Of a DNA stretch of 64,000 bases, positions 1-64,000 are shown piece after piece. The notes below the pieces were generated by a model, which had not been told where the DNA came from, searched no databases, and worked only from the letters and a program-made list of their open reading frames with translations. This stretch comes from Minisyncoccota bacterium (GTDB taxonomy: Bacteria > Patescibacteriota > Minisyncoccia > Phycocordibacterales > JAQTLZ01). The position numbers were made by a program, and so were the translations under genes. The first letter of the stretch is position 1, and each line of letters starts with the position of its first letter. The stretch lies in NCBI GenBank assembly GCA_028714635.1, contig JAQTLZ010000002.1, positions 9,362-73,361 on the forward strand. Reading direction: 5' to 3'.

Positions 1-1332
1 AAAGAGCTCCGCCTCGATATGAAGGAACGGGAAGACAAAATAAAGTCGACAGAAGACAGACTCATCAAAAAAGAAGATACGCTCGACAAGCGCCAGATGG
101 ATATCGACAAGGAAGTCGAATCTATCAAAGCAAAGATCGTCGAGATCAAAGATATAAAGGATAAGACAGAAAAAATCCAAGAGGCAAAACGAGGAGAGCT
201 CGAGAAAATCGCCCGACTTTCTACAGAAGACGCGAAAAAAGAACTTCTTGATATTGTCGAGAAACAATCGGAAGAAGACATCATGGTCCGGATGAAAAAG
301 CTCGAGACGACCGGACAAGAAAAACTTGAATCAAAAGCGAAAGACATTCTTTCAACAACCATTCAGCGTCTGGCTGCAAGCGTTTCTTCCGACATGCTCT
401 CGACAAGCGTTGCCATCCCCTCGGATGAGATCAAAGGAAAGATCATCGGAAAAGAAGGACGAAATATCAAGACATTTGAGCGAGCTTCCGGAGTTGAAGT
501 TATCGTTGATGATACTCCAGGAGCAATTACTATTTCCTCATTTGATCCGATTCGGCGCCAAGTCGCGAAGTTAGCCCTCGAGAACCTCATTCTCGACGGA
601 AGAATCCAGCCTGCAAAGATCGAGGAGATGGTAGAAAAAGCGAAACTGGAAATCAACAAAATCATCAAAGAGAAGGGTGAGCAAGCTGCGTACGAATGCG
701 GAGTGTTTAATCTTGACCCTCGCATCATTTCCATCCTTGGACGACTCTATTTCAGAACAAGTTACGGCCAAAATGTGCTCCAACACTCGATTGAAATGTC
801 TCATATCGGAGGAATGCTCGCAGAAGAGCTTGGCGCAAATGTAAACATTGCGAAAGCAGGATGTCTCCTTCACGACATTGGAAAAGCGGTAGACCATGAA
901 GTGACCGGTACTCACGTCGAGATCGGACGAAGAATTCTCCAGAAATTCGGCGCTGATCCTCTCATTGTGAAAGCGATGGAAGCGCATCATGGAGAATATC
1001 CATACGAAACAATTGAATCTGTCATCGTCCAGACAGCAGATGCTATCTCTGGTGGACGCCCAGGAGCACGACGAGACTCTGTCGAGAACTACTTGAAACG
1101 ATTGGGAGACCTAGAAGCTATCGCGAATAGCTTTAAAGGCGTTGAAAAGTCATATGCTCTTCAGGCAGGACGAGAAATACGAATATTCGTCACTCCGGCT
1201 GATGTCACGGACGTAGAAGCTAAAACTATGGCTCGGGATATAGCCGTTCGAATAGAAAACGAGCTCCGCTACCCAGGAGAAATCAAGGTAAATGTCATCC
1301 GGGAATCACGTTCTATTGAATTTGCGAGGTAA
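1..1332 (+). CDS. rny: Ribonuclease Y, 5'-truncated at the window edge. The frame is open from nt 1; KH domain GKIIGKEGRNIKTFE and HD domain LHDIGKA..H are present.
   Basis: KH and HD motifs. The coiled-coil region runs to the window edge with no upstream stop. Confidence 0.9.
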   Translation, partial: KELRLDMKEREDKIKSTEDRLIKKEDTLDKRQMDIDKEVESIKAKIVEIKDIKDKTEKIQEAKRGELEKIARLSTEDAKKELLDIVEKQSEEDIMVRMKKLETTGQEKLESKAKDILSTTIQRLAASVSSDMLSTSVAIPSDEIKGKIIGKEGRNIKTFERASGVEVIVDDTPGAITISSFDPIRRQVAKLALENLILDGRIQPAKIEEMVEKAKLEINKIIKEKGEQAAYECGVFNLDPRIISILGRLYFRTSYGQNVLQHSIEMSHIGGMLAEELGANVNIAKAGCLLHDIGKAVDHEVTGTHVEIGRRILQKFGADPLIVKAMEAHHGEYPYETIESVIVQTADAISGGRPGARRDSVENYLKRLGDLEAIANSFKGVEKSYALQAGREIRIFVTPADVTDVEAKTMARDIAVRIENELRYPGEIKVNVIRESRSIEFAR

Positions 1333-1353
1333 TTTAGAAGAAAAAAGCTAAAA

Positions 1354-1396
1354 GACCCCCGAATTCCGCTAGCGGAATTCGGGGGTCTTGCCTTTT
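1354..1396 (+). terminator. Perfect 34-bp palindrome GACCCCCGAATTCCGC-TA-GCGGAATTCGGGGGTC followed by a T-rich tract; terminator of rny.
   Basis: Inverted repeat read directly from the sequence. Confidence 0.6.
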
Positions 1397-1715
1397 CTTA
1401 CCATTTGTAGCCAGATTTTAGCTGCCTTGCATTGAAAAAGCCCTGTAATATAATGGGAAAGTACATTACAGGAAGGAGAAACAACACTTTTCTCCGAGAA
1501 AAATAAATAAGGTCGATTTAGCAGATTTAACATAATAGAATTTAGGAATTTGGATGAAATTCGAGACGCGAGTGAGTGAGAAGCGATGGGTATCGCTTCG
1601 CAAGACCTTGAGCGTTTTGTAATCAAAATGCGAAAGGTGTACAGCTCCTGTAAGGAGTTGCGACAAGACAAGACTTTCGACGAAGAAGTTCGCCAAATTC
1701 GTAAATTATAAACAT

Positions 1716-1988
1716 ATGAATAAAGCAGGAATAGTAGATATGGTCCACATGAAGCTCGGCACCACAAAAGTACAAGCAGAACAGCTCGTTGATACGATGC
1801 TCGATGGCATTGTAGGTTCTCTCAAGAAAGGAGAAGAAGTTTCTATAGCAGGTCTTGGTATCTTTTCAGTAAAACAGCGAGCAGCTAGACAAGCTCGAAA
1901 CCCTCGAACTGGCGAATCTATCCAGGTTGCAGCGATGAAGGTTCCGAAATTCCGCGCAGCTAAAGCTTTGAAGGATGCCGTTAAATAA
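1716..1988 (+). CDS. hup: HU family DNA-binding protein
   Basis: 90 aa. GLGIFSVKQRAARQARNPRTGESI arm motif; aligns with HU/IHF proteins. Confidence 0.9.
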   Translation: MNKAGIVDMVHMKLGTTKVQAEQLVDTMLDGIVGSLKKGEEVSIAGLGIFSVKQRAARQARNPRTGESIQVAAMKVPKFRAAKALKDAVK

Positions 1989-2009
1989 GACTTCTGTCTT
2001 TATTTAAAC

Positions 2010-2037
2010 AAAAAAACCGCTTTAGGGCGGTTTTTTT
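2010..2037 (+). terminator. Rho-independent terminator (CCGCTTTAGGGCGG hairpin plus T7)
   Basis: Hairpin and U-run immediately after the hup stop. Confidence 0.7.
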
Positions 2038-2087
2038 GTTTGAGTAAAATAAGAGAGCGCGTTGAGATATCTCAACGCGCTCTTGCT

Positions 2088-2879
2088 CTAATACAATTCT
2101 TTCACCTTGCGAGGAGTGAACCTGTCATTCGCATAATACACTTCCGGAGAAAAATTGGGCTTTTTCCGAAATTTTTCAAACTCACGAAAACCACATCCCG
2201 CTCGCGTCGTCTCCTTAAGTACAAATTTCACCAGCTCATGTGGGCTAAGCCAGCAAGTTTGATCAGCATCGGTATCAGTGAAAACAAATGAGCGAGTGAT
2301 GAGCTCATGCGGACAAAGTACCGAAGAAATATTGAAGACGAGCATGGAAAGCTCTTTTTGCCGCTTCACCTCTCGTCTCATATACCCCTTCACCTTTTCC
2401 ATTGTCTTGCACCAAGATTGATGCACGAGCGGATAATACTTGTCGGACATGCCTCCAAACAAGATGCATGCCGTTTTCCCCCGCCAATATGTATGCAGAT
2501 TAGTTGTCGCATTCACAAAGGCATCGAAAGTGAGCTTTGTAACCTCATCGTTCACGCCGTCACCGTCCCGGTCATTTTCTACCGTAATCACCCCTTTGTG
2601 ATTTACTTCAAACGGGAAAAGTCCGATTGCGTGTACATAGACGATTTCATCTACCCCATAATCCATATGCCGGAATAAAGACGAGTAATCGTTCTCTCTT
2701 CCGATCGAACAGATCAGCGTACGGAGAGGCAACTTTCCGTTTCGGAGAAAATCTTTTACTGGTCGCGCCTTGCGACTGATGCCGTAAACAACGGTATTCT
2801 CATCGTGAGCATACTCCGCAAGAAGTGCGCTCCCAATGGCGCCAGTAACTCCAGAGATAACAACAATTCTTTTTTTCAT
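2088..2879 (-). CDS. NAD(P)-binding Rossmann-fold protein (atypical SDR / epimerase-like). Start taken at MKKRIVVISGVTGAIGSAL.
   Basis: GxxGxxG motif close to the N-terminus. The upstream part of the ORF-track start is ignored. Confidence 0.55.
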   Translation of the reverse strand: MKKRIVVISGVTGAIGSALLAEYAHDENTVVYGISRKARPVKDFLRNGKLPLRTLICSIGRENDYSSLFRHMDYGVDEIVYVHAIGLFPFEVNHKGVITVENDRDGDGVNDEVTKLTFDAFVNATTNLHTYWRGKTACILFGGMSDKYYPLVHQSWCKTMEKVKGYMRREVKRQKELSMLVFNISSVLCPHELITRSFVFTDTDADQTCWLSPHELVKFVLKETTRAGCGFREFEKFRKKPNFSPEVYYANDRFTPRKVKELY

Positions 2880-3154
2880 TTCTTCTTCTCCTTTGCACAA
2901 ATGATCGAGATCTCGAAGGGCGCGAAACAAATGCCAAGTGTCCACCTGAAATCCGATGAATCCCGAAGGGCATCAGGAAATGAAAAGGCGAAAACATACG
3001 GTAGAGCTAGCGCGATGAGCATAGTAAAGAAGACAAGAAACTTCCAATACCAACGCTCGTTCACCTCCGAAAAGTGTTTATAGTTAAGCCAGCAAAGAAC
3101 CAGCTCAACCACGTAGACAGCAACCAAAACAACGAGCAGTTCTTCTTTATTCAT
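2876..3154 (-). CDS. Small hydrophobic membrane protein (2-3 TM). Its stop overlaps the start of the downstream SDR gene by 4 nt.
   Basis: ORF with strong hydrophobic segments and translational coupling (ATGA overlap). Confidence 0.4.
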   Translation of the reverse strand: MNKEELLVVLVAVYVVELVLCWLNYKHFSEVNERWYWKFLVFFTMLIALALPYVFAFSFPDALRDSSDFRWTLGICFAPFEISIICAKEKKK

Positions 3155-3326
3155 GTTTTGCCCCCTTTCTGTTTTGAACCATTTTCTCCATTACCCCATT
3201 GGCAAGGATTTGTTTTCAATGTCCGAACCGTAGCTACTGTAGCAGATATATTTGACACTCTCAATTTTGTATGCTTTTATGTTAATAAAGTAAAAAGATT
3301 TTTTACTTTCCTATATACTTATAAGC

Positions 3327-4166
3327 ATGGATTTCCTAAAACCTCATAAAATTGAAGACCTTATTATGAGCCTCCTTACCCAAGGAGAGAGGTCTACGAG
3401 CGCCCTTCTTGGAGAAATACGAGGCATTCGGAAGACCACCAAACAAGGCTTTTATGCTTCACTTCGAAAATTAAAAGAAGAAGATGTGATCCTTATTTAC
3501 AAAAAACGAGTGTCGCTCAACACTGTTTGGATAAAAAAGATGAAAGATACTTTTAATGCCGTGAGTAAGACCTACACAATCGAACAGGATTCATTTGACG
3601 TGTTGAGTCTTCAAGACAAAGAGAGTCTCACCTATTCTTTTTCTACAATAAAAAATCTCGATACATTTTGGGGACATTCACAAAATATTCTTTTACATAA
3701 TACAAATCCAGATGACGCAATTTATGTTTTCGATCCTCACTACTGGTTTTATATCGCCCGCAAAGAAACGGAAACTTCGCTTCTCAAAGAAATAGTCGAA
3801 AACAAACGGCAGTTTCTGATAAATGTCGGAGGAGATACTCCGTTAGATAAAATAATAAAGTCTGATTTCAACAATGACTACCTCCAATACAGCCACAAGA
3901 AAGTTTTTGAGAAAGAAAATTACTATATTACTGTTGTCGGAGATTACATCAGCGAAGTTTTTCTCGACGAAAAGACAGCACAGAGAATAGATGACTTGTA
4001 TAAGTCTGCGGAAACAATCAATGATCATGTTATCGCCACACTTAAGTCCCGTCTTCTGGCAAAAGTGAAGAGCAAAATAAAAATTTCCAAGAATAAAGCT
4101 CGGGCAGAGAGGTTAAAGAAGATGCTCGGGAAGGATTTTTATATAATCCGGGAGAAAAATACTTGA
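3327..4166 (+). CDS. Winged-helix regulator, divergent member of the TrmB-like paralog family in this window
   Basis: N-terminal wHTH-like segment. The C-terminal region aligns with the other four paralogs (VVGDYI / IYGDNI / VMGDYI block). Confidence 0.5.
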   Translation: MDFLKPHKIEDLIMSLLTQGERSTSALLGEIRGIRKTTKQGFYASLRKLKEEDVILIYKKRVSLNTVWIKKMKDTFNAVSKTYTIEQDSFDVLSLQDKESLTYSFSTIKNLDTFWGHSQNILLHNTNPDDAIYVFDPHYWFYIARKETETSLLKEIVENKRQFLINVGGDTPLDKIIKSDFNNDYLQYSHKKVFEKENYYITVVGDYISEVFLDEKTAQRIDDLYKSAETINDHVIATLKSRLLAKVKSKIKISKNKARAERLKKMLGKDFYIIREKNT

Positions 4167-4348
4167 AATAACCACTCACATTTTCGGGTAATATATGCGG
4201 CCTAACCCCATGAAAAATCCGTGCAAAACCCTTATGGTGTATAACAAAATGCTTTTAAAACAAGTTCAGTCTAAATTATACGCAAAGAAAAAACCTGTCG
4301 CGCCGGATGAATCTGCGCGCTCACGCCAGAATCGAGCAGAAAATGAAC

Positions 4349-5086
4349 TTATTTCGGTATGAAAGCCTTCGCGCTTCGCCACGCCATTTCAAACATTGTC
4401 TTCATAGTGGTCGCGATGGTCACGTCTTCGATGCGGACAACGAACAAATTAAACTCCTGAAGCCGGAAAAAGCAGACGACGTTGTCATAAATAACACTGT
4501 CGTTGAATACCGGACCACTCGCCAAACGCGCGCTGTAATTTTCTCCGGCTGTCACTGCCCATCTTTTCGCACTCGCTCTTGCGTCCGGTGTGTCGGCGAG
4601 AATTTCTCTAGTAAAAATTTTATTATCTATCGTCGCTTGATTTATTTTTCGGTACGCATCGGGAAATATTTTTTCAACTGAAGAAAGATCGGACCAAAAA
4701 ATAAGTTCCCGAGTTTTTTTCATCTCTTCATAAATATGAAAAAGTCCTTTCTCTCCTTCAAAGACTTGCACGCCCGGTCTTCCCTGTTCCGATTGTTGTA
4801 AAATTTCAAGCTCATGAATTTGTTTTTTAAACGAGCTGACATTTTCTTCAAGTTTGTTCTCGACCGCTTTCGGCGAGAGCGCCTGATAATATTCTTTTTT
4901 GCCGATTGTGATTTTATGAATGAATCCGCTTTTTAGCATCTCTTCCAGGTACACGTACACAGTCGGACGTTTCAGTTCGCATTTAGTGGAGATATTTTTC
5001 ACTGATGACGTGCCCAAAGCCAAAGTAGCCATATAGACTTTGGCCTGTTTTTCATTGAGTCCAAGGGTTTGAAGTGCTTGTATCAT
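4349..5086 (-). CDS. TrmB family transcriptional regulator
   Basis: N-terminus LGLNEKQAKVYMATLALGTSSVKNIS...RPTVYVYLEEM, typical of a TrmB wHTH. Confidence 0.7.
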   Translation of the reverse strand: MIQALQTLGLNEKQAKVYMATLALGTSSVKNISTKCELKRPTVYVYLEEMLKSGFIHKITIGKKEYYQALSPKAVENKLEENVSSFKKQIHELEILQQSEQGRPGVQVFEGEKGLFHIYEEMKKTRELIFWSDLSSVEKIFPDAYRKINQATIDNKIFTREILADTPDARASAKRWAVTAGENYSARLASGPVFNDSVIYDNVVCFFRLQEFNLFVVRIEDVTIATTMKTMFEMAWRSAKAFIPK

Positions 5087-5598
5087 CCCCTAATCCTATC
5101 CTGTTTGATTATAAATGTCAATAAATCTGACATATTTTATCCTACATTTCTATATTTATAGGCCTATTTTAGTTATCTTTAACTCATTTCTTCTGCTCTT
5201 TTTGACATATCTAGGATTCGTTGTAAAGTTATTGCAGTAGTACATTGACACACGGACTGTTCCGTGGTCTGAAGAAAAATGACATTTTGGCCTAAGGGCC
5301 GGAAGGATTGGTGACATCGTGTCAAACGAAGAGAAACTGCGGCTGGAAAATCTGGAGAAAAGAATTAAGGGAATGTTCAGCATACTTCCTCTCCATGATC
5401 AGAAAATCATCGAGTCAAAATACGGTCCCATAAAGGATTGGACGCTCGATACCATCCGGAACATAGAGACGACTGGGTTCAATCAAGTCTCTTATCCGTG
5501 TCAGTAGAAGTGGGGGGATTCTAAAAAAATCCCCCATCTTATCAAGTCCGCAAGCGCTTGTGGACTTGTAGGAAAAATTACTCATAAGCATATTAAAA

Positions 5599-6750
5599 AT
5601 GAATAAGAAAATAATTATAGGAATTGTTCTCGTCCTACTTGTCACTCTAGGAATTGGGATCGCAAAGTACAATGCCGGTAGTAGAAACACTGCCGCATTG
5701 GAACTCTCAGGGACTATAAAAGTCGGAGCAGCGCTTGGTCTCACCGGTGAATGTGCAAACTACGGTGAGGGAGAACTCAAAGCCGCGCGACTCGCCATAG
5801 ATGAGGCAAATAAAAGCGGTGGAATCTTGGGAAGAAAACTCGAGCTCATCACAGAGGATACGCAATGTAGTCCGAAAGGTTCAGTGAATGCGATAAGAAA
5901 ACTCATTGACATCAACAAAGCAGAAGCCATCGTCGGACTCACCTTTGGCGATAGCTTCCAAGCAGGATACACAATAAACAATCCTGCGCACATTGTTGCA
6001 GTTTCTCCCTCGACAGCTCTCGAAGCTCTCGCGTACAACAACGCTTCGACTGACTACGTCTTCTCAACTTGGTTTTCCGAAAGAGACGAGATCCAAGCGC
6101 TCCAGAAACGAGCAAAAGAGATGAACATAAAGAAATTTGTGCTCTTCCATGATGAGGATGCATTTGCAAGCATGCTTTCATCACTCTGGAATACGTATGC
6201 GAAAGAGAACGGCCTAACGATTGTGAAGGAATACAAAGTTCCTGTCGGCTACGATGATTACCGAACAATCATCCTGAAAATGAAAGCAGATAACCCCGAG
6301 GGAATAGCTTTCTTCGCACAAACTCAAGCTACGCGAGCGAAGTTCATGAAAGAAGCTAAAGAACTTGGCCTTAATGCGCAGATCTTCCAAAGTGCGGACA
6401 TTGAATACCCATCACTCCTTGAAAACTTCGGGAGTGCGATGGAAGGAATAATCTACACCTTTCCCGAAGTAACGGGAGAGAGTAAATCATTCTTCGACCG
6501 TTTCAAAGCTTTCTACGGAGAGGATTCGGTTGGAGGAAGCGATGCAAACGCCTACGACGCCACTCGAGTAATCATTGCCACACTTACAGAGCATTACAAA
6601 AATGGCACTGATATGAAAACCGCGGTGGAGAAAACAAACATACCGGGTACAGCATTCAAAGAAATAAAATTCGATGAAGCTCACCAAGTCACTGGTTCGA
6701 AATACATAATCAAGACGGTGCGGGATGGAAAGTTCGTGGAGGTGAAGTAA
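5599..6750 (+). CDS. Periplasmic binding protein type 1 (Leu/Ile/Val-binding-like substrate-binding protein) with N-terminal TM or signal. No adjacent permease or ATPase.
   Basis: ALGLTGECANYGEGELKAARLAIDEANKSGGILGRKLELITEDTQ resembles LivJ/LivK-family proteins. Confidence 0.75.
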   Translation: MNKKIIIGIVLVLLVTLGIGIAKYNAGSRNTAALELSGTIKVGAALGLTGECANYGEGELKAARLAIDEANKSGGILGRKLELITEDTQCSPKGSVNAIRKLIDINKAEAIVGLTFGDSFQAGYTINNPAHIVAVSPSTALEALAYNNASTDYVFSTWFSERDEIQALQKRAKEMNIKKFVLFHDEDAFASMLSSLWNTYAKENGLTIVKEYKVPVGYDDYRTIILKMKADNPEGIAFFAQTQATRAKFMKEAKELGLNAQIFQSADIEYPSLLENFGSAMEGIIYTFPEVTGESKSFFDRFKAFYGEDSVGGSDANAYDATRVIIATLTEHYKNGTDMKTAVEKTNIPGTAFKEIKFDEAHQVTGSKYIIKTVRDGKFVEVK

Positions 6751-6782
6751 GACAAAACAAAAACACTAGCTTAACGCTAGTG

Positions 6783-6960
6783 TTTTTGTTTTTGTGCGGG
6801 ACGGAGATCGGTCGTTACACGACCAGTACCCCGATTGGATTTTTTATGCGCGCTCACGCGCTTTTAAAAATGCTCAATCGGGCTTCGATTCTCCCGTCAT
6901 GAAGCGCCCCGCGCTTCACTTCCCCACAAAATGAAAAAAGACCTTTCGGCCTTTTTTCAT
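6783..6960. repeat. tRNA-Gly-associated composite. It contains a direct duplicate of the tRNA-Gly 3' end (6795-6810), a conserved hairpin motif CGGTCGTTACACGACCAGTACCCCGATTGGATTTTT (6809-6845), an inverted T-arm-like fragment (6871-6895), a CCCC-loop hairpin (6901-6917) and the tRNA terminator (6934-6957).
   Basis: Sequence identity to the tRNA-Gly 3' end, and to motif copies at 13975-14013 and 14155-14176. Confidence 0.5.
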
Positions 6961-6964
6961 TTTG

Positions 6965-7035
6965 TGCGGGACGGGAGAATCGAACTCCCGCCAAGAGTTT
7001 GGAAAACTCCTATTCTACCATTAAACTAGTCCCGC
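6965..7035 (-). tRNA. tRNA-Gly (anticodon UCC), no encoded CCA
   Basis: Cloverleaf folds by hand: acceptor GCGGGAC/GTCCCGC, anticodon loop TTTCCAA, T-arm GGGAG-TTCGATT-CTCCC. Confidence 0.85.
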
Positions 7036-7125
7036 AATATTTTCTTTTCAAACGAAACAAGATGAATATATCACAAAAATCGAGAAAGACAAAAGTAAGA
7101 GAAAAATGCTATTGTACTGAAAAAT

Positions 7126-8250
7126 ATGAAAGAATTTCTAACCACCGCTGTCTTTAAACTTGTCGTCACAGCCACGGCAGTCATTCAATTTTTCCTCGCC
7201 ACACCAAAGCAGACCGTGACTCCGCCCTCCCCTGTTCACCTGTCACAAATTGCGCAAGTACAACAAATTCCTGAAATTGTTTTGCCGGATCCGTTCTCGC
7301 TTCTTTCGCCAGAAAATTTCCAAGTAGAAAATGTGCCAGCAAAAAAATTCCTTCCGCTCATACCAAAGAAAGTAGCTTCCCGGCAAAACCCTGTACCGCA
7401 AGTTGCGACTTCGAAACCGCAAATTCTAGACCCCCGACTTCACGGCTGGGATCTCACCAATGCAAAAATTGCACCGGCTGTCGTAAATATTTTCTGCACA
7501 CTCCAAACTAGAAATATCATTCGCACTTCAACAGGTAGCGGGGTCGTCATCGACCCACGGGGAGTGATTCTCACCAATGCTCACATCGCTCAATATCTTC
7601 TTCTCGCAGACACAGCAACAAATCCAAAAACAGATTGCGCGATACGAAATGGCAATCCAGCAAAAGGAAATGCTTTCGCAAAACTTCTTTACATAAGCCC
7701 TGCTTGGATCAACGCCCACGGTGGCGATCTCTTAAATCCAAGTCCAGTTGGAACGGGAGAACATGACTACGCACTTCTCATGTCCAACACTCGTTCTTTC
7801 GCACCACTCGCACATGAAAATACTGAACCAGGAGAAGACACTATCCTCGCCGGATACCCATCGCCTTTCACTTCCCTTTCTTCTCGCGACAATCTGAATT
7901 TTCTTTCCGTCCTAACTCAAACTGAAAAGACTCAAGGATTTCGTGGTAATGGCGATGATCTTCTCTATTTCGGCGGTTCACTTCTTGCTGAACGAGGCTC
8001 TTCCGGCGGGCCAGTAATAAATGAAGATGGAAAAGTCTTAGGAATCCTTGTTACAGCCACCCCAGGAATTACTGTCGCATCGAGAGAGTCGCGAGCAATT
8101 TCTGCCTCCTACATTCAAAAAGATTTTCGAGAAGAAAACGGAACAAGCATTCAAGAATTTTTATCCGGAGATTTAAATTCCGCACGAATAAATTTCATGA
8201 ATCAATATGGAAATAGTTTAGGCGCGAAACTTCTCCAAAATTTTAACTAA
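7126..8250 (+). CDS. Secreted trypsin-like (S1 / HtrA-like) serine protease, no PDZ domain
   Basis: TNAHI His motif and GSSGGPV Ser motif. N-terminal hydrophobic segment. Confidence 0.8.
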   Translation: MKEFLTTAVFKLVVTATAVIQFFLATPKQTVTPPSPVHLSQIAQVQQIPEIVLPDPFSLLSPENFQVENVPAKKFLPLIPKKVASRQNPVPQVATSKPQILDPRLHGWDLTNAKIAPAVVNIFCTLQTRNIIRTSTGSGVVIDPRGVILTNAHIAQYLLLADTATNPKTDCAIRNGNPAKGNAFAKLLYISPAWINAHGGDLLNPSPVGTGEHDYALLMSNTRSFAPLAHENTEPGEDTILAGYPSPFTSLSSRDNLNFLSVLTQTEKTQGFRGNGDDLLYFGGSLLAERGSSGGPVINEDGKVLGILVTATPGITVASRESRAISASYIQKDFREENGTSIQEFLSGDLNSARINFMNQYGNSLGAKLLQNFN

Positions 8251-8548
8251 TGTTTTTCGCAAGTGAAACGAGAACATCAAAATTATCTTCTGAAACTATT
8301 TTATTTTTTTTCTCGAAGTTACATTTTTCGCACCGCTGAATAACAGAAATTTCGCCACCTTTATAGATCGAACCGACAGGGCGCATCATCCCTCCACAGG
8401 TATTTGCTCTGTCTCCGGGATGAATGTCCACATGCTTGCTCCAAAGACACTTCGGACAATGATTTGTATACCCGGTACCCGAGACTGTGAAACCGCAATG
8501 CTCACAGGTAAAATCTTCAATTTTTCGCTGGAATTTTCTCTCTTTCAT
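8243..8548 (-). CDS. RNHCP domain zinc-ribbon protein
   Basis: YTNHCPKCL motif plus additional Cys pairs. Confidence 0.65.
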   Translation of the reverse strand: MKERKFQRKIEDFTCEHCGFTVSGTGYTNHCPKCLWSKHVDIHPGDRANTCGGMMRPVGSIYKGGEISVIQRCEKCNFEKKNKIVSEDNFDVLVSLAKNIS

Positions 8549-9428
8549 TGGAAATTGAATATTGGGAATTGGAAATTTTAATTATAGCCCCTTTTCGTTT
8601 TAAAAACCCCTCTTTGATGAGCGCCGAAATATTTGCTTCACATCGCTTATCTGCAATTTCTTCCAAAAGTTTTTTCTCTGACATTTTTTCTTTGGCTGAA
8701 ATGAGTTCCAAAATCTTCCCACGCACTTCCCTATTTGAACCTGCAAATTTCGATTGCTTTGCGTAGTGAGCACTTCGGCGATTTGGATTCGGTACAGTTG
8801 CTTTGAGCATTGCTCCGTAATCCATGAGTGCGTAATACCATTCGCGCGGAGTCACTTTTTCCTTATGGAACCATTCGCTCGAATGGTTCCATCGAGAATT
8901 TGGCAAAGCCTTTTCAACAAAAGGAAAAATAACTTTATCATCTACCATCTTGCAATCCGCATCGTCGAAAAAGAAATGGAGAAACGTCCGCCGAATATTT
9001 GTTTCGATAAAAAGTGTTGGCTTGTTCCACGCATAGGCCGCGACCGCCCCGGCGGTCGCGGCTCCTACTCCAGGCAAGCTATCAAGTTTCTCCAAATCAT
9101 TCGGCACTTCCCCGCCAAAATCCCGCACAACCATCTCCGCCGCGCGCTTCAGATTAAGCGCGCGGCGATTGTACCCCAGCCCCTGCCACAATTTCAAAAC
9201 ATCACCCATGTTCGCCTGCGCCAATTTTTGCACCGTCGGAAACCTTTTGGTAAAACTTTCATATTTCGGAATCACCCGCGAAACCTGCGTCTGCTGAAGC
9301 ATAATTTCCGAAACCAAAATTTTATAAGGATCAGTAGTCTCCCGCCAAGGCATTTGGCGTTTGTTTTTTGCATAATAATTCCAGATTGTTTGCTGGAATT
9401 TTTTAATATTTTGGTTTGAAACTTTCAC
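8517..9428 (-). CDS. HhH-GPD DNA glycosylase, MutY-like N-terminal domain, with a non-MutY C-terminal extension and no 4Fe-4S cysteine cluster
   Basis: LVSEIMLQQTQVSRV and LPGVGAATAGAV helix-hairpin-helix motifs. Confidence 0.8.
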   Translation of the reverse strand: MKVSNQNIKKFQQTIWNYYAKNKRQMPWRETTDPYKILVSEIMLQQTQVSRVIPKYESFTKRFPTVQKLAQANMGDVLKLWQGLGYNRRALNLKRAAEMVVRDFGGEVPNDLEKLDSLPGVGAATAGAVAAYAWNKPTLFIETNIRRTFLHFFFDDADCKMVDDKVIFPFVEKALPNSRWNHSSEWFHKEKVTPREWYYALMDYGAMLKATVPNPNRRSAHYAKQSKFAGSNREVRGKILELISAKEKMSEKKLLEEIADKRCEANISALIKEGFLKRKGAIIKISNSQYSISNEREKIPAKN

Positions 9429-9454
9429 AAACCTAGCATAGCGTAATTTTAGAA

Positions 9455-9495
9455 AAAGAAAAAATAAAAAACCTCCGACAGACTTCGTCGGAGGT
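9455..9495 (-). terminator. Rho-independent terminator (CCTCCGAC...GTCGGAGG hairpin with a T-run on the minus strand) ending the 11023-9513 operon
   Basis: Hairpin plus TTTTTTATTTTTT on the minus strand. Confidence 0.6.
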
Positions 9496-9512
9496 TTATA
9501 GAAATCTCACCG

Positions 9513-10424
9513 TTAAGCGCCTTCAGCAAGAAACGCTCGTACTGACGGTTTCGCGCCTTTTACCTTAAACATTTCCCTTTCTGATGTTCCATGAAGAGAG
9601 CTTAAGCCGAGGTAACGGAACGTAGGGGACACAGAGACGGACAAGTGACAAGCATATCCCTTGTCGCAAAACCAAACCGAATTAGGATTATCAGGTTCAG
9701 CAGCTATGATGTATGCAGCACCAAATCGTTCAGGCAGAATAATCCCAAGCTCACTCCCATGAAGAGACCTCATGAGTCCCAAAAGGTAGTTCGCCCCATT
9801 CACGCACGGTTTGAGATTTTGTGCTCGCATGATTTGCACGTATTCGGTTTCGTGCAGATCTACATCGCGGGTAAACACGACGTGGACTGTTTTCTTCTTT
9901 TTATGAACACGCACAAGGTCTATGTCCTGAACTCCGCCCGTGTTGTCCCAATCAGTCAAATATACTAAGCCCTGGCGTACAGAATTTACCGGTTCAACGT
10001 CGTGAAATGTTAGGGTTTCTTCACCTTGGAATGAGACCTTAGAGCTGTGCGCTGCCCACATCTTTTTTCTATGCAGCGCATCATGAAGCTCACGGCCATT
10101 TGAACCATTTGTTCTAGAGACATGATCGTGTGTCGCCACAAAGAGCGCGTGGCGGATGTAGCTCACGTCTACAATGCTTTTAGACATACGGGTCACATCG
10201 TCTTTGAGACGAATCCCAAAAAATGTCCTGTCTCCGATTCCGAAAAACATCTGGCGGACGGAATCCGAAACATGATGTTCATAGTAATCCCAGTCAACGA
10301 CCTTCTTGCGAAGAAGGGCGAGAACGTAGCGCGCTTCCGCCTTCGTGAGACTTCTCGACGGCACAGGACCGTTGGTTGAATCGATACAGACCATGAGTCC
10401 CATCAAACCACGAATTGAAAGCAT
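9513..10424 (-). CDS. Hypothetical protein (303 aa), second gene of a two-gene minus-strand cassette. Good SD sequence AAGGGGG upstream.
   Basis: ORF with an RBS. Locally higher GC than the surrounding sequence. No recognisable motif. Confidence 0.5.
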   Translation of the reverse strand: MLSIRGLMGLMVCIDSTNGPVPSRSLTKAEARYVLALLRKKVVDWDYYEHHVSDSVRQMFFGIGDRTFFGIRLKDDVTRMSKSIVDVSYIRHALFVATHDHVSRTNGSNGRELHDALHRKKMWAAHSSKVSFQGEETLTFHDVEPVNSVRQGLVYLTDWDNTGGVQDIDLVRVHKKKKTVHVVFTRDVDLHETEYVQIMRAQNLKPCVNGANYLLGLMRSLHGSELGIILPERFGAAYIIAAEPDNPNSVWFCDKGYACHLSVSVSPTFRYLGLSSLHGTSEREMFKVKGAKPSVRAFLAEGA

Positions 10425-10522
10425 GTTTTCCCCCTTTGAATGTTTTGTTTCTGAAAAGAACTTCTGCTTTCATCCTTTCGGAATCATCAGTCGAGATACA
10501 CATCTCGATAGCAGGAGGGTTT

Positions 10523-11023
10523 TCAGAAAACCCTCCGAAAATTTTTAACCCCGGCGACAAACTGGTCCCCGCAAACCACCTCGCTCTTCTCAAGATACAA
10601 TCCCGAGAGCAGAAGAGGCTTGTCGCAGAGGGGTTGGGTTTCTTCAGATACCGTACCGATATCCAAAGTCTCCTCTGCTCCGCTCGCGAAAACCAAGATC
10701 AATTTGTATTCTCGGTTTTCGACAATGTTGATAAGAAGATCAACCCCGACAGGAACGAAGCTCAATCCGGCAGTTTCCGAATTAGGCTCCAGTTCGAGCC
10801 CCCTATCGAGCATGTGCTCGATAATGTGTTCGTCGTTTACAAACCATCTACCGGAGGTTTCCGAACTGATACCAGAAATCTTCTTCACTTGTAATCTCAT
10901 GGCAAGCTCCTTGGTTTGAATGAACTTTTGAGTTTCGGCGAGGTTCCTTTGAACCTCTATAGACCTTAACTTTCTGGTATCAGAATAGCAGATTTTAATC
11001 ATATTGTCAATATTTGTCGCCAA
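10523..11023 (-). CDS. Hypothetical protein (about 160 aa), first gene of the cassette. Possible TTG start at 11023 or ATG start at 11002.
   Basis: ORF lying between the promoter region and the downstream gene. A plus-strand ORF 10415-10894 is the alternative reading. Confidence 0.4.
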   Translation of the reverse strand: MATNIDNMIKICYSDTRKLRSIEVQRNLAETQKFIQTKELAMRLQVKKISGISSETSGRWFVNDEHIIEHMLDRGLELEPNSETAGLSFVPVGVDLLINIVENREYKLILVFASGAEETLDIGTVSEETQPLCDKPLLLSGLYLEKSEVVCGDQFVAGVKNFRRVF

Positions 11024-11091
11024 TTAAATTACAAAATAAGCTATATTTATCAATATATTTATGGTTATAAGCATATTTTTGTGGAAAGTTA

Positions 11092-11120
11092 TTGACACAA
11101 ATAATTTTAGGGTGTAAACT
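11092..11120 (+). promoter_or_regulatory. Sigma70-like promoter: TTGACA, 17-nt spacer, TAAACT. Upstream element CATATTGTCAATATTTGT (11000-11017) is shared with the 13186 locus.
   Basis: Hexamers and spacing read from the sequence. Confidence 0.5.
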
Positions 11121-11127
11121 TCCCAAC

Positions 11128-11916
11128 ATGCAAGACAAACACACGGAACTCAAAATCAAAATGCAATCCTTCGGCTTCAGTGAGAAAGAAACTGATGTGT
11201 ATGTTGCGCTTCTTGAACTCGGCAAAGCGACTGTCTCTAAAATTTCTCTCGGAGCAGGAATAAACCGCACAACTGGGTACGACATCCTTGCCTCCCTTGT
11301 GAGTAAGAAGCTCGTGAGTGTTTCCGGCAAGGAACCGAAACAGGAATATGCAGCCGAACCGCCAACAGCTATCACTGAATATTTGAAGCGGCGAATTTCA
11401 GAGACAGAAGGATATATAAAACAAGCAGAAAAAATTCTGCCGGAACTCACTCTCCTTCATACAATAGAAAATCGTCCGAAGATAAGATTTTACGAAGGCA
11501 CCGAAGGACTTCAGTATGTATACGAAGATACTCTCACGAGCTCCGAGACAATTCGCGGATATGCGGCAGTAGATGAGATGCATAAAGCTCTTCCGAATTA
11601 TTTTCCCGAGTATTACAAACGCCGGGCGGCCAAAGGAATTTCTATCAGAGCCATTCTTCCGAAAAGTGCGATCAGTCTTGAAAGAGGGACTCACGACGTA
11701 GAAGAAAAAAGAGACACCGCTTTCATTCCTGCTGATAAATACCAATTTGCTCCCGAGATAGATATATATGACAACAAAGTAATGATCGCTTCATGGAGAG
11801 AAAAGCTCGGCATCATCATTGAAAGCGAAGAGATCGCAGACGCAATGAAGAAGATATATGAACTCGCTTGGGCAGAGGCGAAAAGGTTGGATAAGGAAAC
11901 AACAAAAATAAATTAA
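11128..11916 (+). CDS. TrmB family transcriptional regulator (alternative start at 11161)
   Basis: FGFSEKETDVYVALLELGKATVSKIS...RTTGYDILASLVSKKLV wHTH region. Confidence 0.75.
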   Translation: MQDKHTELKIKMQSFGFSEKETDVYVALLELGKATVSKISLGAGINRTTGYDILASLVSKKLVSVSGKEPKQEYAAEPPTAITEYLKRRISETEGYIKQAEKILPELTLLHTIENRPKIRFYEGTEGLQYVYEDTLTSSETIRGYAAVDEMHKALPNYFPEYYKRRAAKGISIRAILPKSAISLERGTHDVEEKRDTAFIPADKYQFAPEIDIYDNKVMIASWREKLGIIIESEEIADAMKKIYELAWAEAKRLDKETTKIN

Positions 11917-11976
11917 TTCTGGAAAAAGAAAAACCGCCCGAGAAAACTTTTTTAAAGTTTTCTCGGGCGGTAATTT

Positions 11977-12495
11977 TTAATACCAATTTTTCTGATGATC
12001 TATCGGCTCGTCTGAAATCTCGGTTGCGAAAACCAGCATCCTCTTCCCGTCTTCACAATTGAAGAGATGCTTGATGCCTCGCGGTATGGTCACGAGATCT
12101 CCGGGCTTGGCTTCCAGTTTCCCGTCTTCGGTATAAAGAAAGCCCTCACCTTCAAGCACGAACGAAATGACATGCGAGCTGTGATAGTGAAGTTCTTCTT
12201 TCAAGTTGCCGTAGATAACCACGATAGTCGCGGCAACGAGAATCCTGCCGTTTGCAGGAAACAATTCCCACATCGCAATATCCGGCCCGCAGTACACAAG
12301 CGAGTTCCCCGCCGTGTATGCCGCCCGCTTTGGCGTAATGACCGAACACTTCTTCGATTTCAGAGTTGCCATCATCTTTCTCGCTACTACTTTCAAATCA
12401 TCCGGCGCTCGGTCACGTGCAGTCGTAGTGCCGTGAAGTAATCCTTTTGCCTGAACATCCAAAGCAATCAGCCGATCAAGATTCTTCTTTCTCAT
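11977..12495 (-). CDS. Cupin domain protein
   Basis: HYHSSHVISFVLEGEG...PGDLVTIPRGIKH, consistent with the two cupin motifs. Confidence 0.7.
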   Translation of the reverse strand: MRKKNLDRLIALDVQAKGLLHGTTTARDRAPDDLKVVARKMMATLKSKKCSVITPKRAAYTAGNSLVYCGPDIAMWELFPANGRILVAATIVVIYGNLKEELHYHSSHVISFVLEGEGFLYTEDGKLEAKPGDLVTIPRGIKHLFNCEDGKRMLVFATEISDEPIDHQKNWY

Positions 12496-12575
12496 TGCTT
12501 ACTCCTTTCTTATCTTGGGTTTGAGACAGAAAACCGCCAGATAAAGCGCAGTTTTTCTGTCTTACACCTGGCGGT

Positions 12576-13037
12576 TCACAAACCTTGTTCGTGACGATAT
12601 TCACCGACTGGAGCAAATTTGGCGCGATGGTATTGAATCCTCGGATGCCTTGGAACAGCATGCTCTCTTAAGACTGATACGATTTCTTCTAAAGAACCAT
12701 CCTCCTTTAATTGCGCGCCCAAACGCCAACGCATTGTCTCCATCCAGCCAATTTTTTCTATAAGGGCTTGATCGTATTTGTCGGTGCGATCAATTCGCGA
12801 CAGAACCGTTTTAAATACTTCGATCAGCACCCTAATGGGAGCGGTACCAATTTCATATCCTTTTTCCTCAACAAGGAACAAGGAGAATACAAATTCAGGA
12901 GGAAGTTCATGGTGACTTCTTATCTTCCTTCGTTCACCCCGGCTTGTTGGTTTTCCCGCCTCTTTCATTATCCTGATGACCTCTTCATACAGGACTTCGG
13001 GAAACTCAGGATACGGCACTCCTTCGACTTCTCTCAT
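12576..13037 (-). CDS. Hypothetical protein (153 aa)
   Basis: ORF upstream of and on the same strand as the cupin gene. Confidence 0.45.
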   Translation of the reverse strand: MREVEGVPYPEFPEVLYEEVIRIMKEAGKPTSRGERRKIRSHHELPPEFVFSLFLVEEKGYEIGTAPIRVLIEVFKTVLSRIDRTDKYDQALIEKIGWMETMRWRLGAQLKEDGSLEEIVSVLREHAVPRHPRIQYHRAKFAPVGEYRHEQGL

Positions 13038-13122
13038 GGTCTCCCCTCCATTTCAATGAGCATTTCGCTCGGTTAATTTGCTTTTCATCCTTCACTGCCG
13101 AACATACTACCCGATTTTTAGC

Positions 13123-13178
13123 ATATTGTCAAGTATTGTTGGACAATTGTTGACAAATATCTGACAACAGAATATACT
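13123..13178 (+). promoter_or_regulatory. Operator-like inverted repeats TTGTCAA(n17)TTGACAA and ACAATTGT overlapping the promoter: TTGACA (13150-13155), 17-nt spacer, TATACT (13173-13178)
   Basis: Read from the sequence. CATATTGTCAAGTATTGT matches 11000-11017 at 16 of 18 positions. Confidence 0.5.
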
Positions 13179-13185
13179 TCTATCC

Positions 13186-13959
13186 ATGGCAGTAAACGAA
13201 ACATTAAAAAAATTAGGACTCAATGACAAAGAGATAAAGATTTATCTCACCCTTCTTAAGCATGGGAAAACAAAACCATCCTCACTTTCGAGTTTGACGA
13301 AAATAAATCGTGCAACGGTCTACAACTTGGTAAACGGCTTGCTTTCAAAGGGGCTCATCGCCGAAGATCTCACGGGCAAAACCCTCTACCTCACTCCCCT
13401 CCCCCCGAAAAATCTGGAAAAAATTCTCGATCAGCAAAAAAGAGAACTGAAAGAAAGAGAAGCTCTCATCAAAAAAGCTATCGGCGAGTTGAGCATGATA
13501 ACACCAGCCAGCAATTATCCTGTTCCGAAAATTCAATTCGTGGAAGAAGGCAATCTTGAGAAATTTCTCTACGACAACATTCTCAAATGGCAGAAAAGCA
13601 TGTTCGAACATGATGCCACGTGGTGGGGCTTCCAAGATCATTCCCTTCTCTCAAACTATGAAGAGTATATTCATTTCACTTGGCAGACTTCCTATGGAAA
13701 ACATAAAGATTTCAAAGTAAAACTCTTGGGTAATTCCGCAAAAATTGAAGATAAAGTAGCGAGTAAATACTTAAAATCAAGACGTGATATTCGTTTTGTT
13801 GAAGGAATGAATTTCACATCCACTGTCTGGGTAATGGGAGATTATATAGCAATGGTAGCAACTGGCGCTCATCCATTCTATCTATTCGAGATTCACGACC
13901 AGACACTTGCTCATAATATGAGGGAGGTATTCAAAAAGCTTTGGGAAAAAACTCAATAA
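13186..13959 (+). CDS. TrmB family transcriptional regulator
   Basis: LGLNDKEIKIYLTLLKHGKTKPSSLS...RATVYNLVNGLLSKGLI. Confidence 0.75.
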   Translation: MAVNETLKKLGLNDKEIKIYLTLLKHGKTKPSSLSSLTKINRATVYNLVNGLLSKGLIAEDLTGKTLYLTPLPPKNLEKILDQQKRELKEREALIKKAIGELSMITPASNYPVPKIQFVEEGNLEKFLYDNILKWQKSMFEHDATWWGFQDHSLLSNYEEYIHFTWQTSYGKHKDFKVKLLGNSAKIEDKVASKYLKSRRDIRFVEGMNFTSTVWVMGDYIAMVATGAHPFYLFEIHDQTLAHNMREVFKKLWEKTQ

Positions 13960-13974
13960 TTATAGAGAATTTCG

Positions 13975-14278
13975 GTCGTTACACGACCAGTATCCTCGTT
14001 GGAGATTTTGTCTCGCTTTGCTCACAAAATCTACTCAACGAGGCTTCGAATCTCTGACGAAAGTGCTCCCCAGCACTTTCTCACCCAGCCACGTAAAAAA
14101 CCGCTCTCGCGGTTTTTTCTTGTCGGGGTGCAGAAAGTTTCGAAGCTTACAGCTTCAGTACCCCGATTGGATTTTTCTTCGAAAAATGCTCAGTCGGGTT
14201 TCGAATCTCTGACGAAAGTGCTCCCCAGCACTTTCTCACCCAGAGCAAGTAAAAAGCCGCATAAGCGGCTTTTTCTTG
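13975..14278. repeat. About 153-bp imperfect tandem units upstream of tRNA-Pro. Each unit carries the conserved hairpin motif or its GTACCCCGATTGGATTTTT half, a GTGCTCCCCAGCAC hairpin, a terminator hairpin and a duplicate of the tRNA-Pro 3' end (14115-14135).
   Basis: Direct repeats 14046-14090 versus 14199-14243 and 14115-14135 versus 14268-14290. Motif shared with 6809-6845. Confidence 0.5.
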
Positions 14279-14349
14279 TCGGGGTGCAGAGATTCGAACT
14301 CTGACTACATGATCCCAAATCATGGATGCTACCGTTACACCACACCCCG
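14279..14349 (-). tRNA. tRNA-Pro (anticodon UGG), no encoded CCA
   Basis: Acceptor CGGGGTG/CACCCCG, anticodon stem CATGA/TCATG with loop TTTGGGA, T-arm CAGAG-TTCGAAT-CTCTG. Confidence 0.85.
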
Positions 14350-14461
14350 GTATAAATATTTCTCCAAAAATCAACTCGAAAATCTTATCACAGGAATTTT
14401 AAAAATCCTAATTCTCTTGTCTATTTTTATTATAAAGGACATTATACTTTATAAAAGACAT

Positions 14462-14878
14462 CTAAAGGACAATATCATCTAGGAGCTTTACATTAGCGAT
14501 TTTCTTTTTCATATCCAAAAGAACAATCGCTACTAAAAATTCCCATTCTGGTTCATCGTCCTCATATTTCTCCAGAAGGTAGCTTTGTACTACCCTACCA
14601 AGTCTTTTAAGCTTCCATTCGTGTATATTTTCCTCGGGCCTATATTCATCCTCTGTTACACGTGGAACATTCTTAGGGTACGACAGATTGATTTCACGTG
14701 AAACGGTCTTTACTTCAACAAAATAGAGTTTTTTGTCCTTTTGAGCGACAATATCTATCTCTCCCCACCTCTTCAGATAGTTTCGACAGACAATTCTGTA
14801 TCCTTTTTTCTCGAGATACTTACAAGCAATATCCTCGCCTTTAATGCCTATTGGGTCTGCGAGATTAAGTCGTTTCAC
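14462..14878 (-). CDS. yraN: YraN family (UPF0102) endonuclease
   Basis: GEDIACKYLEKKGYRIVCRNY...GEIDIVAQKDKKLYFVEVKT. Confidence 0.8.
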   Translation of the reverse strand: MKRLNLADPIGIKGEDIACKYLEKKGYRIVCRNYLKRWGEIDIVAQKDKKLYFVEVKTVSREINLSYPKNVPRVTEDEYRPEENIHEWKLKRLGRVVQSYLLEKYEDDEPEWEFLVAIVLLDMKKKIANVKLLDDIVL

Positions 14879-14884
14879 GTGGAA

Positions 14885-15304
14885 CTAGTTTAACAGACCT
14901 TGATCTAGAATCTCTCGGACAAACATATCAAGCTCCTTCTCTGCTTTCATTTCTGCAATAGTCATCCACTTAAAATCAGTGCTTTCAGCATCAATTTTCG
15001 GGTTTCCTTCAATGTTTGCCAGATAAGTAATTCTCACAATATGTTTCCCGTGAACCCTTAATATGTCTTGGGCAGTAAGGATTTCAGGCGTTTCATGTAA
15101 AACAAGTCCTGTTTCTTCGAGTATTTCCCTCTTCAGATTGTCCGAGAGAGAGCTTCCTGGATTGATTCTTCCTCCGACAATATCCCAATTTCCCTTGATA
15201 TCCTTATACTTTTCAGATCTTCGCAGGAGGAGAAACTTTCCTTTTTTATTTTTTAGAAATGCTTTTACTCCAACTTGTAGAGTTATGTCTTTTTGATCGG
15301 TCAT
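14885..15304 (-). CDS. NUDIX hydrolase
   Basis: Nudix box GGRINPGSSLSDNLKREILEETGL. Confidence 0.8.
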   Translation of the reverse strand: MTDQKDITLQVGVKAFLKNKKGKFLLLRRSEKYKDIKGNWDIVGGRINPGSSLSDNLKREILEETGLVLHETPEILTAQDILRVHGKHIVRITYLANIEGNPKIDAESTDFKWMTIAEMKAEKELDMFVREILDQGLLN

Positions 15305-15584
15305 ATATGTTACTTAAGAAACATTTTATGCTTATCGGACTGAAATTTTGTGTCTTTTTGCAATTTAACCATATTTATAGGCTTATTTTAGATAAAAGAC
15401 CGAAATTTTTCTGTTTTTTAAGGCTGTCTTTTATGCACACAATCCACAGACTTATCCACAGTTACACGTGAAATACCTATATTTTGAGCCATTTTGGTAT
15501 TTTAGGAATTCTGGGAAAAGGACAACTGGGTTCAGGGACAAAAAGTCGTTAGAGCCGTACTGATACAAAAATTATTACAAGCTG

Positions 15585-15655
15585 TGCGGGTAGCGAGAAT
15601 CGAACTCGCGCCTTAACATTGGCAATGTTACGTCCTACCACTAAACTATACCCGC
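15585..15655 (-). tRNA. tRNA-Gly (anticodon GCC), no encoded CCA
   Basis: Near-identical in layout to bacterial tRNA-Gly(GCC). Anticodon loop TTGCCAA, T-arm GCGAG-TTCGATT-CTCGC. Confidence 0.85.
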
Positions 15656-16330
15656 ATTATATTTTTCTTCTATCAAATCAGCGGCTATCAAATTCATCCA
15701 GAGCAGAATTTTTCGCTTTAAGTATGTACTAGAAACTCCAATACTGCAAACTCCGTGAGACAATTTTCTCGTCTTATGCTTGCCTTTTATTACAATACTT
15801 TTTGTAAAATCCTCCTGTTTTAGGCCCGTATTACTAATCCAGAATGTCTTGCATTCTTTTTCCTTCAGTTCGGGGTAGAGCAGAATCCAAGCCCTGATTT
15901 TAGGAGAAGAGAAACCGCAAATTTTCTTTAGAAAATCGAGAAATACTTTGATCATAAGAGGGTCGGAATTAGCTATAGAACACCTATTATTAGAGCGCTT
16001 ATTGCCTTCGCCCCAGTAAATCATCATTCCCGCCAGGAAAAGAGGGTGGTATTTGAGTTTTTCAAACTCTTCAGTTGCTTCATTTTCGGCTTCTTTGTAC
16101 AGTTTCTCGAGATTTTCACCTCGAATTTTATTCAATTCTTTGATCCTTATGGTCGATTTCCCTTGAGCATTCGAGGCTAAACGAAAAGCAATCTTATTAG
16201 ACCATTTTTGATCCCTGAACCACTCTGAGAGGGTACTCTTTGGAACTCTAATAAGACTTCTGATCTCATTATAGCTTTTGCCTTTAGCTCTAAGTGCGAA
16301 CACTTTTTCTTTGTCTTTTCTCATATACAT
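15641..16330 (-). CDS. HTH-containing protein with a degenerate LAGLIDADG-like motif (FLAGMMIYWGEGNK). Possible free-standing homing-endonuclease-like protein between two tRNA genes. Its 3' end overlaps tRNA-Gly(GCC) by about 15 nt.
   Basis: N-terminal resolvase-type HTH (KGKSYNEIRSLIRVPKSTLSEW). LAG..G motif and basic C-terminal region. Confidence 0.45.
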   Translation of the reverse strand: MYMRKDKEKVFALRAKGKSYNEIRSLIRVPKSTLSEWFRDQKWSNKIAFRLASNAQGKSTIRIKELNKIRGENLEKLYKEAENEATEEFEKLKYHPLFLAGMMIYWGEGNKRSNNRCSIANSDPLMIKVFLDFLKKICGFSSPKIRAWILLYPELKEKECKTFWISNTGLKQEDFTKSIVIKGKHKTRKLSHGVCSIGVSSTYLKRKILLWMNLIAADLIEEKYNAGIV

Positions 16331-16401
16331 TTAAAGTATATCACGGGAGTTCGATTTCTTGGTGTGGATAATTTATCAAATTTACCGTATGATGAGACGA
16401 C

Positions 16402-16473
16402 GCGCCCATAGTGAAATGGATATCACACCGGTCTTCGGAACCGTTATTGGGGGTTCGAATCCCTCTGGGCGCA
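16402..16473 (+). tRNA. tRNA-Arg (anticodon UCG), no encoded CCA
   Basis: Acceptor GCGCCCA/TGGGCGC, D-stem GTGA/TCAC, anticodon loop CTTCGGA, T-arm GGGGG-TTCGAAT-CCCTC. Isotype call is moderately certain. Confidence 0.75.
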
Positions 16474-16484
16474 CAAAAAGGCGT

Positions 16485-18011
16485 ATGAAACTCCTTCACA
16501 ACCAACATTTTGAGATCCCAAAAGAGATCATGAATGTACTAGAGACGCTCGAAAAGAGCGGTTTTGAGGCATATATCGTTGGTGGATGTGTACGTGGGCT
16601 TCTTACTGGCTTTAAACCTCGCGATTGGGACGTCACCACAAACGCTACTCCGGAAGAAATCATAAAGCTATTTCCAAAAACATTTTACGAAAATACGTAC
16701 GGCACCGTCGGCGTAGTGAATGAAGATGTCTCTACTCGAACAGAAGAGGGGATTCCTGATGAGACGTTGCGTGTGGTAGAAGTCACACCGTACCGCCTCG
16801 AGTCAACTTATTCTGACAACAGACGACCTGATGCTGTTACGTTCAGCAAAAATATTGAAGATGATTTAAAGCGAAGAGATTTCACCATAAACGCGATCGC
16901 GCTTTCTGTAAAAAAAGTTGGAACGAAACTTGAAGAAAAAATTATTGACCCGCACGGAGGAATTGCGGATATCGAAAAGAAAATATTGCGAACGGTAGGG
17001 AAGAGCGAAGATAGATTTGGAGAAGATGCGCTCCGCATTCTTCGGGCTATTCGCATTTCCACAGAGACAGATTTTGCGATCGAAAAAGAAACTGAAATGG
17101 GAATTCGAAAATACGCTCCGCTTCTCGCGAAAATTTCTAAAGAAAGGATCCGTGATGAGTTCGTAAAAATACTGATGTCCAAAGAGCCGATGAAGGGCAT
17201 AATTATGGCTCAAAATATGGGTATTTTGAAATATATCGTTCCAGAGCTTGAGGTGGGAATCGGAGTTGCACAAAACCAAGCCCACGCATTTGATGTCTGG
17301 ACGCATCTTCTCAAATCACTCCAACACGCAGCAGATAAAAATTGGTCTCTTGAAATTCGTCTTTCTGCACTCCTTCATGACATTGGAAAACCGGAAAGCA
17401 AACGCCAGCCGGCAGATAAAAAAGATCCGACATTCTACGGCCACGAAGTGATCGGTGCTCGCATGACAAAAAAGATCCTTGAAAATCTTAAGTTCTCAAA
17501 TAAAATAATTGAGAAGGTGACACTTCTTGTACGATGGCATATGTTTTTCTCCGACACGGAACAGATAACACTTTCTGCTGTGCGAAGAATGGTTGCCAAT
17601 GTTGGCAAAGAAAATATTTGGGATCTTATGAATGTTCGCGCTTGCGACAGGATTGGAACAGGAAGACCGAAAGAAAGTCCATACCGGCTTCGAAAATATA
17701 AATCAATGATCGAGGAAGCGATGCGAGATCCGATCTCTGTCACGATGCTCAAGATTGATGGAAATAAAATTATTGAAGTGACGAAAACACCTGCAGGGCC
17801 AAAAGTAGGCTTTATTCTCCATGCTTTGCTTGAAGAAGTACTTGATGATCCTAAGCTCAATACAGAGGAATATCTGGAGGAAAAGGCTCAAAAACTCATT
17901 ACTTTGTCAGAGGAGGAATTGAAAAAACTCGGGAAACTCGGCGTTGCAAAAAAAGAAGCTCTCGAAGAGAAGGAGAAGGAAGAAATACGCAAAAAGCATT
18001 GGGTGAAATAG
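16485..18011 (+). CDS. cca: CCA-adding tRNA nucleotidyltransferase with HD domain. The ORF-track start at 16359 runs through tRNA-Arg; the true start is taken as ATG 16485.
   Basis: Pol-beta NTase motifs GGCVRGLL..RDWD and the head/neck domain; HD motif LHDIGKP. Confidence 0.85.
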   Translation: MKLLHNQHFEIPKEIMNVLETLEKSGFEAYIVGGCVRGLLTGFKPRDWDVTTNATPEEIIKLFPKTFYENTYGTVGVVNEDVSTRTEEGIPDETLRVVEVTPYRLESTYSDNRRPDAVTFSKNIEDDLKRRDFTINAIALSVKKVGTKLEEKIIDPHGGIADIEKKILRTVGKSEDRFGEDALRILRAIRISTETDFAIEKETEMGIRKYAPLLAKISKERIRDEFVKILMSKEPMKGIIMAQNMGILKYIVPELEVGIGVAQNQAHAFDVWTHLLKSLQHAADKNWSLEIRLSALLHDIGKPESKRQPADKKDPTFYGHEVIGARMTKKILENLKFSNKIIEKVTLLVRWHMFFSDTEQITLSAVRRMVANVGKENIWDLMNVRACDRIGTGRPKESPYRLRKYKSMIEEAMRDPISVTMLKIDGNKIIEVTKTPAGPKVGFILHALLEEVLDDPKLNTEEYLEEKAQKLITLSEEELKKLGKLGVAKKEALEEKEKEEIRKKHWVK

Positions 18012-18341
18012 GGAAAAGGAAGAAAAATTGGCAATCGAAAACCGCCTTCACGATAATAAATGTTGTAAAGACGGTTTCGTGAAAAGTGTATTTCTATTCG
18101 TTAAATGAGAATACCCGCATTGAAGTTAAGCCAAAATATATTGGCTAATTTGGGGTCTTTCTTTGATTTTGAATTTGAAAACGCTTTTCAAAAGGCATTA
18201 GAGAGAGTAAATGCCTGTTTCAAGGAACTGGATCAAAATGTAAGGCCTCGGCAATACAAACTGATTCCGTGTAGAATTATAGCCAATCCTAAAAGACACG
18301 TAAAGGACATTTTAGAGATAAGTGTGGATAAGTGTCCTTTA

Positions 18342-18369
18342 CCCAGGCACCTAAATTTAGGTGCCTGGG
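18342..18369. terminator. Perfect 28-bp palindrome CCCAGGCACCTAAATTTAGGTGCCTGGG between convergent cca and xth; bidirectional terminator candidate
   Basis: Inverted repeat read from the sequence. A TGTGGATAA DnaA-box-like tandem 10-mer lies immediately upstream (18316-18335). Confidence 0.5.
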
Positions 18370-18398
18370 TTTATAGAAAGACATAGCGATTTATAGCC

Positions 18399-19193
18399 CT
18401 ATTTCAATGTTATAGAGACTGGGCAATGATCTGAACCCATGACTTCCGGGTGAATTTCAGCCTTTGTAACTTTATCTTTCAATCCCGAAGACACAAGTAC
18501 ATAGTCTATTCTCCAGCCCACATTTCGAGCTCGAGCGTTGGCGAAGTGCGACCACCAAGTATAGAAACCATTTCCTTTGTGAGACATTCTGAATGTGTCG
18601 ACAAATCCAGCATCAATGAAAGCTTGGAATCCCGCTCGTTCTTCTTTGGTGAAACCTTTGAGCCCATCATTTTCTTTCGGCCGGGCCAAATCATCGGGAG
18701 TATGGGCAACATTCAGATCTCCGCAAAAGATGACAGGTTTTTTCTTTTCTAAACTTTTACAATACGCAAGAAATGCCGGATCCCATTGCTTATGTCGAAG
18801 GGGAATTCGACTCAAATCATCTTTCGCGTTGGGAGTATAGACCGTGACGATATAAAAATCCTTATATTCAGCCATAATGACGCGCCCTTCGGTCCGAGGA
18901 TCTCCATAGGTATCTGCACAAAGCCCAAATTTCTCACTTATTGCCTCCGGAAGGCCATTTACTATAGAAAGAGGTTTTGTTTTGGTAAAGATGGCAGTAC
19001 CGGAATATCCCTTCTTTACAGCAGAATTCCAATATTCTTCGTATTGGGGCAGATCTACGGGAGATTCGTGCTCTTGCGCCTTTGTCTCTTGCAAACACAA
19101 GATATCCGGATCATATTTTTCGATAAACGGAAGAAAAAGCCCTTTTTTGACGACAGCTCGTATACCATTCACATTCCAAGAAATGATTTTCAT
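18399..19193 (-). CDS. xth: Exodeoxyribonuclease III
   Basis: MKIISWNVNGIRA ... SDHCPVSITL. Confidence 0.9.
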   Translation of the reverse strand: MKIISWNVNGIRAVVKKGLFLPFIEKYDPDILCLQETKAQEHESPVDLPQYEEYWNSAVKKGYSGTAIFTKTKPLSIVNGLPEAISEKFGLCADTYGDPRTEGRVIMAEYKDFYIVTVYTPNAKDDLSRIPLRHKQWDPAFLAYCKSLEKKKPVIFCGDLNVAHTPDDLARPKENDGLKGFTKEERAGFQAFIDAGFVDTFRMSHKGNGFYTWWSHFANARARNVGWRIDYVLVSSGLKDKVTKAEIHPEVMGSDHCPVSITLK

Positions 19194-19231
19194 GGAACTA
19201 CTATAGCATTTTTAAAAAGTTTTTCAGTTTC

Positions 19232-20185
19232 CTAGTTTCGTTTCTTATCATGAAACTGCTTGTGAATGTCGTGGAGATGTTTGTCTGTCATATGCGTATA
19301 GATCTGTGTCGTACTTATGTTTGAATGCCCAAGAAGCATCTGCACAGAGCGCAGATCAGCCCCATTTTGCAATAAGTCAGTGGCGAAGCTGTGGCGCAAG
19401 CTGTGCGGGGTGACTTTTTTCGAGACTCCGGCCTTGATCGCATAGTGTTTCACCAAACGCTCTACTGAACGCGAAGAAAGCTGCATTCCTTTATTTTTTC
19501 TATCGATTTTCCCGAATCCTCGCTCTTCTATTTGGGTGAAAAGGGAATCGTCCATATCTTTTCGCTTTTTCAAATACTTTTGAAGCATTTCTTTTGCAGT
19601 TTTTGAGAGAAATACTACTCGAACCTTCTCACCTTTCCCCCGGACAGAGAATTCGTCTCGGCTAATGTCCAAATCCCGAGGAAGTTTACAAAGTTCTGAT
19701 ACTCGAAGGCCGGTGGAGAAAAGCATCTCAAGAATGGCTCGGTCACGGAGCTGTTTGAGACTATCGCCCTCTGCCGCTTTAAGGACGCGAGAGAGTTCTT
19801 CAGAAGAAATGGTATCGATCGAGCGCTCTGGCACCTTTGCAAGCTCAATCCTGTCCGGCGAGAGGGAAGGAATGCCTCGGTAGACTAAATATTTGAGAAA
19901 TGAGCGAAGAGCGATGAGATAATAATTCTGGGTTTTCTTTTTGAGCGTATCGGAATCACCGCGAGTCGGTTTTGCACTCTGGCGATTGAGCCAAAGCCGG
20001 AATTCCCGGACAGCGGAATCCGTGATATCGGTTGGTTTTTTGAGTTTCGAATACTGAAGAAAGCGAGTTAAGTAGCGCTCATAGTTTTCAACGGTTTTTT
20101 TGCTTCGTCCCTTGTCAATTTCAACGTATTGGAGAAATTCCTTTTTGAGTTCATCTAAATTCGCCATTATTTTATTATACACCAC
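19232..20185 (-). CDS. Tyrosine site-specific recombinase (XerC/XerD family)
   Basis: HSLRHSFATDLLQNGADLRSVQMLLGHSNISTTQIYTH catalytic box. N-terminal SAM-like domain. Confidence 0.85.
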   Translation of the reverse strand: MVYNKIMANLDELKKEFLQYVEIDKGRSKKTVENYERYLTRFLQYSKLKKPTDITDSAVREFRLWLNRQSAKPTRGDSDTLKKKTQNYYLIALRSFLKYLVYRGIPSLSPDRIELAKVPERSIDTISSEELSRVLKAAEGDSLKQLRDRAILEMLFSTGLRVSELCKLPRDLDISRDEFSVRGKGEKVRVVFLSKTAKEMLQKYLKKRKDMDDSLFTQIEERGFGKIDRKNKGMQLSSRSVERLVKHYAIKAGVSKKVTPHSLRHSFATDLLQNGADLRSVQMLLGHSNISTTQIYTHMTDKHLHDIHKQFHDKKRN

Positions 20186-20204
20186 TGTCGCACAATATTC
20201 TGAG

Positions 20205-20240
20205 AAATAAAAAACCAGTGCCGCGAAAGCACACTGGTTT
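20205..20240 (-). terminator. Rho-independent terminator for the 20246-20554 gene (AACCAGTG...CACTGGTT hairpin plus U-run on the minus strand)
   Basis: Hairpin followed by TTTTTTATTT on the minus strand. Confidence 0.6.
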
Positions 20241-20245
20241 CAAAA

Positions 20246-20554
20246 TTAAAGACCTATACTCTTAAAGAAAGAGGTCGACAAAACATCTCCAGACGGGATG
20301 CGAATTTGCATGCTACCGTCAAATCTCTCAAATCCCACAAACAAGACTAGAGAGCATTGTTCACAAGCCACAGTAAGACCAATCGATTTTGCTGAATCAA
20401 TGCCGCGATGCACAGAAAACTGCCTGTGGCCACATTTGCATCTAAGCTGTTGCAATAGGGGTTTATCCCTATCCGCACCTTGTAGAATTGGAACTGTATC
20501 TATCATCTCCACGACGATCTCCTTAGATTGGGTTCTAAAAGCTGATCGAGACAA
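20246..20554 (-). CDS. Small Cys-rich protein (possible zinc ribbon, CKCGH...CEQC)
   Basis: ORF with its own terminator. Confidence 0.4.
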   Translation of the reverse strand: MSRSAFRTQSKEIVVEMIDTVPILQGADRDKPLLQQLRCKCGHRQFSVHRGIDSAKSIGLTVACEQCSLVLFVGFERFDGSMQIRIPSGDVLSTSFFKSIGL

Positions 20555-20723
20555 GCACGATGCCTGTCAAAGAACTTCGCATAGGCTAGAACAAAAATAT
20601 CTTTTGGTAAATTTAGAATTACTAAACTTTTGATAATTCTACGAACTGTTAATAATATCCATTATTTATTGGCTTTTTTAGAATGATATTTACATATATA
20701 GTTGTAAATGTTAAACTACAACT

Positions 20724-21503
20724 ATGGGCATAAAAACAGAAATAAGTGAGTTTTTAAGAGAGCTCGGTCTGCGAAAGGCTGAAATAGCAGTATATTTGGC
20801 TGCTCTGGAACTTGGTTCGGCTTCGGCAAGTACTATCGCCAAGGAAGCTGACCTCAATAGGATTACTGCCTATGAGGCATTGAAGCGACTTTCTCGCAAG
20901 GGTTTTATAAGAATCAGAGCTAAGAAGAGTGACGCTACAAAATATTTTGTGCCAGTCGAGTATTCAGAGCTCGTGGGCAAGCTTAAACTCAAACATGAAG
21001 AACTAGCCGAAACGATCAAACGAGCAGGACTTTTGAAAAAAGAATTCGAAGCAAACTTCACCAAAGTCGATGAAAAACCAGTCGTTCTCTACTATGAAGG
21101 AGTTGAGGGAGTAAAGGAAGTACTCAATGACACCCTCAAAGACAGGCCGAAGGAAATTATTTCTTTTGCTTCTGCTGAATCTTTAGACGAAAGTCTTGAT
21201 CAGAATTTTTTAGACAGCTACTGGCAAAAAAGAACAACTCTTGGTATTCCCACGCGTGGAATTATGCCAAACACCTCCAAAGCTACCGCTCTCTTCACAA
21301 AAGAGAAAAATCAGAGGGAAATGAGGAGAATAAAATTTATTTCTGACAAATCGTATGATTTCAAAAATGAACTCGATATTTATGGGGACAATATTTCCAT
21401 GATTTCGCTCGAAAAGGGCAAGGAACATGCTGTTATTATACGAAGCAGGAGTATGGCGGAAGGATTAAGAGCCGTATACGAGACCCTCTGGAATCTAACC
21501 TAA
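20724..21503 (+). CDS. TrmB family transcriptional regulator
   Basis: LGLRKAEIAVYLAALELGSASASTIAKEADLNRITAYEALKRLSRKGFI. Confidence 0.75.
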   Translation: MGIKTEISEFLRELGLRKAEIAVYLAALELGSASASTIAKEADLNRITAYEALKRLSRKGFIRIRAKKSDATKYFVPVEYSELVGKLKLKHEELAETIKRAGLLKKEFEANFTKVDEKPVVLYYEGVEGVKEVLNDTLKDRPKEIISFASAESLDESLDQNFLDSYWQKRTTLGIPTRGIMPNTSKATALFTKEKNQREMRRIKFISDKSYDFKNELDIYGDNISMISLEKGKEHAVIIRSRSMAEGLRAVYETLWNLT

Positions 21504-21518
21504 CTAGAGGAAGGGGGC

Positions 21519-21547
21519 TTGCATTAAATCAGGTTTCGTGATACCAT
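21519..21547 (+). promoter_or_regulatory. Promoter of rpsO: TTGCAT, 17-nt spacer, TACCAT
   Basis: Hexamers and spacing. Confidence 0.5.
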
Positions 21548-21556
21548 ACTGGGACC

Positions 21557-21829
21557 ATGTTAACAAAGACAAAGAAACAGCGGGTAATGAAAGAAACACG
21601 GATCCACGATAAGGATACCGGTTCTCCTGAAGTACAGATCGCTCTTCTCACGAAGAGAATTGCTGAATTGGCAGGACATTTGAAGAAACACCAAAAGGAC
21701 AACCACTCACGACGAGGACTTCTCCAGATGGTAGCAGACAGACAGACTCACATGGCATATCTTTTGAAGAAAAATCCAAAGAGACACTCTGCAATCCTCA
21801 AACATCTCGATATCAAGAAGGCAAAATAA
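21557..21829 (+). CDS. rpsO: 30S ribosomal protein S15
   Basis: DTGSPEVQIALLTKRIAELAGHLKKHQKDNHSRRGLLQMV. Confidence 0.9.
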   Translation: MLTKTKKQRVMKETRIHDKDTGSPEVQIALLTKRIAELAGHLKKHQKDNHSRRGLLQMVADRQTHMAYLLKKNPKRHSAILKHLDIKKAK

Positions 21830-21859
21830 AAAAATGACCCTTCCGAGGGTCATTTTTTT
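21826..21859 (+). terminator. Rho-independent terminator (TGACCCTTCCGAGGGTCA plus T7)
   Basis: Hairpin and U-run. Confidence 0.7.
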
Positions 21860-21938
21860 CGCAGTTTCATTTTAATCGGTCGATTTCGTCTTTCAGCATG
21901 GAAGCAGTATACTTTTTATACGTAATAATTAATTTTAT

Positions 21939-22466
21939 ATGACAGTAATTAAACACAAAGAACAGAGAGTCGGTATTTTTATAGATACACAGAACCTCTA
22001 CCATAGCGCGAAAAATCTGTATCACGCTCGGGTCAATTTCGGACAGATCATTAAAGACGGACTTGCGGGCCGAGCGCTCATCAGAGCGGTCGCCTACGTC
22101 ATCACCACGGAAAGCGGTGAGGAAAAGCCCTTTTTCGAAGCGCTTGAAAAAGTCGGCATCGAAACAAAGACAAAAAATCTCCAGATTTTCGCTGGAGGAA
22201 GCAAGAAAGCAGACTGGGACGTCGGACTTGCGGTGGATGCTATCAAGGCGGCGCCGAAGCTCGACACAGTTATCATCGTTTCCGGAGACGGGGACTTTGT
22301 TCCGCTCATCGAATACTTAAAAGTAAACGAGGGATGCCAAGTGGAAGTGATGGCCTTCGGGAAATCTACTTCACAGAAGCTTGTCGAAGCGTCGGATGAC
22401 TTTATCGACCTTTGCGAAAATCCTAAGAAATATCTCTTGAGCCAAGGTGGCCCACGCCGGGGATAA
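21939..22466 (+). CDS. NYN domain (LabA-like) protein
   Basis: VGIFIDTQNLYHSAKNLY ... VIIVSGDGDFVPLIEYL. Confidence 0.75.
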   Translation: MTVIKHKEQRVGIFIDTQNLYHSAKNLYHARVNFGQIIKDGLAGRALIRAVAYVITTESGEEKPFFEALEKVGIETKTKNLQIFAGGSKKADWDVGLAVDAIKAAPKLDTVIIVSGDGDFVPLIEYLKVNEGCQVEVMAFGKSTSQKLVEASDDFIDLCENPKKYLLSQGGPRRG

Positions 22467-22643
22467 AATTCTCAATGCAACAAAAATCCGCACCACTAGG
22501 TGCGGATTTTTGTTGCACGTGCATTTTATAAGCATTTTGCTACACTAACTCTATTATTCAATAAGTATGGTCTTCAGACAGGTAGATTTCAGGGCCGAGC
22601 CCATGGAAATCTAAAATCTGGGGATCATCTACACGTTTTCTAT

Positions 22644-24776
22644 ATGAAGAAAAAAGAATACTCGATTGAGATTGGAGGCAAGGTAATTTCTGCCCAATTT
22701 ACCGACCTCGCCGACCAGACAAACGGCTCGGCCATCGTGCGATGTGGGAATACTGTCGTCCTCGCGACAGCAGTTATGTCGGAACACGAGAAAGACGGCG
22801 ATTGGTTTCCACTGACAGTGGATTACGAAGAGCGATTTTATGCTTCGGGAAAAATTCTCGGAAGTCGATTTATGCGCCGAGAAGGGAGGCCGACTGATGA
22901 AGCAATCCTTTCGGGAAGAATTGTCGACCGAACCATCCGACCGCTTTTCAACCAGGCAATACGAAATGAAGTGCAGGTGGTGATTACCATTCTTTCTATT
23001 GATACTGAAGACCCAGATGTGCTCGCCGTTCTCGCATCTTCCCTCGCGCTCGGCACTTCAAATATTCCTTGGGCAGGACCGGTGAGTGCGATTCGAGTTG
23101 GAAAAAAGCTCGGGGCGAATGAATTTTTGATAAACCCAAATTACGAAAATCGAAACGCAACGGACTTCGAGCTCGATCTTCTTGCCTGCGGAAAAGACAG
23201 CAACATCAACATGATCGAAGTGGGAGGAAAAGAAATCGAAAACGAAGTGATCGCTTCCGGACTTGAAAAGTGTTCTGAAGAAATCGAGAAACTCCAAGCA
23301 TTCCAAGCAAAAATCATAACGGAAATCGGTAAACCGAAAAAAGAAATTGCGCTTCCAATTCTTTCAGAAGCGATGAAAGCATTGTACGAAGAAACTGTTT
23401 CAAGCAAACTCGAGAAAGCAGTCTTCAGTGGAGCAGGACACGAACATATTCATGCTCTCAAAAAGGAATGGAAGAATAATCTCGAAGCAAAATTTGGAAA
23501 AGACGAAAAATTCGGTCTTGCATTCGAACATTTTGAAAACAAGATCAACGACCTCCTTCACAAAGAAGCGATCGAAAAAGAACGACGGCCTGATGGACGA
23601 AAGATGGATGAGGTTCGACCGCTGTATGTGCAAGCTGGAGGAATTTCTCCGATCATTCACGGAACTGGAATCTTTTACCGAGGAGGAACGCACGTCCTTT
23701 CTGCGCTCACTCTCGGAGGCCCAGGAGACTCACAAATTCTCGATGGGATGGAAATAGAGGGGCAGAAACGATTTATGCATCACTACAATTTCCCTCCCTT
23801 TTCTTCAGGAGAAACAGGAAGAATGGGCGGGACAAATCGACGAATGATCGGCCACGGAGCACTTGCAGAAAAAGCGCTTCTTGCAGTCATCCCTGCAAAA
23901 GAAGTTTTTCCTTATACAATCCGCATCGTATCAGAATCCCTCGCATCAAATGGCTCAACATCAATGGCATCGACATGCGCTTCTACTATCGCTCTTATGG
24001 ATGCGGGAGTGCCGATTAGCGCACCGGTTGCCGGCATCGCATCAGGACTTATGCTCTCTGCTGTAAAGAGTGGCGGGAAAACAGAATACAAATACAAAGT
24101 ACTCACTGATATTCAAGGACCGGAAGACCACCACGGAGATATGGATTTTAAAGTGGCGGGAACAAAAAAGGGAATTACCGCGATTCAAATGGATGTGAAA
24201 GTTGATGGCGTGCCGATCTTTATTTTGAAAGAAGCACTTGAGAAAGCGAAAAATGCTCGGCACTTTATTCTCGATGCAATGACAAAAGAAATCGCTGCTC
24301 CGCGAACAGAAATTTCTTCAAACGCTCCGAAAATTATCATCATCAAGATCAAACAAGACCAGATCGGAAGTGTCATCGGTCCTGGAGGAAAGATGATAAA
24401 AGAGATCAAAGAGAAAACAGGAGTAGAAATTGATATTGAAGATGATGGCTCGGTGTTTATCACGGGTTCATCAGATGGAGCAAAGATGGCAGCCCAGATT
24501 ATTTCTGATATGACTCGGGAATTTAAGAGGGGAGAAAGATTCGAAGGAGTTGTCACGAAGGTGGTGGAATTCGGAGCGTTCGTCCGATTTGCAGGACAAA
24601 CAGAAGGGCTCGTGCACGTTTCTGAAATTGCTCCATTCAGAATCGATATCGTTGGAAACTATCTGAAAGAGGGAGACAAAATTCCCGTTATTTTGAAAGA
24701 CATTGATGAGAAGGGAAGAATTAAGCTTTCGCTCAAAGATGCTGATCCGAGTTTCATAAAGCCGAAGATAAAATAA
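22644..24776 (+). CDS. pnp: Polynucleotide phosphorylase. Start taken at MKKKEYSIEIGG; the ORF-track N-terminal extension is ignored.
   Basis: Two RNase PH domains, then KH (GPGGKMIKEI) and S1 domains. Confidence 0.9.
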   Translation: MKKKEYSIEIGGKVISAQFTDLADQTNGSAIVRCGNTVVLATAVMSEHEKDGDWFPLTVDYEERFYASGKILGSRFMRREGRPTDEAILSGRIVDRTIRPLFNQAIRNEVQVVITILSIDTEDPDVLAVLASSLALGTSNIPWAGPVSAIRVGKKLGANEFLINPNYENRNATDFELDLLACGKDSNINMIEVGGKEIENEVIASGLEKCSEEIEKLQAFQAKIITEIGKPKKEIALPILSEAMKALYEETVSSKLEKAVFSGAGHEHIHALKKEWKNNLEAKFGKDEKFGLAFEHFENKINDLLHKEAIEKERRPDGRKMDEVRPLYVQAGGISPIIHGTGIFYRGGTHVLSALTLGGPGDSQILDGMEIEGQKRFMHHYNFPPFSSGETGRMGGTNRRMIGHGALAEKALLAVIPAKEVFPYTIRIVSESLASNGSTSMASTCASTIALMDAGVPISAPVAGIASGLMLSAVKSGGKTEYKYKVLTDIQGPEDHHGDMDFKVAGTKKGITAIQMDVKVDGVPIFILKEALEKAKNARHFILDAMTKEIAAPRTEISSNAPKIIIIKIKQDQIGSVIGPGGKMIKEIKEKTGVEIDIEDDGSVFITGSSDGAKMAAQIISDMTREFKRGERFEGVVTKVVEFGAFVRFAGQTEGLVHVSEIAPFRIDIVGNYLKEGDKIPVILKDIDEKGRIKLSLKDADPSFIKPKIK

Positions 24777-24788
24777 AGAGGGGAAAAA

Positions 24789-24822
24789 GGGCGCGCGGCC
24801 AGTAGGCCGCGCGCCCTTTTTT
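24789..24822 (+). terminator. Rho-independent terminator (GGGCGCGCGGCC-agta-GGCCGCGCGCCC plus T6)
   Basis: GC-rich hairpin and U-run. Confidence 0.7.
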
Positions 24823-24852
24823 GGTTTTCATTCTCCTTGTATACTATAATCC

Positions 24853-25791
24853 ATGGAAAATCCTGTTCCTCCAATCACACCTGCACAACCAACACCGATA
24901 AATCCTCCGGTGAAAACGGGAGTATCCTCGCTACGCACTTACCAAGATGATATCGCAGGCGCGGTGAATAAAGAAAAAGCTTCAATGATCACGATCGCTC
25001 TCGCCGAAGCAAAAAAACGCGAACAGAATGTCGAGATCGCCAAAGAATCCTCTTTTTCCGGAAGAAATGTTTGGATCACTGTTATAAGCGTCGTCCTTGT
25101 TTTGCTGGCCGTAGGCATCGTCCTTTTCTTTCATTTTGAACAAAAACCAGTTCCGATCGCAGAAACTCGCATTGCTGAAAATCCGATTCTCATTGCGGAC
25201 GCGGAAAAAATTATTCCGATTCCAAATCTACGGCGGCAAAATATTATTTCCGCACTCCAGTCAGAAAAACAAACAGGTACAGGAGAAATAGGCGCCGTAG
25301 AAAATATCCGATTCCAAACCGGAGACCCTCTGACAAAAAGAGATATCCCTGCGGGAGAATTCCTAGGAGCTCTCTCCTCTACAATTCCGGGGAATCTTTC
25401 GCGCTCAATAAGTCCTACATATGTCCTCGGAATGCACTCATTCAAAAAGAATGAACTTTTCATAATTCTCAAAGTTGACTCGTATCAAAATGCATTTGCG
25501 GGAATGCTCACTTGGGAAAAAACGATGTTTACCGAGCTTGGGCCTCTCTTTCTCGATGAAGCGCCAAAGGCAAGCGACTTTGCTCCAGGAGCAAAATACG
25601 GCAACGGCACATGGAGCGATGCCATCATAGGGAATAGCGACTCACGAGCAGTAGAGGATAAGGAAACGGGTGAATTTGTATTTCTTTATTCTTTCCTCGA
25701 TAAAAACACTATCCTTATCACGTCCAACGAAGATACTGTGAAAGAAGTTTCGAATCGCATCCGAGCACGAGAACTTATAAAAAATAATTAA
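24853..25791 (+). CDS. Hypothetical single-pass membrane protein (Pro-rich N-terminus)
   Basis: ORF with TM segment VWITVISVVLVLLAVGIVLFF. Confidence 0.45.
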   Translation: MENPVPPITPAQPTPINPPVKTGVSSLRTYQDDIAGAVNKEKASMITIALAEAKKREQNVEIAKESSFSGRNVWITVISVVLVLLAVGIVLFFHFEQKPVPIAETRIAENPILIADAEKIIPIPNLRRQNIISALQSEKQTGTGEIGAVENIRFQTGDPLTKRDIPAGEFLGALSSTIPGNLSRSISPTYVLGMHSFKKNELFIILKVDSYQNAFAGMLTWEKTMFTELGPLFLDEAPKASDFAPGAKYGNGTWSDAIIGNSDSRAVEDKETGEFVFLYSFLDKNTILITSNEDTVKEVSNRIRARELIKNN

Positions 25792-25828
25792 TTGTCTTTC
25801 TCAAAAGTAATTTGCTATCATTTTATCT

Positions 25829-26188
25829 ATGACAGACACAACAGAGTACAAAAAAGCCCTCGAAAAAGAACTCTCGCTCCTTGAATCGGAGCTGAAAACT
25901 GTCGGGCGAAAAAATCCGGACAATCCCAAAGATTGGCAACCTACTCCTACTGACCTCAACACTCTCCAATCAGATGAGAACGAAGTCGCAGACAGTATTG
26001 AAACATTCGAAGAAAATACGGCGATCTTGAAAGATCTTGAGATCAGATATAACGAAGTGAAATCGGCTCTCCAAAGAATTGCTGACGGCACTTTCGGCAA
26101 ATGCAGTGTTTGTAATCTGCCAATAGAAGCAAAAAAACTTGAAGCAAATCCGGCTGCGACAACCTGTATGAAGCACGTAAACTCATAA
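25829..26188 (+). CDS. DksA/TraR family C4-type zinc-finger protein
   Basis: Coiled-coil N-terminus and C-terminal CSVC...C.KH finger. Confidence 0.6.
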   Translation: MTDTTEYKKALEKELSLLESELKTVGRKNPDNPKDWQPTPTDLNTLQSDENEVADSIETFEENTAILKDLEIRYNEVKSALQRIADGTFGKCSVCNLPIEAKKLEANPAATTCMKHVNS

Positions 26189-26192
26189 CTCT

Positions 26193-27758
26193 ATGAGTTT
26201 TGCCAAGGTCTACAGCGCTCAAACAACTCTCCTCGACGCGCAGATCATAACGATCGAAGTGGATCTCTCAAAAGGACTCCACTCTTTTTCTATAGTGGGC
26301 CTCCCCGACAAAGGAATTGAAGAATCCCGCGATCGAGTGGGAGCGGCGATAAAAAATTCCGGTTTCAAATCTCCGAAAAATAAAAACCAAAAGGTGGTGG
26401 TCTCGCTCGCGCCGGCAGACGTGAAAAAAGAAGGACCGCTTTTTGATCTGCCGATCGCACTCGCATACCTTCTTGCATCTGGAGACATTTCATTCAACCC
26501 GGGAAAGAAAATTTTTCTTGGCGAACTTTCTTTGGATGGGGAGCTCCGGAGCGTAAAAGGAATTCTGCCTCTTACACAAAAAGCAAAACAAAAAGGATTC
26601 GAAGAAATATACGTGCCCATAGAAAATGCCCGGGAAGCGGCGCTTATTGAAGGTATTCGAATATTCGGAGCAAAAAGTTTAAAAGAAATTATCGGCCACG
26701 TTCAGGAAGGAAAGAGTAAAGACCGAGAGGATTCGGTGATCGAAATCCGGAAAATTCCAGAAACTTCCAAAACAGAACTTCTTCATAAAATTCCCAAAGA
26801 TTTCAACGATTTTGCCGACATAAAAGGCCAAGAAGGAGCGAAAAGAGGGCTCGAGATTGCTGCAGCTGGAAGACACAATATCGCAATGTGGGGACCGCCG
26901 GGAACAGGAAAGACAATGCTCGCCGAAGCACTCATTCACATCTTGCCTCCTCTTTCATTTGAAGAAGCTCTTGAAACCACGGCAATCCACTCTGTGGCGG
27001 GAGCACTTCGCGGCGACCTCGTTACCAATCCTCCCTTCAGAAGTCCGCATCACACTTCATCCTATGTCTCGCTCATCGGCGGAGGCGTAACTCCTAAACC
27101 AGGAGAAGCAACGCTTGCGCACCGAGGAGTGCTTTTCTTAGACGAATTTCCAGAGTTTGATAGACGAGTGATTAATTCCTTGCGACAACCGCTCGAAGAA
27201 AGAGAAATTTCCATCTCCCGTGCAAAAGGTTCCGCCACATTTCCGGCGAATTTTATTTTGATTGCCGCAATGAATCCATGTCCCTGCGGAAATTGGGGAG
27301 TGAAAGGAAAAGAATGCGTTTGCTCGCCGATCACTATTTCACGATACCAAAGAAAAATCGGAGGCCCTGTGATGGATCGAATTGATATGTGGGTTGAAGT
27401 TTCAAAAGTAGATTACGGAAAACTCGGGAGTGAGCGGGAAGAAAAAAGCGAGACGGAAAGCGTGAAAAAACGAGTGGAGAGAGCGCGGGAAATTCAGAAA
27501 AGGCGATTTGAAAAAATAGGACGCGCTGGAAGTACTAACAGCGAGATAAAAGCGAGAGACCTCGCAAAAATAATTGTCCTCGAGCAAAAAGTGAAAGAAC
27601 TTCTCAATGCTTCAGCCCAAAAACTCGACCTGTCAGCAAGGGGGTACCACCGAGTACTGAAACTGTCGCGCACAATCGCAGATCTCGATGAAAGCGAGAG
27701 CGTAAAAGAGAAGCATATTCTCGAAGCTCTTCAGTACCGGCCGAAGAAACTGATCTAG
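26193..27758 (+). CDS. comM: Mg-chelatase-like AAA+ ATPase of the YifB/ComM family
   Basis: Lon-like N-terminal domain, Walker A GPPGTGKTM, C-terminal Mg-chelatase domain. Confidence 0.85.
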   Translation: MSFAKVYSAQTTLLDAQIITIEVDLSKGLHSFSIVGLPDKGIEESRDRVGAAIKNSGFKSPKNKNQKVVVSLAPADVKKEGPLFDLPIALAYLLASGDISFNPGKKIFLGELSLDGELRSVKGILPLTQKAKQKGFEEIYVPIENAREAALIEGIRIFGAKSLKEIIGHVQEGKSKDREDSVIEIRKIPETSKTELLHKIPKDFNDFADIKGQEGAKRGLEIAAAGRHNIAMWGPPGTGKTMLAEALIHILPPLSFEEALETTAIHSVAGALRGDLVTNPPFRSPHHTSSYVSLIGGGVTPKPGEATLAHRGVLFLDEFPEFDRRVINSLRQPLEEREISISRAKGSATFPANFILIAAMNPCPCGNWGVKGKECVCSPITISRYQRKIGGPVMDRIDMWVEVSKVDYGKLGSEREEKSETESVKKRVERAREIQKRRFEKIGRAGSTNSEIKARDLAKIIVLEQKVKELLNASAQKLDLSARGYHRVLKLSRTIADLDESESVKEKHILEALQYRPKKLI

Positions 27759-27760
27759 AA

Positions 27761-28867
27761 TCAATAGTCTGCTTCTTGATTGTACCCTCCGCGAACTTCA
27801 TAGTGGAGATGCGGTCCGGTCGTTTTGCCAGTGAGCCCAGTAAGAGCGATCTCTTCTCCCTGCTCAACCCGTTGTCCGACCTTCACCAAATTTTTACTCA
27901 AATGCGCGTACAAAGTTTCAGTTCCATTTGAATGTTTTATGGCAACGTACTGGCCATATCCTCCGTTCCATCCGTACGTTTTACTAATAATAACAGTGCC
28001 TGCAGCTGTTGCGCGGACTGGAGTACCGATTGGAGTGCCAATATCAACAGCGTTATACCCATGAAGTCCCTGCGTCTTGTGTCCACCGATAATCGGATGA
28101 ATATAATACCCTGCATATTTCGGACCGCTGTAACCTTTCACGATCCTCGAAGTTCCGGATTTAGGTTTGGAAACTGGCGCAGGAGTGTCTATTTCTCCGT
28201 CAGGAATGATAATTTCGGCGCCAACAAGAAGAGTTCCGTCTTGAGGCAAATCATTGAATTGAATGATTTCTGTTTCATCTCCATTAAACTTTTTTGCAAC
28301 AGTTTTTAGAGTATCTCCTTCTTTTATGGCATAAGTAACTCCGGAAACGGGCAATATGACCAGCGTCTCTCCTGGGATAATCTTTCCACCTTTAATATCA
28401 TTGGCCCAAACAATAGTATTCACTGAAACATCAAACATCTTGGCGATGGCTGGTAAAGTATCACCCTCTCGCACTATATATGTGCTGATTTGATCTGATT
28501 GCGACCCTTCGATATCAGCAATGCTCCCAGAAGGCCCCGTTTCGGGCAAAAGAGAGTCTTTTTCAACGCTAATATCACCAGTGCTTCTCATGGAATCAAG
28601 CCCCGCAGAGACAGAAGCTTGAAGAAGGGGCATATTTTGGGAGTTTACCGGTGTATCGGGGGTCTCTGCCTGGGTATCTGTGCCGAAAACACTCGATAAA
28701 GCTGACAAGAAGCTGGCTTTTGCTTCATTTGGTGAGGCTATAATGACACAAATACAAACAGCAACTGGGATAAAAATACCCAAAAAGACCGAACGTATGA
28801 CCTGATTCTTTAATTTTCGAGCAAGAAAAGAAAAAAGAGAATCGGGATGTGTGTTTCTTTGCTTCAA
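27761..28867 (-). CDS. LysM-domain M23 family metallopeptidase, membrane-anchored
   Basis: Two LysM-like segments (YIVREGDTL, YAIKEGDTL) and an M23 motif around GPHLHYEVR. Confidence 0.8.
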   Translation of the reverse strand: MKQRNTHPDSLFSFLARKLKNQVIRSVFLGIFIPVAVCICVIIASPNEAKASFLSALSSVFGTDTQAETPDTPVNSQNMPLLQASVSAGLDSMRSTGDISVEKDSLLPETGPSGSIADIEGSQSDQISTYIVREGDTLPAIAKMFDVSVNTIVWANDIKGGKIIPGETLVILPVSGVTYAIKEGDTLKTVAKKFNGDETEIIQFNDLPQDGTLLVGAEIIIPDGEIDTPAPVSKPKSGTSRIVKGYSGPKYAGYYIHPIIGGHKTQGLHGYNAVDIGTPIGTPVRATAAGTVIISKTYGWNGGYGQYVAIKHSNGTETLYAHLSKNLVKVGQRVEQGEEIALTGLTGKTTGPHLHYEVRGGYNQEADY

Positions 28868-29164
28868 ATAGTTTCTTTTACCTACTTTCCCGAAGGAAAG
28901 CTGTGCATATTCTTTACAGAAAATGGCTTCACAGAGCCATATAACAGCGAATCACTCATTTATGCACCTCCCAAGTATACTAAGTAGGAAGTTCGGGTCA
29001 ATACCATCTGTGGATAGACATTACACGAGAAAAATGGTGGAAAAAATTGGCAAAAAGAGCAATTTTTTCGAAGAATTTCTTCTCCGTGATATACCCCGTG
29101 AGATATCAGGCACATGTTTATGTAAAAATTTGGGATTAATTATCTCATGGGGTATAGTGTCGGG

Positions 29165-31105
29165 ATGGATTTATTTCAAGGCCTCAATCAGAAGCAAAAA
29201 GAATCAGTTCTTTCTGTAGACGGACCACTTCTCATCCTCGCCGGAGCCGGCGCAGGCAAGACAAAGACCATCACTCACCGAATTTTATACCTCATAGCTG
29301 AAAAAGGGGTGCGACCGGAAGAAATTTTGGCGATAACTTTCACTAACAAGGCTGCTCGGGAGATGCGGGACAGGGTAGAAGCACTTCTTCGCAGTCACAA
29401 CATCACCAAAAGCCATGGGACGATGCCATTTGTTTCTACTTTTCACTCGCTTGGAGTCTCAATTATAAAAGAAAACGCAACACTTCTCGGTTTGCCAAAG
29501 TTTTTCAGCATTTTTGACAAAGGAGACGGAAAACGAGCGGTCAAAGAGGCGATGGAGAAGAGTAACGTGAATTCCTTGGTCATGGAACCAGGGAAAATTC
29601 AGGGAGTGATCTCAAAAGAGAAAGGAAAGATGAAAACCGCGAGCGCGTACGCGGAATCGGTAGGAAATGAATATTTCCCGAGAATTGTCTCATCTGTATG
29701 GAATGAATACGAAAAAATTCTGGCTCGAGAAAAGGCACTCGACTTCGATGACTTAATTCTCGTGAGTACAAAACTTCTCAAAGAGAACAAAGAAGTGCGG
29801 GAAAAGTATCAAAATCGTTTTTCATACGTTCACATTGATGAATACCAAGACACCAACACCGTTCAGTACCAAATGTCACGCCTCATCACGGGAGAAAAGA
29901 AAAATATCTGCGTTGTTGGAGATATTGATCAAAATATTTACACTTGGCGTGGGGCGAATATCCAAAACATCTTGAATTTTGAAAAAGATTACCCAAACGC
30001 GAAAATAATCCTCCTCGAAGAAAATTATCGATCAACCCAGACGATTCTTTCTGCAGCGAACCAGATCATTGCTAAAAACGAGATCCGCAAAGAGAAAAAT
30101 CTGTTCACCAAAAACGAGGAGGGTGAAAGAATAACGGTCTACCAAAGCTACGACGAAAGCGACGAGGCAAGTTTCATTGCCAGCGAATGCAAAAAACTTA
30201 TTGAAAATGGTGTTGACCCGAAAGAGATCGCAGTTTTGTACCGGGCAAATTTTCAATCACGAGCGTTGGAGGAAATCTTTCTTGCGCTTAATGTCTCATA
30301 TCAGCTTCTGGGTACGAGATTTTTTGAACGAAAAGAAGTGAAAGATACGCTCTCATATTTACGTTACGCTTTCAATCCCGAAAGCCTTTCGGATCTTGCG
30401 AGAGTTTTAAATACTCCGCCCCGGGGAATTGGAAAAGTTACCCTCGCTAAAATTTTTGAAGGGAAAGAAAACGAGCTTTCTGAAGTGATGAAACGAAAAA
30501 TGCAGGATTTCCGGGAACTTATCGCGGAAATAAAATCAGCTGGTGAGACACTCAAACCAAGCAATGCCATTAAACTTGTTATCCAAAAAAGCGGGCTCGA
30601 AGAATATTTGAAAAAAGATACAGCAGAGGGAGAGGAACGACTTGAAAACTTGAGGGAACTCGTGAGCCTCGCGACCAAGTATGATAATTTGGCGCCGGGA
30701 CAGGGCATGGAAAAACTTCTTGAGGAAGCGTCGCTTGCGAGCGATCAAGATTCTTTGACGGAAGAAAAAACTGGCGTAAAGCTTATGACTGTCCATTCTG
30801 CGAAAGGGCTCGAATTCGAATATGTGTTTATTTGCGGACTTGAACAAGATCTGTTCCCTCATAAAAAGCTCGATGAAGAAAGCGTAACAAGGGAAGAAGC
30901 GGAGGAGGAAAGACGGCTTTTTTACGTTGCATTGACCAGAGCAAAGAAAAAAGTGTATCTTACTCACGCTTCGATCCGAACTATTTTCGGAGGGAAAAAT
31001 GTCTGTATTCCTTCGGAATTCATCACTGACATTGACGAAGGGCTTATAAACGAAATTGGAGCCGAACGCGAGAAGGGAAGAGTAAAAACAATTTATCTGG
31101 ATTAA
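29165..31105 (+). CDS. pcrA: ATP-dependent DNA helicase of the UvrD/PcrA family (alternative start at 29147)
   Basis: GPLLILAGAGAGKTKTITHRI Walker A and the helicase motifs. Confidence 0.85.
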   Translation: MDLFQGLNQKQKESVLSVDGPLLILAGAGAGKTKTITHRILYLIAEKGVRPEEILAITFTNKAAREMRDRVEALLRSHNITKSHGTMPFVSTFHSLGVSIIKENATLLGLPKFFSIFDKGDGKRAVKEAMEKSNVNSLVMEPGKIQGVISKEKGKMKTASAYAESVGNEYFPRIVSSVWNEYEKILAREKALDFDDLILVSTKLLKENKEVREKYQNRFSYVHIDEYQDTNTVQYQMSRLITGEKKNICVVGDIDQNIYTWRGANIQNILNFEKDYPNAKIILLEENYRSTQTILSAANQIIAKNEIRKEKNLFTKNEEGERITVYQSYDESDEASFIASECKKLIENGVDPKEIAVLYRANFQSRALEEIFLALNVSYQLLGTRFFERKEVKDTLSYLRYAFNPESLSDLARVLNTPPRGIGKVTLAKIFEGKENELSEVMKRKMQDFRELIAEIKSAGETLKPSNAIKLVIQKSGLEEYLKKDTAEGEERLENLRELVSLATKYDNLAPGQGMEKLLEEASLASDQDSLTEEKTGVKLMTVHSAKGLEFEYVFICGLEQDLFPHKKLDEESVTREEAEEERRLFYVALTRAKKKVYLTHASIRTIFGGKNVCIPSEFITDIDEGLINEIGAEREKGRVKTIYLD

Positions 31106-31106
31106 T

Positions 31107-31934
31107 ATGGAAGCGAAAAAATCACTCGGACAAAACTTTTTAAATTCAAAGCCCGCGCTCGAAAAGATCGTAACGGCTGCAAAACTCTCCCATGAAGACA
31201 TAGTTCTTGAAGTGGGCCCGGGAAAAGGAACTCTGACTGAACTTCTTCTTGAAAAGGCGGGAAAAGTTATCGCTGTCGAGAAAGACGACAGACTGATTCC
31301 GTTTTTGGAGGAAAAATTCCAGCGTGAAATTGCCTCGGGCAATTTCACGCTTGTTCACGGCGACATTCTGAATTTCGAGCCCTCTTCCTACAAGCTACAA
31401 GTTAATTCCTACAAGCTCGTCGCAAACATTCCCTACTACATCACAGGCATTTTTATAAGAAAATTTCTTTCGGAAGTGACCCAGCCAAGTACAATGATCC
31501 TCATGCTACAAAAAGAAGTCGCAGAAAGAATCGTCGCGCGAGATGGCAAAGAAAGCATTCTCTCAATGAGTGTGAAAGCCTACGGCACCCCCAAAATAAT
31601 CGGCATCGTAAAAGCGGGGAGCTTCACTCCTTCCCCAGCTGTTGATTCAGCCATTCTCGCGATTGAAAACATTTCAAAAGATTTTTTCCGCGGAATAAGC
31701 GAAGAAACTTTTTTCGATCTTTTAAAAGCAGGATTTGGAAGCAAACGAAAACAGCTTCAAAATAATTTGCGGACAAACAAAAATATCTCCCAAGAACTCA
31801 TGCAAAATATATTTAAGAAAGTAGAAATTGGAGAAAGGGCGCGAGCAGAAGACCTCACGCTTCTTCAGTGGAAAAAACTTGTAGAAGTTATGGAAGAGTC
31901 TGACCCAAAACTATTTGAGTCATTGAAAGCATAA
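31107..31934 (+). CDS. rsmA: 16S rRNA (adenine1518/1519-N6)-dimethyltransferase
   Basis: KKSLGQNFLNS ... VLEVGPGKGTLT. Confidence 0.9.
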   Translation: MEAKKSLGQNFLNSKPALEKIVTAAKLSHEDIVLEVGPGKGTLTELLLEKAGKVIAVEKDDRLIPFLEEKFQREIASGNFTLVHGDILNFEPSSYKLQVNSYKLVANIPYYITGIFIRKFLSEVTQPSTMILMLQKEVAERIVARDGKESILSMSVKAYGTPKIIGIVKAGSFTPSPAVDSAILAIENISKDFFRGISEETFFDLLKAGFGSKRKQLQNNLRTNKNISQELMQNIFKKVEIGERARAEDLTLLQWKKLVEVMEESDPKLFESLKA

Positions 31935-33261
31935 GAAGCCCTCGTCCTGAAATAGTATTGCCGACAAGACACGGTGTAGAAACAGACGCCGTTCCTTTCA
32001 AATATCCGATAGGACGAGGAGGATTTACCAACCCATTCAAAGGATTTGATTGCCACAAATAAAGCCCAGGAGTCGGCGAACCTATTTTAACCAAAACTCC
32101 GTTATCGCAATGAGCGAGGGAAAGCACCGCTCCGCCAAAAGGCTTGCTTTCTGGGGAAGGCATAAAAATTGTCGAGGGAGGATTTGTTGTCCCTGTCCCT
32201 GAAGAAGAATTATTTTGCGAAGAGGATTGGCCAAGCTTTCCTAAAATATTTCCTAAAACTCCTCCCGCTAAATTCACAAGCATACCCTGAAGTCCCCCGA
32301 AAGCCCCAGATCCAGATGACCCAATCGATGAACCGAATGATCCAATGCCGCTCCCGCTACCAAGTCCGCAGGTTCCGCTTGTACAACTGCCAGTAGAAAG
32401 AGGGCAACTGCCTCCAGAGCAGGCAGAATTGGCAGGAGATTGAGAAGACATGATAAAACCGGAAGAGGTTGCTCCCATGCAAATTGGTCCTGGAGGACTC
32501 GAACCGTGAAAAAGAATGGGAAGTCCCGGTTTCCCAACAGGCTTACCACCTACTGTACAAGGCACGGGCGTGACCAAAGCCATCCCAAGAAGACATTGCC
32601 CGATTGCCACAGGAGGCCCATTCTCGTAACTTTTTGTTTTGAGCGTCCAAAGATAAAACCCCGGAGTTGGCGGACCAATTTTCACTAAAATACTTCCGTT
32701 ATCGCAACGAATCGGAGGGATGAGAATCGCTCCACCAAAAGGCCCGCCTTTGACACCGGCTGGAGAAGTAACTGGGGGCGTTGTCCCTGTCGCATCGGGT
32801 GGGGTGGTAGGAGGAGAAGTTGTCGGTGGAGTGGGGTTAGGATTACCAGTAAGAAGAGCATTCTTTCTTTCCTGAGTAGTTCCAGTTCTTCCGTCATCTG
32901 GGAAAGTCCCCTGGATGGGATCTTGTTCCCCGTAGCCATTCGGCTTTTGATTTCCAAAAGTCAGATTTTTTTCTCCCCCCGCGATAGTTATAACCTTCTG
33001 TAATTGCGCCGGTGATAAGTTATCGTGAAGATATTGCAGTTCTGCCAAATCTAGGTGTGAAAGGGCATTTTTTATACCACCAGCATTTTTATTTAGATAC
33101 GTATCAAGCGTTCCATTATTCTGCCTTTCTACCAACCCATCAATTATATTGTGAGAGGCTTCGGCTTTTTGAACAAAAGAAAAAAAGGCAAGAAAAAGCA
33201 GAAAAAAGACACATATCCGTTTCTTTTTAAATAACACTTTCATAAAAGCCATTGGTCTCAT
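31888..33261 (-). CDS. Secreted Gly/Ser/Thr/Pro-rich protein with two internal Cys-containing repeats (CDNG.LVKIG.PTPG.YLW). Signal peptide MKVLFKKKRICVFFLLFLAFFSF. The upstream part of the ORF-track start is ignored.
   Basis: Signal peptide, low-complexity linkers and internal repeat read from the translation. Confidence 0.5.
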   Translation of the reverse strand: MRPMAFMKVLFKKKRICVFFLLFLAFFSFVQKAEASHNIIDGLVERQNNGTLDTYLNKNAGGIKNALSHLDLAELQYLHDNLSPAQLQKVITIAGGEKNLTFGNQKPNGYGEQDPIQGTFPDDGRTGTTQERKNALLTGNPNPTPPTTSPPTTPPDATGTTPPVTSPAGVKGGPFGGAILIPPIRCDNGSILVKIGPPTPGFYLWTLKTKSYENGPPVAIGQCLLGMALVTPVPCTVGGKPVGKPGLPILFHGSSPPGPICMGATSSGFIMSSQSPANSACSGGSCPLSTGSCTSGTCGLGSGSGIGSFGSSIGSSGSGAFGGLQGMLVNLAGGVLGNILGKLGQSSSQNNSSSGTGTTNPPSTIFMPSPESKPFGGAVLSLAHCDNGVLVKIGSPTPGLYLWQSNPLNGLVNPPRPIGYLKGTASVSTPCLVGNTISGRGLLMLSMTQIVLGQTLP

Positions 33262-33352
33262 TGTACCAGACAAAAAGACGAACCTGTCCACAAGCAAGAG
33301 CAGTTTTTCTTGGTACAATAAAAGCAAGAAAAGAGTCTTTGACTCGTTTCTC

Positions 33353-34366
33353 GTGCTATACAAACAAGCAATGAACCGACCAAGCAACAAAATTATTATT
33401 CTCCTCGTAATTGCAATCCTTGTTGTTGGCGGTGCTTTCTTTTTTAAAAATTTTGACTGGACTAAAATTCGCAATCCATTCGCTTCTAAAACGGAAACTC
33501 AAAATCAAAACCTCCAAGTCCTGGCTGAAAATGAAATAAATAAAGATAGCGACCAGGACGGGCTCAAGGATTGGGAAGAAAAACTTTGGAAAACGGATCC
33601 CAGTAGTTCTGACACCGACAAAGACGGAACTTCTGACGGGGAAGAAGTGAAAGAGGGAAGAGATCCGAAATTAGCAGGACCGAATGATAAAATTTCGAAA
33701 GATGCGGCTATTCAAAAAATTATCCAAAGCTCCGAAACAGAAAATCTCAATCCAACCGAAAAACTCTCAAGAGAATTTCTTGCGCAATATTTAGGAACGA
33801 ATCCGTCAGGAGGAACTCTCACTGATGCGGAAAAAAATGCGCTCATCGGTAACTTAACAGCAGAGAGTATTACTCCATTTACCTACAAGCGTCACAGCGC
33901 ATCTGAACTCAAAGTACTTCCGGATGGAAGCGCAGAGACAATCAGAGCTTACGGAAATATTCTTGGAAAAATTATCGTTCTGAATACCAAAATAAAATTG
34001 GAAAGCGAAACGACAATACTCCAATCAGCTCTCGCGGGAGAGGACAAAGAAAAACTAAAAGAGCTCGACCCAATCATCGCTCGGTATACCACAATAGTAA
34101 GTCAGGGAATGAAAATATCCGTTCCGCCGACAGCCGCAGAACTTCATATTCATTTTATGAACGCCTTGACTGATTTGGCAGAGTCCGCGAGCAGGATGAA
34201 AGTCGTTTTTGAAGATCCTTTGACCACTTTGAAGAGTCTTTCGGCTTATTCCGAAGCAGAAACCGAGCTCACGACGTCAATCGCCGACCTTCAGGACTAT
34301 TTCTCAAAAAATGGCGTAGTTTTCAACAAAAACGAGTACGGTTATACCTTTCGTCCCACACAGTAA
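33353..34366 (+). CDS. Membrane-anchored exported protein with DxDxDG calcium-binding-like repeats (thrombospondin type-3-like). First gene of the T4SS-like cluster.
   Basis: N-terminal TM helix, then DSDQDGLKDWEE..DTDKDGTSDGEE. Confidence 0.45.
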   Translation: MLYKQAMNRPSNKIIILLVIAILVVGGAFFFKNFDWTKIRNPFASKTETQNQNLQVLAENEINKDSDQDGLKDWEEKLWKTDPSSSDTDKDGTSDGEEVKEGRDPKLAGPNDKISKDAAIQKIIQSSETENLNPTEKLSREFLAQYLGTNPSGGTLTDAEKNALIGNLTAESITPFTYKRHSASELKVLPDGSAETIRAYGNILGKIIVLNTKIKLESETTILQSALAGEDKEKLKELDPIIARYTTIVSQGMKISVPPTAAELHIHFMNALTDLAESASRMKVVFEDPLTTLKSLSAYSEAETELTTSIADLQDYFSKNGVVFNKNEYGYTFRPTQ

Positions 34367-34402
34367 GCACGTATAATTAAGTATGATGGTCTTCTTTTAT
34401 TC

Positions 34403-36790
34403 ATGAGAGACTCGATCAAAAAATTTCTTGCATTTACACTCTGTTTTGGGGCAATTTTCTTTGTGACGGGTTGTCTCGTTAAAGAGGTTTATGCTGATCC
34501 AGTCATAGCGATTCCTGCTAATTTTTCTTACGTTAATGTCCCTATGTGGGACAAAGGAAAACACACACTCCCGAACGGAGTAACCTATGAGGTATACAGT
34601 GGTTGTAATCATACAAGTGATGACCTCTACGGGATCTGCGGTGGTCATAACGTTATTCGAGACCTTTCAACAGGTAAATATTATGATGTTCCTAGACTTG
34701 GAACGGCCCCAGGAAGAGAAGTAGACACCCCAGAAGGTGCACCTTCAGCTCCAATTGTTGATACGAGCAACGATGCCCCAGCGCCACCACCTCCAGAGGA
34801 CAATGGTCCAGTAGACTGTTCCAGCGGTGAATGTGTCGTGTCTCCGACAAATACGAATTCGGGTTTTTCTAATACACCTCCTAATGCGGGTTTGGTGGAT
34901 AATGCGCAACAGCAAGCTCTAGAAGCCCAAATAGCTACTGCACAAGCAGAGCAAGATCTTACAGATGCGAGTAGCAAGTTAAATTACTTTCACGACCAAT
35001 ATCCTTACATTTTTGATGCCGACGGGGGCATCCAAGCAGCCGATGTCATTCAAGCAAATGAAGACATCGCCAATTACAATAGATACAATGGGACTAATAT
35101 ACCGCCCCTTTCTGCAGAATCATACGACTCGATCAGACAGCAAGATCAAGATTTTCTGAATGAATTCACTACTGCGCGCCAGAATTATGAAGCTGCATTA
35201 GATTACCAGGCAACAGCAGAACAAAACTTCAATAGCCTTGATGATTACGCGCAACCAGATTCAGCTTCGGGATCTTCCGGCTCTGGAATAACAGCTGCTG
35301 GAGGAGTAGCGGGACTTTTGACGGGATCGACAGGAACAGCAGATCCGATCGTCCAACCAATAGTCCAGCAGGGGAATGTGGAATCAGGTAAGCAAAAGGG
35401 AACAGCGGTGCCAGTCACCAACGACATTCTCGAAAAAGCTGCAGTTGGTACACACGCAAATACAACTGCTCAAGTCAAGAAAGATTTCACCCTCGACGGC
35501 ATCGCAAAAATGATCGCTGAAAGAATGGTGCATCAGATCGCTACGAGCATCGTGCAGTGGATAAATACAGGTTTCAAAGGCGCGCCCGCATTCGTGACCG
35601 ATCTCAAAGGATTTATGGAAAAAGTCGGAGATGATGTTACAGCGACCTTTATCACCAAAAGCGGGCTCCTCCAGACACCTTACGGGCCACTCATAGCCCA
35701 AGCTATCATCGGCGCGCGTACAGGAAATTTCAACCTTCAGCCAGTGTTTACAAGCGCTCTCGCGCAGGGACAAGGAGTAGTAAATCAATTTCTTGGAGGA
35801 GATTTTTATGCCGGAGGCTTGCAAGGATTCTATGACGTTTCTCAAAATTGCAATAATTACCAATGCGCAACACTGGCAGCGATAAACAGAAACAACGTAT
35901 TAGTGCAGGAAGAAGAGCACCGCAAAGAACTCGAGTATTTGGCTGGACAAGGTTTTAAGCCAAAAACAGTGTGCGATGGAAGCAAAGGTTCTCCGTGTGA
36001 CCACCAAAGCGTCGTCACTCCCGGAAGCATTCTCCGTGAAAACCTAAATCAAGCTCTTGGAAGCGATCTTATCACTCTTGAAAATGTCCACGACATCAAT
36101 GAGATTATCGGCGCTCTTATGGGCCAGCTCATAAATATGGTGACAACCAGTTCTGGAGGCTTGAGTGGAACAAGTGCGCCAACGAGAAGCAAGGTAAATA
36201 AAAACGGAACCATTTCTCAAGTTTCGTTCCTTGCTGATTTGAATAGCGGAGTAGATATCGTCACCCTCGCTCAAGCAAAAGGGCCCACTCTTGCCTTGAT
36301 TGATGAAAATCTCACAAAAGCAAAAAATCCAAACCGATTAACCCTCTTTACCGGGGCACTCGCTAAGGTGAATGAAGCGGAAAACCTCATTGGGCAGGTG
36401 AAAATCTGTTACGAAGACAAGCTCGATCCTTCATTCGATCCGCCGCTTTCAGACAGTGATAAAAATCTTGCGGGAGGAAGAATCGACTCAGCGGATACCG
36501 TTCTTTCAACTCTCATAGCACCGGTGAAAACTGCTCTCGCACATGAAATTTCGATAGTGAATACGAAAGCAAACGCTCTGCAAAAAATCCGAAACGCTCT
36601 CACAGCAGCGACTACCGTAGCAGACGCGAACACAATAATAAATACCTACAAATCCCAATATGTAAACACCGGAAATACGCTCGAGGAAGATATCCAGTCT
36701 CTGACAGGCCAAGTTGGCACAATCGAAGGTGATGCGCAGACGCAACTGGATGAGTGTGAGGCATTGGAGGGAGTCCAGAATAATCCTTAA
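34403..36790 (+). CDS. Large secreted protein (795 aa), signal peptide, Gly/Ser-rich linker, no recognisable catalytic motif
   Basis: Signal peptide MRDSIKKFLAFTLCFGAIFFVTG and a long ORF. Confidence 0.5.
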   Translation: MRDSIKKFLAFTLCFGAIFFVTGCLVKEVYADPVIAIPANFSYVNVPMWDKGKHTLPNGVTYEVYSGCNHTSDDLYGICGGHNVIRDLSTGKYYDVPRLGTAPGREVDTPEGAPSAPIVDTSNDAPAPPPPEDNGPVDCSSGECVVSPTNTNSGFSNTPPNAGLVDNAQQQALEAQIATAQAEQDLTDASSKLNYFHDQYPYIFDADGGIQAADVIQANEDIANYNRYNGTNIPPLSAESYDSIRQQDQDFLNEFTTARQNYEAALDYQATAEQNFNSLDDYAQPDSASGSSGSGITAAGGVAGLLTGSTGTADPIVQPIVQQGNVESGKQKGTAVPVTNDILEKAAVGTHANTTAQVKKDFTLDGIAKMIAERMVHQIATSIVQWINTGFKGAPAFVTDLKGFMEKVGDDVTATFITKSGLLQTPYGPLIAQAIIGARTGNFNLQPVFTSALAQGQGVVNQFLGGDFYAGGLQGFYDVSQNCNNYQCATLAAINRNNVLVQEEEHRKELEYLAGQGFKPKTVCDGSKGSPCDHQSVVTPGSILRENLNQALGSDLITLENVHDINEIIGALMGQLINMVTTSSGGLSGTSAPTRSKVNKNGTISQVSFLADLNSGVDIVTLAQAKGPTLALIDENLTKAKNPNRLTLFTGALAKVNEAENLIGQVKICYEDKLDPSFDPPLSDSDKNLAGGRIDSADTVLSTLIAPVKTALAHEISIVNTKANALQKIRNALTAATTVADANTIINTYKSQYVNTGNTLEEDIQSLTGQVGTIEGDAQTQLDECEALEGVQNNP

Positions 36791-36825
36791 CGTATAATAG
36801 AGAAGAATCGATTAAAATTTATCAA

Positions 36826-39800
36826 ATGTTCGATAGAAAAAAACAAATTCAAAAAGGAGAAGTGCTGGGACAGAAACAAAAAAATTTACTCCCGGCTTCT
36901 AAAGAGACGAGAAAAGTTTTCTCATTGATGACTATTCTATTAGTAATAGGAATAGGAATAATTTTCCCCTTAGGAGCAAGCGTCAAGGCAGACACAGTAC
37001 AAATAGGTGGGCATACGATAGAATTCAATTACAATTCAATCGGAGGTAGTTCCGCACCCTTCGATCCAAATGATCTTAATGGGCCTTATGTAGTAAACGG
37101 ACAAACGTATTTTGTCTACCAAGCTACTAAATACCGCATAACGGGCAATACAGCTGTACCAGTTGATACTGGAGACAGTACTTTTTCTCAGTCAGCCGCG
37201 CAACTTTTTGGAGCACAGATACCTTTTATAGGAAGCGGTACAGCCCAAACACTGACCCACACGGGTTGGATAAATGTTATTCAGGATGGTTTAAATGCAG
37301 AACTTGCAGCAACAAGGAAAAAATTAGCTGCCGACCAGGCAGCGGGCGATACGGTAGCCGTTAATGAAGACCAACAAAAAATAGCAGCCATAAATAGTGA
37401 CATAAAGGAAGCTGCGGGAACTGTAAACATGAACAGTGGCCAGGCCGCTCAAGCAACGGCAGATTCGAATCGGCTTATGGGTGATGTAAGCTGCACATGG
37501 AATAGTAAATTTAGTTTGGTTGCGTGTCTTAATATCGCAGCGCTCTGGGTGGGAAATCTGATCCTTAGCCTCGCCGCGCTCTTTCTCTTCATTGTAAGCA
37601 TTCTCTTTGACTACATAATCTCCGGTACAGTAGCCGGAATGGGAGGAATCATCCAGAGGGTAGGCACTATAGCAGTTGCTTGGAGAGCGGCTCGGGATAT
37701 CGCGAACGCATTTTTCATATTTATCCTTCTTTATCTCGCAATCGCTACAATTTTGGACCTTGGAGTAGAGACGAAAAAACAGGTGATACGAGTGATAGTG
37801 ATGGCGCTCCTTATCAATTTCAGTCTCTTCTTTACTAGTGTGATGATAGACGCCTCGAACCTCATCGCCACCGGTTTTTATAATGCCACACTCAAGATAG
37901 CGAAAGACACCGCTCCTCCGCCGAACGCAGGACTGACGTCAGGAATAATCGACCCAGGCTCGCGCACAGGAAGCATTTCATCTGTATTTTTAAATGCGAT
38001 GGCTCTTCAGGGAATTTATAATTACAATTCTCCGACTATTAAAAGCGGGTTAGTGGAAAGCGCCAACACAGCAGATCCGAGAAAAGAAAACGTAGGAATT
38101 CCAGACCGAATAAGCAATACCGCAGTCGCCGAAAGTAGTGGCAACAAGATTTCATTCAGCAGAATCCTCGTCACCACCATTTTCGGCACGATGGTAATGT
38201 TTACCACCGCTCTTGTATTGCTTGCTTCTATTTCACTCTTCGGAGCACGAGTGGCAACGCTTCTTGTTTGTATGGTTTTTTCTCCTATCGCATTTGCCCT
38301 TATGGCAGTTCCAGGAGATAAATACTCAGAAAAACTCTACTGGGGCAAACTGGTACCGCAACTGCTCTTTGCTCCCGTCTATATGCTATTCCTTTTTCTC
38401 ACCATACAAATTGTGAGGAGTCTCCCGCCAGGAAGTTTCTCTGCTTCAAACGATGCAAATCTCAGCAGTGAACTCGGCGCGATATTCGCAATCTTCTACA
38501 ATTATATAATCGTCAACACCCTCATTATGACCACTCTTGTCTCGGCAAATGAGATTGGAATCGAGGGAGCAAGTGCGGCAATGGAGTGGGTGCAAAAAGG
38601 GAAGGGCGCGCTCCAGAGCGTTGTGGGGAGAAATACAATCGGCTGGTGGGCACGAGGTCTTGATGAGAAATGGGCGAATACAAATGCTCCACGAGGATTT
38701 AACTGGCTTGTTGGAGGTCAAGGAATTGTCGGCTCCAAGATTCGAGGTTCGACTACCGGCTTTTTGAAAGATGCTAAATTCGGCGGAGAGAAAAGCGCTG
38801 AAGATGTTTACCACGAGGAACATGTTCTTAGGTCTGCTCAAGAGAGCAACAGAAAGAAAGACGCAGTGATCGCGGGATTAAGAAAGGGGGACAAAGACGC
38901 TGTGGAACAGGCTTGGGGCAAACTTTCCGGTTCAGAGAAGATAGAAATGCTTAAAACTAATAAGGGGCTCTTCAATCATCGCGATATGGAAATGATCGGT
39001 GAAGCAAGTACTGACCAAGATATAGAGTCAATTGATAAAAGCGACGATTTAACCCAGCAGGAAAAGGATGAATTGAAACACGGAAAATTCGACCGTCAAA
39101 TTGCTATTTCGAAATTATACAAAAATGAGCTGGATAAATACGAGGAAGCATTCTCGAACGGAGGCAGATATAACGTTGTGGACAAAAACGGAAAAGAGAC
39201 CGGAGAAGTCGTCGATTTCAGCGCGGTAAGAGGTGCGGCCAGAAATGAACTTTACGCCCAAAACATGTTAAGTATGAGAAAATGGGATAAGAAATTGGCG
39301 ACCGATATACAAAAGAGGAAGGGTCTCTCGATCAAACATATGCATCAAATCGCACCGGATCTCTTCACCGATAACAAAGACGGAAGAATTACTGAAAACA
39401 TCGACCATGGGCCGATTGAAGACGCGAGAAGGCTGGGATTCTTGAGTGTTGCAGCTGAAAGAAAATTGCGACTGGCAAAAGGAACCGCAGCTATGGACGC
39501 GACAGCTATGGCGTACGGAATTGATGTTTCGAAAAAAGACTGGAGAGAAAAAGGCATTGAAGAGAGAGGAAAACTCCTAGACGCTGTGGGCGAACACTAT
39601 GTCTATGGAGGTGAAGACGCGATGGGTGAATATTTGAGACTGCAGAGTGGTAGTTTAACCCAAGCAGAGAGAGACGAATACGCTAGGCTTCATCATGGGG
39701 ATCAAGATTATATGGCAGCCGGCGAGGAAAGATACAGGCGATGGATGAGCGGTAAAGGACCTCACGAATTCTGGCTGAACAGAGGCGCTGTCAGAAATAG

Positions 39801-40290
39801 CTCAATTCAGCGAAAGTATGCAGCGCAAGGTATTATCTCTGAAGGATTCCGAGCTGACGACGTGGATAAGGATGGTCTTATGGCGGAAAAGATGGCACGA
39901 TATACTGCGAATGCGGCCGGAAACATCACGGATGATTTTGAGCATAACGATGGACCAATCTCCGAAGCTGACGCTACCGCTATGGATTACTGGCTCAATA
40001 ACAGAGTTGGCAAAGAATGGAGAGACAATCGACTGGGACTCAAAGTGAAAAGGGATAGGGGCGGGGTATTTACAAGTGTGGACATTATGCATCCTGAAAC
40101 GATCGTGGAAAGGGCACAGATTGCATACAACTTAAATGGACCTGACGGCAATATCAGAGCAAGAAAGTATGTTACCGATGATATAAAATGGAGGGCACGA
40201 AGAACCACCGCTATGGAAGACGCCGCAGCAAGAGGAGTTCCATTTGTTCCCAACCCTGGAGATCCGAGACCTGATCCAAGAACCTATTAA
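36826..40290 (+). CDS. Giant polytopic membrane protein (1154 aa), VirB6/TrbL-like in architecture. N-terminal exported domain, about 8 TM helices in the central region, and a roughly 550-aa cytoplasmic C-terminal extension.
   Basis: Hydrophobicity pattern of the translation and its position next to a VirB4-like ATPase. Confidence 0.45.
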   Translation: MFDRKKQIQKGEVLGQKQKNLLPASKETRKVFSLMTILLVIGIGIIFPLGASVKADTVQIGGHTIEFNYNSIGGSSAPFDPNDLNGPYVVNGQTYFVYQATKYRITGNTAVPVDTGDSTFSQSAAQLFGAQIPFIGSGTAQTLTHTGWINVIQDGLNAELAATRKKLAADQAAGDTVAVNEDQQKIAAINSDIKEAAGTVNMNSGQAAQATADSNRLMGDVSCTWNSKFSLVACLNIAALWVGNLILSLAALFLFIVSILFDYIISGTVAGMGGIIQRVGTIAVAWRAARDIANAFFIFILLYLAIATILDLGVETKKQVIRVIVMALLINFSLFFTSVMIDASNLIATGFYNATLKIAKDTAPPPNAGLTSGIIDPGSRTGSISSVFLNAMALQGIYNYNSPTIKSGLVESANTADPRKENVGIPDRISNTAVAESSGNKISFSRILVTTIFGTMVMFTTALVLLASISLFGARVATLLVCMVFSPIAFALMAVPGDKYSEKLYWGKLVPQLLFAPVYMLFLFLTIQIVRSLPPGSFSASNDANLSSELGAIFAIFYNYIIVNTLIMTTLVSANEIGIEGASAAMEWVQKGKGALQSVVGRNTIGWWARGLDEKWANTNAPRGFNWLVGGQGIVGSKIRGSTTGFLKDAKFGGEKSAEDVYHEEHVLRSAQESNRKKDAVIAGLRKGDKDAVEQAWGKLSGSEKIEMLKTNKGLFNHRDMEMIGEASTDQDIESIDKSDDLTQQEKDELKHGKFDRQIAISKLYKNELDKYEEAFSNGGRYNVVDKNGKETGEVVDFSAVRGAARNELYAQNMLSMRKWDKKLATDIQKRKGLSIKHMHQIAPDLFTDNKDGRITENIDHGPIEDARRLGFLSVAAERKLRLAKGTAAMDATAMAYGIDVSKKDWREKGIEERGKLLDAVGEHYVYGGEDAMGEYLRLQSGSLTQAERDEYARLHHGDQDYMAAGEERYRRWMSGKGPHEFWLNRGAVRNSSIQRKYAAQGIISEGFRADDVDKDGLMAEKMARYTANAAGNITDDFEHNDGPISEADATAMDYWLNNRVGKEWRDNRLGLKVKRDRGGVFTSVDIMHPETIVERAQIAYNLNGPDGNIRARKYVTDDIKWRARRTTAMEDAAARGVPFVPNPGDPRPDPRTY

Positions 40291-40299
40291 GCAAATACT

Positions 40300-41046
40300 A
40301 TGATTATCTATCTAGACCACCAAATCGACGCTTTGGCCGAAATAACCAAAGACAATACAGTAACTAAAGTCGCTTTTAAAGATACTGATTGGGTTTCTGT
40401 CATCCGGGAGATTGGAGTAAAGAATGATCTGAATTTGAGCCAACTTGGAGTGATATACGATCTCATTAACCAGATCATTCTTGGCCAGTTAAATGCCGGC
40501 GACTTCACAGGAAAACTAAAAAAAATAGCGAAGGATGAGGATTGGGATGAGCTCGACGACGGAAAAATCTCTTCAGTTGTGTCTGCACTGAATGAGAAAA
40601 TTTTCCTCCCTATCCGAGACGCGATGAGGAAATTGAGCGGAACAAAACAAGAAGAAGATGTCTCGGCTCTAAAAAAAGAAGACGTGCTTCACGGAATCGA
40701 AAATCCAGTAAAGACAGCTCACTTATTGTCAGTCGAAAAAACACCGGTTCCTCCTGCGGTGATCAAACTCACTCCCGCAACACCAACACCCGCAGTAACG
40801 CCCTCTCAACCGCCCGTGCCAACCCCGCAACCACCTCAACCAACTCCACCGCCAATTGTTAAGCCAACTTCCATCGAAATAAAACCTCATATGGACATTA
40901 TGGAAGCAAAACTTTCAAGTGCTGTGAAAATGCCTGTCACCGAAGTAAAAGTGGCCGAAAAACCCCCGGTAACTCCCGCACCACCTCGACCTGCTGCACC
41001 CACAAAATACACAACTGATCCTTATCGAGAACCGCCAAAAGCTTAA
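40300..41046 (+). CDS. Hypothetical protein with Pro/Thr-rich C-terminal half
   Basis: ORF within the cluster. Confidence 0.4.
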   Translation: MIIYLDHQIDALAEITKDNTVTKVAFKDTDWVSVIREIGVKNDLNLSQLGVIYDLINQIILGQLNAGDFTGKLKKIAKDEDWDELDDGKISSVVSALNEKIFLPIRDAMRKLSGTKQEEDVSALKKEDVLHGIENPVKTAHLLSVEKTPVPPAVIKLTPATPTPAVTPSQPPVPTPQPPQPTPPPIVKPTSIEIKPHMDIMEAKLSSAVKMPVTEVKVAEKPPVTPAPPRPAAPTKYTTDPYREPPKA

Positions 41047-41058
41047 AAACGAACAACT

Positions 41059-41511
41059 ATGCAATTCCAAGTCCCTCAATTCATCGAAATAGAAGACAAA
41101 GTTTTCGGGCCTCTTACCGTCAAACAATTTCTCTATCTTGCCGGAGGAGCCGGGTTTTCGTATCTTCTATATGCTTTTCTGCCTTCTTACATATCTTATG
41201 CTCTCATGTTGCTTGTCGCTGGTTTTTCACTCGCTCTCGCTTTCTACAAAGTGAACGAAAAGCCTTTTATCCTTATTGTCGAAGCCGCTTTTAATTATCT
41301 TTTCAGCAAAAAACTCTACATCTGGAAAAGACAGGACAAAAAAATCGAAAAGAAGGAGGAAGTTGAAACCTCACAGCCGACACTTCGGGTTCCTAAACTC
41401 TCTGATAGCAAGCTAAGCGATCTCTCTTGGAGCCTTGATATAAACGAGAGGGAAAAGGGTACCATCTATTCAAAAGAGACAAAAACACTCGGAAGAAGAG
41501 AAGATCGCTGA
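41059..41511 (+). CDS. Small two-TM membrane protein, VirB3/PrgI/TcpE-like candidate
   Basis: VFGPLTVKQFLYLAGGAGFSYLLYAF...LMLLVAGFSLALAFY. It sits directly upstream of the VirB4-like genes, as VirB3/ConD homologs do. Confidence 0.4.
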   Translation: MQFQVPQFIEIEDKVFGPLTVKQFLYLAGGAGFSYLLYAFLPSYISYALMLLVAGFSLALAFYKVNEKPFILIVEAAFNYLFSKKLYIWKRQDKKIEKKEEVETSQPTLRVPKLSDSKLSDLSWSLDINEREKGTIYSKETKTLGRREDR

Positions 41512-41574
41512 TATTTAGCTGAAAAACAGATTTATCCGTTGTAACGAGTGACTTCGCCGTCTATAATGTAACCT

Positions 41575-42216
41575 ATGGCGTCTCAAACAAGCGAAGCAAC
41601 CCAAGCATTTGTACCAATAGAAGAAATTCGCGATGGAATCGTGGTGCTTAAAGATGGAGGAATGAGAACAATTCTTCTCGCCTCTTCGGTAAACTTTGCC
41701 CTCAAATCCTCTGATGAACAGGCCGGAATCATTATTCAATTTCAAAATTTTTTGAACTCTCTTGATTTTTCGGTGCAGATGTTTCTTCAATCACGAAAGT
41801 ACGATATTCGCCCATATATCGCGCTCTTGGAAGAAAGATACAAGGCCCAGACAGGGGACCTTATGAGAATTCAGACACGCGAATATATCGATTTCGTGAA
41901 AAGCTTCAGTGACAATGCCAACATTATGAAAAAAAGTTTTTTCATAATTGTCCCTTTCAATCCTTCCGTGTTGAATTCAAAAGGGGAGGGAATAATGAAA
42001 GTATTCAGGCGGGAGAAAAAAACAGAAGCAGAACTCTCAAAGAAAAGGGATTTTGAAGAAAACAGAACACAGCTCGAACAAAGAGTTGGTATTGTTTCGC
42101 AAGGGCTTGTTCGTTGCGGAGTCAAAACCATCGGACTTGGCACGGAGGAAATCGTCGAACTCTTCTACAAGATATTTAATCCAGGAGACACCGAAAAGCC
42201 GATTCATGTTGAATAA
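41575..42216 (+). CDS. VirB4 N-terminal-domain-like protein (213 aa). Possibly a split-off or duplicated N-domain of the following ATPase.
   Basis: The motif block (GIVVLKDGGMRTILLASSVNF...) is repeated at the N-terminus of the next gene (GVLELKDIIAPSALKITPRELNLGDKIVRTFFVISYP). Confidence 0.4.
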   Translation: MASQTSEATQAFVPIEEIRDGIVVLKDGGMRTILLASSVNFALKSSDEQAGIIIQFQNFLNSLDFSVQMFLQSRKYDIRPYIALLEERYKAQTGDLMRIQTREYIDFVKSFSDNANIMKKSFFIIVPFNPSVLNSKGEGIMKVFRREKKTEAELSKKRDFEENRTQLEQRVGIVSQGLVRCGVKTIGLGTEEIVELFYKIFNPGDTEKPIHVE

Positions 42217-42228
42217 TTTCAAAATAGT

Positions 42229-44052
42229 ATGGGACTTTTAAGCAACCTATTTGGAAAAAAAGAAAATACCGTGCCGAAAATTGCGCCTATTTTGCCGCAA
42301 GAGATTTATGAATCTGGAGTATTGGAACTTAAAGATATTATCGCTCCGTCCGCCCTTAAAATAACTCCGCGCGAACTGAATCTCGGAGACAAGATCGTTC
42401 GCACATTCTTCGTCATTTCCTATCCAAGATTTCTCTCTGACAGCTGGTTTTCTCCAATCATAAATCTCGATAAAGTTTTCGACATTTCAATATTCGTGCA
42501 CCCGATCGAGACTGCGAAAGTGTTGCGTACTTTCCAGAAAAAAGTTGCGGAGGTGGAAAGCCAAATATCCGGGAGACAGTCAAAAGGATTGGTGCGCGAC
42601 CCAGTGCTCGATACCGCCTATCAGGACCTTGAAGGGTTGCGGGACCGCCTCCAGCAGGCGCAGGAAAAACTTTTTGACGTCGGTCTTTATATTTCCGTTT
42701 ATGGTGAAACAAATGAGGAACTCGATAAGATAGAATCGGAGATCAAATCAATTCTCGAAGCAAAACTAGTGTATTTGAAACCGGCGCTTTTCCAGCAGGA
42801 ACAAGGCTTCAAGACCGTGCTTCCGGTAGGAGAAGATCTCTTGGAAGTGCACTCGAAATTAAATTCTTCTCCTCTTTCAAGCCTTTTTCCGTTTATCTCA
42901 TTCGACCTTTCATCCGACAAAGGAATTTTGTATGGAATAAACCGCCACAATTCAAGCCTTGTGCTTTTCGACCGATTTTCCCTTGAAAACTACAATTCAG
43001 TGACGTTTGCTAAGGCTGGTTCTGGAAAATCATACGCTTCCAAGCTTGAAATCCTTCGAACCCTTATGTTCGACGCGGATGTTTTGGTCATTGACCCGGA
43101 AAAAGAATATGAATATATGGCGGAAGCAACAGGCGGAAGATATTTCAACATTTCTCTTAATTCTGAACATCATATCAATCCGTTCGATCTGCCAGCACCT
43201 CGACCTGATGAATCAAAAGCAGACGTCTTGCGCTCGAATATTGTGAACTTGGTTGGGCTTTTCCGTCTTATGCTTGGAGGACTTTCTCCGGAAGAAGACG
43301 CTGTCATAGACCGAGCTATCACCGAAACCTACGCACTCAAAGACATCACTGCCGATTCTGATTTCTCAAACATCGAACCTCCGCTCCTATCCGACTTCGA
43401 ATTGGTTCTCGCGGGAATGGAAGGAGGGGAGTCATTGGCACAGCGACTTACCAAATTTACTAAAGGAACGTGGGCAGGGTTTATCAACAAGCCAACAAAC
43501 ATCGACATCAACAAAAAATTCGTGGTGTTTTCTCTTAGAGATATGGAAGATGAACTAAAGCCTGTGGCAATGTACATCGTCACTCACTATATCTGGAACG
43601 CTATTCGAAAAGAGCTGAAGAAACGCCTCTTGGTAATCGATGAAGCGTGGTGGATGATGAAATCCGAAGATACAGCATCATTCCTCCTTGGCCTCGCAAA
43701 ACGATGCCGAAAATATTATTTGGGACTTGCAACTATCACCCAGGACGTCGATGACTTCCTCCGCTCTCCTTATGGACTCCCGATTATCACCAACTCGTCG
43801 ATCCAAATCCTTCTCAAACAGTCCGCTTCTTCAATTGATATCCTCCAGAAAACATTCTCGCTTACTGACGAAGAAAAATATCTCCTCCTCGAATCTGATG
43901 TGGGAGAGGGAATTTTCTTTGCGGGAACAAAACATGTGGCCATAAAAATTATCGCCTCATACACTGAAGATCAAATCATCACCTCAAACCCTTCCCAGCT
44001 TCTTGCCATACAAAAAGCAAAAGAAGAGCTCGCAGGACTTGGACAGGGATAA
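42229..44052 (+). CDS. virB4: VirB4/TrbE/ConE-like type IV secretion ATPase
   Basis: Walker A FAKAGSGKSY, Walker B LLVIDEAWWMM, C-terminal ATPase core, about 600 aa. Confidence 0.75.
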   Translation: MGLLSNLFGKKENTVPKIAPILPQEIYESGVLELKDIIAPSALKITPRELNLGDKIVRTFFVISYPRFLSDSWFSPIINLDKVFDISIFVHPIETAKVLRTFQKKVAEVESQISGRQSKGLVRDPVLDTAYQDLEGLRDRLQQAQEKLFDVGLYISVYGETNEELDKIESEIKSILEAKLVYLKPALFQQEQGFKTVLPVGEDLLEVHSKLNSSPLSSLFPFISFDLSSDKGILYGINRHNSSLVLFDRFSLENYNSVTFAKAGSGKSYASKLEILRTLMFDADVLVIDPEKEYEYMAEATGGRYFNISLNSEHHINPFDLPAPRPDESKADVLRSNIVNLVGLFRLMLGGLSPEEDAVIDRAITETYALKDITADSDFSNIEPPLLSDFELVLAGMEGGESLAQRLTKFTKGTWAGFINKPTNIDINKKFVVFSLRDMEDELKPVAMYIVTHYIWNAIRKELKKRLLVIDEAWWMMKSEDTASFLLGLAKRCRKYYLGLATITQDVDDFLRSPYGLPIITNSSIQILLKQSASSIDILQKTFSLTDEEKYLLLESDVGEGIFFAGTKHVAIKIIASYTEDQIITSNPSQLLAIQKAKEELAGLGQG

Positions 44053-44081
44053 TCACTAAGTCCTATCTCACCCCACTCAAG

Positions 44082-44972
44082 ATGCTGCGAAAATTTTTTA
44101 CTCTAGCGAAGGAAGTAAGGGAAATAAAACCAAGAATCACGCCGGGAGCGGCTGCGCTTTTGATTTTTTTCGCGCTTATTATTGATTTGGTGCAATTTTT
44201 GGTCAATTTTCTTGACGAAATCCTTTTTATAGGAGTTATTCTCAACTGGCTCATTGATATAGCTGTGATTTTCGGATTCTGGCTATGGTTTCGATTCAAA
44301 AGAGTAAAATTCGTTAAAATATCAGCCGAAGGGAAATCAAGTGCCACTGGACTTATCGCGTTCATTATAACAGTTATCATTAAACTTATTCCGGTACTCA
44401 ACGCGCTTCCAGCATGGACCGCAAACGTTATGATAAATATCGGCGTTTCTTGGGTTGAAGACCTAGCTGCGCAGGATAGAAGCGGGACGCTTGCAAAAAT
44501 GTTGCCTGGCGGCAAAAAAGCACTATCACAAGGGGCAAAAAAACAAGCATTGGAAGCGAGGAGAGATGATAGGCGAAACGGAAGAGAGGGGTACACAAGA
44601 GAGGGAATGGGAAGTGGAAGTAGAGAAGAAGAAAAAGAACAACAAGCGATGCTCCCAACCAACACCCTCGATCTTTCAAATCAATCGGGAATATCTAGCG
44701 GGGGACAGGAAAGAAGACCGGAAATTCCAAGAGATGAGCCGGCAAAGCGGGTCACAGAAGAGCCTCAACGAAGAGGAGATGCTTCTTCAGAAGCAGATAG
44801 AATATGGCAAGAAAGGGATCGGACCGGCGCTATCGCTCAAGCTGACGATATCTGGAAAAGAAGAGATGAGCGAACAGCACAAGAAGAAAAAATGCTCCAA
44901 GAGAAGATGGGTGGAATGGGGAATAGACTCGATAAAATATGGGAAGAAAGGGATCGGAAAAATGGCGTTTGA
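44082..44972 (+). CDS. Polytopic membrane protein (about 4 TM) with a disordered charged C-terminal tail carrying DRIWQERDR / DDIWKRRDER / DKIWEERDRK repeats
   Basis: Hydrophobic N-terminal half and repeats in the translation. Confidence 0.45.
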   Translation: MLRKFFTLAKEVREIKPRITPGAAALLIFFALIIDLVQFLVNFLDEILFIGVILNWLIDIAVIFGFWLWFRFKRVKFVKISAEGKSSATGLIAFIITVIIKLIPVLNALPAWTANVMINIGVSWVEDLAAQDRSGTLAKMLPGGKKALSQGAKKQALEARRDDRRNGREGYTREGMGSGSREEEKEQQAMLPTNTLDLSNQSGISSGGQERRPEIPRDEPAKRVTEEPQRRGDASSEADRIWQERDRTGAIAQADDIWKRRDERTAQEEKMLQEKMGGMGNRLDKIWEERDRKNGV

Positions 44973-46062
44973 AGCCAGAGCTGTTGATAAGGTATCTTTT
45001 GACTATGGTAAAATAACAGGATACATGAAAAGCGCTCTTATACAGAAAGCCGCTACTCTTTTTCTCTCTGGACTCATCCTTTTGTGTCTTGTGTCCTTAT
45101 CTCACTTGACCGCCTCTGCAGAAATTATCGCTCCCGAAAATTCAGTCTCTCTTTCAATACAGCCCCAAAATCCCGAGCCGAATTCAGAGGTAAGTGCCAC
45201 AATTGAAGGGTATCTTTTCGATCTGCAAAAATCAAAAATTTCTTGGTCTGTGAATGGGAATATCAAGAAAACAGGTATTGGAGGAACTACTTTTTCATTC
45301 ACAACAGGCAATGCAGGAAAAACAACGAACCTAAGCGTCGTTGTTGATGCCCCCGATGGCACGCACGTAGAAAAATTACTTTCCCTTCAGGCTGCAAATG
45401 TCGATCTGGCATGGGAAGCGACTTCCTATAGCCCCCCATTTTACAAAGGAAAATCACTTTTCCCTCCTCAAGGAACGGCCAAGGTCGTGGCACTCCCGGA
45501 CCTTACCGATGCAAGTGGCAACCTTATTCCAGCTGAAAAGCTTCTCTATAAATGGACAAAGGACAGAGAAATACTGGGAGACGACTCCGGGTACGGGAAA
45601 AATATTTACACATTTACAGGAGATCTTTTCTCTCGGCCAGTTACCATAAAAGTAGAAGCGAGCACACTTGTAGGAAATCAAACAGCAGAAAAGAGCATCG
45701 TTATTTCTCCCGCAACTTTGCAGGTTGTTTTATACGAAGATGATCCGCTTTTGGGAATTACATACGAAAAATCACTTCCGGCGAGTTTCCCTCTTATTAA
45801 TCCAGAGATAAAAATGGTTGGTGTGCCATACTTTTTCAATGCAAATGATCCACTTACCTTTTCTTGGAGTATGAATGGGAGTCCTTTCACAGACGGACAA
45901 AGCGCGGACGGAAAAAGTGCGACACTCCGGCAAAACAGCCAAACAGGCACGGCAGTTATTTCTCTTGGGGTGACAAACAGCGCTTCATTTCTTCAATCTG
46001 CGGAAACGAAAAGCTCCATATTTTTGCCGACTATAACAAAGACAAATGCAACCTCAATTTAA
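44962..46062 (+). CDS. Secreted protein with signal peptide or TM anchor. Start chosen at MAFEARAV, overlapping the previous stop.
   Basis: The ORF-track ORF 44491-46062 trimmed to the first in-frame ATG after the overlap. Hydrophobic segment LFLSGLILLCLVSL. Confidence 0.45.
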   Translation: MAFEARAVDKVSFDYGKITGYMKSALIQKAATLFLSGLILLCLVSLSHLTASAEIIAPENSVSLSIQPQNPEPNSEVSATIEGYLFDLQKSKISWSVNGNIKKTGIGGTTFSFTTGNAGKTTNLSVVVDAPDGTHVEKLLSLQAANVDLAWEATSYSPPFYKGKSLFPPQGTAKVVALPDLTDASGNLIPAEKLLYKWTKDREILGDDSGYGKNIYTFTGDLFSRPVTIKVEASTLVGNQTAEKSIVISPATLQVVLYEDDPLLGITYEKSLPASFPLINPEIKMVGVPYFFNANDPLTFSWSMNGSPFTDGQSADGKSATLRQNSQTGTAVISLGVTNSASFLQSAETKSSIFLPTITKTNATSI

Positions 46063-46148
46063 AATGAATCCCGTTAGAAGCAACCCATATTTACAAATCA
46101 TGCCTAATCCAAACATTTACCAAATAATCGAAGCTAGCTTCTAACGGG

Positions 46149-47015
46149 ATGAAAACAGCAACAAAAATCTACGTATGCATCCTTTGTCTTGTTCTGTGTT
46201 TTGGCGCTACCCATAAAGCACTTGCTTTCTTTCAAGAGCAATCCTATAAATCCCTTGCGCCAATCGAGGGAGTAAATTCCCCGGGCGATGCTGTAGTGGG
46301 AGGCGTAAATCTTGCCACGTACCTCGGAGACATTTTCAAACTGGGCATCGGGCTTTGCGGAATATTCGCAGTGCTTATGATAGTCGTCGGAGGGCTTGAA
46401 TATGTGATGACCGATAAAATCGCAAGCAAGGAAGATGCGAAGACAAGGATAACTAATGCCATCATAGGTCTTCTTCTGGCTCTTTCTTCCTATGTCATCC
46501 TCTACACAATAAATCCCGCTCTGGTAAGCCTCGATTTTTTGAATTCTACTGGCGGAGGCAATGTTCCGCAAACACTTTCGGTAAATAATAGTGCCCCTGA
46601 TCAGGTGGCGACAAATCCGGTAGCACCAGCAAGCAAACCTGGGGATACTGTGACCACAAAACCAGAAACACCAGCTGCACCTAAACCACCAGCCAAGCCA
46701 AAAGATCCTGAACGAACGAGTGTATTCTGTTTTTACACAGGCAAACAGGTTCGAGGATTTGTCTCATGGATACCGTTAGACTACTACCTAAGCCCCAATA
46801 ATCCTACGAAAGAATATCGTGTGAATAATGACATTTATTATTTTCAGAATCCGACAAAAACATGCACCCCTCGTTTACCGAAAAGCCAAGCGAAAAGCCA
46901 ATGCGAAACAACAAGGACGGCGGCTATCGATGCACTTCCGTTCAATTGGGCATTCGTCCAAGCGAGCCAAGATGTTACAGCTTGTTACGACGCAACAAGT
47001 GAGTTTTACAACTAA
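46149..47015 (+). CDS. VirB2/TrbC pilin-like protein: signal peptide, two hydrophobic helices separated by a short charged loop, then a Cys-containing C-terminal extension
   Basis: MKTATKIYVCILCLVLCFGATHKALA; LGIGLCGIFAVLMIVVGGLEY; AIIGLLLALSSYVILYTI. Confidence 0.4.
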   Translation: MKTATKIYVCILCLVLCFGATHKALAFFQEQSYKSLAPIEGVNSPGDAVVGGVNLATYLGDIFKLGIGLCGIFAVLMIVVGGLEYVMTDKIASKEDAKTRITNAIIGLLLALSSYVILYTINPALVSLDFLNSTGGGNVPQTLSVNNSAPDQVATNPVAPASKPGDTVTTKPETPAAPKPPAKPKDPERTSVFCFYTGKQVRGFVSWIPLDYYLSPNNPTKEYRVNNDIYYFQNPTKTCTPRLPKSQAKSQCETTRTAAIDALPFNWAFVQASQDVTACYDATSEFYN

Positions 47016-47042
47016 AAACGGTTTTTTGCTGTTAAAAGAAAA

Positions 47043-48311
47043 ATGAACAAAAAAACACTTATTTTAATACTTCTGGCACTCATACTTCTTGTCGGAGGAG
47101 TATCGGGATATTATCTTTTTATTAAAAAAACGCAGACTATCACTCCGCCAAATAATCCCGGGCAATTTGCATTTGGAAACCAGGTGAATAATGCGGTTCC
47201 TGGTCCGGGGAATACTCCTCTCGCAACCGCGATTATAGATACTTCTGTAAATGAAGCGGCAGAGCAAAATGAAATATCTCTGCAAAAACTTGAGCCGGCA
47301 TCAATCAACAACTCGGATATCATCATCGCGATGACGGGAGGAGTTGTCTTCGACTCGGGAACTTCAACAGTCGTCCGCTATATGGAACGAGGAACCGGAC
47401 ACATTTTCGAACGCACGTTCTCGAGTTCAACACCTTTAGGGAATGCGACAGAGATTTCAAATACCACTATTCCGAGAGTGCAGGAAACACTCTGGATACC
47501 GGGAGGGGACTCTCTTCTCGTCCGCTATGCAAAGACAGATTCTGATGAAATTGATACGTTCTACGGAAAACTCATCATCGCAACATCCTCGGAAAGCGAA
47601 CCTGGCAGTATTGATGGCAATTTTCTTGACGCAAATATACTTGAGCTCATAACGGGAGGAAAAAACAAAATATTCGGTCTGGAAAATGTAGCGGGACAGG
47701 GAATTGGTTTCATTTCCAATCCTGACGGCAAAAAACAAACCACGGTATTCAAATCACCTCTCACAGAATGGATTCCTACGTGGCCAAAAGAAAGCACCGT
47801 TACCCTTACTACAAAAGCTTCCTCGCAAGCTTCAGGATTTCTCTTCTTTATAAACACCACGAATGGAAGCCAGAAAAAAATTCTGGGCGGAATCAATGGA
47901 CTTACCACGCTCACCAATCCGGACGCTTCATATATTCTTTATTCTGAGTCTCAAGGACAAGGGTTTACTTTGAACATATTCAACGTGAAAACGGGTGATA
48001 CAAACCTTGCCCCAATTCAAACTCTTCCTGAAAAATGTTTATGGAGCCATAAAGACACAGCGAGCGCCTGGTGCCTGGTTCCAAGAACCCGAACTTCCGC
48101 AACGTACCCCGATGATTGGTACCAGGGAAAGATTTCTTCTTCGGATAATATCTGGAAAATCAATGTAAAGACAGGAGAATCAGAGCTTCTCGTTTCTGTA
48201 GACAACGGCATAACCATTGATGGAATAAATCTATTTACAGACAACACTGAAGATCATCTCTTTTTCACAAACAAAAAAAATGACGTTCTCTGGTCATTTG
48301 ATTTAAGGTAG
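47043..48311 (+). CDS. Membrane-anchored exported protein (422 aa), last gene of the cluster
   Basis: N-terminal TM helix LILILLALILLVGGVSGYYLFI. Confidence 0.45.
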   Translation: MNKKTLILILLALILLVGGVSGYYLFIKKTQTITPPNNPGQFAFGNQVNNAVPGPGNTPLATAIIDTSVNEAAEQNEISLQKLEPASINNSDIIIAMTGGVVFDSGTSTVVRYMERGTGHIFERTFSSSTPLGNATEISNTTIPRVQETLWIPGGDSLLVRYAKTDSDEIDTFYGKLIIATSSESEPGSIDGNFLDANILELITGGKNKIFGLENVAGQGIGFISNPDGKKQTTVFKSPLTEWIPTWPKESTVTLTTKASSQASGFLFFINTTNGSQKKILGGINGLTTLTNPDASYILYSESQGQGFTLNIFNVKTGDTNLAPIQTLPEKCLWSHKDTASAWCLVPRTRTSATYPDDWYQGKISSSDNIWKINVKTGESELLVSVDNGITIDGINLFTDNTEDHLFFTNKKNDVLWSFDLR

Positions 48312-48390
48312 GGGATAGGGTGAAGGGTGTAGGGTTGAAAAAGTGAAGAGATTTTGAATTTTATACCCTTACCCCTTTACCCTACACCCT
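48311..48390. other. Paired G-quadruplex-forming motifs on opposite strands. Plus strand GGGGATAGGGTGAAGGGTGTAGGG at 48311-48334; minus-strand G-tracts complementary to ACCCTTACCCCTTTACCCTACACCC at 48365-48390. AGGGTGTAGGGT and ACCCTACACCCT can also pair as a 12-bp hairpin stem.
   Basis: Four G3+ tracts with 3-4-nt loops on each strand, in a convergent intergenic region. Confidence 0.4.
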
Positions 48391-48392
48391 AA

Positions 48393-48854
48393 TCACTTTG
48401 CTTTCACATATTTAATAACGACCCTCCGTTCTTTCCCCTCTCCTGTAGATTCAGTCGTAATATCTGAAATATTTGCGAGTGCCTCATGCACCATCATTCT
48501 CTCATACGCTGGCATAGGGGAAAGCTCGACTCCTGTCTGGAGTGTGCGCGCCCTATCTACCAATACTTGGATTTTCGCGTACATTTCTCTCACTTTTTGA
48601 TCCTGGTAGCCGTTTACGTCGAGTGAAAAAGGAATTTTCCCCTCCAGAGGAATCTTTTTTTCGACAATTTTTCTTACAATATGAGCAAAGGCAGAAAATG
48701 TCTCTCCATTTTTCCCAATAAGAAGCCGGGCGTCTTTCGTTGAAATCAAGAATTTTGGTTCTTTTTCTAAACCCCCAACTTCAATACGATCGATAGGCAA
48801 AGCCATTAGGGACAAAAGTTCTTCTATTACCTTCTTGATATCCTCCGTATGCAT
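48393..48854 (-). CDS. jag: Jag/KhpB-like KH plus R3H domain RNA-binding protein
   Basis: C-terminal R3H motif ERMMVHEALANISDITTESTGEG; operon position after yidC. Confidence 0.8.
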   Translation of the reverse strand: MHTEDIKKVIEELLSLMALPIDRIEVGGLEKEPKFLISTKDARLLIGKNGETFSAFAHIVRKIVEKKIPLEGKIPFSLDVNGYQDQKVREMYAKIQVLVDRARTLQTGVELSPMPAYERMMVHEALANISDITTESTGEGKERRVVIKYVKAK

Positions 48855-48859
48855 GACAT

Positions 48860-49615
48860 TTATTTTTTCTTAATTAAAAGCTCTTGGACAATGCTGAAAA
48901 GATTGTTGGTAATCCAGTATAAAGTGACCGCTCCGGAAAACCCATAGGCGAAAATCCCGATCATCGCTGGCAACATATACTTCATCTGGAGGCTCATGCC
49001 CTTGGAAAACTCATCCTGAAATGACGCTTTTTTATTTGGATCACTTGGAACTTTAGAAGGAGTAGTGGCAGAAAGTGTGTACTTCGCCTGGAAAAATTGG
49101 CTCGCTGCAGCAAGAAGCGCCAAAACGATATTTTTTGTATGAGTAATATCCAAAAACCCTAGAAAATGGAGATTAATTACACTCGGAGTATGTATGAAAG
49201 AATAAAGAAGGTTCAGATCTATCATCGCCTTGGAAAGATCTCCTCGAAACACCTGGTAGAGAGCGATAACGATCGGCAATTGGATAAACATAAAAAGAAT
49301 CCCCGAGAAAGGATTTATTTTGTTCTCCTTGTAGAGGGCGAGAGTTCTTTTCGCCTGCTCGTCTTTATTGTCTTTAAAATCGATCTTAATCTGCTCCATC
49401 TGAGGACCAAGCTCCTTCATTTTTCTCTGACTTTCAAGAGATTTCTTAGAAAGGGGATAGAGAACAAACCGGATCAATATGGTAAACAGGATAATAGCAG
49501 CGCCGACATCGCCATGCGGAATAAAACCAATTAAAAATACCAATCCATTGTAGAGAGGTCTGTAAAAAACGCCATTGTAGGCGACGGAAAAAAGATGGCC
49601 AATAAATGAAAACAT
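48860..49615 (-). CDS. yidC: YidC/Oxa1 family membrane protein insertase (short form)
   Basis: Five TM helices. Conserved KINPFSGILFMFIQLPIVIALYQVF region. Confidence 0.85.
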   Translation of the reverse strand: MFSFIGHLFSVAYNGVFYRPLYNGLVFLIGFIPHGDVGAAIILFTILIRFVLYPLSKKSLESQRKMKELGPQMEQIKIDFKDNKDEQAKRTLALYKENKINPFSGILFMFIQLPIVIALYQVFRGDLSKAMIDLNLLYSFIHTPSVINLHFLGFLDITHTKNIVLALLAAASQFFQAKYTLSATTPSKVPSDPNKKASFQDEFSKGMSLQMKYMLPAMIGIFAYGFSGAVTLYWITNNLFSIVQELLIKKK

Positions 49616-49683
49616 AGCGCCATTCTACAGAAAAAGCTTTGTGAATACAAATTAAGCGGTTATAACGGACTTTTCGGGAAATG

Positions 49684-50025
49684 TTACGGGAGAATCCGGG
49701 ACTTTTTTAAGAGAGAGAGGGCTTCCTCCTTCAATGCACTGAAGGTTAGCTCCGCACCGCCACTTTTGTAGAAAAAAATGCCGTTCGAATCAGGTCTCGT
49801 CTCCTTAAGTACCTCCTGTATGATGCTTAAAAGTCTTCGTTTCAGGAGATTTCTGGCCACCGCTCTCTTGGCAACTTTCTTAGAAACTGACACTGCAAAA
49901 CGGCTCTTTATTTGTAGAGAAACAGCTAACACTCGTAGGGTGAGGTGAGGGGAGTGGTACCACATACCCCTCTTAAGGACATCGGCAAACATAACTCTCG
50001 AAATTCTTTGTTTTCGAGCTAGCAT
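49684..50025 (-). CDS. rnpA: Ribonuclease P protein component
   Basis: Basic protein with the RNR-like motif KKVAKRAVARNLLKRRL. Confidence 0.85.
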   Translation of the reverse strand: MLARKQRISRVMFADVLKRGMWYHSPHLTLRVLAVSLQIKSRFAVSVSKKVAKRAVARNLLKRRLLSIIQEVLKETRPDSNGIFFYKSGGAELTFSALKEEALSLLKKSRILP

Positions 50026-50119
50026 ACGGGGAATAGCGTAAAGCGGATAGCGGATAGCGTAAGGGAATACTCCATAAATTTGAATTTTATTTCTAGCCGC
50101 TTTACGCTAAACGCTGTCC

Positions 50120-50254
50120 TTAGACCGAGAGTCTTTTACGACCCTTCTGCATCCTTCTCTTAAGAGTATTTTTACCTCCTTTTGTCTTCTTTCGAGCTAA
50201 AAAGCCGTGCGTTCGAGCTCTTTTCTTCTTTTTCGGCTGGTATGTGATTGACAT
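50120..50254 (-). CDS. rpmH: 50S ribosomal protein L34. 44 aa ([44 protein letters not shown]), hand-translated; below the ORF-track length cutoff.
   Basis: Near-universal L34 sequence; canonical position upstream of rnpA. Confidence 0.85.
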
Positions 50255-50446
50255 AGTTCCATCACTCTATCACAAAAAAACGATTTCTGGCAAATAAGAT
50301 GGTATTTTTCACTATCCACATTCTTTCCACAGTCTTTCAACATTTTTAATGACTGTGGACAAGCTTTACTTTTTTCCATTCGGTATATAATGATACTGTT
50401 TTTCTTTTTCTATCTTTTCACATCTTAAAAGCATTTTTTTCACTCT
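50255..50446. promoter_or_regulatory. dnaA upstream region with DnaA boxes TATCCACA (50313-50320), TTTCCACAG (50324-50332) and TGTGGACAA (50355-50363)
   Basis: Matches to the TTATCCACA consensus read from the sequence. Confidence 0.6.
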
Positions 50447-51793
50447 ATGGACAACAAAAAACTATGGGGGTCTGTCTTAGCTGAACTGGAATTATCCCTT
50501 TCCAAGGCAAATTTTCATACTTGGTTCAAAGATACCGCTGTTACTAAGCAAGAAGAGGGAATGGTGTACCTCAATGTCCCGAATGCTTTTGTAAAAGATT
50601 GGCTGTATAACAAATATCATAGAGATATCCTGAAAGCTCTCCGAACATACGGAGAAAATGTCCGATCTTTAGAATATGTTGTTTCAAAAGATGAGGGAAG
50701 GAAGAAAGAGGGAGAGGCAACTCGGCAAGCTACGCCAATTCAAAGCAACGAGCTTCCTTTGAATGACTACTACATCAACAAAGAAGACAATTTAAATCCA
50801 AAATATACTTTTGACGCTTTTGTTGTCGGCCCTTTCAATGATCTTGCATTCGCCGCATCGCAAGCAGTAATAAAAAAACCCGGGACCGCTTACAATCCTC
50901 TCTTTGTGTACGGAAATACCGGCCACGGAAAAACACATCTTATCCAAGCCATCGGAAACTCTTTGAAAGGCGGAAACCCGGGAAGAAAAATTTTCTACGT
51001 CACTTCCGAAACATTCGCGGTGGATTACATCACTTCAGTTCAAAATAATAAGCCAAACCAATTCAAAGAAAAATATCGAAAATACGACGTGTTAATCATG
51101 GATGATATCCAGTTCCTTTCCAAAAAAACCCAGACGCAGGAAGAGTTATTTCACCTTTTCAATGCTTTGTACGAGAACAATAAGCAGATCGTATTTTCAT
51201 CCGACAAACATCCGAACTACATTCCAGATCTCGAGGAGCGCCTTAAATCGCGCTTCAGCGCAGGAATGATCGTAGAAATCCCTCCGCCTGACTACGAATC
51301 CCGAGTAGCAATTTTGAAAGCGAAAGCAAAGCAAAATAATTTTACCCTGTCCGATGAAGCAATCGATTATCTTTCTTCTTCCATTGAAGGGAACATCCGA
51401 GAGCTCGAAGGAGTTTTAAACTCAATTATTTGCCAGACACAGCTTAAGAACAGCGAACTCGGGCTCGCTGATATTAAAAATCTCATCAAAAATACTTCGA
51501 AACCGAAGAAAAACATTTCTCCGAAAGATATCATTAAAATTATTTCTGACTTCTACAATATTGAAGAGGCGAGTATCTACGAAAAGACTAGAAAGAAGGA
51601 GATCGTAAAGCCTCGACAGCTCATCATGTACATCCTCCGGGAAGATTTCAATGTGTCGTATCCATCAATCGGCCAAAAACTTGGCGGGAGAGATCACACA
51701 ACCGTCATGCACTCTTGTGAAAAAATTAAAAACGACTTAAAAGTCGACCAGCTCCTCGTGCAAGAGTTGAGCAGAATCAGAGCTCTTATTTAG
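50447..51793 (+). CDS. dnaA: Chromosomal replication initiator DnaA
   Basis: AAA+ Walker A GNTGHGKTHL, sensor motifs, C-terminal DNA-binding domain. Confidence 0.95.
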   Translation: MDNKKLWGSVLAELELSLSKANFHTWFKDTAVTKQEEGMVYLNVPNAFVKDWLYNKYHRDILKALRTYGENVRSLEYVVSKDEGRKKEGEATRQATPIQSNELPLNDYYINKEDNLNPKYTFDAFVVGPFNDLAFAASQAVIKKPGTAYNPLFVYGNTGHGKTHLIQAIGNSLKGGNPGRKIFYVTSETFAVDYITSVQNNKPNQFKEKYRKYDVLIMDDIQFLSKKTQTQEELFHLFNALYENNKQIVFSSDKHPNYIPDLEERLKSRFSAGMIVEIPPPDYESRVAILKAKAKQNNFTLSDEAIDYLSSSIEGNIRELEGVLNSIICQTQLKNSELGLADIKNLIKNTSKPKKNISPKDIIKIISDFYNIEEASIYEKTRKKEIVKPRQLIMYILREDFNVSYPSIGQKLGGRDHTTVMHSCEKIKNDLKVDQLLVQELSRIRALI

Positions 51794-52079
51794 CGAGAGT
51801 TTGATTGAGGGAGATGATTTGTGGATAATGTGTGGAAAGAGTGTGGAATTTTCGTGGATTTTATGTGAGCTCATTGTAGAAAAACGGCTCTAAAGAAGGC
51901 TAAAAAGTGGATAGCCCCGAAGAACCGTTTTTCGAATCTACAACCTAAAAAACATATACACAGAAAGGGGAAAGAGATAAGCTTAAGAAAGGTTGTTACA
52001 GAGCGGTTAAAAATGATATCCACATATACACAAGGTTAATAGTAGTAATAGGTATTTATATAAAGAATAAAAACAAACA
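51794..52079. promoter_or_regulatory. oriC candidate. Cluster of DnaA boxes: TGTGGATAA (51820-51828), TGTGGAAAG (51831-51839), TGTGGAATT (51842-51850), CGTGGATTT (51853-51861), AGTGGATAG (51905-51913), TATCCACA (52025-52032), plus an AT-rich stretch before dnaN.
   Basis: Box matches, and the canonical dnaA-dnaN intergenic location. Confidence 0.7.
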
Positions 52080-53180
52080 ATGAAGATAGAGTGTACAAAA
52101 GAAAAATTATTCGGAGCTGTATCAAAAGCAGAAAAAATTTCAGGCAAGCATCTTACCCTTCCTGTTTTAAGTTGTATTCTTCTTGAAGCGAAGAAAAATG
52201 CTTTATTTGTACGAGCGACAAATTTAGATGTGGGAGTTGAAATATCTTTTCCAGTGAAAGTAGATGAAGAAGGAATTGTCGCAGTTTCTGGTTCGGTACT
52301 TTCTGGTTTCCTTTCAAATCTTTATACTGATAAAAATATAAAATTAGAAACAACTAAAGGAAATCTTTCCCTTACCGGCGGGAAAACCTCTATCACCATA
52401 AAATCTCTTCCTCATGAAGATTTTCCAACTATCCCCAAGATACAAGATGGAACAGTTTTTCACCTCGAGTCCAATGACCTCTTAAAAGGACTTACCTCTG
52501 TTTGGTACGCTTCCGGAACTTCAAGTATGAAGCCAGAACTTTCAAGCGTCTATATGTATGCGGAGAACGATTCTCTTGTTTTTGTTGCTACTGACTCATT
52601 CCGCCTTGCAGAAAAGAGAATAAAAACCAAAAAACCGAAAGATTTTTCGCATGTTCTCATCCCATTTAAAAATGTTTTGGAAATTGTGAGAATTTTTGAG
52701 GAAGTGAAGGGAGAAATTACTGTGGAAGCAAATAAAAACCAGATTTCGTTCTCTGCAGATGGGATTTATCTTACGTCTCGAGTTGTAGACGGAGTATTTC
52801 CTGACTATAAACAGATCATTCCAAAAAAATTCGGAACCGAGGTTATTCTTTTGAAACAAGACTTGGTGAACACCCTGAAAATTTCAAATATATTTTCAGA
52901 TGCTTTCCGGCAAGTCCACATGAAAGCTGATCCAAAGAAAGAGATTTTTGAAGTGCAGACAAAAAATGCCGACGTTGGAGAAAGCATAAGCTCTCCCGAA
53001 GCTGCTCTTACCGGAGAACCTATCGAAATTAATTTTAATTTCAAATACATTATGGATTGTTTCCAGTCCATTGATGCAGACAGTGTTTCTCTCGAGTTTA
53101 GCGCGCTTAATCGGCCCATGGTGATGCGAGGCGTGGCTGACAGGTCATTTACCTATCTTGTGATGCCAATGAATAAATAA
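52080..53180 (+). CDS. dnaN: DNA polymerase III beta sliding clamp
   Basis: Three-domain clamp, about 366 aa, immediately after dnaA. Confidence 0.9.
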   Translation: MKIECTKEKLFGAVSKAEKISGKHLTLPVLSCILLEAKKNALFVRATNLDVGVEISFPVKVDEEGIVAVSGSVLSGFLSNLYTDKNIKLETTKGNLSLTGGKTSITIKSLPHEDFPTIPKIQDGTVFHLESNDLLKGLTSVWYASGTSSMKPELSSVYMYAENDSLVFVATDSFRLAEKRIKTKKPKDFSHVLIPFKNVLEIVRIFEEVKGEITVEANKNQISFSADGIYLTSRVVDGVFPDYKQIIPKKFGTEVILLKQDLVNTLKISNIFSDAFRQVHMKADPKKEIFEVQTKNADVGESISSPEAALTGEPIEINFNFKYIMDCFQSIDADSVSLEFSALNRPMVMRGVADRSFTYLVMPMNK

Positions 53181-53220
53181 CAGCGTATAGCGTCGAGCGT
53201 TTAGGGTGTCGTGAAAATAT

Positions 53221-53250
53221 CCTAACCGCTAACCGCTAACCGCTAACCGC
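53221..53250. repeat. Heptamer microsatellite (CTAACCG)x4
   Basis: Read directly: cctaaccgctaaccgctaaccgctaaccgct. Confidence 0.7.
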
Positions 53251-53251
53251 T

Positions 53252-53515
53252 ATGCTTTTCAACATCTCTCAATTTCTGGAGAAATTCAAAGTTGCGGGTC
53301 AGAAAAGCGCCCTTACGCGGGAATTGATCGCCAAAGGACTTTCAGAGGGTTTGGGAGTTAGCATTCTTCCCCAAGATTTTAAAATTCAAAACAACGTCGT
53401 GGTATTTCTCCATTCCAGCGGGAGTTTGAAGAGTCAGATTTTTATAAAAAAGCAAGAACTTCTTAGAATTTTGCGAGAAAAGTGCAAAGAGGAAGCTCCG
53501 CATGATATCCGCTAA
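53252..53515 (+). CDS. Small hypothetical protein (87 aa) downstream of dnaN
   Basis: ORF only. This position is where small origin-proximal genes of unknown function often sit. Confidence 0.35.
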   Translation: MLFNISQFLEKFKVAGQKSALTRELIAKGLSEGLGVSILPQDFKIQNNVVVFLHSSGSLKSQIFIKKQELLRILREKCKEEAPHDIR

Positions 53516-53521
53516 GGGATA

Positions 53522-56035
53522 TCATTGAATCATAAAGGAAACCGAAGTTTCCGACTTATTTTGGGCAGCGTCATACGCGACAGCTTTTAAAGTGTTTTCT
53601 CCTTTTGCGAATTGAGAATCTTTCGGTACGAACGAGAATGAGTATGGCTCTCCCGTGCTTGATCCGAGATATGTGCCATTCAGAAAGTAATCAATTTTAG
53701 AGAGATCGAAATGTCCGGAATGCAATACGCTCACAACTATTCTTTCCCTGGATTGGTGAACGCTTTCTTGTGTTGGACTTGTGATAGTGACCTCTGGAGC
53801 GAATCGGGGATTATGGAGCGGGTCAGTATCTGTGGGGATGCTTCCCCCCTCGGCGATACCTTGTCCAGAAACCCATTTCCTTACAGCGTATTCCCAATGT
53901 GAAAATTGCGGATCATCGTTCGGATTCGCCGGTCTTCCTCCTGTCGGGTCATCTTTGTCTATCCAATAGAGGATTGAATGGATGTCAGGCACAGCTCGTT
54001 CCTCTCGGAGCTCTGGTGGAGTGAAATCCGTCGCGACTTTGCCAGAAATTTTGTCGACAAAATAGGTTTGGCCTCCCTGCCACACCCCTCGCATAGGAGG
54101 AGCGAGGTTTGAAAGATCTTCGAACGCTGGTTTTTTGAAATTCTCCACGGGAAGCTGTTTCAAAGCTTCATTCATAAATGCGCTCCACATCGGTGCAACA
54201 ACAAGTCCCGCCACTTTTTTCTCCATCGGACGATTGTCATTGTTTCCTGCCCATGCTCCCACAACCAAGTGAGGAGTATATCCAACGATCCAAGTATCCC
54301 GGTAGTCGTTTGTGGTACCAGTTTTTGCAGCAACATCTCTTCCTTCAAAATAAAGGACAGAATGTCTCCCGTATGTTCCGGATCGGGCGTCATCGTCCGA
54401 GAGGATGCTGGATATTTTAAGAGCTGACTGTTCAGGAAGAACCTCAGATGGATGCAATTCCTCTTTTTCCAATGTTTGTCCTGTATGGTCCTTCACCTCA
54501 AGAATACTTTGATACGGGTTTCTCACTCCGTTATTTGCAAATACGCCGTAAGCGCTTGTGAGTTCGAGCGGAGACACTTCTGCGCCTCCAAGCACGAGCG
54601 TGAGTCCGTAATTGTCAGGATTTGTGAGGCTTGTGATACCGAGGTCTTGAGCGGTTTTAATTGAACTTTTGATTCCTGCCAAATACAACGTCTCAATTGA
54701 AGGAATGTTTCTTGATTCGGCAAGCGCTCGGCGCAAACTCAAAGGCCCTTTGAATTGATCATCGTAGTTGGACGGCTTGTAACAAGTCGCATCGGGATGT
54801 TTTGGCGTGCCGTCGGGGTTACATTCGCTTGAAAATTCAGTGGGAAGATCGAAGAGGACTGTTTCAGGCTGGTACCCCTCATTAAATGCTGTTGCATAGA
54901 CGATTGGTTTGAATGCTGAACCGGGCTGGCGCAGTGCCGTAGTGACATTGAAATTACCGTCAATTTTTTTGTCAAAATAATCTCTGGAACCAACCATTGC
55001 GAGAATGTCTCCAGTAGTGGGGTCGATGGCTACCATCGCAGCATTTTCTGCGTTAAATTTTTTCTGATTTTCAAGCGCGAATTTTTTTACAATTTCTTCT
55101 GCCTTTTGCTGAAGTCCGTAATCAAGCGTAGTAATAACTTTTAATCCGCCTGCCTGAAGAGCTTCAGTGCCATATTTTTTTTCTAGAAGATTGGTAACAT
55201 ATGCGACAAAGTGGGGAGCGCGTATGCCGGTCGGTTCTTGCGGAAGGAATGCTACCACTTCAGCTTTTGCAGCTGAATATTCCTCTTGTGTTATAAATTT
55301 ATTCTGAAACATTCTATCGAGCACCAAGTTTTTTCTCGCCTCAAGCTGGTCTTTGTTTTTTCCGTAAGGGGAGAAGAAAGTGGGAGCTTTAAGAAGAGAA
55401 GCGATATATGCGCTCTCTGCGATAGTAAGTTCTGACGCTTTTTTGCCGTAAAAAGTCTGGCTTGCTTCCTCAATTCCGTAGATGTTGCCCCCGAACGGGC
55501 TTTCGTTGAGATATAAGGTGAGAATTGAATCTTTATCCATCATCCGCTCAAGCTTGAGCGCCAAAACCCATTCTTTGATTTTTCTGGTTATAGTGCGCTC
55601 GTTTGTGAGGAGGGAATTTTTCACCACTTGCTGAGTAATAGTTGAACCGCCTTGGCTCAACTGCAATGACATGATATTTACAATAAAAGCCCGAAGTATC
55701 GCTGTCGGCTTGATGCCGTGGTGCTCGTAAAACTCAGCGTCCTCAATGGCCACCACCGCTTTTTTTATGTTTTGCGACATTTCACTCGAGGGGATACTGT
55801 CTCTTTTCACACCCTGGTGGATGTCATAGAGGAGCACTTTACCGGTTCGGTCGTATATTTTTGTGGATTGGCTTACGGTACGGGTTTCAAAAGTGTTGAG
55901 ATTCGGCATTTCCAAGGTGGAAATCCAAATAATAAAAGCTCCGCTTCCAAGGAAGAAGAGAGCGAGACAGATAAGAAGGGCTTGAGGAAACCACTTCTTT
56001 TTTATGAGTCGCAGGATTTTTTTCTTAATCTGCAT
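53522..56035 (-). CDS. ponA: Bifunctional class A penicillin-binding protein (transglycosylase plus transpeptidase)
   Basis: GT51 motifs (EDAEFYEHHGI, GGSTITQQVVKN), transpeptidase domain, N-terminal TM. Confidence 0.9.
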   Translation of the reverse strand: MQIKKKILRLIKKKWFPQALLICLALFFLGSGAFIIWISTLEMPNLNTFETRTVSQSTKIYDRTGKVLLYDIHQGVKRDSIPSSEMSQNIKKAVVAIEDAEFYEHHGIKPTAILRAFIVNIMSLQLSQGGSTITQQVVKNSLLTNERTITRKIKEWVLALKLERMMDKDSILTLYLNESPFGGNIYGIEEASQTFYGKKASELTIAESAYIASLLKAPTFFSPYGKNKDQLEARKNLVLDRMFQNKFITQEEYSAAKAEVVAFLPQEPTGIRAPHFVAYVTNLLEKKYGTEALQAGGLKVITTLDYGLQQKAEEIVKKFALENQKKFNAENAAMVAIDPTTGDILAMVGSRDYFDKKIDGNFNVTTALRQPGSAFKPIVYATAFNEGYQPETVLFDLPTEFSSECNPDGTPKHPDATCYKPSNYDDQFKGPLSLRRALAESRNIPSIETLYLAGIKSSIKTAQDLGITSLTNPDNYGLTLVLGGAEVSPLELTSAYGVFANNGVRNPYQSILEVKDHTGQTLEKEELHPSEVLPEQSALKISSILSDDDARSGTYGRHSVLYFEGRDVAAKTGTTNDYRDTWIVGYTPHLVVGAWAGNNDNRPMEKKVAGLVVAPMWSAFMNEALKQLPVENFKKPAFEDLSNLAPPMRGVWQGGQTYFVDKISGKVATDFTPPELREERAVPDIHSILYWIDKDDPTGGRPANPNDDPQFSHWEYAVRKWVSGQGIAEGGSIPTDTDPLHNPRFAPEVTITSPTQESVHQSRERIVVSVLHSGHFDLSKIDYFLNGTYLGSSTGEPYSFSFVPKDSQFAKGENTLKAVAYDAAQNKSETSVSFMIQ

Positions 56036-56100
56036 AGAAGCTATAATAGCACAGAGTGGGCCTGTACCAGAGAGTCCAAATATATGCTAAATTGTTGGGT

Positions 56101-57303
56101 ATGACACTAGAGAAAAAAGACGAGATTGATAATCTCCTCAATCACGGAATTGAACAGATCTATCCTACTCGCGACTTTCTTAAGGCAAAACTTGAGAGAG
56201 GTGAAAAGCTCTCCCTCTACCTCGGTATTGACCCTACAGGGCCATCTCTTCATATCGGCCATGCTATTGTCCTTAAAAAACTGCGCGATTTCCAAAGATT
56301 TGGCGTCAAAATAATTCTTCTTATCGGAGATTTTACTGGGATGATTGGTGATCCGACTGATAAGACTGCTGTCCGCAAAACCCAAACAAAGGAAGAAGTG
56401 CTTGCCAATGCCAAGCTCTATAAGAAACAAGCCTCGCTCTTTTTGCAATTTAGCGGAGCGAACAAGGCGGAGCTCAAATATAATTCAAAATGGCTCTCCA
56501 AAATGTCGTTTGAAGATGTGGTGCATCTCGCTTCGCATTTTACAGTACAACAGATGCTTGAACGAGATATGTTCCAAAAAAGATTTTCTGAACAGAAGCC
56601 GATTCACCTTCACGAATTTCTCTATCCTTTGATGCAAGGATACGACTCTGTAGCGCTCGATGTTGATGGAGAGATCGGCGGGAACGATCAGACATTCAAT
56701 ATGCTTGCTGGCCGTACGCTCATGAAACAGCTCAAGGGAAAAGAAAAATTTGTGATCACCATGAAGCTCCTCGCAGATTCAGGCGGACTTAAGATGGGGA
56801 AGACGACCAATAATGCCGTTTCTCTCGCTGATTCCCCAAACGAGATGTTTGGAAAGGTGATGAGTTGGTCTGACGGGATGATTTTGTCCGGATTCGAGCT
56901 CTGTACGGACGTCTCTTCTCTTGAAATTGAAAATATTAAAAATGATTTAAAAAACGGCACTAATCCAAAAGATATTAAAGTCCGATTGGCGAAAGAAGTC
57001 GTTGCCCTTTATCACAGCTCAAGAGATGCAGACGAGGCTGAGAAAAATTTTACTGAAACTTTTTCAAGAAAAGGAATATCTGACGATGCGGAAGTTTTTT
57101 CCGCCGCATCAGGAGAAAAAATTATTGATGTCATCGTCAGAGCAAAATTAGTTGCCTCAAAAACAGAAGCTCGCCGTCTTTTCGACGAAGGGGCGGTATC
57201 TGAAATAGGAGGAGAGAAGATCACTGACCAAGCGTTCGGAGTTACCAAGGATATAAATGTAAAAGTGGGCAAGCATAGATTTCTTAAGATCAAAGTTTCA
57301 TAA
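56101..57303 (+). CDS. tyrS: Tyrosyl-tRNA synthetase (alternative GTG start at 56056)
   Basis: HIGH motif (LHIGHAI), KMGKT (KMSKS-class) motif, C-terminal S4-like domain. Confidence 0.9.
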   Translation: MTLEKKDEIDNLLNHGIEQIYPTRDFLKAKLERGEKLSLYLGIDPTGPSLHIGHAIVLKKLRDFQRFGVKIILLIGDFTGMIGDPTDKTAVRKTQTKEEVLANAKLYKKQASLFLQFSGANKAELKYNSKWLSKMSFEDVVHLASHFTVQQMLERDMFQKRFSEQKPIHLHEFLYPLMQGYDSVALDVDGEIGGNDQTFNMLAGRTLMKQLKGKEKFVITMKLLADSGGLKMGKTTNNAVSLADSPNEMFGKVMSWSDGMILSGFELCTDVSSLEIENIKNDLKNGTNPKDIKVRLAKEVVALYHSSRDADEAEKNFTETFSRKGISDDAEVFSAASGEKIIDVIVRAKLVASKTEARRLFDEGAVSEIGGEKITDQAFGVTKDINVKVGKHRFLKIKVS

Positions 57304-57309
57304 AAAAGA

Positions 57310-57339
57310 AAAATCCCGCAAATGCGGGATTTTTCTTTT
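57310..57339. terminator. Rho-independent terminator (ATCCCGCAAATGCGGGAT hairpin flanked by A- and T-runs). Bidirectional for tyrS and for the convergent minus-strand genes.
   Basis: Hairpin and flanking runs. Confidence 0.7.
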
Positions 57340-57353
57340 GAGAAAAAAGTATT

Positions 57354-57527
57354 CTATTCTGCGTCGTCCATGAGATCGGCATCGAGGACGTCTTCATCAT
57401 CTTCTTCACCCTCTTCCAGATCCTTATCCTCGTCCACATCTTCCTCTTCTTCGTCATCCTCTAACTCGTCATCATCTTTTCTTGGCATAATGATTGTGTG
57501 GAGAATAGTATCCTCCAGCAAGTTCAT
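57354..57527 (-). CDS. Possible small highly acidic protein (57 aa, MNLLEDTILHTIIMPRKDDDELEDDEEEEDVDEDKDLEEGEEDD...). Hand-translated; distal gene of the ruvB-yebC-ruvC transcription unit.
   Basis: ORF in the correct orientation between ruvC and the shared terminator. Low complexity, so weak. Confidence 0.3.
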   Translation of the reverse strand: MNLLEDTILHTIIMPRKDDDELEDDEEEEDVDEDKDLEEGEEDDEDVLDADLMDDAE

Positions 57528-57672
57528 TAAAAATTGTTAAAAACGACTTTTTCTCTAAGTTTTTTGAGTAAAAAACTTCTAGACGCCCTATTTGTACCAG
57601 ATTGTATTTTTTTTGCAACTAGTTATTCTTTTAAATCTCTGTGGAAAAGTATTTTTCTTGAAAATCGCTGAT

Positions 57673-58149
57673 TTAAGGCCTATAAACGGCAAAAAAGGTG
57701 AGTCCAACAGCGATAGCATCATACTCATCATCGTGCTTTATTTCTTCTTTTATTTCGAGAAGTTTGGGGAGCATTTGAATAATTTGACGCTTGTCCGCGC
57801 GTCCTGATCCTGTCGTCGCTACTTTAATTTCGGGAGGTGTGAATTCGCGAATCTCAAGGTTATTTTTCGCTGCGATCTGCAAGATTGCTCCATAGCTTTC
57901 AGACACAAGCATCGCCGTTTTTTGATTTTTATTGAAAAAAAGTTTTTCAATAGCGAAAAATTCAGGCTTGTATTCCTTTATGATTTTTTCTATTTCCTCT
58001 CCGATTTGGCGAAGCCGTTCGGGGAAGGGGAATGCCGCTTTAGTTTGGAAACATTCTGAAAAAAGAAGTTTTTCTTTTCCGCGATTTTCTTTTTCGATAA
58101 TAGCAATGCCAAGGCGTTCGTACCCAGGATCAATAGCGAGAACCTTCAT
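57673..58149 (-). CDS. ruvC: Holliday junction resolvase RuvC
   Basis: MKVLAIDPGYERLGIAI and further catalytic acidic residues. Confidence 0.85.
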   Translation of the reverse strand: MKVLAIDPGYERLGIAIIEKENRGKEKLLFSECFQTKAAFPFPERLRQIGEEIEKIIKEYKPEFFAIEKLFFNKNQKTAMLVSESYGAILQIAAKNNLEIREFTPPEIKVATTGSGRADKRQIIQMLPKLLEIKEEIKHDDEYDAIAVGLTFFAVYRP

Positions 58150-58154
58150 AATTT

Positions 58155-58685
58155 TTATTCAGCGTTTGTGAAGACTTCCTGCACCTCATCATTTTCTTCA
58201 AGTTCGTCCACCAGTTTTTCAAGTGTAGCGATATCAACATCTTCAAGGGGAACAGTTGTCTGTGCTTCCCATCCTGTGCCGACTTTTTTGAATGCCCACG
58301 TTGCTGCGCCGATGCCGGCAAGCGATGCCCCGTATTTAGAAAGAATAAATTTTATTTCTTGCGCCGCCTTGTTTCTATTATCGGTAAGCGCTTCAATGAT
58401 TATCGCGCATCCGCCCGGCCCGTATGATTCATACGTGATCGAATCCATAGCTGCGCTTTTATCAGTCGAAGCTTTCTTCAAAGCCCGATCAATAGTGTCG
58501 TTCGGCATATTTGCCGCTTTCGCTCTATCAATAACAGCCTTTAAAGACGGAGAATTCAAATTTCCCCCTGCCTTTTTGGCTTCAATAACAAGCAAGCGGC
58601 CGAATTTTGAAAACATTTTGCTCTTTTTTGCATCTGAAACACCTTTCTGTCTCTTGATCTGGCTCCATTTGTTATGACCTGACAT
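58155..58685 (-). CDS. yebC: YebC/PmpR family transcriptional regulator (compact, 176 aa)
   Basis: MSGHNKWSQIKRQKG N-terminus typical of YebC. Confidence 0.8.
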   Translation of the reverse strand: MSGHNKWSQIKRQKGVSDAKKSKMFSKFGRLLVIEAKKAGGNLNSPSLKAVIDRAKAANMPNDTIDRALKKASTDKSAAMDSITYESYGPGGCAIIIEALTDNRNKAAQEIKFILSKYGASLAGIGAATWAFKKVGTGWEAQTTVPLEDVDIATLEKLVDELEENDEVQEVFTNAE

Positions 58686-58697
58686 ATATATTCATTA

Positions 58698-59726
58698 TTA
58701 TAATAATTTGTTTTGCAAATGCGAGGGTGCGTCTATATTTAAATGTCCGTAGGCTTTGATTGTTGCGGTTCTTCCACGAGGAGTTCTTTCAAGAAAGCCG
58801 AGTTGAATTAAATATGGTTCGTTGAATTCTTCGATAGTCGCTTCTTCTTCGGAGAGCGCTGCCGATAGCGTGCCAAGTCCCACTGGTCCGCCGGAGAATT
58901 TGTTGATAAGGACATCGATGAGGCTTCTATCCGACGCGAGAAGTCCTCGTTCGTCTACGCCAAGAAGTGAGAGCGCCTCCATGACAGTATTTTTATCGAG
59001 CGCTTTTTTCCCAACCTGGGCAAAATCTCGGCATCGTTTCAGAAGATAGTTCGCAGTTCGCGGAGTGAACCGGCTTCGTTTCGCGATTTCTTTTATGCCG
59101 TCTTCATGAATTTCGACACCGAGAATTTTTGCAGAGCGTTTCAGAATTTCCCCGATTTCTTTTTCCGTATAAAACTCAAGGCGGAAAATTCCTCCTGAAA
59201 AACGGGAGCGCAAGGGCGATGAGAGAAGTGCGACGCGAGTAGTGGCCGCAATGAGCGTAAATGGAGGCAGATCAAGCTGAATTGTGCGTGCTGAAGGGCC
59301 TTTGCCGATAATAATATCGAGCGAGCCCGCCTCCATTGCGGGGTAAAGCATTTCTTCGACGGTCTTATTGAGCCGGTGGATCTCATCTATGAAGAGAATG
59401 TCTCCGGGAGAGAGGTTGGTGAGAATCGAAGCAAGGTCGCCTACTTTTTCGATTGCTGGGCCAGAGGTAATTTTCATCTGGGCAGAGATTTCTTTCGCGA
59501 TGAGGTGCGCAAGCGTCGTTTTCCCAAGTCCCGGGGGTCCGTAAAAGAGGATATGCTCCGGCGGGTGCTTCCTTTCGGCCGCGGCAGAGAGGAGAACCTG
59601 CAAATTATCCTTAATATTTTTCTGTCCTATGTATTCTTGCCAGCGGGAAGGCCGAAGCGTCTGGTCCAGAAAGCCACTTTCTTCTTTTATTTCGCCTTTT
59701 TCATTTTTTTTCTGTTCTTTTTTCAT
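58698..59726 (-). CDS. ruvB: Holliday junction branch-migration helicase RuvB
   Basis: Walker A GPPGLGKTTLA, Walker B ILFIDEIHRL, C-terminal winged helix. Confidence 0.9.
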   Translation of the reverse strand: MKKEQKKNEKGEIKEESGFLDQTLRPSRWQEYIGQKNIKDNLQVLLSAAAERKHPPEHILFYGPPGLGKTTLAHLIAKEISAQMKITSGPAIEKVGDLASILTNLSPGDILFIDEIHRLNKTVEEMLYPAMEAGSLDIIIGKGPSARTIQLDLPPFTLIAATTRVALLSSPLRSRFSGGIFRLEFYTEKEIGEILKRSAKILGVEIHEDGIKEIAKRSRFTPRTANYLLKRCRDFAQVGKKALDKNTVMEALSLLGVDERGLLASDRSLIDVLINKFSGGPVGLGTLSAALSEEEATIEEFNEPYLIQLGFLERTPRGRTATIKAYGHLNIDAPSHLQNKLL

Positions 59727-59760
59727 TCCTTATCAATAGTGTACCACAGAGTATGAGGCA

Positions 59761-59789
59761 TTGACATTAAAACTAATTCATGCTAGTAT
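59761..59789 (+). promoter_or_regulatory. Consensus-like promoter (TTGACA, 17-nt spacer, TAGTAT) facing a roughly 330-bp ORF-free region
   Basis: Hexamers and spacing. Confidence 0.4.
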
Positions 59790-60100
59790 GGTGCCAGTTC
59801 CGAAAAAAAGATTTTGTTTGAAAAGCCAGTCAAAAACTCAACTTTAGGCTCGTATCGAGTGCATAAATCTCTAAGCAATTAAACCTCACCGTTTATTAGT
59901 ATCCTTCGAGGACTTTCTGGTCTGAACTTCGGTTCATCTCTGGGAAAATCCTTAGAGGGTATATTTAACTTTTTATAGCTTGCTATAAAAAGAATTGCTT
60001 GGAGATTTCTGAATTCGATCTCTTTCTTCTGTTTTCAATACTACTCCTCTTTTTTCATTCTTCCATATTTACAACCCGGAATTTCAATGTCTGGTTGTGT

Positions 60101-60138
60101 GACAAAAAATCTTCACATGCATGTGAAGATTTTTTGTC
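60101..60138. terminator. Perfect 38-bp palindrome GACAAAAAATCTTCACATG/CATGTGAAGATTTTTTGTC overlapping the pilB stop; bidirectional terminator
   Basis: Inverted repeat with flanking A and T runs. Confidence 0.55.
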
Positions 60139-61813
60139 AAGAAACCATTTTTATTTCAATCACCCTCTGTAATTCAGGAAGGGAAGTTACTCCTTGGAGT
60201 ACTTTTATCACCCCATCCTGCTCCAAAGTGAGAAGTCCTTGCGGAGCTGCCGCAGCGCGGATCTCCCGTTCGCTTGGATTTTCTTCCACCACTTTCTCGA
60301 TTGCCTGATCAGTAAGGATTGCCTCGTAAATTCCGATTCGTCCTTTATATCCGGTTCCGTTGCATTTTTCACAGCCTACCGCTTCCCAAATTGTTTTCGC
60401 TTCAATTTTATTTTCAGCCGAGACGATGGTCGAAAGAATGTATTTGATAAGTTTTTCGGTTTCGCCTTCAAGCGGGATTTCTTTTTTGCAATTTTGACAG
60501 AGCGTTCGCACAAGTCTTTGGGCTAGAGCAATGTTGATCGCTGAAGTGAGAATTTTTGGATTCACGCCGAGGTCTATGAGGCGGGGGAAAGAGCCCGCAG
60601 CATCGTTGGTGTGAAGTGTCGAGAAGACGAGGTGTCCCGTGAGAGCGGAATTGATAGCAATCTCTGCAGTTTCTGAATCTCGAATTTCACCGACCATGAT
60701 GACGTCGGGGTCTTGTCGCAGTGCGGAGCGAAGTCCTGTGAGGAAGGTGTATCCTTTTTCCGCGTCAGTCTGTGTCTGCACGATTCCGGGCAAGTGATAT
60801 TCAATCGGATCTTCGATGGTGATGATCTTGATTTCCGGACTGTGAATTTTTTTCAGGAATGAATACAAAGTCGTCGTCTTTCCGGAACCAGTAGGCCCAG
60901 TGGTGAGGATCATTCCGTTCGGCTTGGAAATTTCATGTTCGAGTAGTTTCAAAAGTTTCGGCTGAATGCCAAGCTCTTCCATCGGGACATTGATGGTTTT
61001 CGGATTCAAAATACGAAGCACGATTGATTCGCTGTACGCTCCGGGCAAGATCGAGGTTCGGATCTCAATATTCTGGGTATCAATATGAACGCTGAATCGT
61101 CCGTCTTGCGCATTCGCTTTAATATTGAGTTTCAATCCCGAAAGAAGCTTTACTCGAGAGAGAAGCAGGGAATAGGTGTCGCGATCAAAGGTGAGAATGT
61201 CGAGGAGTACGCCGTCGAGTCGGTAGCGAAGGCGCACGTATCCCTCTTCAGGTTCGATATGGATATCGGATGCAGAAGTTGCGAGCGCTCCGGCAACGAT
61301 GATCTCGAGAATTTTTGAAATTCGGTAGCCTTTTTTCTGCACCAACACATCTTCGATGAGTTTTTTGACGTCTCCGATCGTCTTTACATTTTTAAGAATT
61401 GCCGCGATCTCCTCATTTGAGATATCAAGCGCTCCCGCTTTTGTTTCGTAGGCGAAAGAAATGTCTTTGTAGCGCGACCATGCTTTTTCTAGGCTCGCGT
61501 TCGAAACAAGAAATAAGGTGCATTCATATCCGCGGGTTTTGAGCTCCCGTAGCGTTTCAATCGTTTTTTCATTTTGAGGAGCTTGGACGGCAACTTGAAG
61601 TTTTTTCCCCACCATATTGAAGATCGCCACCTTTGCTTCATGAGCTTTTTCTTCCGGCACGATTCCAAGAGCATCGGTATTGATGGAAATTGTGGAAAGA
61701 TCGAGGTAACCCATTTCATATTTTTCAGAAAGTTCCTGAGCGAGTTCTTCCTCCTCGAGTTTATAGAGTTCTTTAACTTTCTTTTTTTGCTTGTCGTCGT
61801 CGAATTCAACCAT
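60137..61813 (-). CDS. pilB: Type IV pilus / type II secretion assembly ATPase (PilB/GspE family)
   Basis: N-terminal GSPII_E domain, Walker A GPTGSGKTTTL, Asp and His boxes, tetracysteine motif CQNC...CEKCNG. Confidence 0.85.
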   Translation of the reverse strand: MVEFDDDKQKKKVKELYKLEEEELAQELSEKYEMGYLDLSTISINTDALGIVPEEKAHEAKVAIFNMVGKKLQVAVQAPQNEKTIETLRELKTRGYECTLFLVSNASLEKAWSRYKDISFAYETKAGALDISNEEIAAILKNVKTIGDVKKLIEDVLVQKKGYRISKILEIIVAGALATSASDIHIEPEEGYVRLRYRLDGVLLDILTFDRDTYSLLLSRVKLLSGLKLNIKANAQDGRFSVHIDTQNIEIRTSILPGAYSESIVLRILNPKTINVPMEELGIQPKLLKLLEHEISKPNGMILTTGPTGSGKTTTLYSFLKKIHSPEIKIITIEDPIEYHLPGIVQTQTDAEKGYTFLTGLRSALRQDPDVIMVGEIRDSETAEIAINSALTGHLVFSTLHTNDAAGSFPRLIDLGVNPKILTSAINIALAQRLVRTLCQNCKKEIPLEGETEKLIKYILSTIVSAENKIEAKTIWEAVGCEKCNGTGYKGRIGIYEAILTDQAIEKVVEENPSEREIRAAAAPQGLLTLEQDGVIKVLQGVTSLPELQRVIEIKMVS

Positions 61814-61974
61814 CGTAGCTATTAGTGTAGCCTTTTTTTATCTTTCTACAAAGATATTTTCTTGCTTGACTTTTTTCACATTAATGATATAAACATAAAA
61901 GGCAAAAGAGTAACAAGGCGAGAATCCGTGCGGATTCCCTTGATTTTTTTCAACAAATCAACTTCGGAGGAGTT

Positions 61975-62388
61975 ATGGCTCACGGTGGTGACAGTCACAA
62001 ATCCTCCGGAGGCGGAGGCGGAGGAGGCGGAGGGAAAGGAACTCCGGGTATGGGACTTTTCCTTCTTCCAATTTTCCTTTCCATTGTCGGTATCGGCAAG
62101 GGAATTGGCTTCGTGAAGGGAGCCTTTCACCGAGCTCCCATTGTCCAGACCGAAATTCAGGAAGAAGAAGGGGAAGTGGAGGTTGTCACCGAGGGTGAGG
62201 ACACTGCTCTACCAACCGAGAATGAGCAAGGTGTCTTAACTGAGGAGAATACCTACGTAGCTCCCCCTGTTCAGAAGAACCCCACCATCTGGATGGTTCC
62301 CAAAATTCCAAAAGTAAGGGCAGATAATGTTGATGAAGTGAACCGGCTCTCTATTCAGAAGATGAGAGCGCTTCGCAACACAAAATAG
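61975..62388 (+). CDS. Small membrane protein with a Gly run (GGGGGGGGGKG) and an acidic C-terminal half
   Basis: ORF with one TM helix, followed by a terminator. Confidence 0.4.
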   Translation: MAHGGDSHKSSGGGGGGGGGKGTPGMGLFLLPIFLSIVGIGKGIGFVKGAFHRAPIVQTEIQEEEGEVEVVTEGEDTALPTENEQGVLTEENTYVAPPVQKNPTIWMVPKIPKVRADNVDEVNRLSIQKMRALRNTK

Positions 62389-62393
62389 GCCCA

Positions 62394-62420
62394 AAAGGAG
62401 CGTTTCGCTCCTTTTTTACT
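62394..62420 (+). terminator. Rho-independent terminator (GGAGCG-tttc-GCTCC plus T6)
   Basis: Hairpin and U-run. Confidence 0.6.
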
Positions 62421-62457
62421 GCTCCGAAGTTCCATTTTTAATAATTAAGCGAGGCTA

Positions 62458-62485
62458 TTGACTTTTTCATACGAAGTGCTATAAT
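62458..62485 (+). promoter_or_regulatory. Promoter: TTGACT, 16-nt spacer, TATAAT, at the start of the high-GC island
   Basis: Near-consensus hexamers. Confidence 0.55.
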
Positions 62486-62569
62486 GGTAACGGGAAAACA
62501 GATCGAGGAATCCTTGGAGGCAATTTCGCCACGAGGGCAACTCTTCGAACATTTACAGGGAGGTGTACG

Positions 62570-63505
62570 ATGACGGTTCAACAGCGGTCAGCAAAGAAGG
62601 CGCGTTTGGAGCATTTGAAGTCGCGTCTCAGCGATTCCCAGCGTAAATACGCTGATGCTCTGCAAATGGGCGACCATGTCGAGATGCGCAAGGCGGAGGC
62701 GGAGATCGAGTCCGCCAGCAATGAAATCACAGGGCTGAAGGTCATTCTCCAGCCCGCGTGGTGGCGCTGGACGAAGGTCGCAGCGCTCGTCGTGCTCGGC
62801 TTGGCCATCGCATACTTCTTCCGCAACAGTCTCTTCTCGGCCTCAACGGCGAAGGTGGCTGTCGTCAAATTGGAACCGGCGCCTGCCGCTCTGACGGCTG
62901 GCGACAAGACGGCTCCGAAGGGCGATGCGCCGAAGGACGAAGTTGTGGCGAAGGACGACAAGGGCAAGGGCGACGGCAAGGATGCGACTGACAAGCCGAA
63001 AACGGACGAACCGAAAGGTGAGACCGCGACGGCCAAGGACGCAGTCAAGCTCACGCCCGCGACCGCGTCGGACGACGGGAAGACGACTACCATCGACCTC
63101 GATGCCCCCGGCAAACCGCCGGAAAACATCGTTGTTGATGGTGCGGATACCAGCAAGGACCGCAAGGTTTCGCTCGTGAACGGCAAAGTGATCGTCGTGG
63201 TCGCGGGCGACCCGGCCAAGAATCAGGCCGCAGTCAATGGTGAGACGCTTCGGCGGATCGCCTTGACCGATGAAGCCTTGGTCAAAGCCAATCGCAACGC
63301 GTCTCGCTGGCGGGCAACAGCCGGCAACGTAAAAGCGATGAACGCTGAATCCGAAAGGATGATGCGCGTACTTCTCGAGGTGCACGATCCGCTGTTCGAA
63401 CGTGAGAACAAGCTGGTCAAGGATCTCGAGTGCCCGATCGTTGTGACCGAAAAGGACACGAGCGGCGAGAATACGCTGACCCTTCCTGAAACTGGCAAGC
63501 CGTAA
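62570..63505 (+). CDS. Hypothetical membrane-anchored protein (311 aa) in the high-GC island. One TM helix, a Lys/Asp/Ala/Thr-rich low-complexity region and a conserved C-terminal domain.
   Basis: ORF with SD-like GGAGG upstream. GC far above the window average. Confidence 0.55.
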   Translation: MTVQQRSAKKARLEHLKSRLSDSQRKYADALQMGDHVEMRKAEAEIESASNEITGLKVILQPAWWRWTKVAALVVLGLAIAYFFRNSLFSASTAKVAVVKLEPAPAALTAGDKTAPKGDAPKDEVVAKDDKGKGDGKDATDKPKTDEPKGETATAKDAVKLTPATASDDGKTTTIDLDAPGKPPENIVVDGADTSKDRKVSLVNGKVIVVVAGDPAKNQAAVNGETLRRIALTDEALVKANRNASRWRATAGNVKAMNAESERMMRVLLEVHDPLFERENKLVKDLECPIVVTEKDTSGENTLTLPETGKP

Positions 63506-63555
63506 AAAGCCGGCCGGTAGTACAGTACAAGTTGAACAAAGAGGAATAAAGAATG

Positions 63556-63582
63556 GGAGCACAATCTGGTGCTCCTTTTTTC
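63556..63582 (+). terminator. Rho-independent terminator (GGAGCAC-aatctg-GTGCTCC plus T6)
   Basis: Hairpin and U-run. Confidence 0.55.
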
Positions 63583-63764
63583 GTATCTTTCGTCACTTTC
63601 GTCTCCTACCCCCGTCTTCTTATGCGGGCACTAGAGGCACTTGACAAAGCAGTGCTTTGTGTGCTATCATTATAGCCAGAAGGACCTTGTGATGTAGAGT
63701 AGAAGTGGAAGTTCAACCGTCAATCATGTCGCTCTGAAGCGGCAAACTTTGGGAGGATTTGAGG

Positions 63765-64000
63765 ATGAAAAGCATCGTTTTCGTACTGTTCGTGTTCGTG
63801 CTCTCGGCCAGTGTGGTCGCGGGCGAAGAAGGTCAGGTTCCCACGACCGTTAATGTTTCGGTCACGGGTGACCCCCTGAAGAACCAGGAGTTGGTGAATG
63901 CGGAGGCAACGAAACGCCTCGCTGAAACTGACGAAGCGCTGGTCAAACAGCGTATCAACGCGCAGAACTGGCGCGCGGCTTACCAAGGGAAGGGGAAGAA
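63765..64000 (+). CDS. Exported protein, 3'-truncated by the window end. Paralog of the C-terminal domain of the 62570-63505 gene; has a signal peptide.
   Basis: GGAGG RBS. MKSIVFVLFVFVLSASVVA signal peptide. GDPLKNQELVN..TDEALVKQRINAQNWRA aligns with GDPAKNQAAVN..TDEALVKANRNASRWRA. Confidence 0.5.
   Translation, partial: MKSIVFVLFVFVLSASVVAGEEGQVPTTVNVSVTGDPLKNQELVNAEATKRLAETDEALVKQRINAQNWRAAYQGKGK

Follow-up and report, generated by a model that had tools for sequence, protein, structure and literature searches.

Results

Five TrmB-family regulators in one genomic region

The DNA analysed here is a 64-kb stretch of a Paceibacteria (CPR/Patescibacteria) genome (the window), whose first 21.5 kb contain a cluster of five genes for TrmB-family winged-helix regulators, p1 to p5. 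All five open reading frames lie where an initial annotation of the sequence had placed them and encode proteins of 245-279 aa, the start of p3 being an ATG within the longer ORF 11092-11916. Coordinates of the genes and of their upstream features are collected in Table 1.

Table 1. Regulator genes, divergent partners and upstream DNA elements in the window
Feature	Position	Strand	Description
p1	3327..4166	+	279-aa TrmBL2-like protein; recognisable by structure only
p2	4349..5086	-	245-aa TrmB-family regulator; PF01978 E 6e-13; full-length homology to p3/p4/p5
p3	11128..11916	+	262-aa TrmB-family regulator; PF01978 E 2e-15
p4	13186..13959	+	257-aa TrmB-family regulator; PF01978 E 2.5e-14
p5	20724..21503	+	259-aa TrmB-family regulator; PF01978 E 4e-15
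p3 divergent partner	10523..10900	-	125-aa protein of unknown function
p4 divergent partner	12576..13037	-	153-aa protein of unknown function
p1-family palindrome	3289..3307	.	AGTAAAA-N5-TTTTACT; 20 nt before ATG
p2 promoter	5093..5133	-	TTGACA-17-TAGGAT; -10 box ends 6 nt before ATG
p2 palindrome	5115..5133	-	ATGTCA-N7-TGACAT; over p2 -35 box
Minus-strand promoter at p3	10982..11010	-	TTGACA-17-(TG)C-TATTCT; -35 box and flank form motif 11000-11017
Element resembling p4 distal dyad	11002..11026	+	TATTGTCAATATTTGTCGCCAATTA; ortholog-derived PWM
p3-family conserved block	11041..11061	.	CTATATTTATCAATATATTTA; between the two promoters; alignment of 6 p3 loci; unique in window
p3 dyad	11078..11101	+	TTTGTG-N12-CACAAA; conserved; over p3 -35 box
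p3 promoter	11092..11120	+	TTGACA-17-TAAACT; -10 box ends 7 nt before ATG
Minus-strand promoter at p4	13104..13132	-	TTGACA-17-TAGTAT; -35 box and flank form motif 13122-13139
p4 operator (predicted)	13124..13169	.	Two overlapping dyads; ortholog PWM and dyad detection
p4 promoter	13150..13178	+	TTGACA-17-TATACT; -10 box ends 7 nt before ATG
p5 promoter	20689..20723	+	TTTACA-17-(TG)TTAAACT; -10 box ends 6 nt before ATG
p5 palindromes	20689-20708 and 20700-20723	+	TTTACA-N8-TGTAAA; AGTTGTA-N10-TACAACT

A TrmB-type N-terminal winged helix had been proposed for all five proteins. This was borne out for p2-p5, which match PF01978 (48.9, 56.9, 53.3 and 55.7 bits, respectively; gathering cut-off 25.6 bits) and carry the LGL..E..VY..L..G signature. 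Protein p1 lacks this signature and matched no Pfam or NCBIfam model, and its family profile did not match that of the p4 family (hhalign probability 0.5%). In a Foldseek search with its AlphaFold (AF2) model (pLDDT 90.9), the best PDB match of p1 was TrmBL2 (5bpd; E 1e-6 over 292 columns, the full length), followed by TrmB (3qph); TrmBL2 5bpd was also the best match for the p4 model (E 1.3e-11, 276 columns). TM scores of the p4 and p1 models against 5bpd reached only 0.32-0.39, which is expected when domain orientations differ. We therefore place p1 in the TrmB family only by its predicted fold. A profile search of the PDB also returned TrmBL2 as top match (E 1e-7).

The recognition helix of TrmB-family proteins carries a conserved tyrosine, which in P. 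furiosus TrmB is Y50 (PMC4158304). The A-Y-E of p5 aligns with the V-Y-D of TrmB 3qph in an alignment that runs through residue 154, and a tyrosine occupies the equivalent place in p2 (TVYV), p3 (TGYD), p4 (TVYN) and p1 (GFYA), being invariant in 25 orthologs of p4 (Y46) and in 26 homologs of p1 (Y43). The AF2 monomer models contain a long helix at residues 74-104 of p4 (low pLDDT) and 66-84 of p1. An amphipathic coiled-coil helix that follows the winged helix and serves dimerisation is a feature of the TrmB family.

The C-terminal domains of p2-p5 are related, as had been claimed, though not for every pair when C-terminal halves only were compared by blastp. E values were 2e-21 for p3-p5, 2e-8 for p2-p3 and 5e-6 for p4-p5, and weaker for p2-p4 (0.003), p3-p4 (0.012) and p2-p5 (1.5); full-length pairwise alignments of p2-p5 cover both halves. 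A 'GD' block said to end each C-terminal domain was found only in p1, p4 and p5, with IYDN in its place in p2 and p3, and it does not sit at the C-terminus. The proposal of a TrmB C-terminal domain was not supported: none of the five proteins matched the sugar-binding domain PF11495 at E <= 0.1, and the NCBIfam TrmB and TrmBL1 equivalog models gave 16-37 bits against cut-offs of 600-650, matching the N-terminal part only. The absence of a sugar-binding domain assigns all five proteins to the short TrmBL2 architecture.

The regulators are old rather than locally expanded

We compared the five proteins with each other and with their relatives elsewhere. The paralogs are 23-31% identical mutually, whereas each has orthologs in other CPR genomes that are 55-91% identical, so the duplications are ancient. 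The initial annotation had read the cluster as a locally expanded family; the five regulators, which lie within 18 kb, are instead old, diverged copies of an archaeal-type DNA-binding regulator. A p2-p5 profile detected no further member in the remaining 42.5 kb of the window, but it does not detect p1 either, so further p1-type members are possible.

Homologs of p1 number ~105 in the CPR and are annotated as 'hypothetical'. Protein p3 matched 2026 clusters at E <= 1e-40, of which the best 120 (68-100% identity) are all from Patescibacteria. Orthologs of p4 (52-64% identity) occur in Buchananbacteria, Berkelbacteria, Moranbacteria, Taylorbacteria and Paceibacteria, and a search with p5 gave 2183 matches at E <= 1e-10 among representatives of 50%-identity clusters, of which the closest is 55% identical.

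Promoter geometry and divergent neighbours

In all four of the TrmB-like genes p2-p5, 6-7 nt separate the end of the -10 box from the ATG, a leaderless geometry that is shared by 3 of 58 other ORFs. This geometry alone suggests that their mRNAs are probably leaderless.

Several of the regulators had also been described as bordering cassettes of unknown function, in modular regulator-plus-cargo units. The description holds only in a loose sense, since a divergent upstream neighbour is usual (46/50 p4 loci; 6/6 p3 loci), but the identity of that neighbour differs between genomes, and one of the supposed unknowns (11977-12495) encodes a cupin-domain protein. Solute-binding-protein genes (Peripla_BP_6, SBP_bac_3) recur among the divergent neighbours, which parallels the control of the solute-binding-protein gene malE by TrmB (PMC4158304). 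The p3 partner starts at the ATG at 10900, preceded by AAGGAG; a homolog that is divergent from p3 in locus L102 is 50% identical and begins at the equivalent Met. The p4 partner has no family match and no similarity to the p3 partner.

A conserved 46-bp element at the p4 promoter

The inverted repeats noted earlier upstream of p4, TTGTCAA (13126-13132)-N17-TTGACAA (13150-13156) and ACAATTGT (13143-13150), were confirmed; both overlap the -35 box of the p4 promoter, which agrees with the consensus at 11 of 12 positions. We found that they are part of a 46-bp element of two overlapping dyads, GTCAA..TGT-N3-ACA..TTGAC centred at 13141 and TGTTGACA-N6-TGACAACA centred at 13158/13159, with the overall pattern TATTGTCAA-N4-TGT-N3-ACAA-N-TGTTGACAA-N5-TGACAACA. 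Scored with a PWM built from 18 orthologs, the window's own sequence being left out, the element reached 63.2 bits (random maximum 0.9 +/- 3.8). Within the promoter spacer, the TGACAACA positions are as conserved as the -35 box by PWM information values, and 12 of the 18 orthologs have 37 nt between the anchor and the ATG.

The core dyad was found upstream of 61/72 p4-family loci, against an expectation of 0.01 per 160 nt, and this is a strong argument for autoregulation. The candidate autoregulatory operator proposed at 13122-13160 is accordingly a very good one, kept upstream of orthologs that are only 38-64% identical in protein, and the pair of p4 and predicted operator is conserved in several CPR classes.

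A putative promoter on the minus strand lies back-to-back with that of p4. Its -35 box doubles as the outer arm of dyad 1, and p4 orthologs too have a -10-like hexamer 16-17 nt beyond this box. Since the p4 spacer and both -35 boxes fall within the operator, a single bound complex could shut both promoters.

The p3 locus and its resemblance to the p4 site

Block-by-block comparison of the p3 upstream region in 6 genomes identified several conserved elements. TTGTG-N12-CACAA lies over the p3 -35 box in 5/6 p3 loci, and the exact block TTTTTGTGGAAA-N3-ATTGACACA was found, among 105 loci, in p3 orthologs only. Further upstream, the site at 11000 is conserved in p3 orthologs as TTGACAAT...TGCTATnnT...CAGAAAG.

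This last site belongs to a motif reported upstream of both p3 and p4. Both copies exist, although the second lies at 13122-13139 rather than 13123-13140, and the first (11000-11017; CATATTGTCAATATTTGT) is two positions off the reported consensus. Their exact common core is the 11-mer CATATTGTCAA. At 15/18 identical positions the match of the 18-mers is borderline, as random 64-kb sequences also reach 15; similarity of the two sites becomes significant when the match is extended leftward, the 36-mers 10982-11017 and 13104-13139 being 27/36 identical (random maximum 21.7 +/- 0.8, largest 24). Read on the minus strand the motif is TTGACAAT, found within the window at these two places only, and in each it is the -35 box of a divergent promoter back-to-back with that of p3 or p4. 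The proposed role of the 11000 site as operator of the 11128 gene was not supported: the p3 -35 box begins ~90 nt further downstream, and the site overlaps the -35 box of the opposite-strand promoter. If it controls anything, then it is the gene at 10523-10900(-).

The overlapping stretch 11002-11026 resembles the p4 distal dyad only with a 1-nt deletion. With one deletion allowed it scored 24.6 bits on the p4 distal-dyad PWM, versus a maximum of 15.5 +/- 2.1 (largest 21.6) in random 64-kb sequences scored likewise (n = 150); ungapped, its 14.3 bits equal the random maximum and are no better than chance. A common regulator is therefore possible. Under such an arrangement one protein, most plausibly p4, would bind 11002-11026 and 13124-13147 and co-repress 10523-10900(-) and 12576-13037(-), thereby linking the p3 and p4 loci in this genome. 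We hold this only tentatively and consider it on the whole unlikely. It would account for the gapped score, which 0/150 random windows reach, for the 36-mer identity above the largest random value and for the confinement of TTGACAAT to these two places. The window's element is also far more p4-like than the equivalent block in other p3 loci (9-16 bits), and these low-scoring loci include a 91%-identical p3 ortholog with no p4 nearby (locus L098). The ungapped score speaks against it, however, as does the fact that a 1-nt shift in half-site spacing often abolishes dimer binding. Moreover, the minus-strand promoter spacer, which is not part of the element that p4 orthologs conserve, accounts for much of the pairwise similarity. 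The 11000 site also lacks the proximal dyad, and the association of a p4-like site with an adjacent p4 comes from a single genome.

Elements upstream of p1, p2 and p5

The p1 palindrome, found once in the window versus 0.06 expected, is kept as (A)GTAAA-N5-9-TTTAC(T) in 5/6 p1-family loci. A distal TTGACA...TGnTAT promoter is likewise conserved in this family, so the palindrome may lie in the 5'UTR and not over the promoter. As single sequences, the palindromes of p2 (p = 0.075) and p5 (p = 0.065) are not significant on their own. When the regions upstream of 27 TrmB-like genes are taken together, inverted repeats are enriched (Fisher p = 4e-6). The p1, p3 and p4 families each have their own conserved dyad-symmetric element on or beside the regulator's promoter.

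Discussion

We favour, with reasonable though not strong confidence, a reading in which the five genes encode ancient TrmBL2-type regulators with their own sigma-70-type promoters, p1, p3 and p4 probably repressing themselves through the conserved dyads and p3 and p4 probably also controlling divergent promoters. Each protein combines a winged helix, in which the recognition-helix Tyr is conserved, with a single PLD-like alpha/beta domain and a long helix that would serve dimerisation, and each gene has its own sigma-70-type promoter. The most likely mechanism is negative autoregulation, a dimer or tetramer binding and repressing the regulator's own promoter; the divergent promoters that stand back-to-back with p3 and p4 are probably under the control of the regulator as well. 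The analysis shows homology and fold of the proteins, the geometry of the promoters and the conserved DNA elements; binding, repression and leaderless translation are inferred. Conservation of the promoter regions could in principle be due to another factor.

The closest solved relative is TrmBL2 (Pyrococcus furiosus PF0496 and Thermococcus kodakarensis TK0471; PDB 5BOX, 5BPD, 5BPI, 5BQT), with which the proteins share a length of ~260 aa, a winged helix with Tyr, a long helix, one alpha/beta domain and the lack of a sugar-binding subdomain. TrmBL2 is an archaeal chromatin protein whose broad binding takes in both coding and intergenic DNA and is largely independent of sequence (PMC4158304). 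The five proteins might likewise be abundant nucleoid-structuring proteins that coat DNA with little sequence preference, since the closest solved structure is equally short and has no effector domain (PMC4158304). We consider this quite improbable. Unlike TrmBL2, the CPR proteins are bacterial, with ~20% identity to it, and occur as several diverged paralogs; each family's own conserved site at its own promoter argues against sequence-independent coating, as judged from the DNA elements. The NCBIfam TrmBL2 equivalog model (NF041141) gave p4 29.7 and p2 18.4 bits against a cut-off of 530, and a related genome (L104) has an HU gene in the syntenic region. Least credible of all is that the conserved sequences are promoter elements only, a pair of back-to-back -35 boxes with a favoured spacer and no regulator bound: the perfect TTGACA inside the motif, the minus-strand -10-like hexamers at 16-17 nt in window and orthologs, and the variable distance of TTGTCAA from the core in distant p4 relatives, as expected for an independent divergent promoter, would fit, but positions that RNA polymerase does not read (the TGACAACA spacer; TGT-N3-ACA between the -35 boxes) are equally conserved and form dyads specific to p4-family promoters at the frequency given above, and separate paralog families have separate elements.

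With TrmB and TrmBL1/Tgr of Thermococcales (PDB 3QPH) the regulators p2-p5 have the Pfam DNA-binding domain in common. Those proteins repress by binding a palindrome over the promoter, and autoregulation has been proposed for Tgr. In contrast to the CPR proteins, they are ~340 aa long with a C-terminal sugar-binding effector domain, act at archaeal rather than sigma-70 promoters, and use short operators (TACT-N3-AGTA; TGM motif) instead of 22-27-bp dyads of TGTTG or GTCAA half-sites. MarR-type autorepressors bind as winged-helix dimers to a short intergenic palindrome over the -35/-10 boxes of their own and a divergent gene; they are ~150 aa long and have no separate C-terminal domain. MarR-family structures come after TrmBL2 in the fold search, and Pfam MarR scores of the five proteins were below threshold.

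More speculatively, Patescibacteria and some DPANN-type archaea may have in common a set of TrmBL2-like autoregulators whose genes each move together with a portable, deeply conserved bidirectional promoter-operator module, the regulator-side mRNA being leaderless and the divergent 'cargo' repeatedly swapped; such modules would gather in variable 'regulator islands' within a conserved housekeeping backbone, with cross-talk between neighbours such as p4 at the p3 locus. As a whole this broader picture is doubtful.

In kind, the system is a conventional autoregulated winged-helix repressor family, whose proteins are already annotated as TrmB/HTH. To our knowledge, almost nothing is known of transcription control in CPR/Patescibacteria, and a literature search found no publication linking TrmB with Patescibacteria, the candidate phyla radiation or CPR lineage names. 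Together p4 and the 46-bp element form a concrete, testable candidate regulator-operator pair, and the analysis further yields two family-specific elements, one at p1 and one at p3, and predicts leaderless regulator mRNAs. Regulon prediction in thousands of uncultured genomes could start from these results, and the promoters and operators could serve as parts for the few genetically tractable CPR strains. If the portable-module reading is true, a core CPR transcription network would have its first defined cis-regulatory site in 13124-13169.

Family assignment of the five regulators

We compared the five genes p1-p5, annotated initially as TrmB-like regulators with related C-terminal domains, by sequence and by predicted fold. 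Pfam TrmB (PF01978) matched p2-p5 (E 6e-13 to 2e-15), and pairwise alignments among these four proteins were full-length, with 23-31% identity and E 1e-11 to 6e-30; restricted to the C-terminal halves, the comparison still gave matches at E ≤ 0.003 for four of six pairs. In contrast, p1 matched nothing in Pfam or NCBIfam. Its family comprises about 105 CPR proteins labelled 'hypothetical', whose profile did not match that of the p4 family, and sequence homology between p1 and p2-p5 was rejected (blastp E at least 0.006; hhalign probability 0.5%). However, the AlphaFold model of p1 (pLDDT 90.9) gave full-length TrmBL2 as its best PDB match (E 1e-6), followed by TrmB, and TrmBL2 was likewise the best match of the p4 model (pLDDT 82; E 1e-11) and of the p4-family sequence profile (E 1e-7). 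The TrmB sugar-binding C-terminal domain was rejected for all five proteins, as none matched PF11495. The recognition-helix tyrosine, which is important in TrmB (PMC4158304), is preserved in 5/5. The PF01978 matches, the folds, the missing sugar-binding domain and the retained tyrosine therefore place p1-p5 in the TrmB family as short members of the TrmBL2 type, with p1 a predicted member by structure alone. In public records the proteins already carry TrmB or HTH annotation. A defence-system origin was discarded, the Csa3/CasR similarity given by PADLOC being weak and at the level of the HTH domain only, and a phage origin found no support in PHROGs.

Coordinates of the regulator genes, their promoters and the p1 palindrome
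Feature	Position	Strand	Description
p1	3327-4166	+	279 aa
p2	4349-5086	-	245 aa
p3	11128-11916	+	262 aa
p4	13186-13959	+	257 aa
p5	20724-21503	+	259 aa
Divergent promoter at p3 locus	11010..10982	-	TTGACA-17-TATTCT, promoter scan
Divergent promoter at p4 locus	13132..13104	-	TTGACA-17-TAGTAT, promoter scan
p3 promoter	11092..11120	+	TTGACA-17-TAAACT, promoter scan
p4 promoter	13150..13178	+	TTGACA-17-TATACT, promoter scan
p1 palindrome	3289-3307		unique in window

Clustering, setting and age of the paralogs

The window derives from the chromosome of a Patescibacteria (CPR) bacterium; its proteins, identical copies of which occur on a 195-kb contig and in GCA_028711105.1, are listed as 'Candidatus Pacebacteria bacterium'. 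Housekeeping genes surround the regulators (RNase Y, HhH-GPD glycosylase, UPF0102, NUDIX, CCA-adding enzyme, Exo_endo_phos nuclease, XerC/D-type recombinase, S15 and PNPase), and the only known RNA families in the window are four tRNAs. The clustering of regulators is genuine and recurs in other CPR loci. A profile of p2-p5 found no further member of this type in the remaining 42.5 kb, 12 of the 25 p4 loci of at least 8 kb fetched from other genomes and metagenomes (such loci carry L-numbers) contain two to four TrmB-like genes, and p1-family genes adjoin p4-family genes in L040 and L087.

While the clustering was borne out, its description as a local expansion was not. Recent tandem duplication is out, given paralogs that are 23-31% identical and two unrelated divergent 'cargo' proteins. 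Relatives of p3 formed 2026 clusters at E ≤ 1e-40, the top 120 at 68-100% identity; those of p4 were 52-64% identical (Buchananbacteria, Berkelbacteria, Moranbacteria, Taylorbacteria, Paceibacteria), and the closest relatives of p1 and p5 in other CPR genomes reached 66% and 55%, respectively. Because each paralog is nearer to such relatives than to the other paralogs in the window, we infer that the duplications are old and that 'local expansion' is the wrong description.

Gene order in the related genome L104 is RNase Y - HU - x - x - p1 - x - UPF0102 - CCA enzyme. The interval from p1 to UPF0102 is ~10 kb longer in the window, and the extra segment holds p2, p3 and p4; the regulators therefore occupy a segment that varies within an otherwise conserved backbone. 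Where L104 has one gene between its p1 ortholog and UPF0102 (L104:3341-4098), window positions 4167-14461 carry p2, p3 and p4 together with genes for a Peripla_BP_6 protein, a trypsin-like protease, HhH-GPD, a cupin, proteins of unknown function, tRNA-Gly and tRNA-Pro. The tRNA genes, at 6964, 14278, 15584 and 16402, lie within this segment and immediately past its far end. Between tRNA-Gly and tRNA-Arg, a 229-aa ORF (15641-16330(-)), whose stop codon overlaps the tRNA-Gly gene, has an N-terminal HTH and weak PHROG matches ('DNA binding protein', 'transposase') without a solid Pfam match, and may be a mobile-element remnant.

Back-to-back promoters at the shared motif

The initial annotation had proposed an 18-nt motif near p3 and p4 as a shared operator. 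Its copies, CATATTGTCAATATTTGT (11000-11017) and CATATTGTCAAGTATTGT (13122-13139), both begin with TTGACAAT when read on the minus strand. The promoter scan placed consensus-like minus-strand promoters exactly at the two copies, and plus-strand promoters in front of the regulators; the inverted repeat TTGTCAA-N17-TTGACAA, present as described, therefore reads as two back-to-back -35 boxes. Similarity between the sites peaks over the minus-strand promoter, where 10982-11017 and 13104-13139 are identical at 27/36 positions, compared to a random maximum for a 36-mer match of 21.7 ± 0.8 (largest 24); the 18-mer match by itself (15/18) is borderline. We rejected TTGACAAT as a genome-wide promoter consensus, since these are its only 2 occurrences in the window versus 3.7 expected.

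The -10 box stops 6-7 nt short of the ATG in all four of p2-p5, versus 3/58 other window ORFs in a uniform scan. The same geometry was found in p3 orthologs and in most p4 orthologs, with an identical distance in 12/18 of the latter. Judged by promoter geometry alone, leaderless mRNAs are predicted for p2-p5. Sigma-70-like promoters with a -10 box 6-7 nt before an in-frame ATG were also observed for ORFs at 19193(-), 29165(+) and 41575(+), one of them the Exo_endo_phos nuclease, and these may be leaderless as well. None of the CPR papers listed in the literature search contains 'leaderless', and a CPR perspective is silent on transcription factors.

A conserved candidate operator on the p4 promoter

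Orthologs and relatives of p4 were gathered from genomes and metagenomes. The upstream regions of 18 close orthologs (39-62% protein identity) aligned without gaps as tattGTCAAgtttTGTtgaACAAgTGTTGACAAtattCtGACAACA followed by the -10 box, and a matrix built from them, with the window excluded, scored 63.2 bits at window 13124-13169, as against 0.9 ± 3.8 bits in random 64-kb sequences. Positions outside RNA polymerase reading, namely TGACAACA in the spacer and TGT-N3-ACA between the -35 boxes, are conserved like the -35 box. The matrix has two dyad axes, one at 13141, where the two -35 boxes pair, and one at 13158/13159, where TGTTGACA pairs with TGACAACA. In 61/72 p4-family loci a loose core, GTTGA-N8-11-CAA[CA], falls between -130 and +30 relative to the start (background 0.01 per 160 nt); in several of the 11 exceptions it lies further upstream, and in L056 and L064 it also precedes a second paralog. 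This comparative evidence argues strongly that the p4 promoter carries a protein-binding site, and p4 autoregulation would be the simplest reading of the conserved element, in agreement with the candidate autoregulatory operator originally suggested there.

A similar dyad, TGTTGTGGA-N-CAACA, lies ~70 nt before the starts of two p3 homologs (~30% identity) on contigs labelled Methanosarcinales and Nanoarchaeota (L006:2992-3063, L007:2992-3063), and is a perfect ATGTTG-N11-CAACAT in L007. A TATA-like box, TTTATATA, comes next, ~22 nt 5' of the ATG. Given this dyad and box, the operator type may persist across domains while the basal promoter has been replaced, the contigs being archaeal by label.

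The p3 locus and a possible shared operator

The whole p3 upstream region is conserved in blocks across six p3 loci (56-91% identity). These are the minus-strand promoter, comprising TATTGTCAAT and the extended -10 box TGCTATnnT with CAGAAAG after it; CTATATTTATCAATATATTTA; and CATATTTTTGTGGAAA-N3-ATTGACACA, a dyad TTGTG-N12-CACAA over the p3 -35 box, which among 105 loci occurs at p3 orthologs only. Conservation at the p3 locus thus extends to the 11000 motif. This motif, however, is separated from the p3 -35 box by ~90 nt on the upstream side, and it belongs to the promoter that serves the divergent gene. For that gene, the ATG at 10900, with AAGGAG in front of it, is the true start.

Could this site be a half operator of the p4 type, making the operator a shared one in this genome? 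The ungapped matrix of the distal p4 dyad scored it at 14.3 bits, which equals the random maximum. With one 1-nt deletion allowed, however, it reached 24.6 bits, above the largest of 150 random trials (21.6; 15.5 ± 2.1), and the equivalent block in other p3 loci, including that of L098, the closest relative and one with no p4 in the vicinity, scored 9-16 bits. Since the gapped score exceeds chance and scores elsewhere are lower, a p4-type half operator here is possible, although we regard it as rather unlikely and treat it as a rival reading.

The predicted divergent transcript at the p3 locus (10900-10981(-); L099, L100, L102) has the conserved CAGAAAG at its start and a leader of 75-135 nt with partly conserved stretches (AACCTnCTTGC) despite differing downstream proteins; Rfam gave no match to this leader at the gathering threshold. 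Between the convergent p3 and cupin genes, a perfect 18-bp stem (11933-11971; 9 G-C pairs) with T-runs on either side looks like a bidirectional intrinsic terminator.

Elements upstream of other paralogs

In the p1 family, a palindrome (A)GTAAA-N5-9-TTTAC(T) lies 15-25 nt before the ATG in 5/6 loci; a distal promoter is also conserved, so the palindrome may lie inside the 5'UTR. Over the p2 -35 box we found ATGTCA-N7-TGACAT, and over the p5 promoter TTTACA-N8-TGTAAA and AGTTGTA-N10-TACAACT, neither significant alone (p = 0.075 and p = 0.065, respectively). No orthologous loci of p2 or p5 were present among the 105 fetched loci or in viral contigs. Across 27 TrmB-like gene upstream regions, inverted repeats were enriched (Fisher p = 4e-6). 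Strong, perfect palindromes occur just 5' of other CPR TrmB-like paralogs: TTTGTCGAA-N3-TTCGACAAA (L032:6331-6400), TGTCGGA-N3-TCCGACA (L068:808-870), a 14-bp-arm repeat (L005:2740-2806) and TGTCATAA-N1-TTATGACA (L053:8074-8125). Each could possibly be an operator of different specificity.

The 512-nt gap between p2 and its divergent Peripla_BP_6 gene (5087-5598) contains two strong plus-strand promoter-like sites (5127-5156 and 5202-5229), an ORF of 62 codons (5319-5507(+)) and, near 5510-5537, a G-rich hairpin. An impression by eye that this ORF resembles sigma region 4 was dropped, as it had no Pfam match.

Divergent neighbours and relation to known systems

The suggestion of regulator-plus-cargo units applies only loosely. 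A divergent upstream neighbour is present at 46/50 p4 loci and 6/6 p3 loci, but its identity varies between genomes. The neighbours are mutually unrelated (seven small clusters and 22 singletons), and a p3 ortholog that is 91% identical has a different partner from that in the window; a 'cargo' gene common to these loci was rejected on account of this heterogeneity. Among the neighbours are binding proteins (SBP_bac_3 and Peripla_BP_6), methyltransferases, an FAA hydrolase and a DNA methylase. Two pairings are retained at least once: gene 2088-2945(-) accompanies p1 in L104 (56% identity), and gene 10523-10900(-) accompanies p3 in L102 (50% identity). Solute-binding proteins recur; Peripla_BP_6 is the divergent partner of p2 in the window, of a p4 ortholog in L012 and of a p1 ortholog in L103.

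In their proposed mode of action, p1-p5 resemble autoregulated winged-helix repressors of the classical kind. Their DNA-binding domain places them in the TrmB family, and TrmBL2 is nearest in architecture. However, they fail the TrmBL2 orthologous-group model, and TrmBL2 is without specific conserved sites, which the CPR proteins have. In the literature searched, no paper connects TrmB with CPR bacteria. What these loci add is a defined, deeply conserved operator-promoter, as predicted here, in an unstudied phylum.

Follow-up and report, generated by a model that had tools for sequence, protein, structure and literature searches.

Copies of an apparently new family of hairpin-forming DNA elements adjoin tRNA genes in Patescibacteria

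Among described systems, tRNA-targeting islands and CIMEs insert at the 3′ part of a tRNA gene, leave the tRNA intact and are flanked by a direct repeat of the tRNA 3′ segment, with repeated insertion giving rise to tandem arrays and the displaced copy undergoing decay. The odd sequence beside tRNA-Gly(UCC) and tRNA-Pro(UGG) in the window (the whole stretch of 64,000 nucleotides analysed) shares these properties, in that direct repeats of the tRNA 3′ end flank the insert, the tRNA is intact and the displaced copy lies directly before the common flank. It differs in that the unit is only ~135 bp, has no gene, no integrase nearby, no tyrosine or serine recombinase in cis, no full-length parent found and no supplier element demonstrated, holds the att segment a further time in inverted form, interrupted by a hairpin, and carries one conserved core for at least 30 different tRNAs, within and across genomes. 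REP/BIME elements, REPINs (mobilised by RAYT) and the Correia, RPE and ERIC repeats are likewise short, non-coding, extragenic and hairpin-forming, are often found after convergent genes or terminators, are homogeneous within a genome and are maintained at the DNA level; they are, however, scattered at many unrelated sites, confined to one species or genus, and carry no copy of their target. The units occur instead at the tRNA 3′ end in a fixed orientation, with tRNA-specific arms, a low copy number per genome and a core conserved across classes, and neither a RAYT/IS200-type gene nor a match to the Y1-transposase family was seen among the window proteins scanned. The inverted palindrome doublet in high copy with a RAYT partner that defines REPs and REPINs contrasts with the few, tRNA-bound copies per locus found here.

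Elements of the CTX-phage type (IMEX) and integron attC sites are imperfect palindromes: when one strand folds, it forms a duplex similar to the target in the chromosome, and the strand that is active could be distinguished by asymmetric bulges or side hairpins. Such a small unit encloses no recombinase, and the target is restored after insertion, leading to tandem arrays. The units are alike in these traits, though their target is a tRNA gene end rather than dif or attI and the whole hairpin sits intact beside it; no dif-like, R/L-box or attC box sequence was visible in the core on inspection, and the parallel is a working analogy only, in which a role for Xer or IntI would be hypothetical. 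tRNA-like processing signals (plant mitochondrial t-elements, mascRNA-type signals, the tRNA-like domain of tmRNA) share with the units an acceptor plus T-stem minihelix, and a unit bears the discriminator of the adjoining tRNA and has a single arm where the D/anticodon domain would leave; its stems, however, make no use of G:U, ~80 nt replace the T-loop, and ARAGORN and Rfam are silent. Classical MITEs differ as well, as the ends of the insert (the spacer start and the P2′ end) are not mutual inverted repeats, the inverted repeats of the unit being either internal (P3) or formed between insert and target (R with L or with the tRNA), and the duplication is ~20–24 nt and always the T-loop-to-discriminator segment of the tRNA, not a short target-site duplication at unrelated sites. 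The group I introns published for tRNA genes of Patescibacteria are anticodon-loop introns and unrelated to the element.

The sequence beside the two tRNAs consists of copies of a widespread family of hairpin-forming DNA elements, ~135 bases long, in the Patescibacteria (CPR bacteria). The family is apparently new to science; neither Rfam nor the collections of phages, plasmids and viruses gave a match, and the literature searched, also for the exact motif, contained nothing on it. Three full units lie in the window, a single one following tRNA-Gly(UCC) and a tandem pair following tRNA-Pro(UGG), together with one decayed orphan with no adjoining tRNA (Table 1); two of the four tRNAs of the window have no unit. 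The motif is exact at the Gly and Pro loci (TCGGTCGTTACACGACCAGTA at 6808 and 13972; CAGTACCCCGATTGGATTTTT at 6824 and 14156), and two such matches occurred in 0 of 100 shuffles. Every feature listed in a preliminary description of this DNA is present in the sequence, though the second copy of the tRNA 3′ end, placed there next to the tRNA terminator, stands at the opposite end of the unit, with ~170 nt between it and the tRNA, and the architecture recurring at tRNA-Pro comprises two tandem units rather than one.

Table 1. Coordinates of the units, their parts and the adjoining tRNA genes in the window.
Feature	Position	Strand	Basis or detail
Gly unit	6793–6931		After tRNA-Gly(UCC)
Distal hairpin AAAACAAAAACACTAGC-GTTAA-GCTAGTGTTTTTGTTTT with A and T runs	6754–6792	.	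17-bp perfect inverted repeat; terminator-like site
L arm, Gly unit, TGCGGGACGGAGATCG	6795–6810	+	Reverse complement of the tRNA-Gly(UCC) 3′ end; equal to + strand TGCGGGACGGGAGAATCG (6964–6981) save two 1-nt deletions
P2 hairpin GGTCG-TTACA-CGACC	6810–6824	+	Sequence; family covariation
CAGTA linker, invariant	6824–6828	+	Invariant alignment columns
P3 long hairpin	6829–6883	+	CCCGATTG (6830–6837) pairs with CAATCGGG (6875–6882)
R arm, Gly unit, TTCGATTCTCCCGTC	6884–6898	+	Perfect 15-nt inverted repeat of tRNA-Gly segment 6970–6984 (15/15 complementary)
P4 hairpin TGAAGCGC-CCC-GCGCTTCA	6900–6918	+	Splits T-stem from acceptor part of R arm
Acceptor-3′-strand-like R-arm segment CTTCCCCACA	6919–6928	+	tRNA counterpart GTCCCGCACA
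Spacer hairpin AAAAAAGACC-TTTC-GGCCTTTTTT, extra pairing AAAATG/CATTTT	6929–6963	.	22-nt inverted repeat 6922–6943/6948–6969
tRNA-Gly(UCC), CCA not encoded	6964–7035	-	ARAGORN; Rfam tRNA 66.8 bits
Pro unit A, divergent subfamily	13957–14090	+	Covariance model 84.3 bits, E 4e-22; outside training set
Pro unit A, P2	13974–13988	+	
Pro unit A, P3	13994–14001, 14036–14043	+	CCTCGTTG (13994–14001) pairs with CAACGAGG (14036–14043)
Pro unit A, R arm TTCGAATCTCTG	14045–14056	+	
Pro unit A, P4 GAAAGTGCT-CCCC-AGCACTTTC	14059–14080	+	Counterpart of Gly P4
Pro unit A, TCACCCAG	14081–14088	+	
Hairpin AAAAAACCGC-TCTC-GCGGTTTTTT, interval between units A and B	14095–14118	.	Inverted repeat
Pro unit B	14123–14245	+	Covariance model 103.6 bits
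Pro unit B, L arm TCGGGGTGCAGA	14123–14134	+	
Pro unit B, P2	14142–14156	+	Followed by CAGTA
Pro unit B, P3	14162–14198	+	
Pro unit B, R arm TTCGAATCTCTG	14200–14211	+	
Pro unit B, P4 GAAAGTGCT-CCCC-AGCACTTTC	14214–14235	+	Counterpart of Gly P4
Pro unit B, TCACCCAG	14236–14243	+	
Hairpin AAAAAGCCGC-ATAA-GCGGCTTTTT, terminator-like spacer of tRNA-Pro	14251–14274	.	Inverted repeat
tRNA-Pro(UGG)	14278–14349	-	ARAGORN; Rfam tRNA model
Decayed orphan unit CTCCTTACAGGAG ... GAAGCGAT-ACCC-ATCGCTTC	1564–1671	-	Covariance model 19.4 bits, E 0.002

Units are ~120–190 bp in length, non-coding and positioned directly past a tRNA gene, and hold both a direct and an inverted copy of the last ~20 bases of that tRNA. 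Read antisense to the tRNA, a unit consists of the reverse complement of the tRNA 3′ end (L arm), a covarying hairpin with the loop TTACA (P2), the linker CAGTA (invariant columns in the family alignment) and a long hairpin with a variable tip (P3), followed by the inverted T-loop and T-stem, a further hairpin (P4), an acceptor-like strand and the spacer or terminator that leads to the tRNA. On the tRNA strand the order is tRNA, spacer hairpin (a terminator in many cases), R′, the conserved core (P3, linker and P2), L′ and the old downstream flank, where R′ repeats the T-loop-to-trailer part of the tRNA in inverted form, with P4 set exactly into the T-stem/acceptor junction, and L′ is a second, direct copy of the T-loop-to-discriminator segment. 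The T-loop, the T-stem 3′ strand and the acceptor 3′ strand are the only tRNA-derived segments within units. In the Gly unit, the L arm directly repeats, on the tRNA strand and in decayed form, the T-stem and acceptor 3′ strands, the R arm contains the T-loop, the T-stem 3′ strand and the first 3 nt of the acceptor strand of tRNA-Gly in inverted form, and P3 includes an internal loop (GA/TGCT), a T6/A5 stem and the variable tip ATGCGCGCTCACGCGCTTTT. Hairpins with A and T runs stand on either side of this unit and separate it from tRNA-Gly and from the convergent gene (5599–6750); the distal hairpin is both the end of that gene and the outer boundary of the unit, and the spacer provides tRNA-Gly with a terminator-like hairpin and lies in the middle of the palindrome formed by R arm and tRNA. 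The L arm of Pro unit A is mostly decayed and adjoins the stop codon of gene 13186–13959.

Across the family the arms follow the local tRNA, with alignment scores of 15.5 for the L arm (7.3 in permutations) and of 10.4 and 6.3 for the R arm (6.5 and 4.0 in permutations, respectively). The direct repeat spans the T-loop to the discriminator plus about 1–5 nt, ~20–24 nt in total. The inverted arm still matches the tRNA even where the distal arm has decayed, and arm decay does not respect pairing. A derivation of P4 from another part of the local tRNA was rejected (longest common substring 5.07 versus 4.93 in permutations), as was that of P2 from an anticodon arm (CUUACAG), of which variants retain just the central TAC and complementary flanks. 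A retroviral-type primer-binding site, in which the L arm would be complementary to the tRNA 3′ end, was also discarded, as copies stop at the discriminator or in the genomic trailer and no more than about 4 have CCA after L′. A self-cleaving ribozyme (hammerhead-like three-way junction) was dismissed on inspection, the CUGA of the Pro units being tRNA-derived and unconserved.

The same architecture was found at >200 places in Patescibacteria, both in Paceibacteria and in Saccharibacteria, at no fewer than 30 tRNA isoacceptors and always antisense; about 190 independent assemblies show it. The exact 18-mer CAGTACCCCGATTGGATT occurs in 116 metagenome stretches and 77 genome stretches, 72 of the latter being Patescibacteria with the same architecture, so the possibility that the motif is unique to the Gly and Pro loci, which the preliminary description had allowed for, can be set aside. 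A covariance model identified 104 copies in 73 stretches, adjoining 30 isoacceptors; the tRNA lies directly next to the copy on the opposite strand in 70 cases and on the same strand in none, 11 copies are in tandem, and those beyond the 70 are mostly tandem or at contig ends. Metagenome occurrences with a tRNA were similarly oriented (77 on the opposite strand, 0 on the same strand). Only about half of the nearby tRNAs carry a unit. Copies within a genome have a common P3 tip and differ in P4, and the tip tolerates lengths from 3 to >60 nt. The spacer is a good terminator at some loci only. At loci L041, L006 and L064, a unit sits between two tRNA genes of like orientation and no terminator intervenes, so that it must be co-transcribed there.

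Units are present or absent at syntenic tRNAs and have been amplified in tandem, with identical tandem units at loci L035, L059, L065 and L193. In the syntenic cluster Gly(tcc)-Pro-Gly(gcc)/Arg, different tRNAs are filled in the window and in loci L007, L039 and L069, and the empty sites consist of the tRNA followed directly by unrelated DNA. Two related genomes (L012 and L015; identity ~84%) differ in occupancy at three of four tRNAs. tRNA-Cys is filled in the former and empty in the latter, tRNA-Leu(taa) is empty and filled, respectively, with L′ of the filled site exactly ahead of the common flank TTGTCAGAAC, and tRNA-Lys carries different unit subfamilies. The first two-thirds of tRNA-Leu(taa) are nearly identical in the filled and empty alleles, whereas the T-arm and the acceptor 3′ strand differ as a whole, and the T-stem of tRNA-Lys differs by one compensated pair; these clustered differences could reflect ordinary divergence. 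Neither an excised form nor a strictly isogenic pair of empty and filled sites came to light in the compared loci, and loss and gain are indistinguishable because the clearest comparison involves genomes that are only ~84% identical. Homologues of the TrmB gene (13186–13959) were discarded as a guide to synteny, the nearest being about 60–64% identical and not syntenic with tRNA-Pro. Together, the 104 copies, the 70 opposite-strand tRNAs and the differing syntenic occupancy bear out the earlier suggestion of a small element family inserting beside tRNAs, and on balance the locus probably comprises copies of a non-coding, non-autonomous insertion element that acts at the DNA level and targets tRNA gene 3′ ends in Patescibacteria.

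The hairpins are kept as DNA palindromes rather than as RNA helices. In the family alignment P2 has 62 double-sided versus 1 single-sided change (138 versus 7 in a larger set), P3 has 69 versus 9, with all 8 pairs covarying in the wider family, and the A/T stem has 57 versus 4, giving 264 versus 20 for the three stems. Almost all stem changes are from one Watson-Crick pair to another, and among ~66 P4 hairpins of 8–9 bp only 8 mismatched pairs occur. A structured RNA, as had been offered in one of the first explanations, is not supported, and neither is a link to the Xer recombinase gene (19232–20185) invoked in another, a homologue of which lies within 8 kb of a unit at only 2 of 77 loci. A non-coding RNA tied to its tRNA, which we rate as decidedly unlikely, would, if made from the tRNA strand, act as a tRNA-like processing signal or divert RNase P, RNase Z or the CCA-adding enzyme as a decoy; made from the other strand, it would be antisense, with a 5′ arm complementary to the final ~24 nt of the tRNA but hidden by the 3′ arm. 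The topology of the tRNA strand is suited to the former, running from the acceptor 5′ strand, the P4′ arm and the T-stem 5′ strand through an expanded 'T-loop' (P3′ and P2′) to the T-stem and acceptor 3′ strands and the discriminator, with P4 at the site that mirrors the exit of the D/anticodon domain from the acceptor/T minihelix. Stem covariation, strong predicted folds on either strand (z −4.0 to −6.3), the very high conservation of the core across classes, unpaired linker and internal-loop bases included, and the necessary co-transcription at the three loci named above also speak for RNA. A wobble preference is, however, absent on both strands, in the core stems (G:T 23 versus A:C 23 in 1984 stem cells) and in the arms (34 versus 42), single-sided changes are about 13-fold rarer than double-sided, the arms decay regardless of pairing, the Gly unit is boxed in by hairpins that cut it off from both tRNA and convergent gene, and presence varies among related genomes, with about half of nearby tRNAs carrying a unit. 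Further, no promoter-like site was found inside units (a sigma-70 promoter in the conserved core was rejected for variable spacing and no scanner hits), Rfam 15 at the gathering threshold matched only the four tRNAs in the window, the best non-tRNA model at 6700–7100 with the E-value cutoff relaxed to 10 scored 25.6 bits against a gathering score of 98, and ARAGORN and the Rfam tRNA model called the four true tRNAs and no cloverleaf in units.

Units contain no genes and no ORF, and no recombinase, transposase or other gene travels with them or is enriched nearby; Pfam scans of neighbouring genes returned no integrase and a single IS3 transposase (locus L184). A search for cargo-bearing copies, with the 5′ and 3′ halves of the core far apart, yielded only chance gene matches, truncated copies and divergent subfamilies, and no autonomous parent was found in ~1.3 Mb of flanking DNA or in the phage, plasmid and IMG/VR collections, both core halves having 0 matches in 2.9 million viral contigs (IMG/VR), 50,697 phage records and 72,556 plasmid records. 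These results make it unlikely that the units are leftovers (att scars and attP-flanking DNA) of larger integrase-bearing elements at the tRNA 3′ end that have lost their interior, with the variable P3 tip as the former cargo site: none of the >200 copies of the one compact design has genes between the P3 strands, no integrase adjoins them, larger inserts sit between tRNA and unit and never inside the unit, and a constrained core with covarying stems and an invariant linker is not expected of dead scars. Such an origin would nevertheless account for the tRNA 3′ end being directly duplicated, as is classically seen where an integrase inserts DNA at tRNA genes, for the length tolerance of the tip, for the other DNA at the same tRNA ends beside orphan units (assorted cargo genes, one IS3 and a 0.9-kb ORF, with no integrase) and for the presence of a Xer-type recombinase in the window. 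The att-footprint proposal of the preliminary description thus holds for the duplication, as in tRNA integration, and fails for random scars, the unit being a self-contained, conserved design of ~135 nt. A host cis-acting DNA element under selection at tRNA genes, inherited vertically with concerted evolution of cores (for example a terminator/insulator cassette, or a cruciform shielding tRNA 3′ ends from integrating elements), is if anything slightly harder to credit than the RNA, as occupancy differs at three of four tRNAs at ~84% identity and among syntenic clusters generally, units multiply in tandem or persist as orphan or decayed copies, many tRNAs, including two of four in the window, have none, and the spacer terminates well at some loci only. 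For such an element speak the deep sequence conservation despite very small genomes, the terminator-like hairpin that comes with the unit right after the tRNA, the continued match between inverted arm and tRNA at units with a decayed distal arm, and the P3 tip shared within a genome, as expected from gene conversion. Against an insertion element counts the conservation of an exact 18-mer in both Saccharibacteria and Paceibacteria, which is unusual for selfish DNA and would be in keeping with a role in the host. That the units arose in assembly, from tRNA repeats that were collapsed or joined as chimeras, has a negligible probability and is already refuted: short-read contigs of the same organism tend to break within repeats, but the whole Gly unit is identical in an independent MAG (GCA_028711105.1), on one contig spanning gene, unit and tRNA, Pro unit A and the beginning of unit B are also present there, and the architecture recurs in all the assemblies counted above.

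As an insertion element, a unit would enter by recombination within the T-arm-to-3′-end segment of a tRNA gene, in a manner like the Campbell-type integration of tRNA-targeting islands. The incoming DNA would bring a fresh tRNA 3′ part together with spacer, R′ and core, and the resident 3′ end would be shifted distally, become L′ and decay; the 20–24-bp direct repeat would then permit precise loss and tandem duplication. Because R′ pairs with either direct copy, one strand can fold into a fully paired hairpin, which would mimic the duplex of the tRNA gene end, and folded single-stranded DNA is taken to be the active form. This form might be the substrate of a recombinase encoded elsewhere; alternatively, host recombination might act on it, or template switching, at the T-loop TTCGAA, which is palindromic and near-universal. 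No single donor, whether copied or excised, can give three tRNA-specific segments interleaved with conserved modules at 30 tRNAs. More speculatively, and with a low probability, the self-folding, enzyme-free mimic of a tRNA gene end may represent a new class of mobile DNA, recombinase-free or host-dependent and templated by its target. The two direct tRNA 3′ copies would then be homology anchors to a gene near-identical across species, with the inverted copy R sequestering the redundant direct copy, and the incoming or replicating single strand might form a fully paired hairpin loop that escapes repair, or else fold into an attP-like duplex on which a host recombinase acts. Switching at the T-loop TTCGAA would allow the arms to be re-templated on new tRNAs, and elements could spread among naturally DNA-importing CPR bacteria, rewriting tRNA 3′ ends on the way.

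The design, with three tRNA-specific segments, conserved hairpins, no enzyme gene and strict orientation, fits no standard scheme of transposition or integration, and its insertion route could reveal a new kind of site-specific insertion at a universal gene, a question open to experiment because some of the Saccharibacteria, in which the family is found too, can be cultivated. Since the T-arm and 3′ end of the tRNA appear to be exchanged along with the element, the element may be an unnoticed force in the evolution of tRNA genes and a means by which CPR lineages exchange DNA. The units define a conserved, easily recognised repeat family in a very large, poorly understood bacterial radiation, and account for breaks of short-read CPR assemblies at tRNA genes.

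Four tRNA genes were found in the window, and the preliminary description's sequence features after tRNA-Gly(UCC) and tRNA-Pro(UGG), including a repeated tRNA 3′ end, an inverted T-arm-like fragment and a shared hairpin motif, were all found in place. Two 21-mers are exact at both loci (two matches arose in 0 of 100 shuffles), and TTCGATTCTCCCGTC (6884–6898) repeats the T-loop, T-stem and beginning of the acceptor of tRNA-Gly in inverted orientation without a mismatch. One unit, a ~135-nt hairpin-forming DNA element, follows tRNA-Gly(UCC), while the tRNA-Pro locus consists of two tandem units, A and B (period ~156 nt; right halves 84–87% identical). Short-read contigs break off within the repeats; the same organism is also represented by an independent MAG (GCA_028711105.1, Candidatus Paceibacterota), which carries the whole Gly unit, identical, as well as Pro unit A and the start of unit B, so the repeats are real and an assembly artefact was excluded.

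Read on the plus strand, antisense to the tRNA, a unit opens with the L arm (reverse complement of the tRNA 3′ end), followed by the P2 hairpin (stem 5–6 bp, loop TTACA), an invariant CAGTA linker and P3, in which CCCGATTG pairs with CAATCGGG and leads to an internal loop that is conserved, a T6/A6 stem and a tip that varies. Between P3 and the R arm, which repeats the local tRNA's T-loop and T-stem 3′ strand in inverted orientation, is a single C; after the R arm come an AC-P4-T insert (P4 being a hairpin of 8–9 bp whose loop is often CCC(C)), a segment copying the acceptor 3′ strand and trailer, a spacer hairpin (in the window, a GC hairpin between A and T runs) and the tRNA gene. L pairs with R, and R also pairs across the spacer with the tRNA's own 3′ end; therefore a rod with several branches is the predicted fold of either strand (z-scores, -4.0 to -6.3). 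At many loci the tRNA-sense strand has GNA-type loops (TGTAA in P2′, the prime denoting that strand, and GCGAAGC in spacers and P3 tips), and loops of this type form very stable DNA mini-hairpins. These loops hint that the folded, active form is the tRNA-sense single strand.

The exact 18-mer CAGTACCCCGATTGGATT occurred in 77 stretches of species-representative genomes, 72 of them Patescibacteria with the same architecture (Paceibacteria, including Taylor-, Lloyd-, Kaiser- and Nomurabacteria, and Saccharibacteria) and five chance matches in genes of unrelated phyla; a metagenome scan returned 116 further stretches. A covariance model built from 54 copies recovered all three window units, including Pro unit A (84.3 bits), which was absent from the training set, and detected 104 copies over 73 stretches. 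A tRNA gene lay directly after 70/104 copies on the opposite strand and after 0/104 on the same strand (77 and 0 occurrences, respectively, in the metagenome set), with the remaining copies ahead of another unit in tandem (n = 11), cut by a contig end (n = 7) or orphaned (n = 16). Unit-bearing tRNAs covered 30 isoacceptors and made up 70 of the 138 tRNAs in the 73 stretches. Because the tRNA-Cys unit of one genome stretch, L012, belongs to a divergent subfamily, the family is wider than the 18-mer suggests.

The arms match the local tRNA. Against the reverse complement of the adjoining tRNA's last 24 nt, the L arm scored 15.5 (7.3 with tRNAs permuted). The R arm scored 10.4 vs 6.5 permuted over its T-loop and T-stem part and 6.3 vs 4.0 over its acceptor part. 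On the tRNA strand, the direct repeat extends from the T-loop, sometimes also taking in the two G's before it, to ~1–5 nt beyond the discriminator. In young copies R matches the tRNA perfectly in inverted orientation, the ~22-nt AC-P4-T module interrupting it exactly at the T-stem/acceptor junction (in L050, module in brackets, TTCGAATCCTG[CACGCATGTTCCCCGAACATGC]TACCGCGCAC). That P4 might copy the rest of the tRNA was rejected, no relation being found.

The earlier proposal of a family inserting next to tRNAs is supported by the placement of units at tRNA ends and by occupancy that differs at syntenic sites. The window, L039, L069 and L007 (a Saccharibacteria chromosome) share the syntenic cluster Gly(tcc) ... 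Pro(tgg) ... Gly(gcc)/Arg(tcg), with Gly(tcc) and Pro filled in the window and L007, and Gly(gcc) in L039 and L069; directly after the empty Pro and Gly(tcc) genes of L039 is unrelated DNA without the palindrome. Between L012 and L015, from related genomes (~84% identity), three of four adjacent tRNAs differ: tRNA-Cys is followed by a 136-nt divergent-subfamily unit in L012 and by the next tRNA within 5 nt in L015, tRNA-Leu(taa) has no unit in L012 but one in L015, with its L′ exactly before the common downstream flank, and the tRNA-Lys units are of different subfamilies. The filled Leu(taa) allele has six differences in the T-arm and acceptor 3′ strand, its first ~44 nt being identical, and the tRNA-Lys genes differ solely by one compensated T-stem pair, which suggests, short of proof at ~84% identity, that the tRNA 3′ part is exchanged along with the unit. 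Tandem identical units were present in L035, L059, L065 and L193. Within one genome, copies at different tRNAs have a common P3 tip and different P4, pointing either to a recent spread or to gene conversion confined to the conserved core.

All stems covary, nearly always from one Watson-Crick pair to another. In the alignment fitted to the covariance model, double-sided changes exceeded single-sided changes in P2 (138 vs 7), P3 (69 vs 9) and the A/T stem (57 vs 4); an independent MAFFT alignment gave 62 vs 1 for P2. For an RNA helix under selection, G:U is expected far above A:C on the transcribed strand, but neither strand had such an excess (G:T 23 and A:C 23 in 1984 core-stem cells; 34 and 42 in the arms), and P4 had only 8 mismatched pairs across ~66 hairpins. 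This pattern in the alignments is consistent with hairpins that are maintained or corrected as DNA, e.g. by intrastrand template switching. In agreement with a DNA-level reading, no promoter-like sites were found within units, the Gly unit is enclosed by hairpins with flanking A/T runs, and no Rfam family matched the unit even at an E-value cutoff of 10. The structured RNA suggested in the preliminary description is disfavoured on these grounds, and a tRNA-like or antisense RNA is unlikely.

On balance, the best-supported reading is that the units are probably a non-autonomous DNA-level insertion element specific to tRNA 3′ ends. Entry would occur by recombination within the T-arm-to-3′-end segment of the tRNA gene, the incoming DNA supplying a new tRNA 3′ part, spacer, R and core, and the resident 3′ end would turn into L′ and then decay. 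The 20–24-bp direct repeat would lead to precise loss and tandem growth, and the inverted arm would let the inserted strand mimic the tRNA gene end by folding into a fully paired form. Such a mimic resembles the folded single-stranded attP of CTX-type phages and integron attC sites in working principle only, as the defining features of neither were found. No ORF was found within units, no copy whose core halves are separated by genes, no match in phage, plasmid and viral collections and no account in the literature searched. The suggestion of att footprints correctly captured the direct repeat of the tRNA 3′ end, but no recombinase or transposase lies consistently nearby: Pfam scans of window genes and genes beside orphan units gave housekeeping functions or assorted cargo and one IS3, and the proposed link to the window's Xer gene is not supported, a homologue being <8 kb from a unit at only 2/77 loci. 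Remnants of larger integrated elements are thus an unlikely source. A host DNA element under selection is likewise unlikely. The core is kept to the exact 18-mer between classes while copies turn over.

Several orphans have other DNA between unit and tRNA, or a tRNA copy cut after 4–12 nt, which makes tRNA 3′ ends general insertion hot spots in these genomes. The L016 insert (0.9 kb, with a 251-aa ORF without assigned function) separates tRNA-Val from its unit and has a repeat of TGCGCC, the final bases of that tRNA, on either side. Orphans in L096, L104/L144, L149/L182, L158/L193, L174, L131 and L184 share the order unit, tRNA 3′ end shortened to 4–12 nt, a junction motif of ~GTTAGAACCTATTTT and varied cargo genes; this junction may mark where a larger family of tRNA-integrating islands ends.

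Positions of features in the window and in other stretches
Feature	Stretch	Position	Strand	Remarks
Decayed orphan unit	window	1564–1671	-	CTCCTTACAGGAG ... GAAGCGAT-ACCC-ATCGCTTC; no adjoining tRNA; covariance model 19.4 bits, E 0.002
tRNA-Gly(UCC)	window	6964–7035	-	ARAGORN, Rfam
tRNA-Pro(UGG)	window	14278–14349	-	ARAGORN, Rfam
tRNA-Gly(GCC)	window	15584–15655	-	ARAGORN, Rfam
tRNA-Arg(UCG)	window	16402–16474	+	ARAGORN, Rfam
TrmB-family regulators	window	4349–5086	-	
	window	11092–11916	+	
	window	13186–13959	+	runs directly into Pro unit A
	window	20724–21503	+	
DnaA boxes	window	15431–15460, 16363–16371, 18323–18331		perfect, TTATCCACA
CCA-adding enzyme	window	16485–18011		begins directly after tRNA-Arg
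Xer gene	window	19232–20185		
Possible transfer cluster	window	34403–47015		
TraG-like P-loop ATPase	window	42229–44052		
T4SS-pilin-like protein	window	46149–47015		
dnaA	window	50447–51793		
dnaN	window	52080–53180		
DnaA boxes of dnaA-dnaN	window	50312–52024		
Divergent unit, tRNA-Cys	L012	1932–2071		P3′ GGTTTTCG/CGAAAACC; P2′ GCGAC-GTG-GTCGC; P4′ ACTCGCGC-CTGC-GCGCGAGT
GNA-type loop	L039	5093–5120	tRNA-sense	also spacers of L010, L041, L050, L069
Insert before tRNA-Val	L016	5040–5900		
Second hairpin-rich repeat	L012	2160–2350		
	L015	6300–6495		
	L024	~5440–5600		

Upstream of tRNA genes there is also a second, distinct repeat rich in hairpins (... CCGTCG ... CGCCTCAC ... GGTTCCGGC ...), whose stem changes are compensated between the related genomes of L012 and L015. 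In the window, all four tRNA genes lack an encoded CCA, and the four TrmB-family HTH regulators, which are paralogous, lie within 17 kb. Perfect DnaA boxes flank tRNA-Gly(GCC) and tRNA-Arg, where cumulative GC skew reaches its deepest minimum (~16 kb), and in L039, too, tRNA-Gly(gcc) is followed by this DnaA-box region; dnaA and dnaN have their own boxes and a second, shallower dip (~52 kb), leaving two candidate sites for the replication origin. Two very large ORFs (795 and 1154 aa) without a Pfam match precede the TraG-like and pilin-like genes in a region of disturbed local GC skew, which may be a type IV secretion/DNA-transfer cluster or an integrated element.

Follow-up and report, generated by a model that had tools for sequence, protein, structure and literature searches.

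The repeated sequences beside a tRNA-Pro(TGG) gene of a Minisyncoccota bacterium raise the question of whether short non-coding repeats at tRNA 3' ends are the scars of genomic islands, the products of local duplication, functional RNAs or elements of another kind. The window, that is, the whole stretch of 64,000 nucleotides analysed here (contig JAQTLZ010000002.1, assembly GCA_028714635.1), had received an initial annotation in which two imperfect tandem units of 153 bp were placed immediately 3' of tRNA-Pro and read as serial insertions that had since lost their cargo, with a repeated regulatory RNA module as the alternative. The present analysis revealed that the window holds three members of a large family of elements linked to tRNA 3' ends, two of them at tRNA-Pro and one at tRNA-Gly.

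The tRNA-Pro(TGG) gene, which has no encoded CCA, lies on the minus strand at 14279..14349 (ARAGORN; Rfam tRNA, 61.4 bits), and a promoter-like site, TAGACA-16-TAAAAT, was found about 47 nt upstream of it by a consensus scan as a pattern match only (14396..14423, minus strand). Given this orientation of the gene, the position 3' of tRNA-Pro assigned to the repeats earlier applies to the minus strand alone. Read in this direction, tRNA-Pro is followed by spacer hairpin H1, unit A, spacer hairpin H2 and unit B; beyond them comes the stop codon of a convergent gene of the TrmB family (13186-13959; Pfam PF01978, E 2.5e-14). The segment copied by the units is the last 20 nt of tRNA-Pro, from T-loop to discriminator (14279-14298, minus strand). 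H1 (CAAGAAAAAGCCGC-TTAT-GCGGCTTTTTACTTG; 14246..14278) and H2 (CAAGAAAAAACCGC-GAGA-GCGGTTTTTTACGTG; 14090..14122), both on the minus strand and recognized as inverted repeats and from their sequence, have stems whose differences are compensated, and the H1 palindrome extends beyond the hairpin in both directions, reaching into the tRNA 3' end and into the left arm of the unit.

Unit A (14123..14245, minus strand) is defined by sequence, RNA fold, a hidden Markov model (HMM) and family covariation. From its tRNA-proximal end it consists, all on the minus strand, of an arm complementary to the acceptor (14237-14245), AG (14235-14236), the P2 hairpin with a GGGG loop (14215-14234), CGT (14212-14214), the complement of the T-stem 3' strand and T-loop (14200-14211), the P4 hairpin (14162-14198), GTACT (14157-14161), the P5 hairpin (14142-14156) and a copy of the tRNA-Pro 3' end, CGAAACTTTCTGCACCCCGA (14123-14142). 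Unit B (13964..14089, minus strand; sequence, RNA fold, HMM) has a left arm and P2 identical to those of unit A (14045-14089, minus strand), followed on the same strand by its own P4 (13994-14043), by a P5 that corresponds to the GGTCGTTACACGACC hairpin (13974-13988) and by a right-hand tRNA copy decayed to CGAAATTCTCT (13964-13974). The GGTCGTTACACGACC hairpin had been noted just after the stop of a TrmB-like gene; it lies 15 nt after that stop, and the gene is a true member of the TrmB family.

The two imperfect direct repeats reported at tRNA-Pro are indeed present, as a 62-nt block (14027-14088 and 14182-14243, 87% identical) and a 45-nt block (14090-14134 and 14246-14290, 84% identical), spaced 155-156 nt apart rather than with the proposed period of 153 bp. 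The 22-mer GAAAGTGCTCCCCAGCACTTTC occurs exactly twice (shuffled sequences lead one to expect none). Both units had been said to end in TTTTCTTGTCGGGGTGCAGA. This holds for the copy in the region 14123-14142, whereas 14271-14290 is the real tRNA-Pro 3' end with its trailer, and therefore the locus contains one full extra copy and, at 13964-13973, one decayed remnant. Each tRNA-Pro unit is accompanied by an AAAAA-GC-stem/TTTTT palindrome (14095-14118 and 14251-14274), and an inverted-repeat search detected the palindromes AAAAAGCCGC/GCGGCTTTTT at the locus. The GC hairpin and T-run ascribed to each unit thus exist as palindromes, but no intrinsic terminator was called at the repeats by a consensus terminator scan, because the T-run pairs with the A-run inside the stem. 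Judged from its sequence H1 looks like a bidirectional terminator, and for both hairpins the word terminator denotes a resemblance, not a result. Tandem Repeats Finder did not call the array either, because the middle ~50 nt of units A and B differ. Three open reading frames cross the repeats (13999-14304, 14018-14212 and 14147-14374); they have no Pfam match and are not conserved at orthologous loci, in agreement with the earlier designation of the first two as artefacts of the repeats. Two short-read assemblies break within the tRNA-Pro repeat, and the junction between units B and A is present in an independent assembly (L127, GCA_028711105.1); the tandem is therefore no artefact of one assembly.

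A comparison with positions 6783-6960, suggested in the initial annotation, uncovered a third copy there. On the minus strand, tRNA-Gly(TCC) (6965..7035; ARAGORN, Rfam) is followed by a spacer hairpin with a 17-bp A/T-rich stem and a GAAA loop (6927..6964; sequence), by a third unit whose arms are fitted to this tRNA (6795..6926; sequence, alignment, fold, HMM) and, after the unit's tRNA-3' copy, by a second long A/T-rich hairpin (6753..6794; sequence), which by analogy with the filled and empty sites described below is probably the original terminator-like hairpin of tRNA-Gly. In this unit CGGGAGAATCGAA is the exact reverse complement of TTCGATTCTCCCG of tRNA-Gly(TCC), and the right end, CTCCGTCCCGCA, copies the 3' end of the same tRNA. 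The core is that of the tRNA-Pro units, with the arms rewritten for tRNA-Gly. Units are present behind two of the four tRNAs of the window, and direct repeats of a tRNA 3' end are found at 14123-14142 (Pro) and 6795-6809 (Gly). Three features had escaped notice earlier, namely the strand, the presence of the tRNA 3' end in inverted form within the unit, and the customisation of the third unit to tRNA-Gly.

A common plan underlies these units. They start with the reverse complement of the acceptor 3' strand of the tRNA, continue with AG, the variable hairpin P2 (loops of 3-5 nt) and CGT, then with the reverse complement of the T-stem 3' strand and T-loop, then with a conserved core of two hairpins (TCGAAGCC..TGAG..CCAA..GGGTACTG-hairpin-CGA), and end with a direct copy of the last ~22 nt of the tRNA. 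The length is ~125 nt, or ~125-160 nt when the spacer hairpin is counted. In the tRNA-Pro units, CTGGGTG pairs with the acceptor 3' strand CACCCCG with one mismatch, P2 is an 8-bp hairpin with a GGGG loop, and CAGAGATTCGAA is the exact reverse complement of the T-loop and T-stem 3' strand of the tRNA, TTCGAATCTCTG. The long hairpin P4 (CCCGAcTG AG ... C CAATCGGG) and GTACT follow, then P5, a 6-bp hairpin with a GTA loop, and after it CGA and the copied T-loop, T-stem 3' strand, acceptor 3' strand and discriminator. When folded on the minus strand, the window units are closed by an acceptor-like stem and further contain P2 and a helix, similar to the T-stem, that carries P4 and P5, with energies of -44 to -56 kcal/mol and z values of -3.5 to -4.5 against shuffles (unit A, -44 kcal/mol, z -3.5; unit B, -49.9 kcal/mol, z -4.5; third unit, -55.6 kcal/mol, z -4.4).

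No known RNA family was matched by the units. ARAGORN and Rfam called only the four true tRNAs of the window, with no tRNA inside 13964-14245 or 6795-6926, and found no tmRNA in the window. With Rfam 15 only tRNA reached threshold in the window, the best sub-threshold matches in 13700-14600 had E values of at least 0.5, and no family overlapped the units in 34 related loci. An intron-bearing or permuted tRNA was rejected for lack of an anticodon arm; a hammerhead or other known ribozyme, for lack of an Rfam match and because the junction sequences differ; and the copying of a mature tRNA in the style of a retroviral primer-binding site, because the arm runs into the trailer of the gene and not into CCA.

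The core pattern TCGAA-N-CC-N4-TGAG...CCAA-N3-GG-N-TACTG, followed by a hairpin and CGA and flanked by tRNA-matched arms, is satisfied by all three window copies. A pattern checked beforehand against four known copies identified at least 120 further loci in a metagenome collection. In a scan of genome contigs, a pattern with six N between TACTG and GTAA (five in the window copies) detected only L001, a unit behind tRNA-Ser in a Nomurabacteria metagenome-assembled genome. An HMM built without the window sequences recognized exactly the three units in the 64 kb and nothing else, with E values of 5e-19 for the unit at tRNA-Gly(TCC), 2e-15 for unit B and 1.8e-14 for unit A. Among the matches listed, 115 units have at least 200 nt of upstream sequence, and in 76 of them a tRNA on the same strand ends within 115 nt upstream of the core. 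For twelve more of the 115 the distance is 116-330 nt, the loci in question being arrays or containing other inserts. A tRNA on the opposite strand was found for none of the 115 units among the matches listed. The upstream tRNAs represent 31 anticodons and 16 amino acids (among the matches listed). Some copies have no intact tRNA upstream and retain a decayed 30-mer resembling a tRNA 3' end, as in L006, where three such copies lie 2 kb apart, and the sequence TTGAAA-16-TACAAT stands before the stand-alone copies in L055, L073 and L121. Rfam detected neither a tmRNA nor an RNase P upstream of stand-alone units, and the idea that they follow the 3' end of one of these RNAs was rejected. About 40% of the inspected spacers have no terminator-like hairpin and contain a GAACGAAGTGA-type motif in its place; the units behind them must therefore be co-transcribed. 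A literature search found no published description of such a tRNA-3'-linked family, and these ~125-nt structured non-coding elements behind Patescibacteria tRNA genes are apparently undescribed.

The arms of the units are matched to the adjoining tRNA. At the 76 loci (among the matches listed) the direct repeat of the tRNA 3' end has a median length of 22 nt and 97% identity, which supports the earlier view of an insertion at the tRNA 3' end with duplication of that end. The repeat begins in the T-loop and ends from 0 to more than 25 nt beyond the tRNA, and its alignment score is 36 at the unit's own locus versus 14 with tRNAs from other loci. In most units the 12 nt of the left T-arm are complementary to the upstream tRNA without a mismatch. 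Compared with its fit to the right end of the same unit, the fit of this arm to the upstream tRNA is better in 47 cases, equal in 27 and worse in two (among the matches listed), and the right-hand copy often has one or two extra bases in its T-loop part. The 9-nt acceptor-complement arm, which covers the discriminator and the next base, plus CCA where this is encoded (L064), matches at eight or more of nine positions in 43% of units versus 1% of controls (among the matches listed); it is degenerate in about 40% of units. The palindrome of the spacer hairpin usually continues into the unit arms.

The cores, by comparison, do not follow the tRNA. The P4 and core sequences of L038 (Leu-CAA) and L065 (Leu-TAA) are ~97% identical, while their arms, P2 and spacers are wholly different, each fitted to its own tRNA. 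Core similarity is unrelated to tRNA type, with a median of 0.726 for the same type and 0.722 for different types. The three cores of the window are not one another's closest relatives, the nearest ones occurring in other organisms at other tRNAs. Units A and B have cores only ~70% identical, that of unit B coming from a different sub-lineage, and each is nearer to units in other organisms than to its tandem partner.

Covariation was measured on an alignment of 117 sequences (A2), with the structure given by RNAalifold, which recovered P2, outer P4 and P5 with double changes at 13 of 18 pairs. Paired cells make up 93.5% (73.5% in shuffled alignments), double-change cells number 399 (109 shuffled), and the covariation score is 0.529, compared with 0.159 in shuffled and at most 0.113 in slid controls. 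The structure of the unit is under constraint. At one pair of P4, 54 sequences have G-U, 53 have G-C and none has A-C, and the two well-aligned helices contain 74 G-U/U-G pairs versus nine A-C/C-A pairs; from this excess of G-U it follows that the folding strand is the tRNA-sense strand, either as RNA or as single-stranded DNA.

No candidate gene for mobilization was found close to the units. Within 3.5 kb of units, at ~120 loci among the matches listed, no recombinase, transposase or reverse transcriptase is enriched, and the ORF clusters at such distances (among the matches listed) comprise only housekeeping genes, as do the neighbours in the window (TrmB, UPF0102 and NUDIX genes). The 64-kb window has no transposase gene, and its only recombinase is one Xer-like tyrosine recombinase (19235-20167), ~5 kb from the tRNA-Pro units. 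No integrase remnant was seen beside any copy. The units had no blastn match in phage and plasmid collections; in viral contigs one pattern had no match and a second had only two chance matches inside coding sequence.

Gain and loss were followed in relatives. TrmB homologues provided no orthologous tRNA-Pro locus, their synteny not being conserved. Two syntenic relatives were found through a 227-aa helix-turn-helix (HTH) protein adjoining tRNA-Gly(GCC), which has no informative Pfam or PDB sequence match and is 79% identical in L129 and 66% in L130. L129 and L130 have in common the order CCA-adding enzyme, HTH protein, tRNA-Gly(GCC), (NUDIX), UPF0102, tRNA-Pro. In the window the CCA-adding enzyme is encoded at ~16.4-18.0 kb. 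Presence and absence at orthologous loci, a comparison proposed in the initial annotation, does vary. At tRNA-Gly(GCC) a unit is found in L130 but in neither the window nor L129; beyond the right-hand repeat of this unit the L130 sequence goes on with AGC..., which in the two empty sites adjoins the tRNA itself. This comparison spans genomes in which the neighbouring protein is only 66-79% identical; neither a filled/empty pair within one species nor an excised form was seen. At tRNA-Pro there are two units in the window, one in L129, and one plus a badly decayed second in L130, and in the three genomes the arms follow each genome's own tRNA (CACCCCGA, TACTCCGA, CGCCCCGA). An identical arrangement in all relatives with an ORF conserved across the repeats, the finding that the initial annotation had set against insertion, was thus not observed. 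In both arrays, that of the window and that of L130, the distal unit is the more decayed, in keeping with the earlier suggestion that insertions can be serial, and the distal core of the window (of the CCTCGTTG type) resembles the proximal core of L130. In L130 the right-hand copy at tRNA-Gly(GCC) keeps the T-loop base of the relatives, from which the working tRNA differs, and in L056 successive tRNA-3' copies differ in the T-stem.

The explanation that we favour, with confidence that is evenly balanced, is that the units are protein-less, non-autonomous elements that insert serially at tRNA 3' ends in Patescibacteria. Such an element would insert at the start of the T-loop and would supply, besides a terminator-like hairpin, the tRNA 3' end that functions from then on; the displaced original would come to lie at the right-hand border and decay there. 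A circle or rod of ~150 nt, composed of tRNA-3' copy, spacer, inverted arm and core, could recombine with the tRNA gene. In a single-stranded intermediate (single-stranded DNA or a read-through transcript) the inverted arm would pair with the tRNA-3' copy and rebuild a 20-bp helix like the acceptor/T-stem, which would replicate the target and bear the core as its cap, and a putative enzyme acting in trans would recognize the folded element. Repeated insertion beside the tRNA would push older copies outward, giving the tandem of A then B, and the match between arm and tRNA may be kept either through selection or through a correction across the spacer hairpin with the palindrome as template. If the working 3' end and the complementary arm both belong to the element, this would explain their perfect match, and a right-hand copy that is the displaced original would explain its decay; the single T-loop base in L130 is a hint, from sequence comparison, of such a displaced original.

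Several observations weigh against this insertion reading. A tRNA-Pro unit in all three relatives also fits the vertical inheritance of a useful RNA, and strong covariation with frequent G-U pairs is typical of functional RNA. The T-stem differences in L056 are not predicted by simple serial insertion into one unchanged tRNA, and the identical left arm and P2 of units A and B with different cores would need gene conversion or modular recombination. A mobilizing enzyme was not found near units or in the window, and we know of no transposition chemistry that explains arms re-matched to each new tRNA.

The regulatory RNA already considered in the initial annotation remains a live rival, a possibility that we hold to be real and distinctly the less probable of the two. 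Here the unit would be a functional non-coding RNA linked to tRNA genes, a mimic of the acceptor/T minihelix with a two-hairpin module, transcribed by read-through from the tRNA or, in stand-alone copies, from its own promoter. Having the same acceptor stem and discriminator as the adjoining tRNA, it would engage enzymes that recognize the minihelix (RNase P, RNase Z, the CCA-adding enzyme, aminoacyl-tRNA synthetases), by acting on them or by competing for them; alternatively, it would modulate the folding and maturation of the tRNA through two competing pairings of the left arm, one with the tRNA 3' end and one with the right arm, and its arms would track the tRNA through selection and gene conversion. 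The strong covariation in P2, P4 and P5, G-U pairs only in the tRNA-sense orientation, a unit orientation that is always that of the tRNA and an acceptor-like stem closing a predicted fold with z of -3.5 to -4.5 argue for such an RNA. The ~40% of inspected spacers without a terminator-like hairpin, implying co-transcription, the promoter-like TTGAAA-16-TACAAT before the stand-alone copies L055, L073 and L121 and the retention of a unit at tRNA-Pro in three related genomes point the same way. However, the distribution is patchy, with units at two of four window tRNAs and at tRNA-Gly(GCC) only in L130, and tandem and decayed copies exist. The better fit of the left arm to the upstream tRNA than to the unit's own right end is wrong for a self-contained tRNA-like fold, and the acceptor arm is degenerate in ~40% of units. 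Moreover, a spacer that is a good terminator would leave the unit rarely transcribed, while a transcribed left arm would endanger the folding of the tRNA.

The units as attL/attR scars of integrase-driven islands or prophages, inserted serially at tRNA-Pro and stripped of their cargo, have become improbable. Such events classically leave a direct repeat of the tRNA 3' end that begins in the T-loop, as seen here, and one tyrosine recombinase gene lies 5 kb away. Nevertheless, what is conserved is the ~125-nt unit itself, with the same ~85-nt core and its compensatory changes at at least 120 tRNA loci with 31 anticodons, and random deletion scars would not have a common core. No integrase fragments adjoin the units, phage and plasmid collections and viral contigs contain no match, and scars of this type do not carry the tRNA end in inverted form inside them. 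The conservation across the family contradicts the island-scar reading, and with it the lost cargo proposed earlier, as it does a purely local duplication. The latter, as slippage in the terminator region or as repeats encoding the listed ORFs, is very improbable indeed: despite the nearly identical 62-nt and 45-nt blocks of units A and B and the copies that unequal crossing-over between the flanking 20-nt repeats could add, the A and B cores are only ~70% identical and nearer to those of other organisms, a third copy with different arms lies at another tRNA, and the ORFs overlap the tRNA, lack a Pfam match and are not conserved at orthologous loci. Slippage may contribute to changes in copy number.

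Returning to the favoured insertion elements, a more specific form of them is put forward tentatively and with low confidence. The unit would be a protein-less, guide-carrying mobile element of a new class, a single-stranded rod of ~150 nt (RNA or single-stranded DNA) whose stem replicates the last 20 bp of a tRNA gene. It would home to tRNA genes of any identity, rewrite its own recognition arms from the new target, for example by template switching across the spacer hairpin, and regenerate the interrupted tRNA 3' end.

The units can be compared with several known systems. For integrative elements of tRNA genes, sublocation classes were reportedly distinguished by Williams in 2002. As in islands and prophages of the P4 type, which use tyrosine integrases, the insertion lies in the 3' part of the tRNA gene, a direct repeat spans the T-loop and everything up to the 3' end, the tRNA is left whole with a displaced 3' copy marking the far border, and serial insertion gives tandem arrays. 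In contrast to islands, which measure kilobases, the units have 125-160 nt, are non-coding with no integrase inside the insert, and carry an internal inverted copy of the target and covarying hairpins. Furthermore, island integrases are specific for one tRNA, while one unit core serves 31 anticodons (among the matches listed).

A second resemblance, inferred from the layout, is to integron attC sites and to the attP(+) of CTX phages, which belong to the Xer-exploiting elements (IMEX); in these sites a duplex resembling the target arises from inverted segments of a single strand. The left arm and the tRNA-3' copy of the unit are likewise inverted segments on one strand, and this layout and the strand asymmetry fit attC or a folded attP of the CTX type; together the two segments would rebuild the last 20 bp of the tRNA gene. 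In both cases structure is conserved over sequence and extra-helical branches are present, and in the units, too, only one strand would be active. The units differ in that the target is a tRNA gene instead of attI or dif, there is no IntI, and the whole element has only ~150 nt.

MITEs, REPINs and the PATEs derived from IS200/IS605 are, like the units, short, non-coding, hairpin-forming, multi-copy and intergenic, and they are moved in trans, as the units would be if they move at all. The terminal repeats of the units, however, are copied from each target tRNA and are not constant, their location is strictly at tRNA 3' ends in one orientation, and no cognate transposase (RAYT, TnpA) was found in the window. 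The bridge RNA of IS110, the EBS/IBS pairings of group II introns and the guides of IS608 have, as the units do, a target-dependent complementarity to flanking DNA. In the units, by contrast with these guide-carrying elements, the complementary 12 and 9 nt cover the same 20 bp as the direct copy and not two half-sites, the architecture is unlike that of these RNAs, and no Rfam match was obtained. Unlike guide-carrying elements and retron ncRNA, the units have no adjacent recombinase or reverse transcriptase gene in the window, and none is enriched at the ~120 loci listed. Finally, in the YrlA Y RNA, the tRNA-like domain of tmRNA, the tRNA-like structures at viral 3' ends and mascRNA, an acceptor-like stem is stacked on a T-stem-like helix and non-tRNA modules replace the D and anticodon arms, as in the units. 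The units are set apart from these RNAs by a paired T-loop, by acceptor and T sequences that are those of the adjoining tRNA and change by locus, by their multi-copy and patchy occurrence and by the lack of an Rfam match.

The Patescibacteria are a very large and poorly understood group. The units explain assembly breaks and spurious ORF calls beside tRNA genes in their genomes, and the signature of sequence and structure described here could seed a new RNA family. If the units are functional RNAs, they would be widespread, tRNA-specific minihelix mimics, with a bearing on the maturation and control of tRNAs in reduced genomes. If they are mobile, they would be, to our knowledge, the smallest tRNA-targeting elements, and the first in which the target-recognition segment is rewritten for each tRNA. 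Mobility would thus point to an unrecognized integration chemistry in Patescibacteria, or to a host enzyme able to recognize mimics of the tRNA minihelix.

The gene that overlaps the 5' side of tRNA-Gly(GCC) (15584-15655) in the window lies on the minus strand at 15644-16330 and encodes a 227-aa protein that is conserved in Patescibacteria and has an HTH at its N-terminus, with HTH_23/HTH_28 matches in some homologues according to precomputed Pfam data. Pfam and PDB sequence searches with this protein gave no informative match; its middle motif, HPLFLAGMMIYWGEG, is reminiscent of LAGLIDADG endonucleases. The gene is found directly 5' of a tRNA gene, and co-oriented with it, in the window, at four other loci (L028, L064, L084, and L056), and in L129 and L130, two relatives syntenic with the window in this region; in L064 it is present as two tandem copies. 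Many homologues are the only gene on a contig of about 1 kb, a pattern also seen for repeated or mobile genes.

The CCA-adding enzyme of the window was assigned by a mechanical ORF call to 16359-18011 (plus strand), with a TTG start inside or before tRNA-Arg (16402-16474); translation probably begins instead at the ATG near 16497. CCA is encoded in none of the four tRNA genes of the window, which fits dependence on this enzyme. Elsewhere, the window contains a gene cluster (33371-48308) with genes for PrgI-like, TraG/VirB4-like ATPase, and type IV secretion pilin proteins, together with several very large proteins that had no Pfam family match, and the chromosomal origin region (rnpA, yidC, dnaA, dnaN; 48.8-53.2 kb). 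LOOT RNA (RF03000) occurs on two unit-bearing contigs (L059, 8169-8288; L076, 2891-3019), where it does not adjoin the units.

In L129, 45 nt from the 5' part of tRNA-Pro are duplicated (6483-6530) 27 nt upstream of the intact gene. The duplicate ends in the anticodon loop and resembles a scar left there by a separate rearrangement or integration event. On the minus strand of L022, a tandem array of three to four P4-P5 cores that lack full arms lies between the unit listed for this contig and tRNA-Ile(GAT), which is itself located 3' of a 16S rRNA gene. The cores are followed by a complete T-arm and acceptor 3' strand assignable to no detected tRNA. The array lies within an apparent rRNA-operon spacer.

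Units without an upstream tRNA (L055, L073, L121) are directly preceded by a conserved promoter-like sequence, TTGAAA-16-TACAAT; at L073 (303-384) a tRNA comes after the unit. A GAGCGAAGCGAAAC / GAACGAAGTGA-type motif recurs at many loci, both in the P4 apical loop and in spacers lacking a terminator-like hairpin (for example, window 14011-14024, L014, L030, L031, and L020), and these positions are the centres of both palindromes.

Unrelated core sequences occupy the same slot as the P4-P5 core, with the T-loop complement on one side and the tRNA-3' copy on the other (L037, about 100-240; L063, about 735-870; L048, 3' of its unit; L026/L103; L123/L008; L089). Examples include cores with GGTGCCCAGACAAAAC and GTTTTAGTCGAGGGAGA, with GACGCAAGCCGGGGCCC, or with the G-rich GGGGAGGGGGTCGGGGAACGGGAG, and such cores are at times in tandem with the P4-P5 core. 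The arm architecture may be generic, and the cores may be interchangeable.
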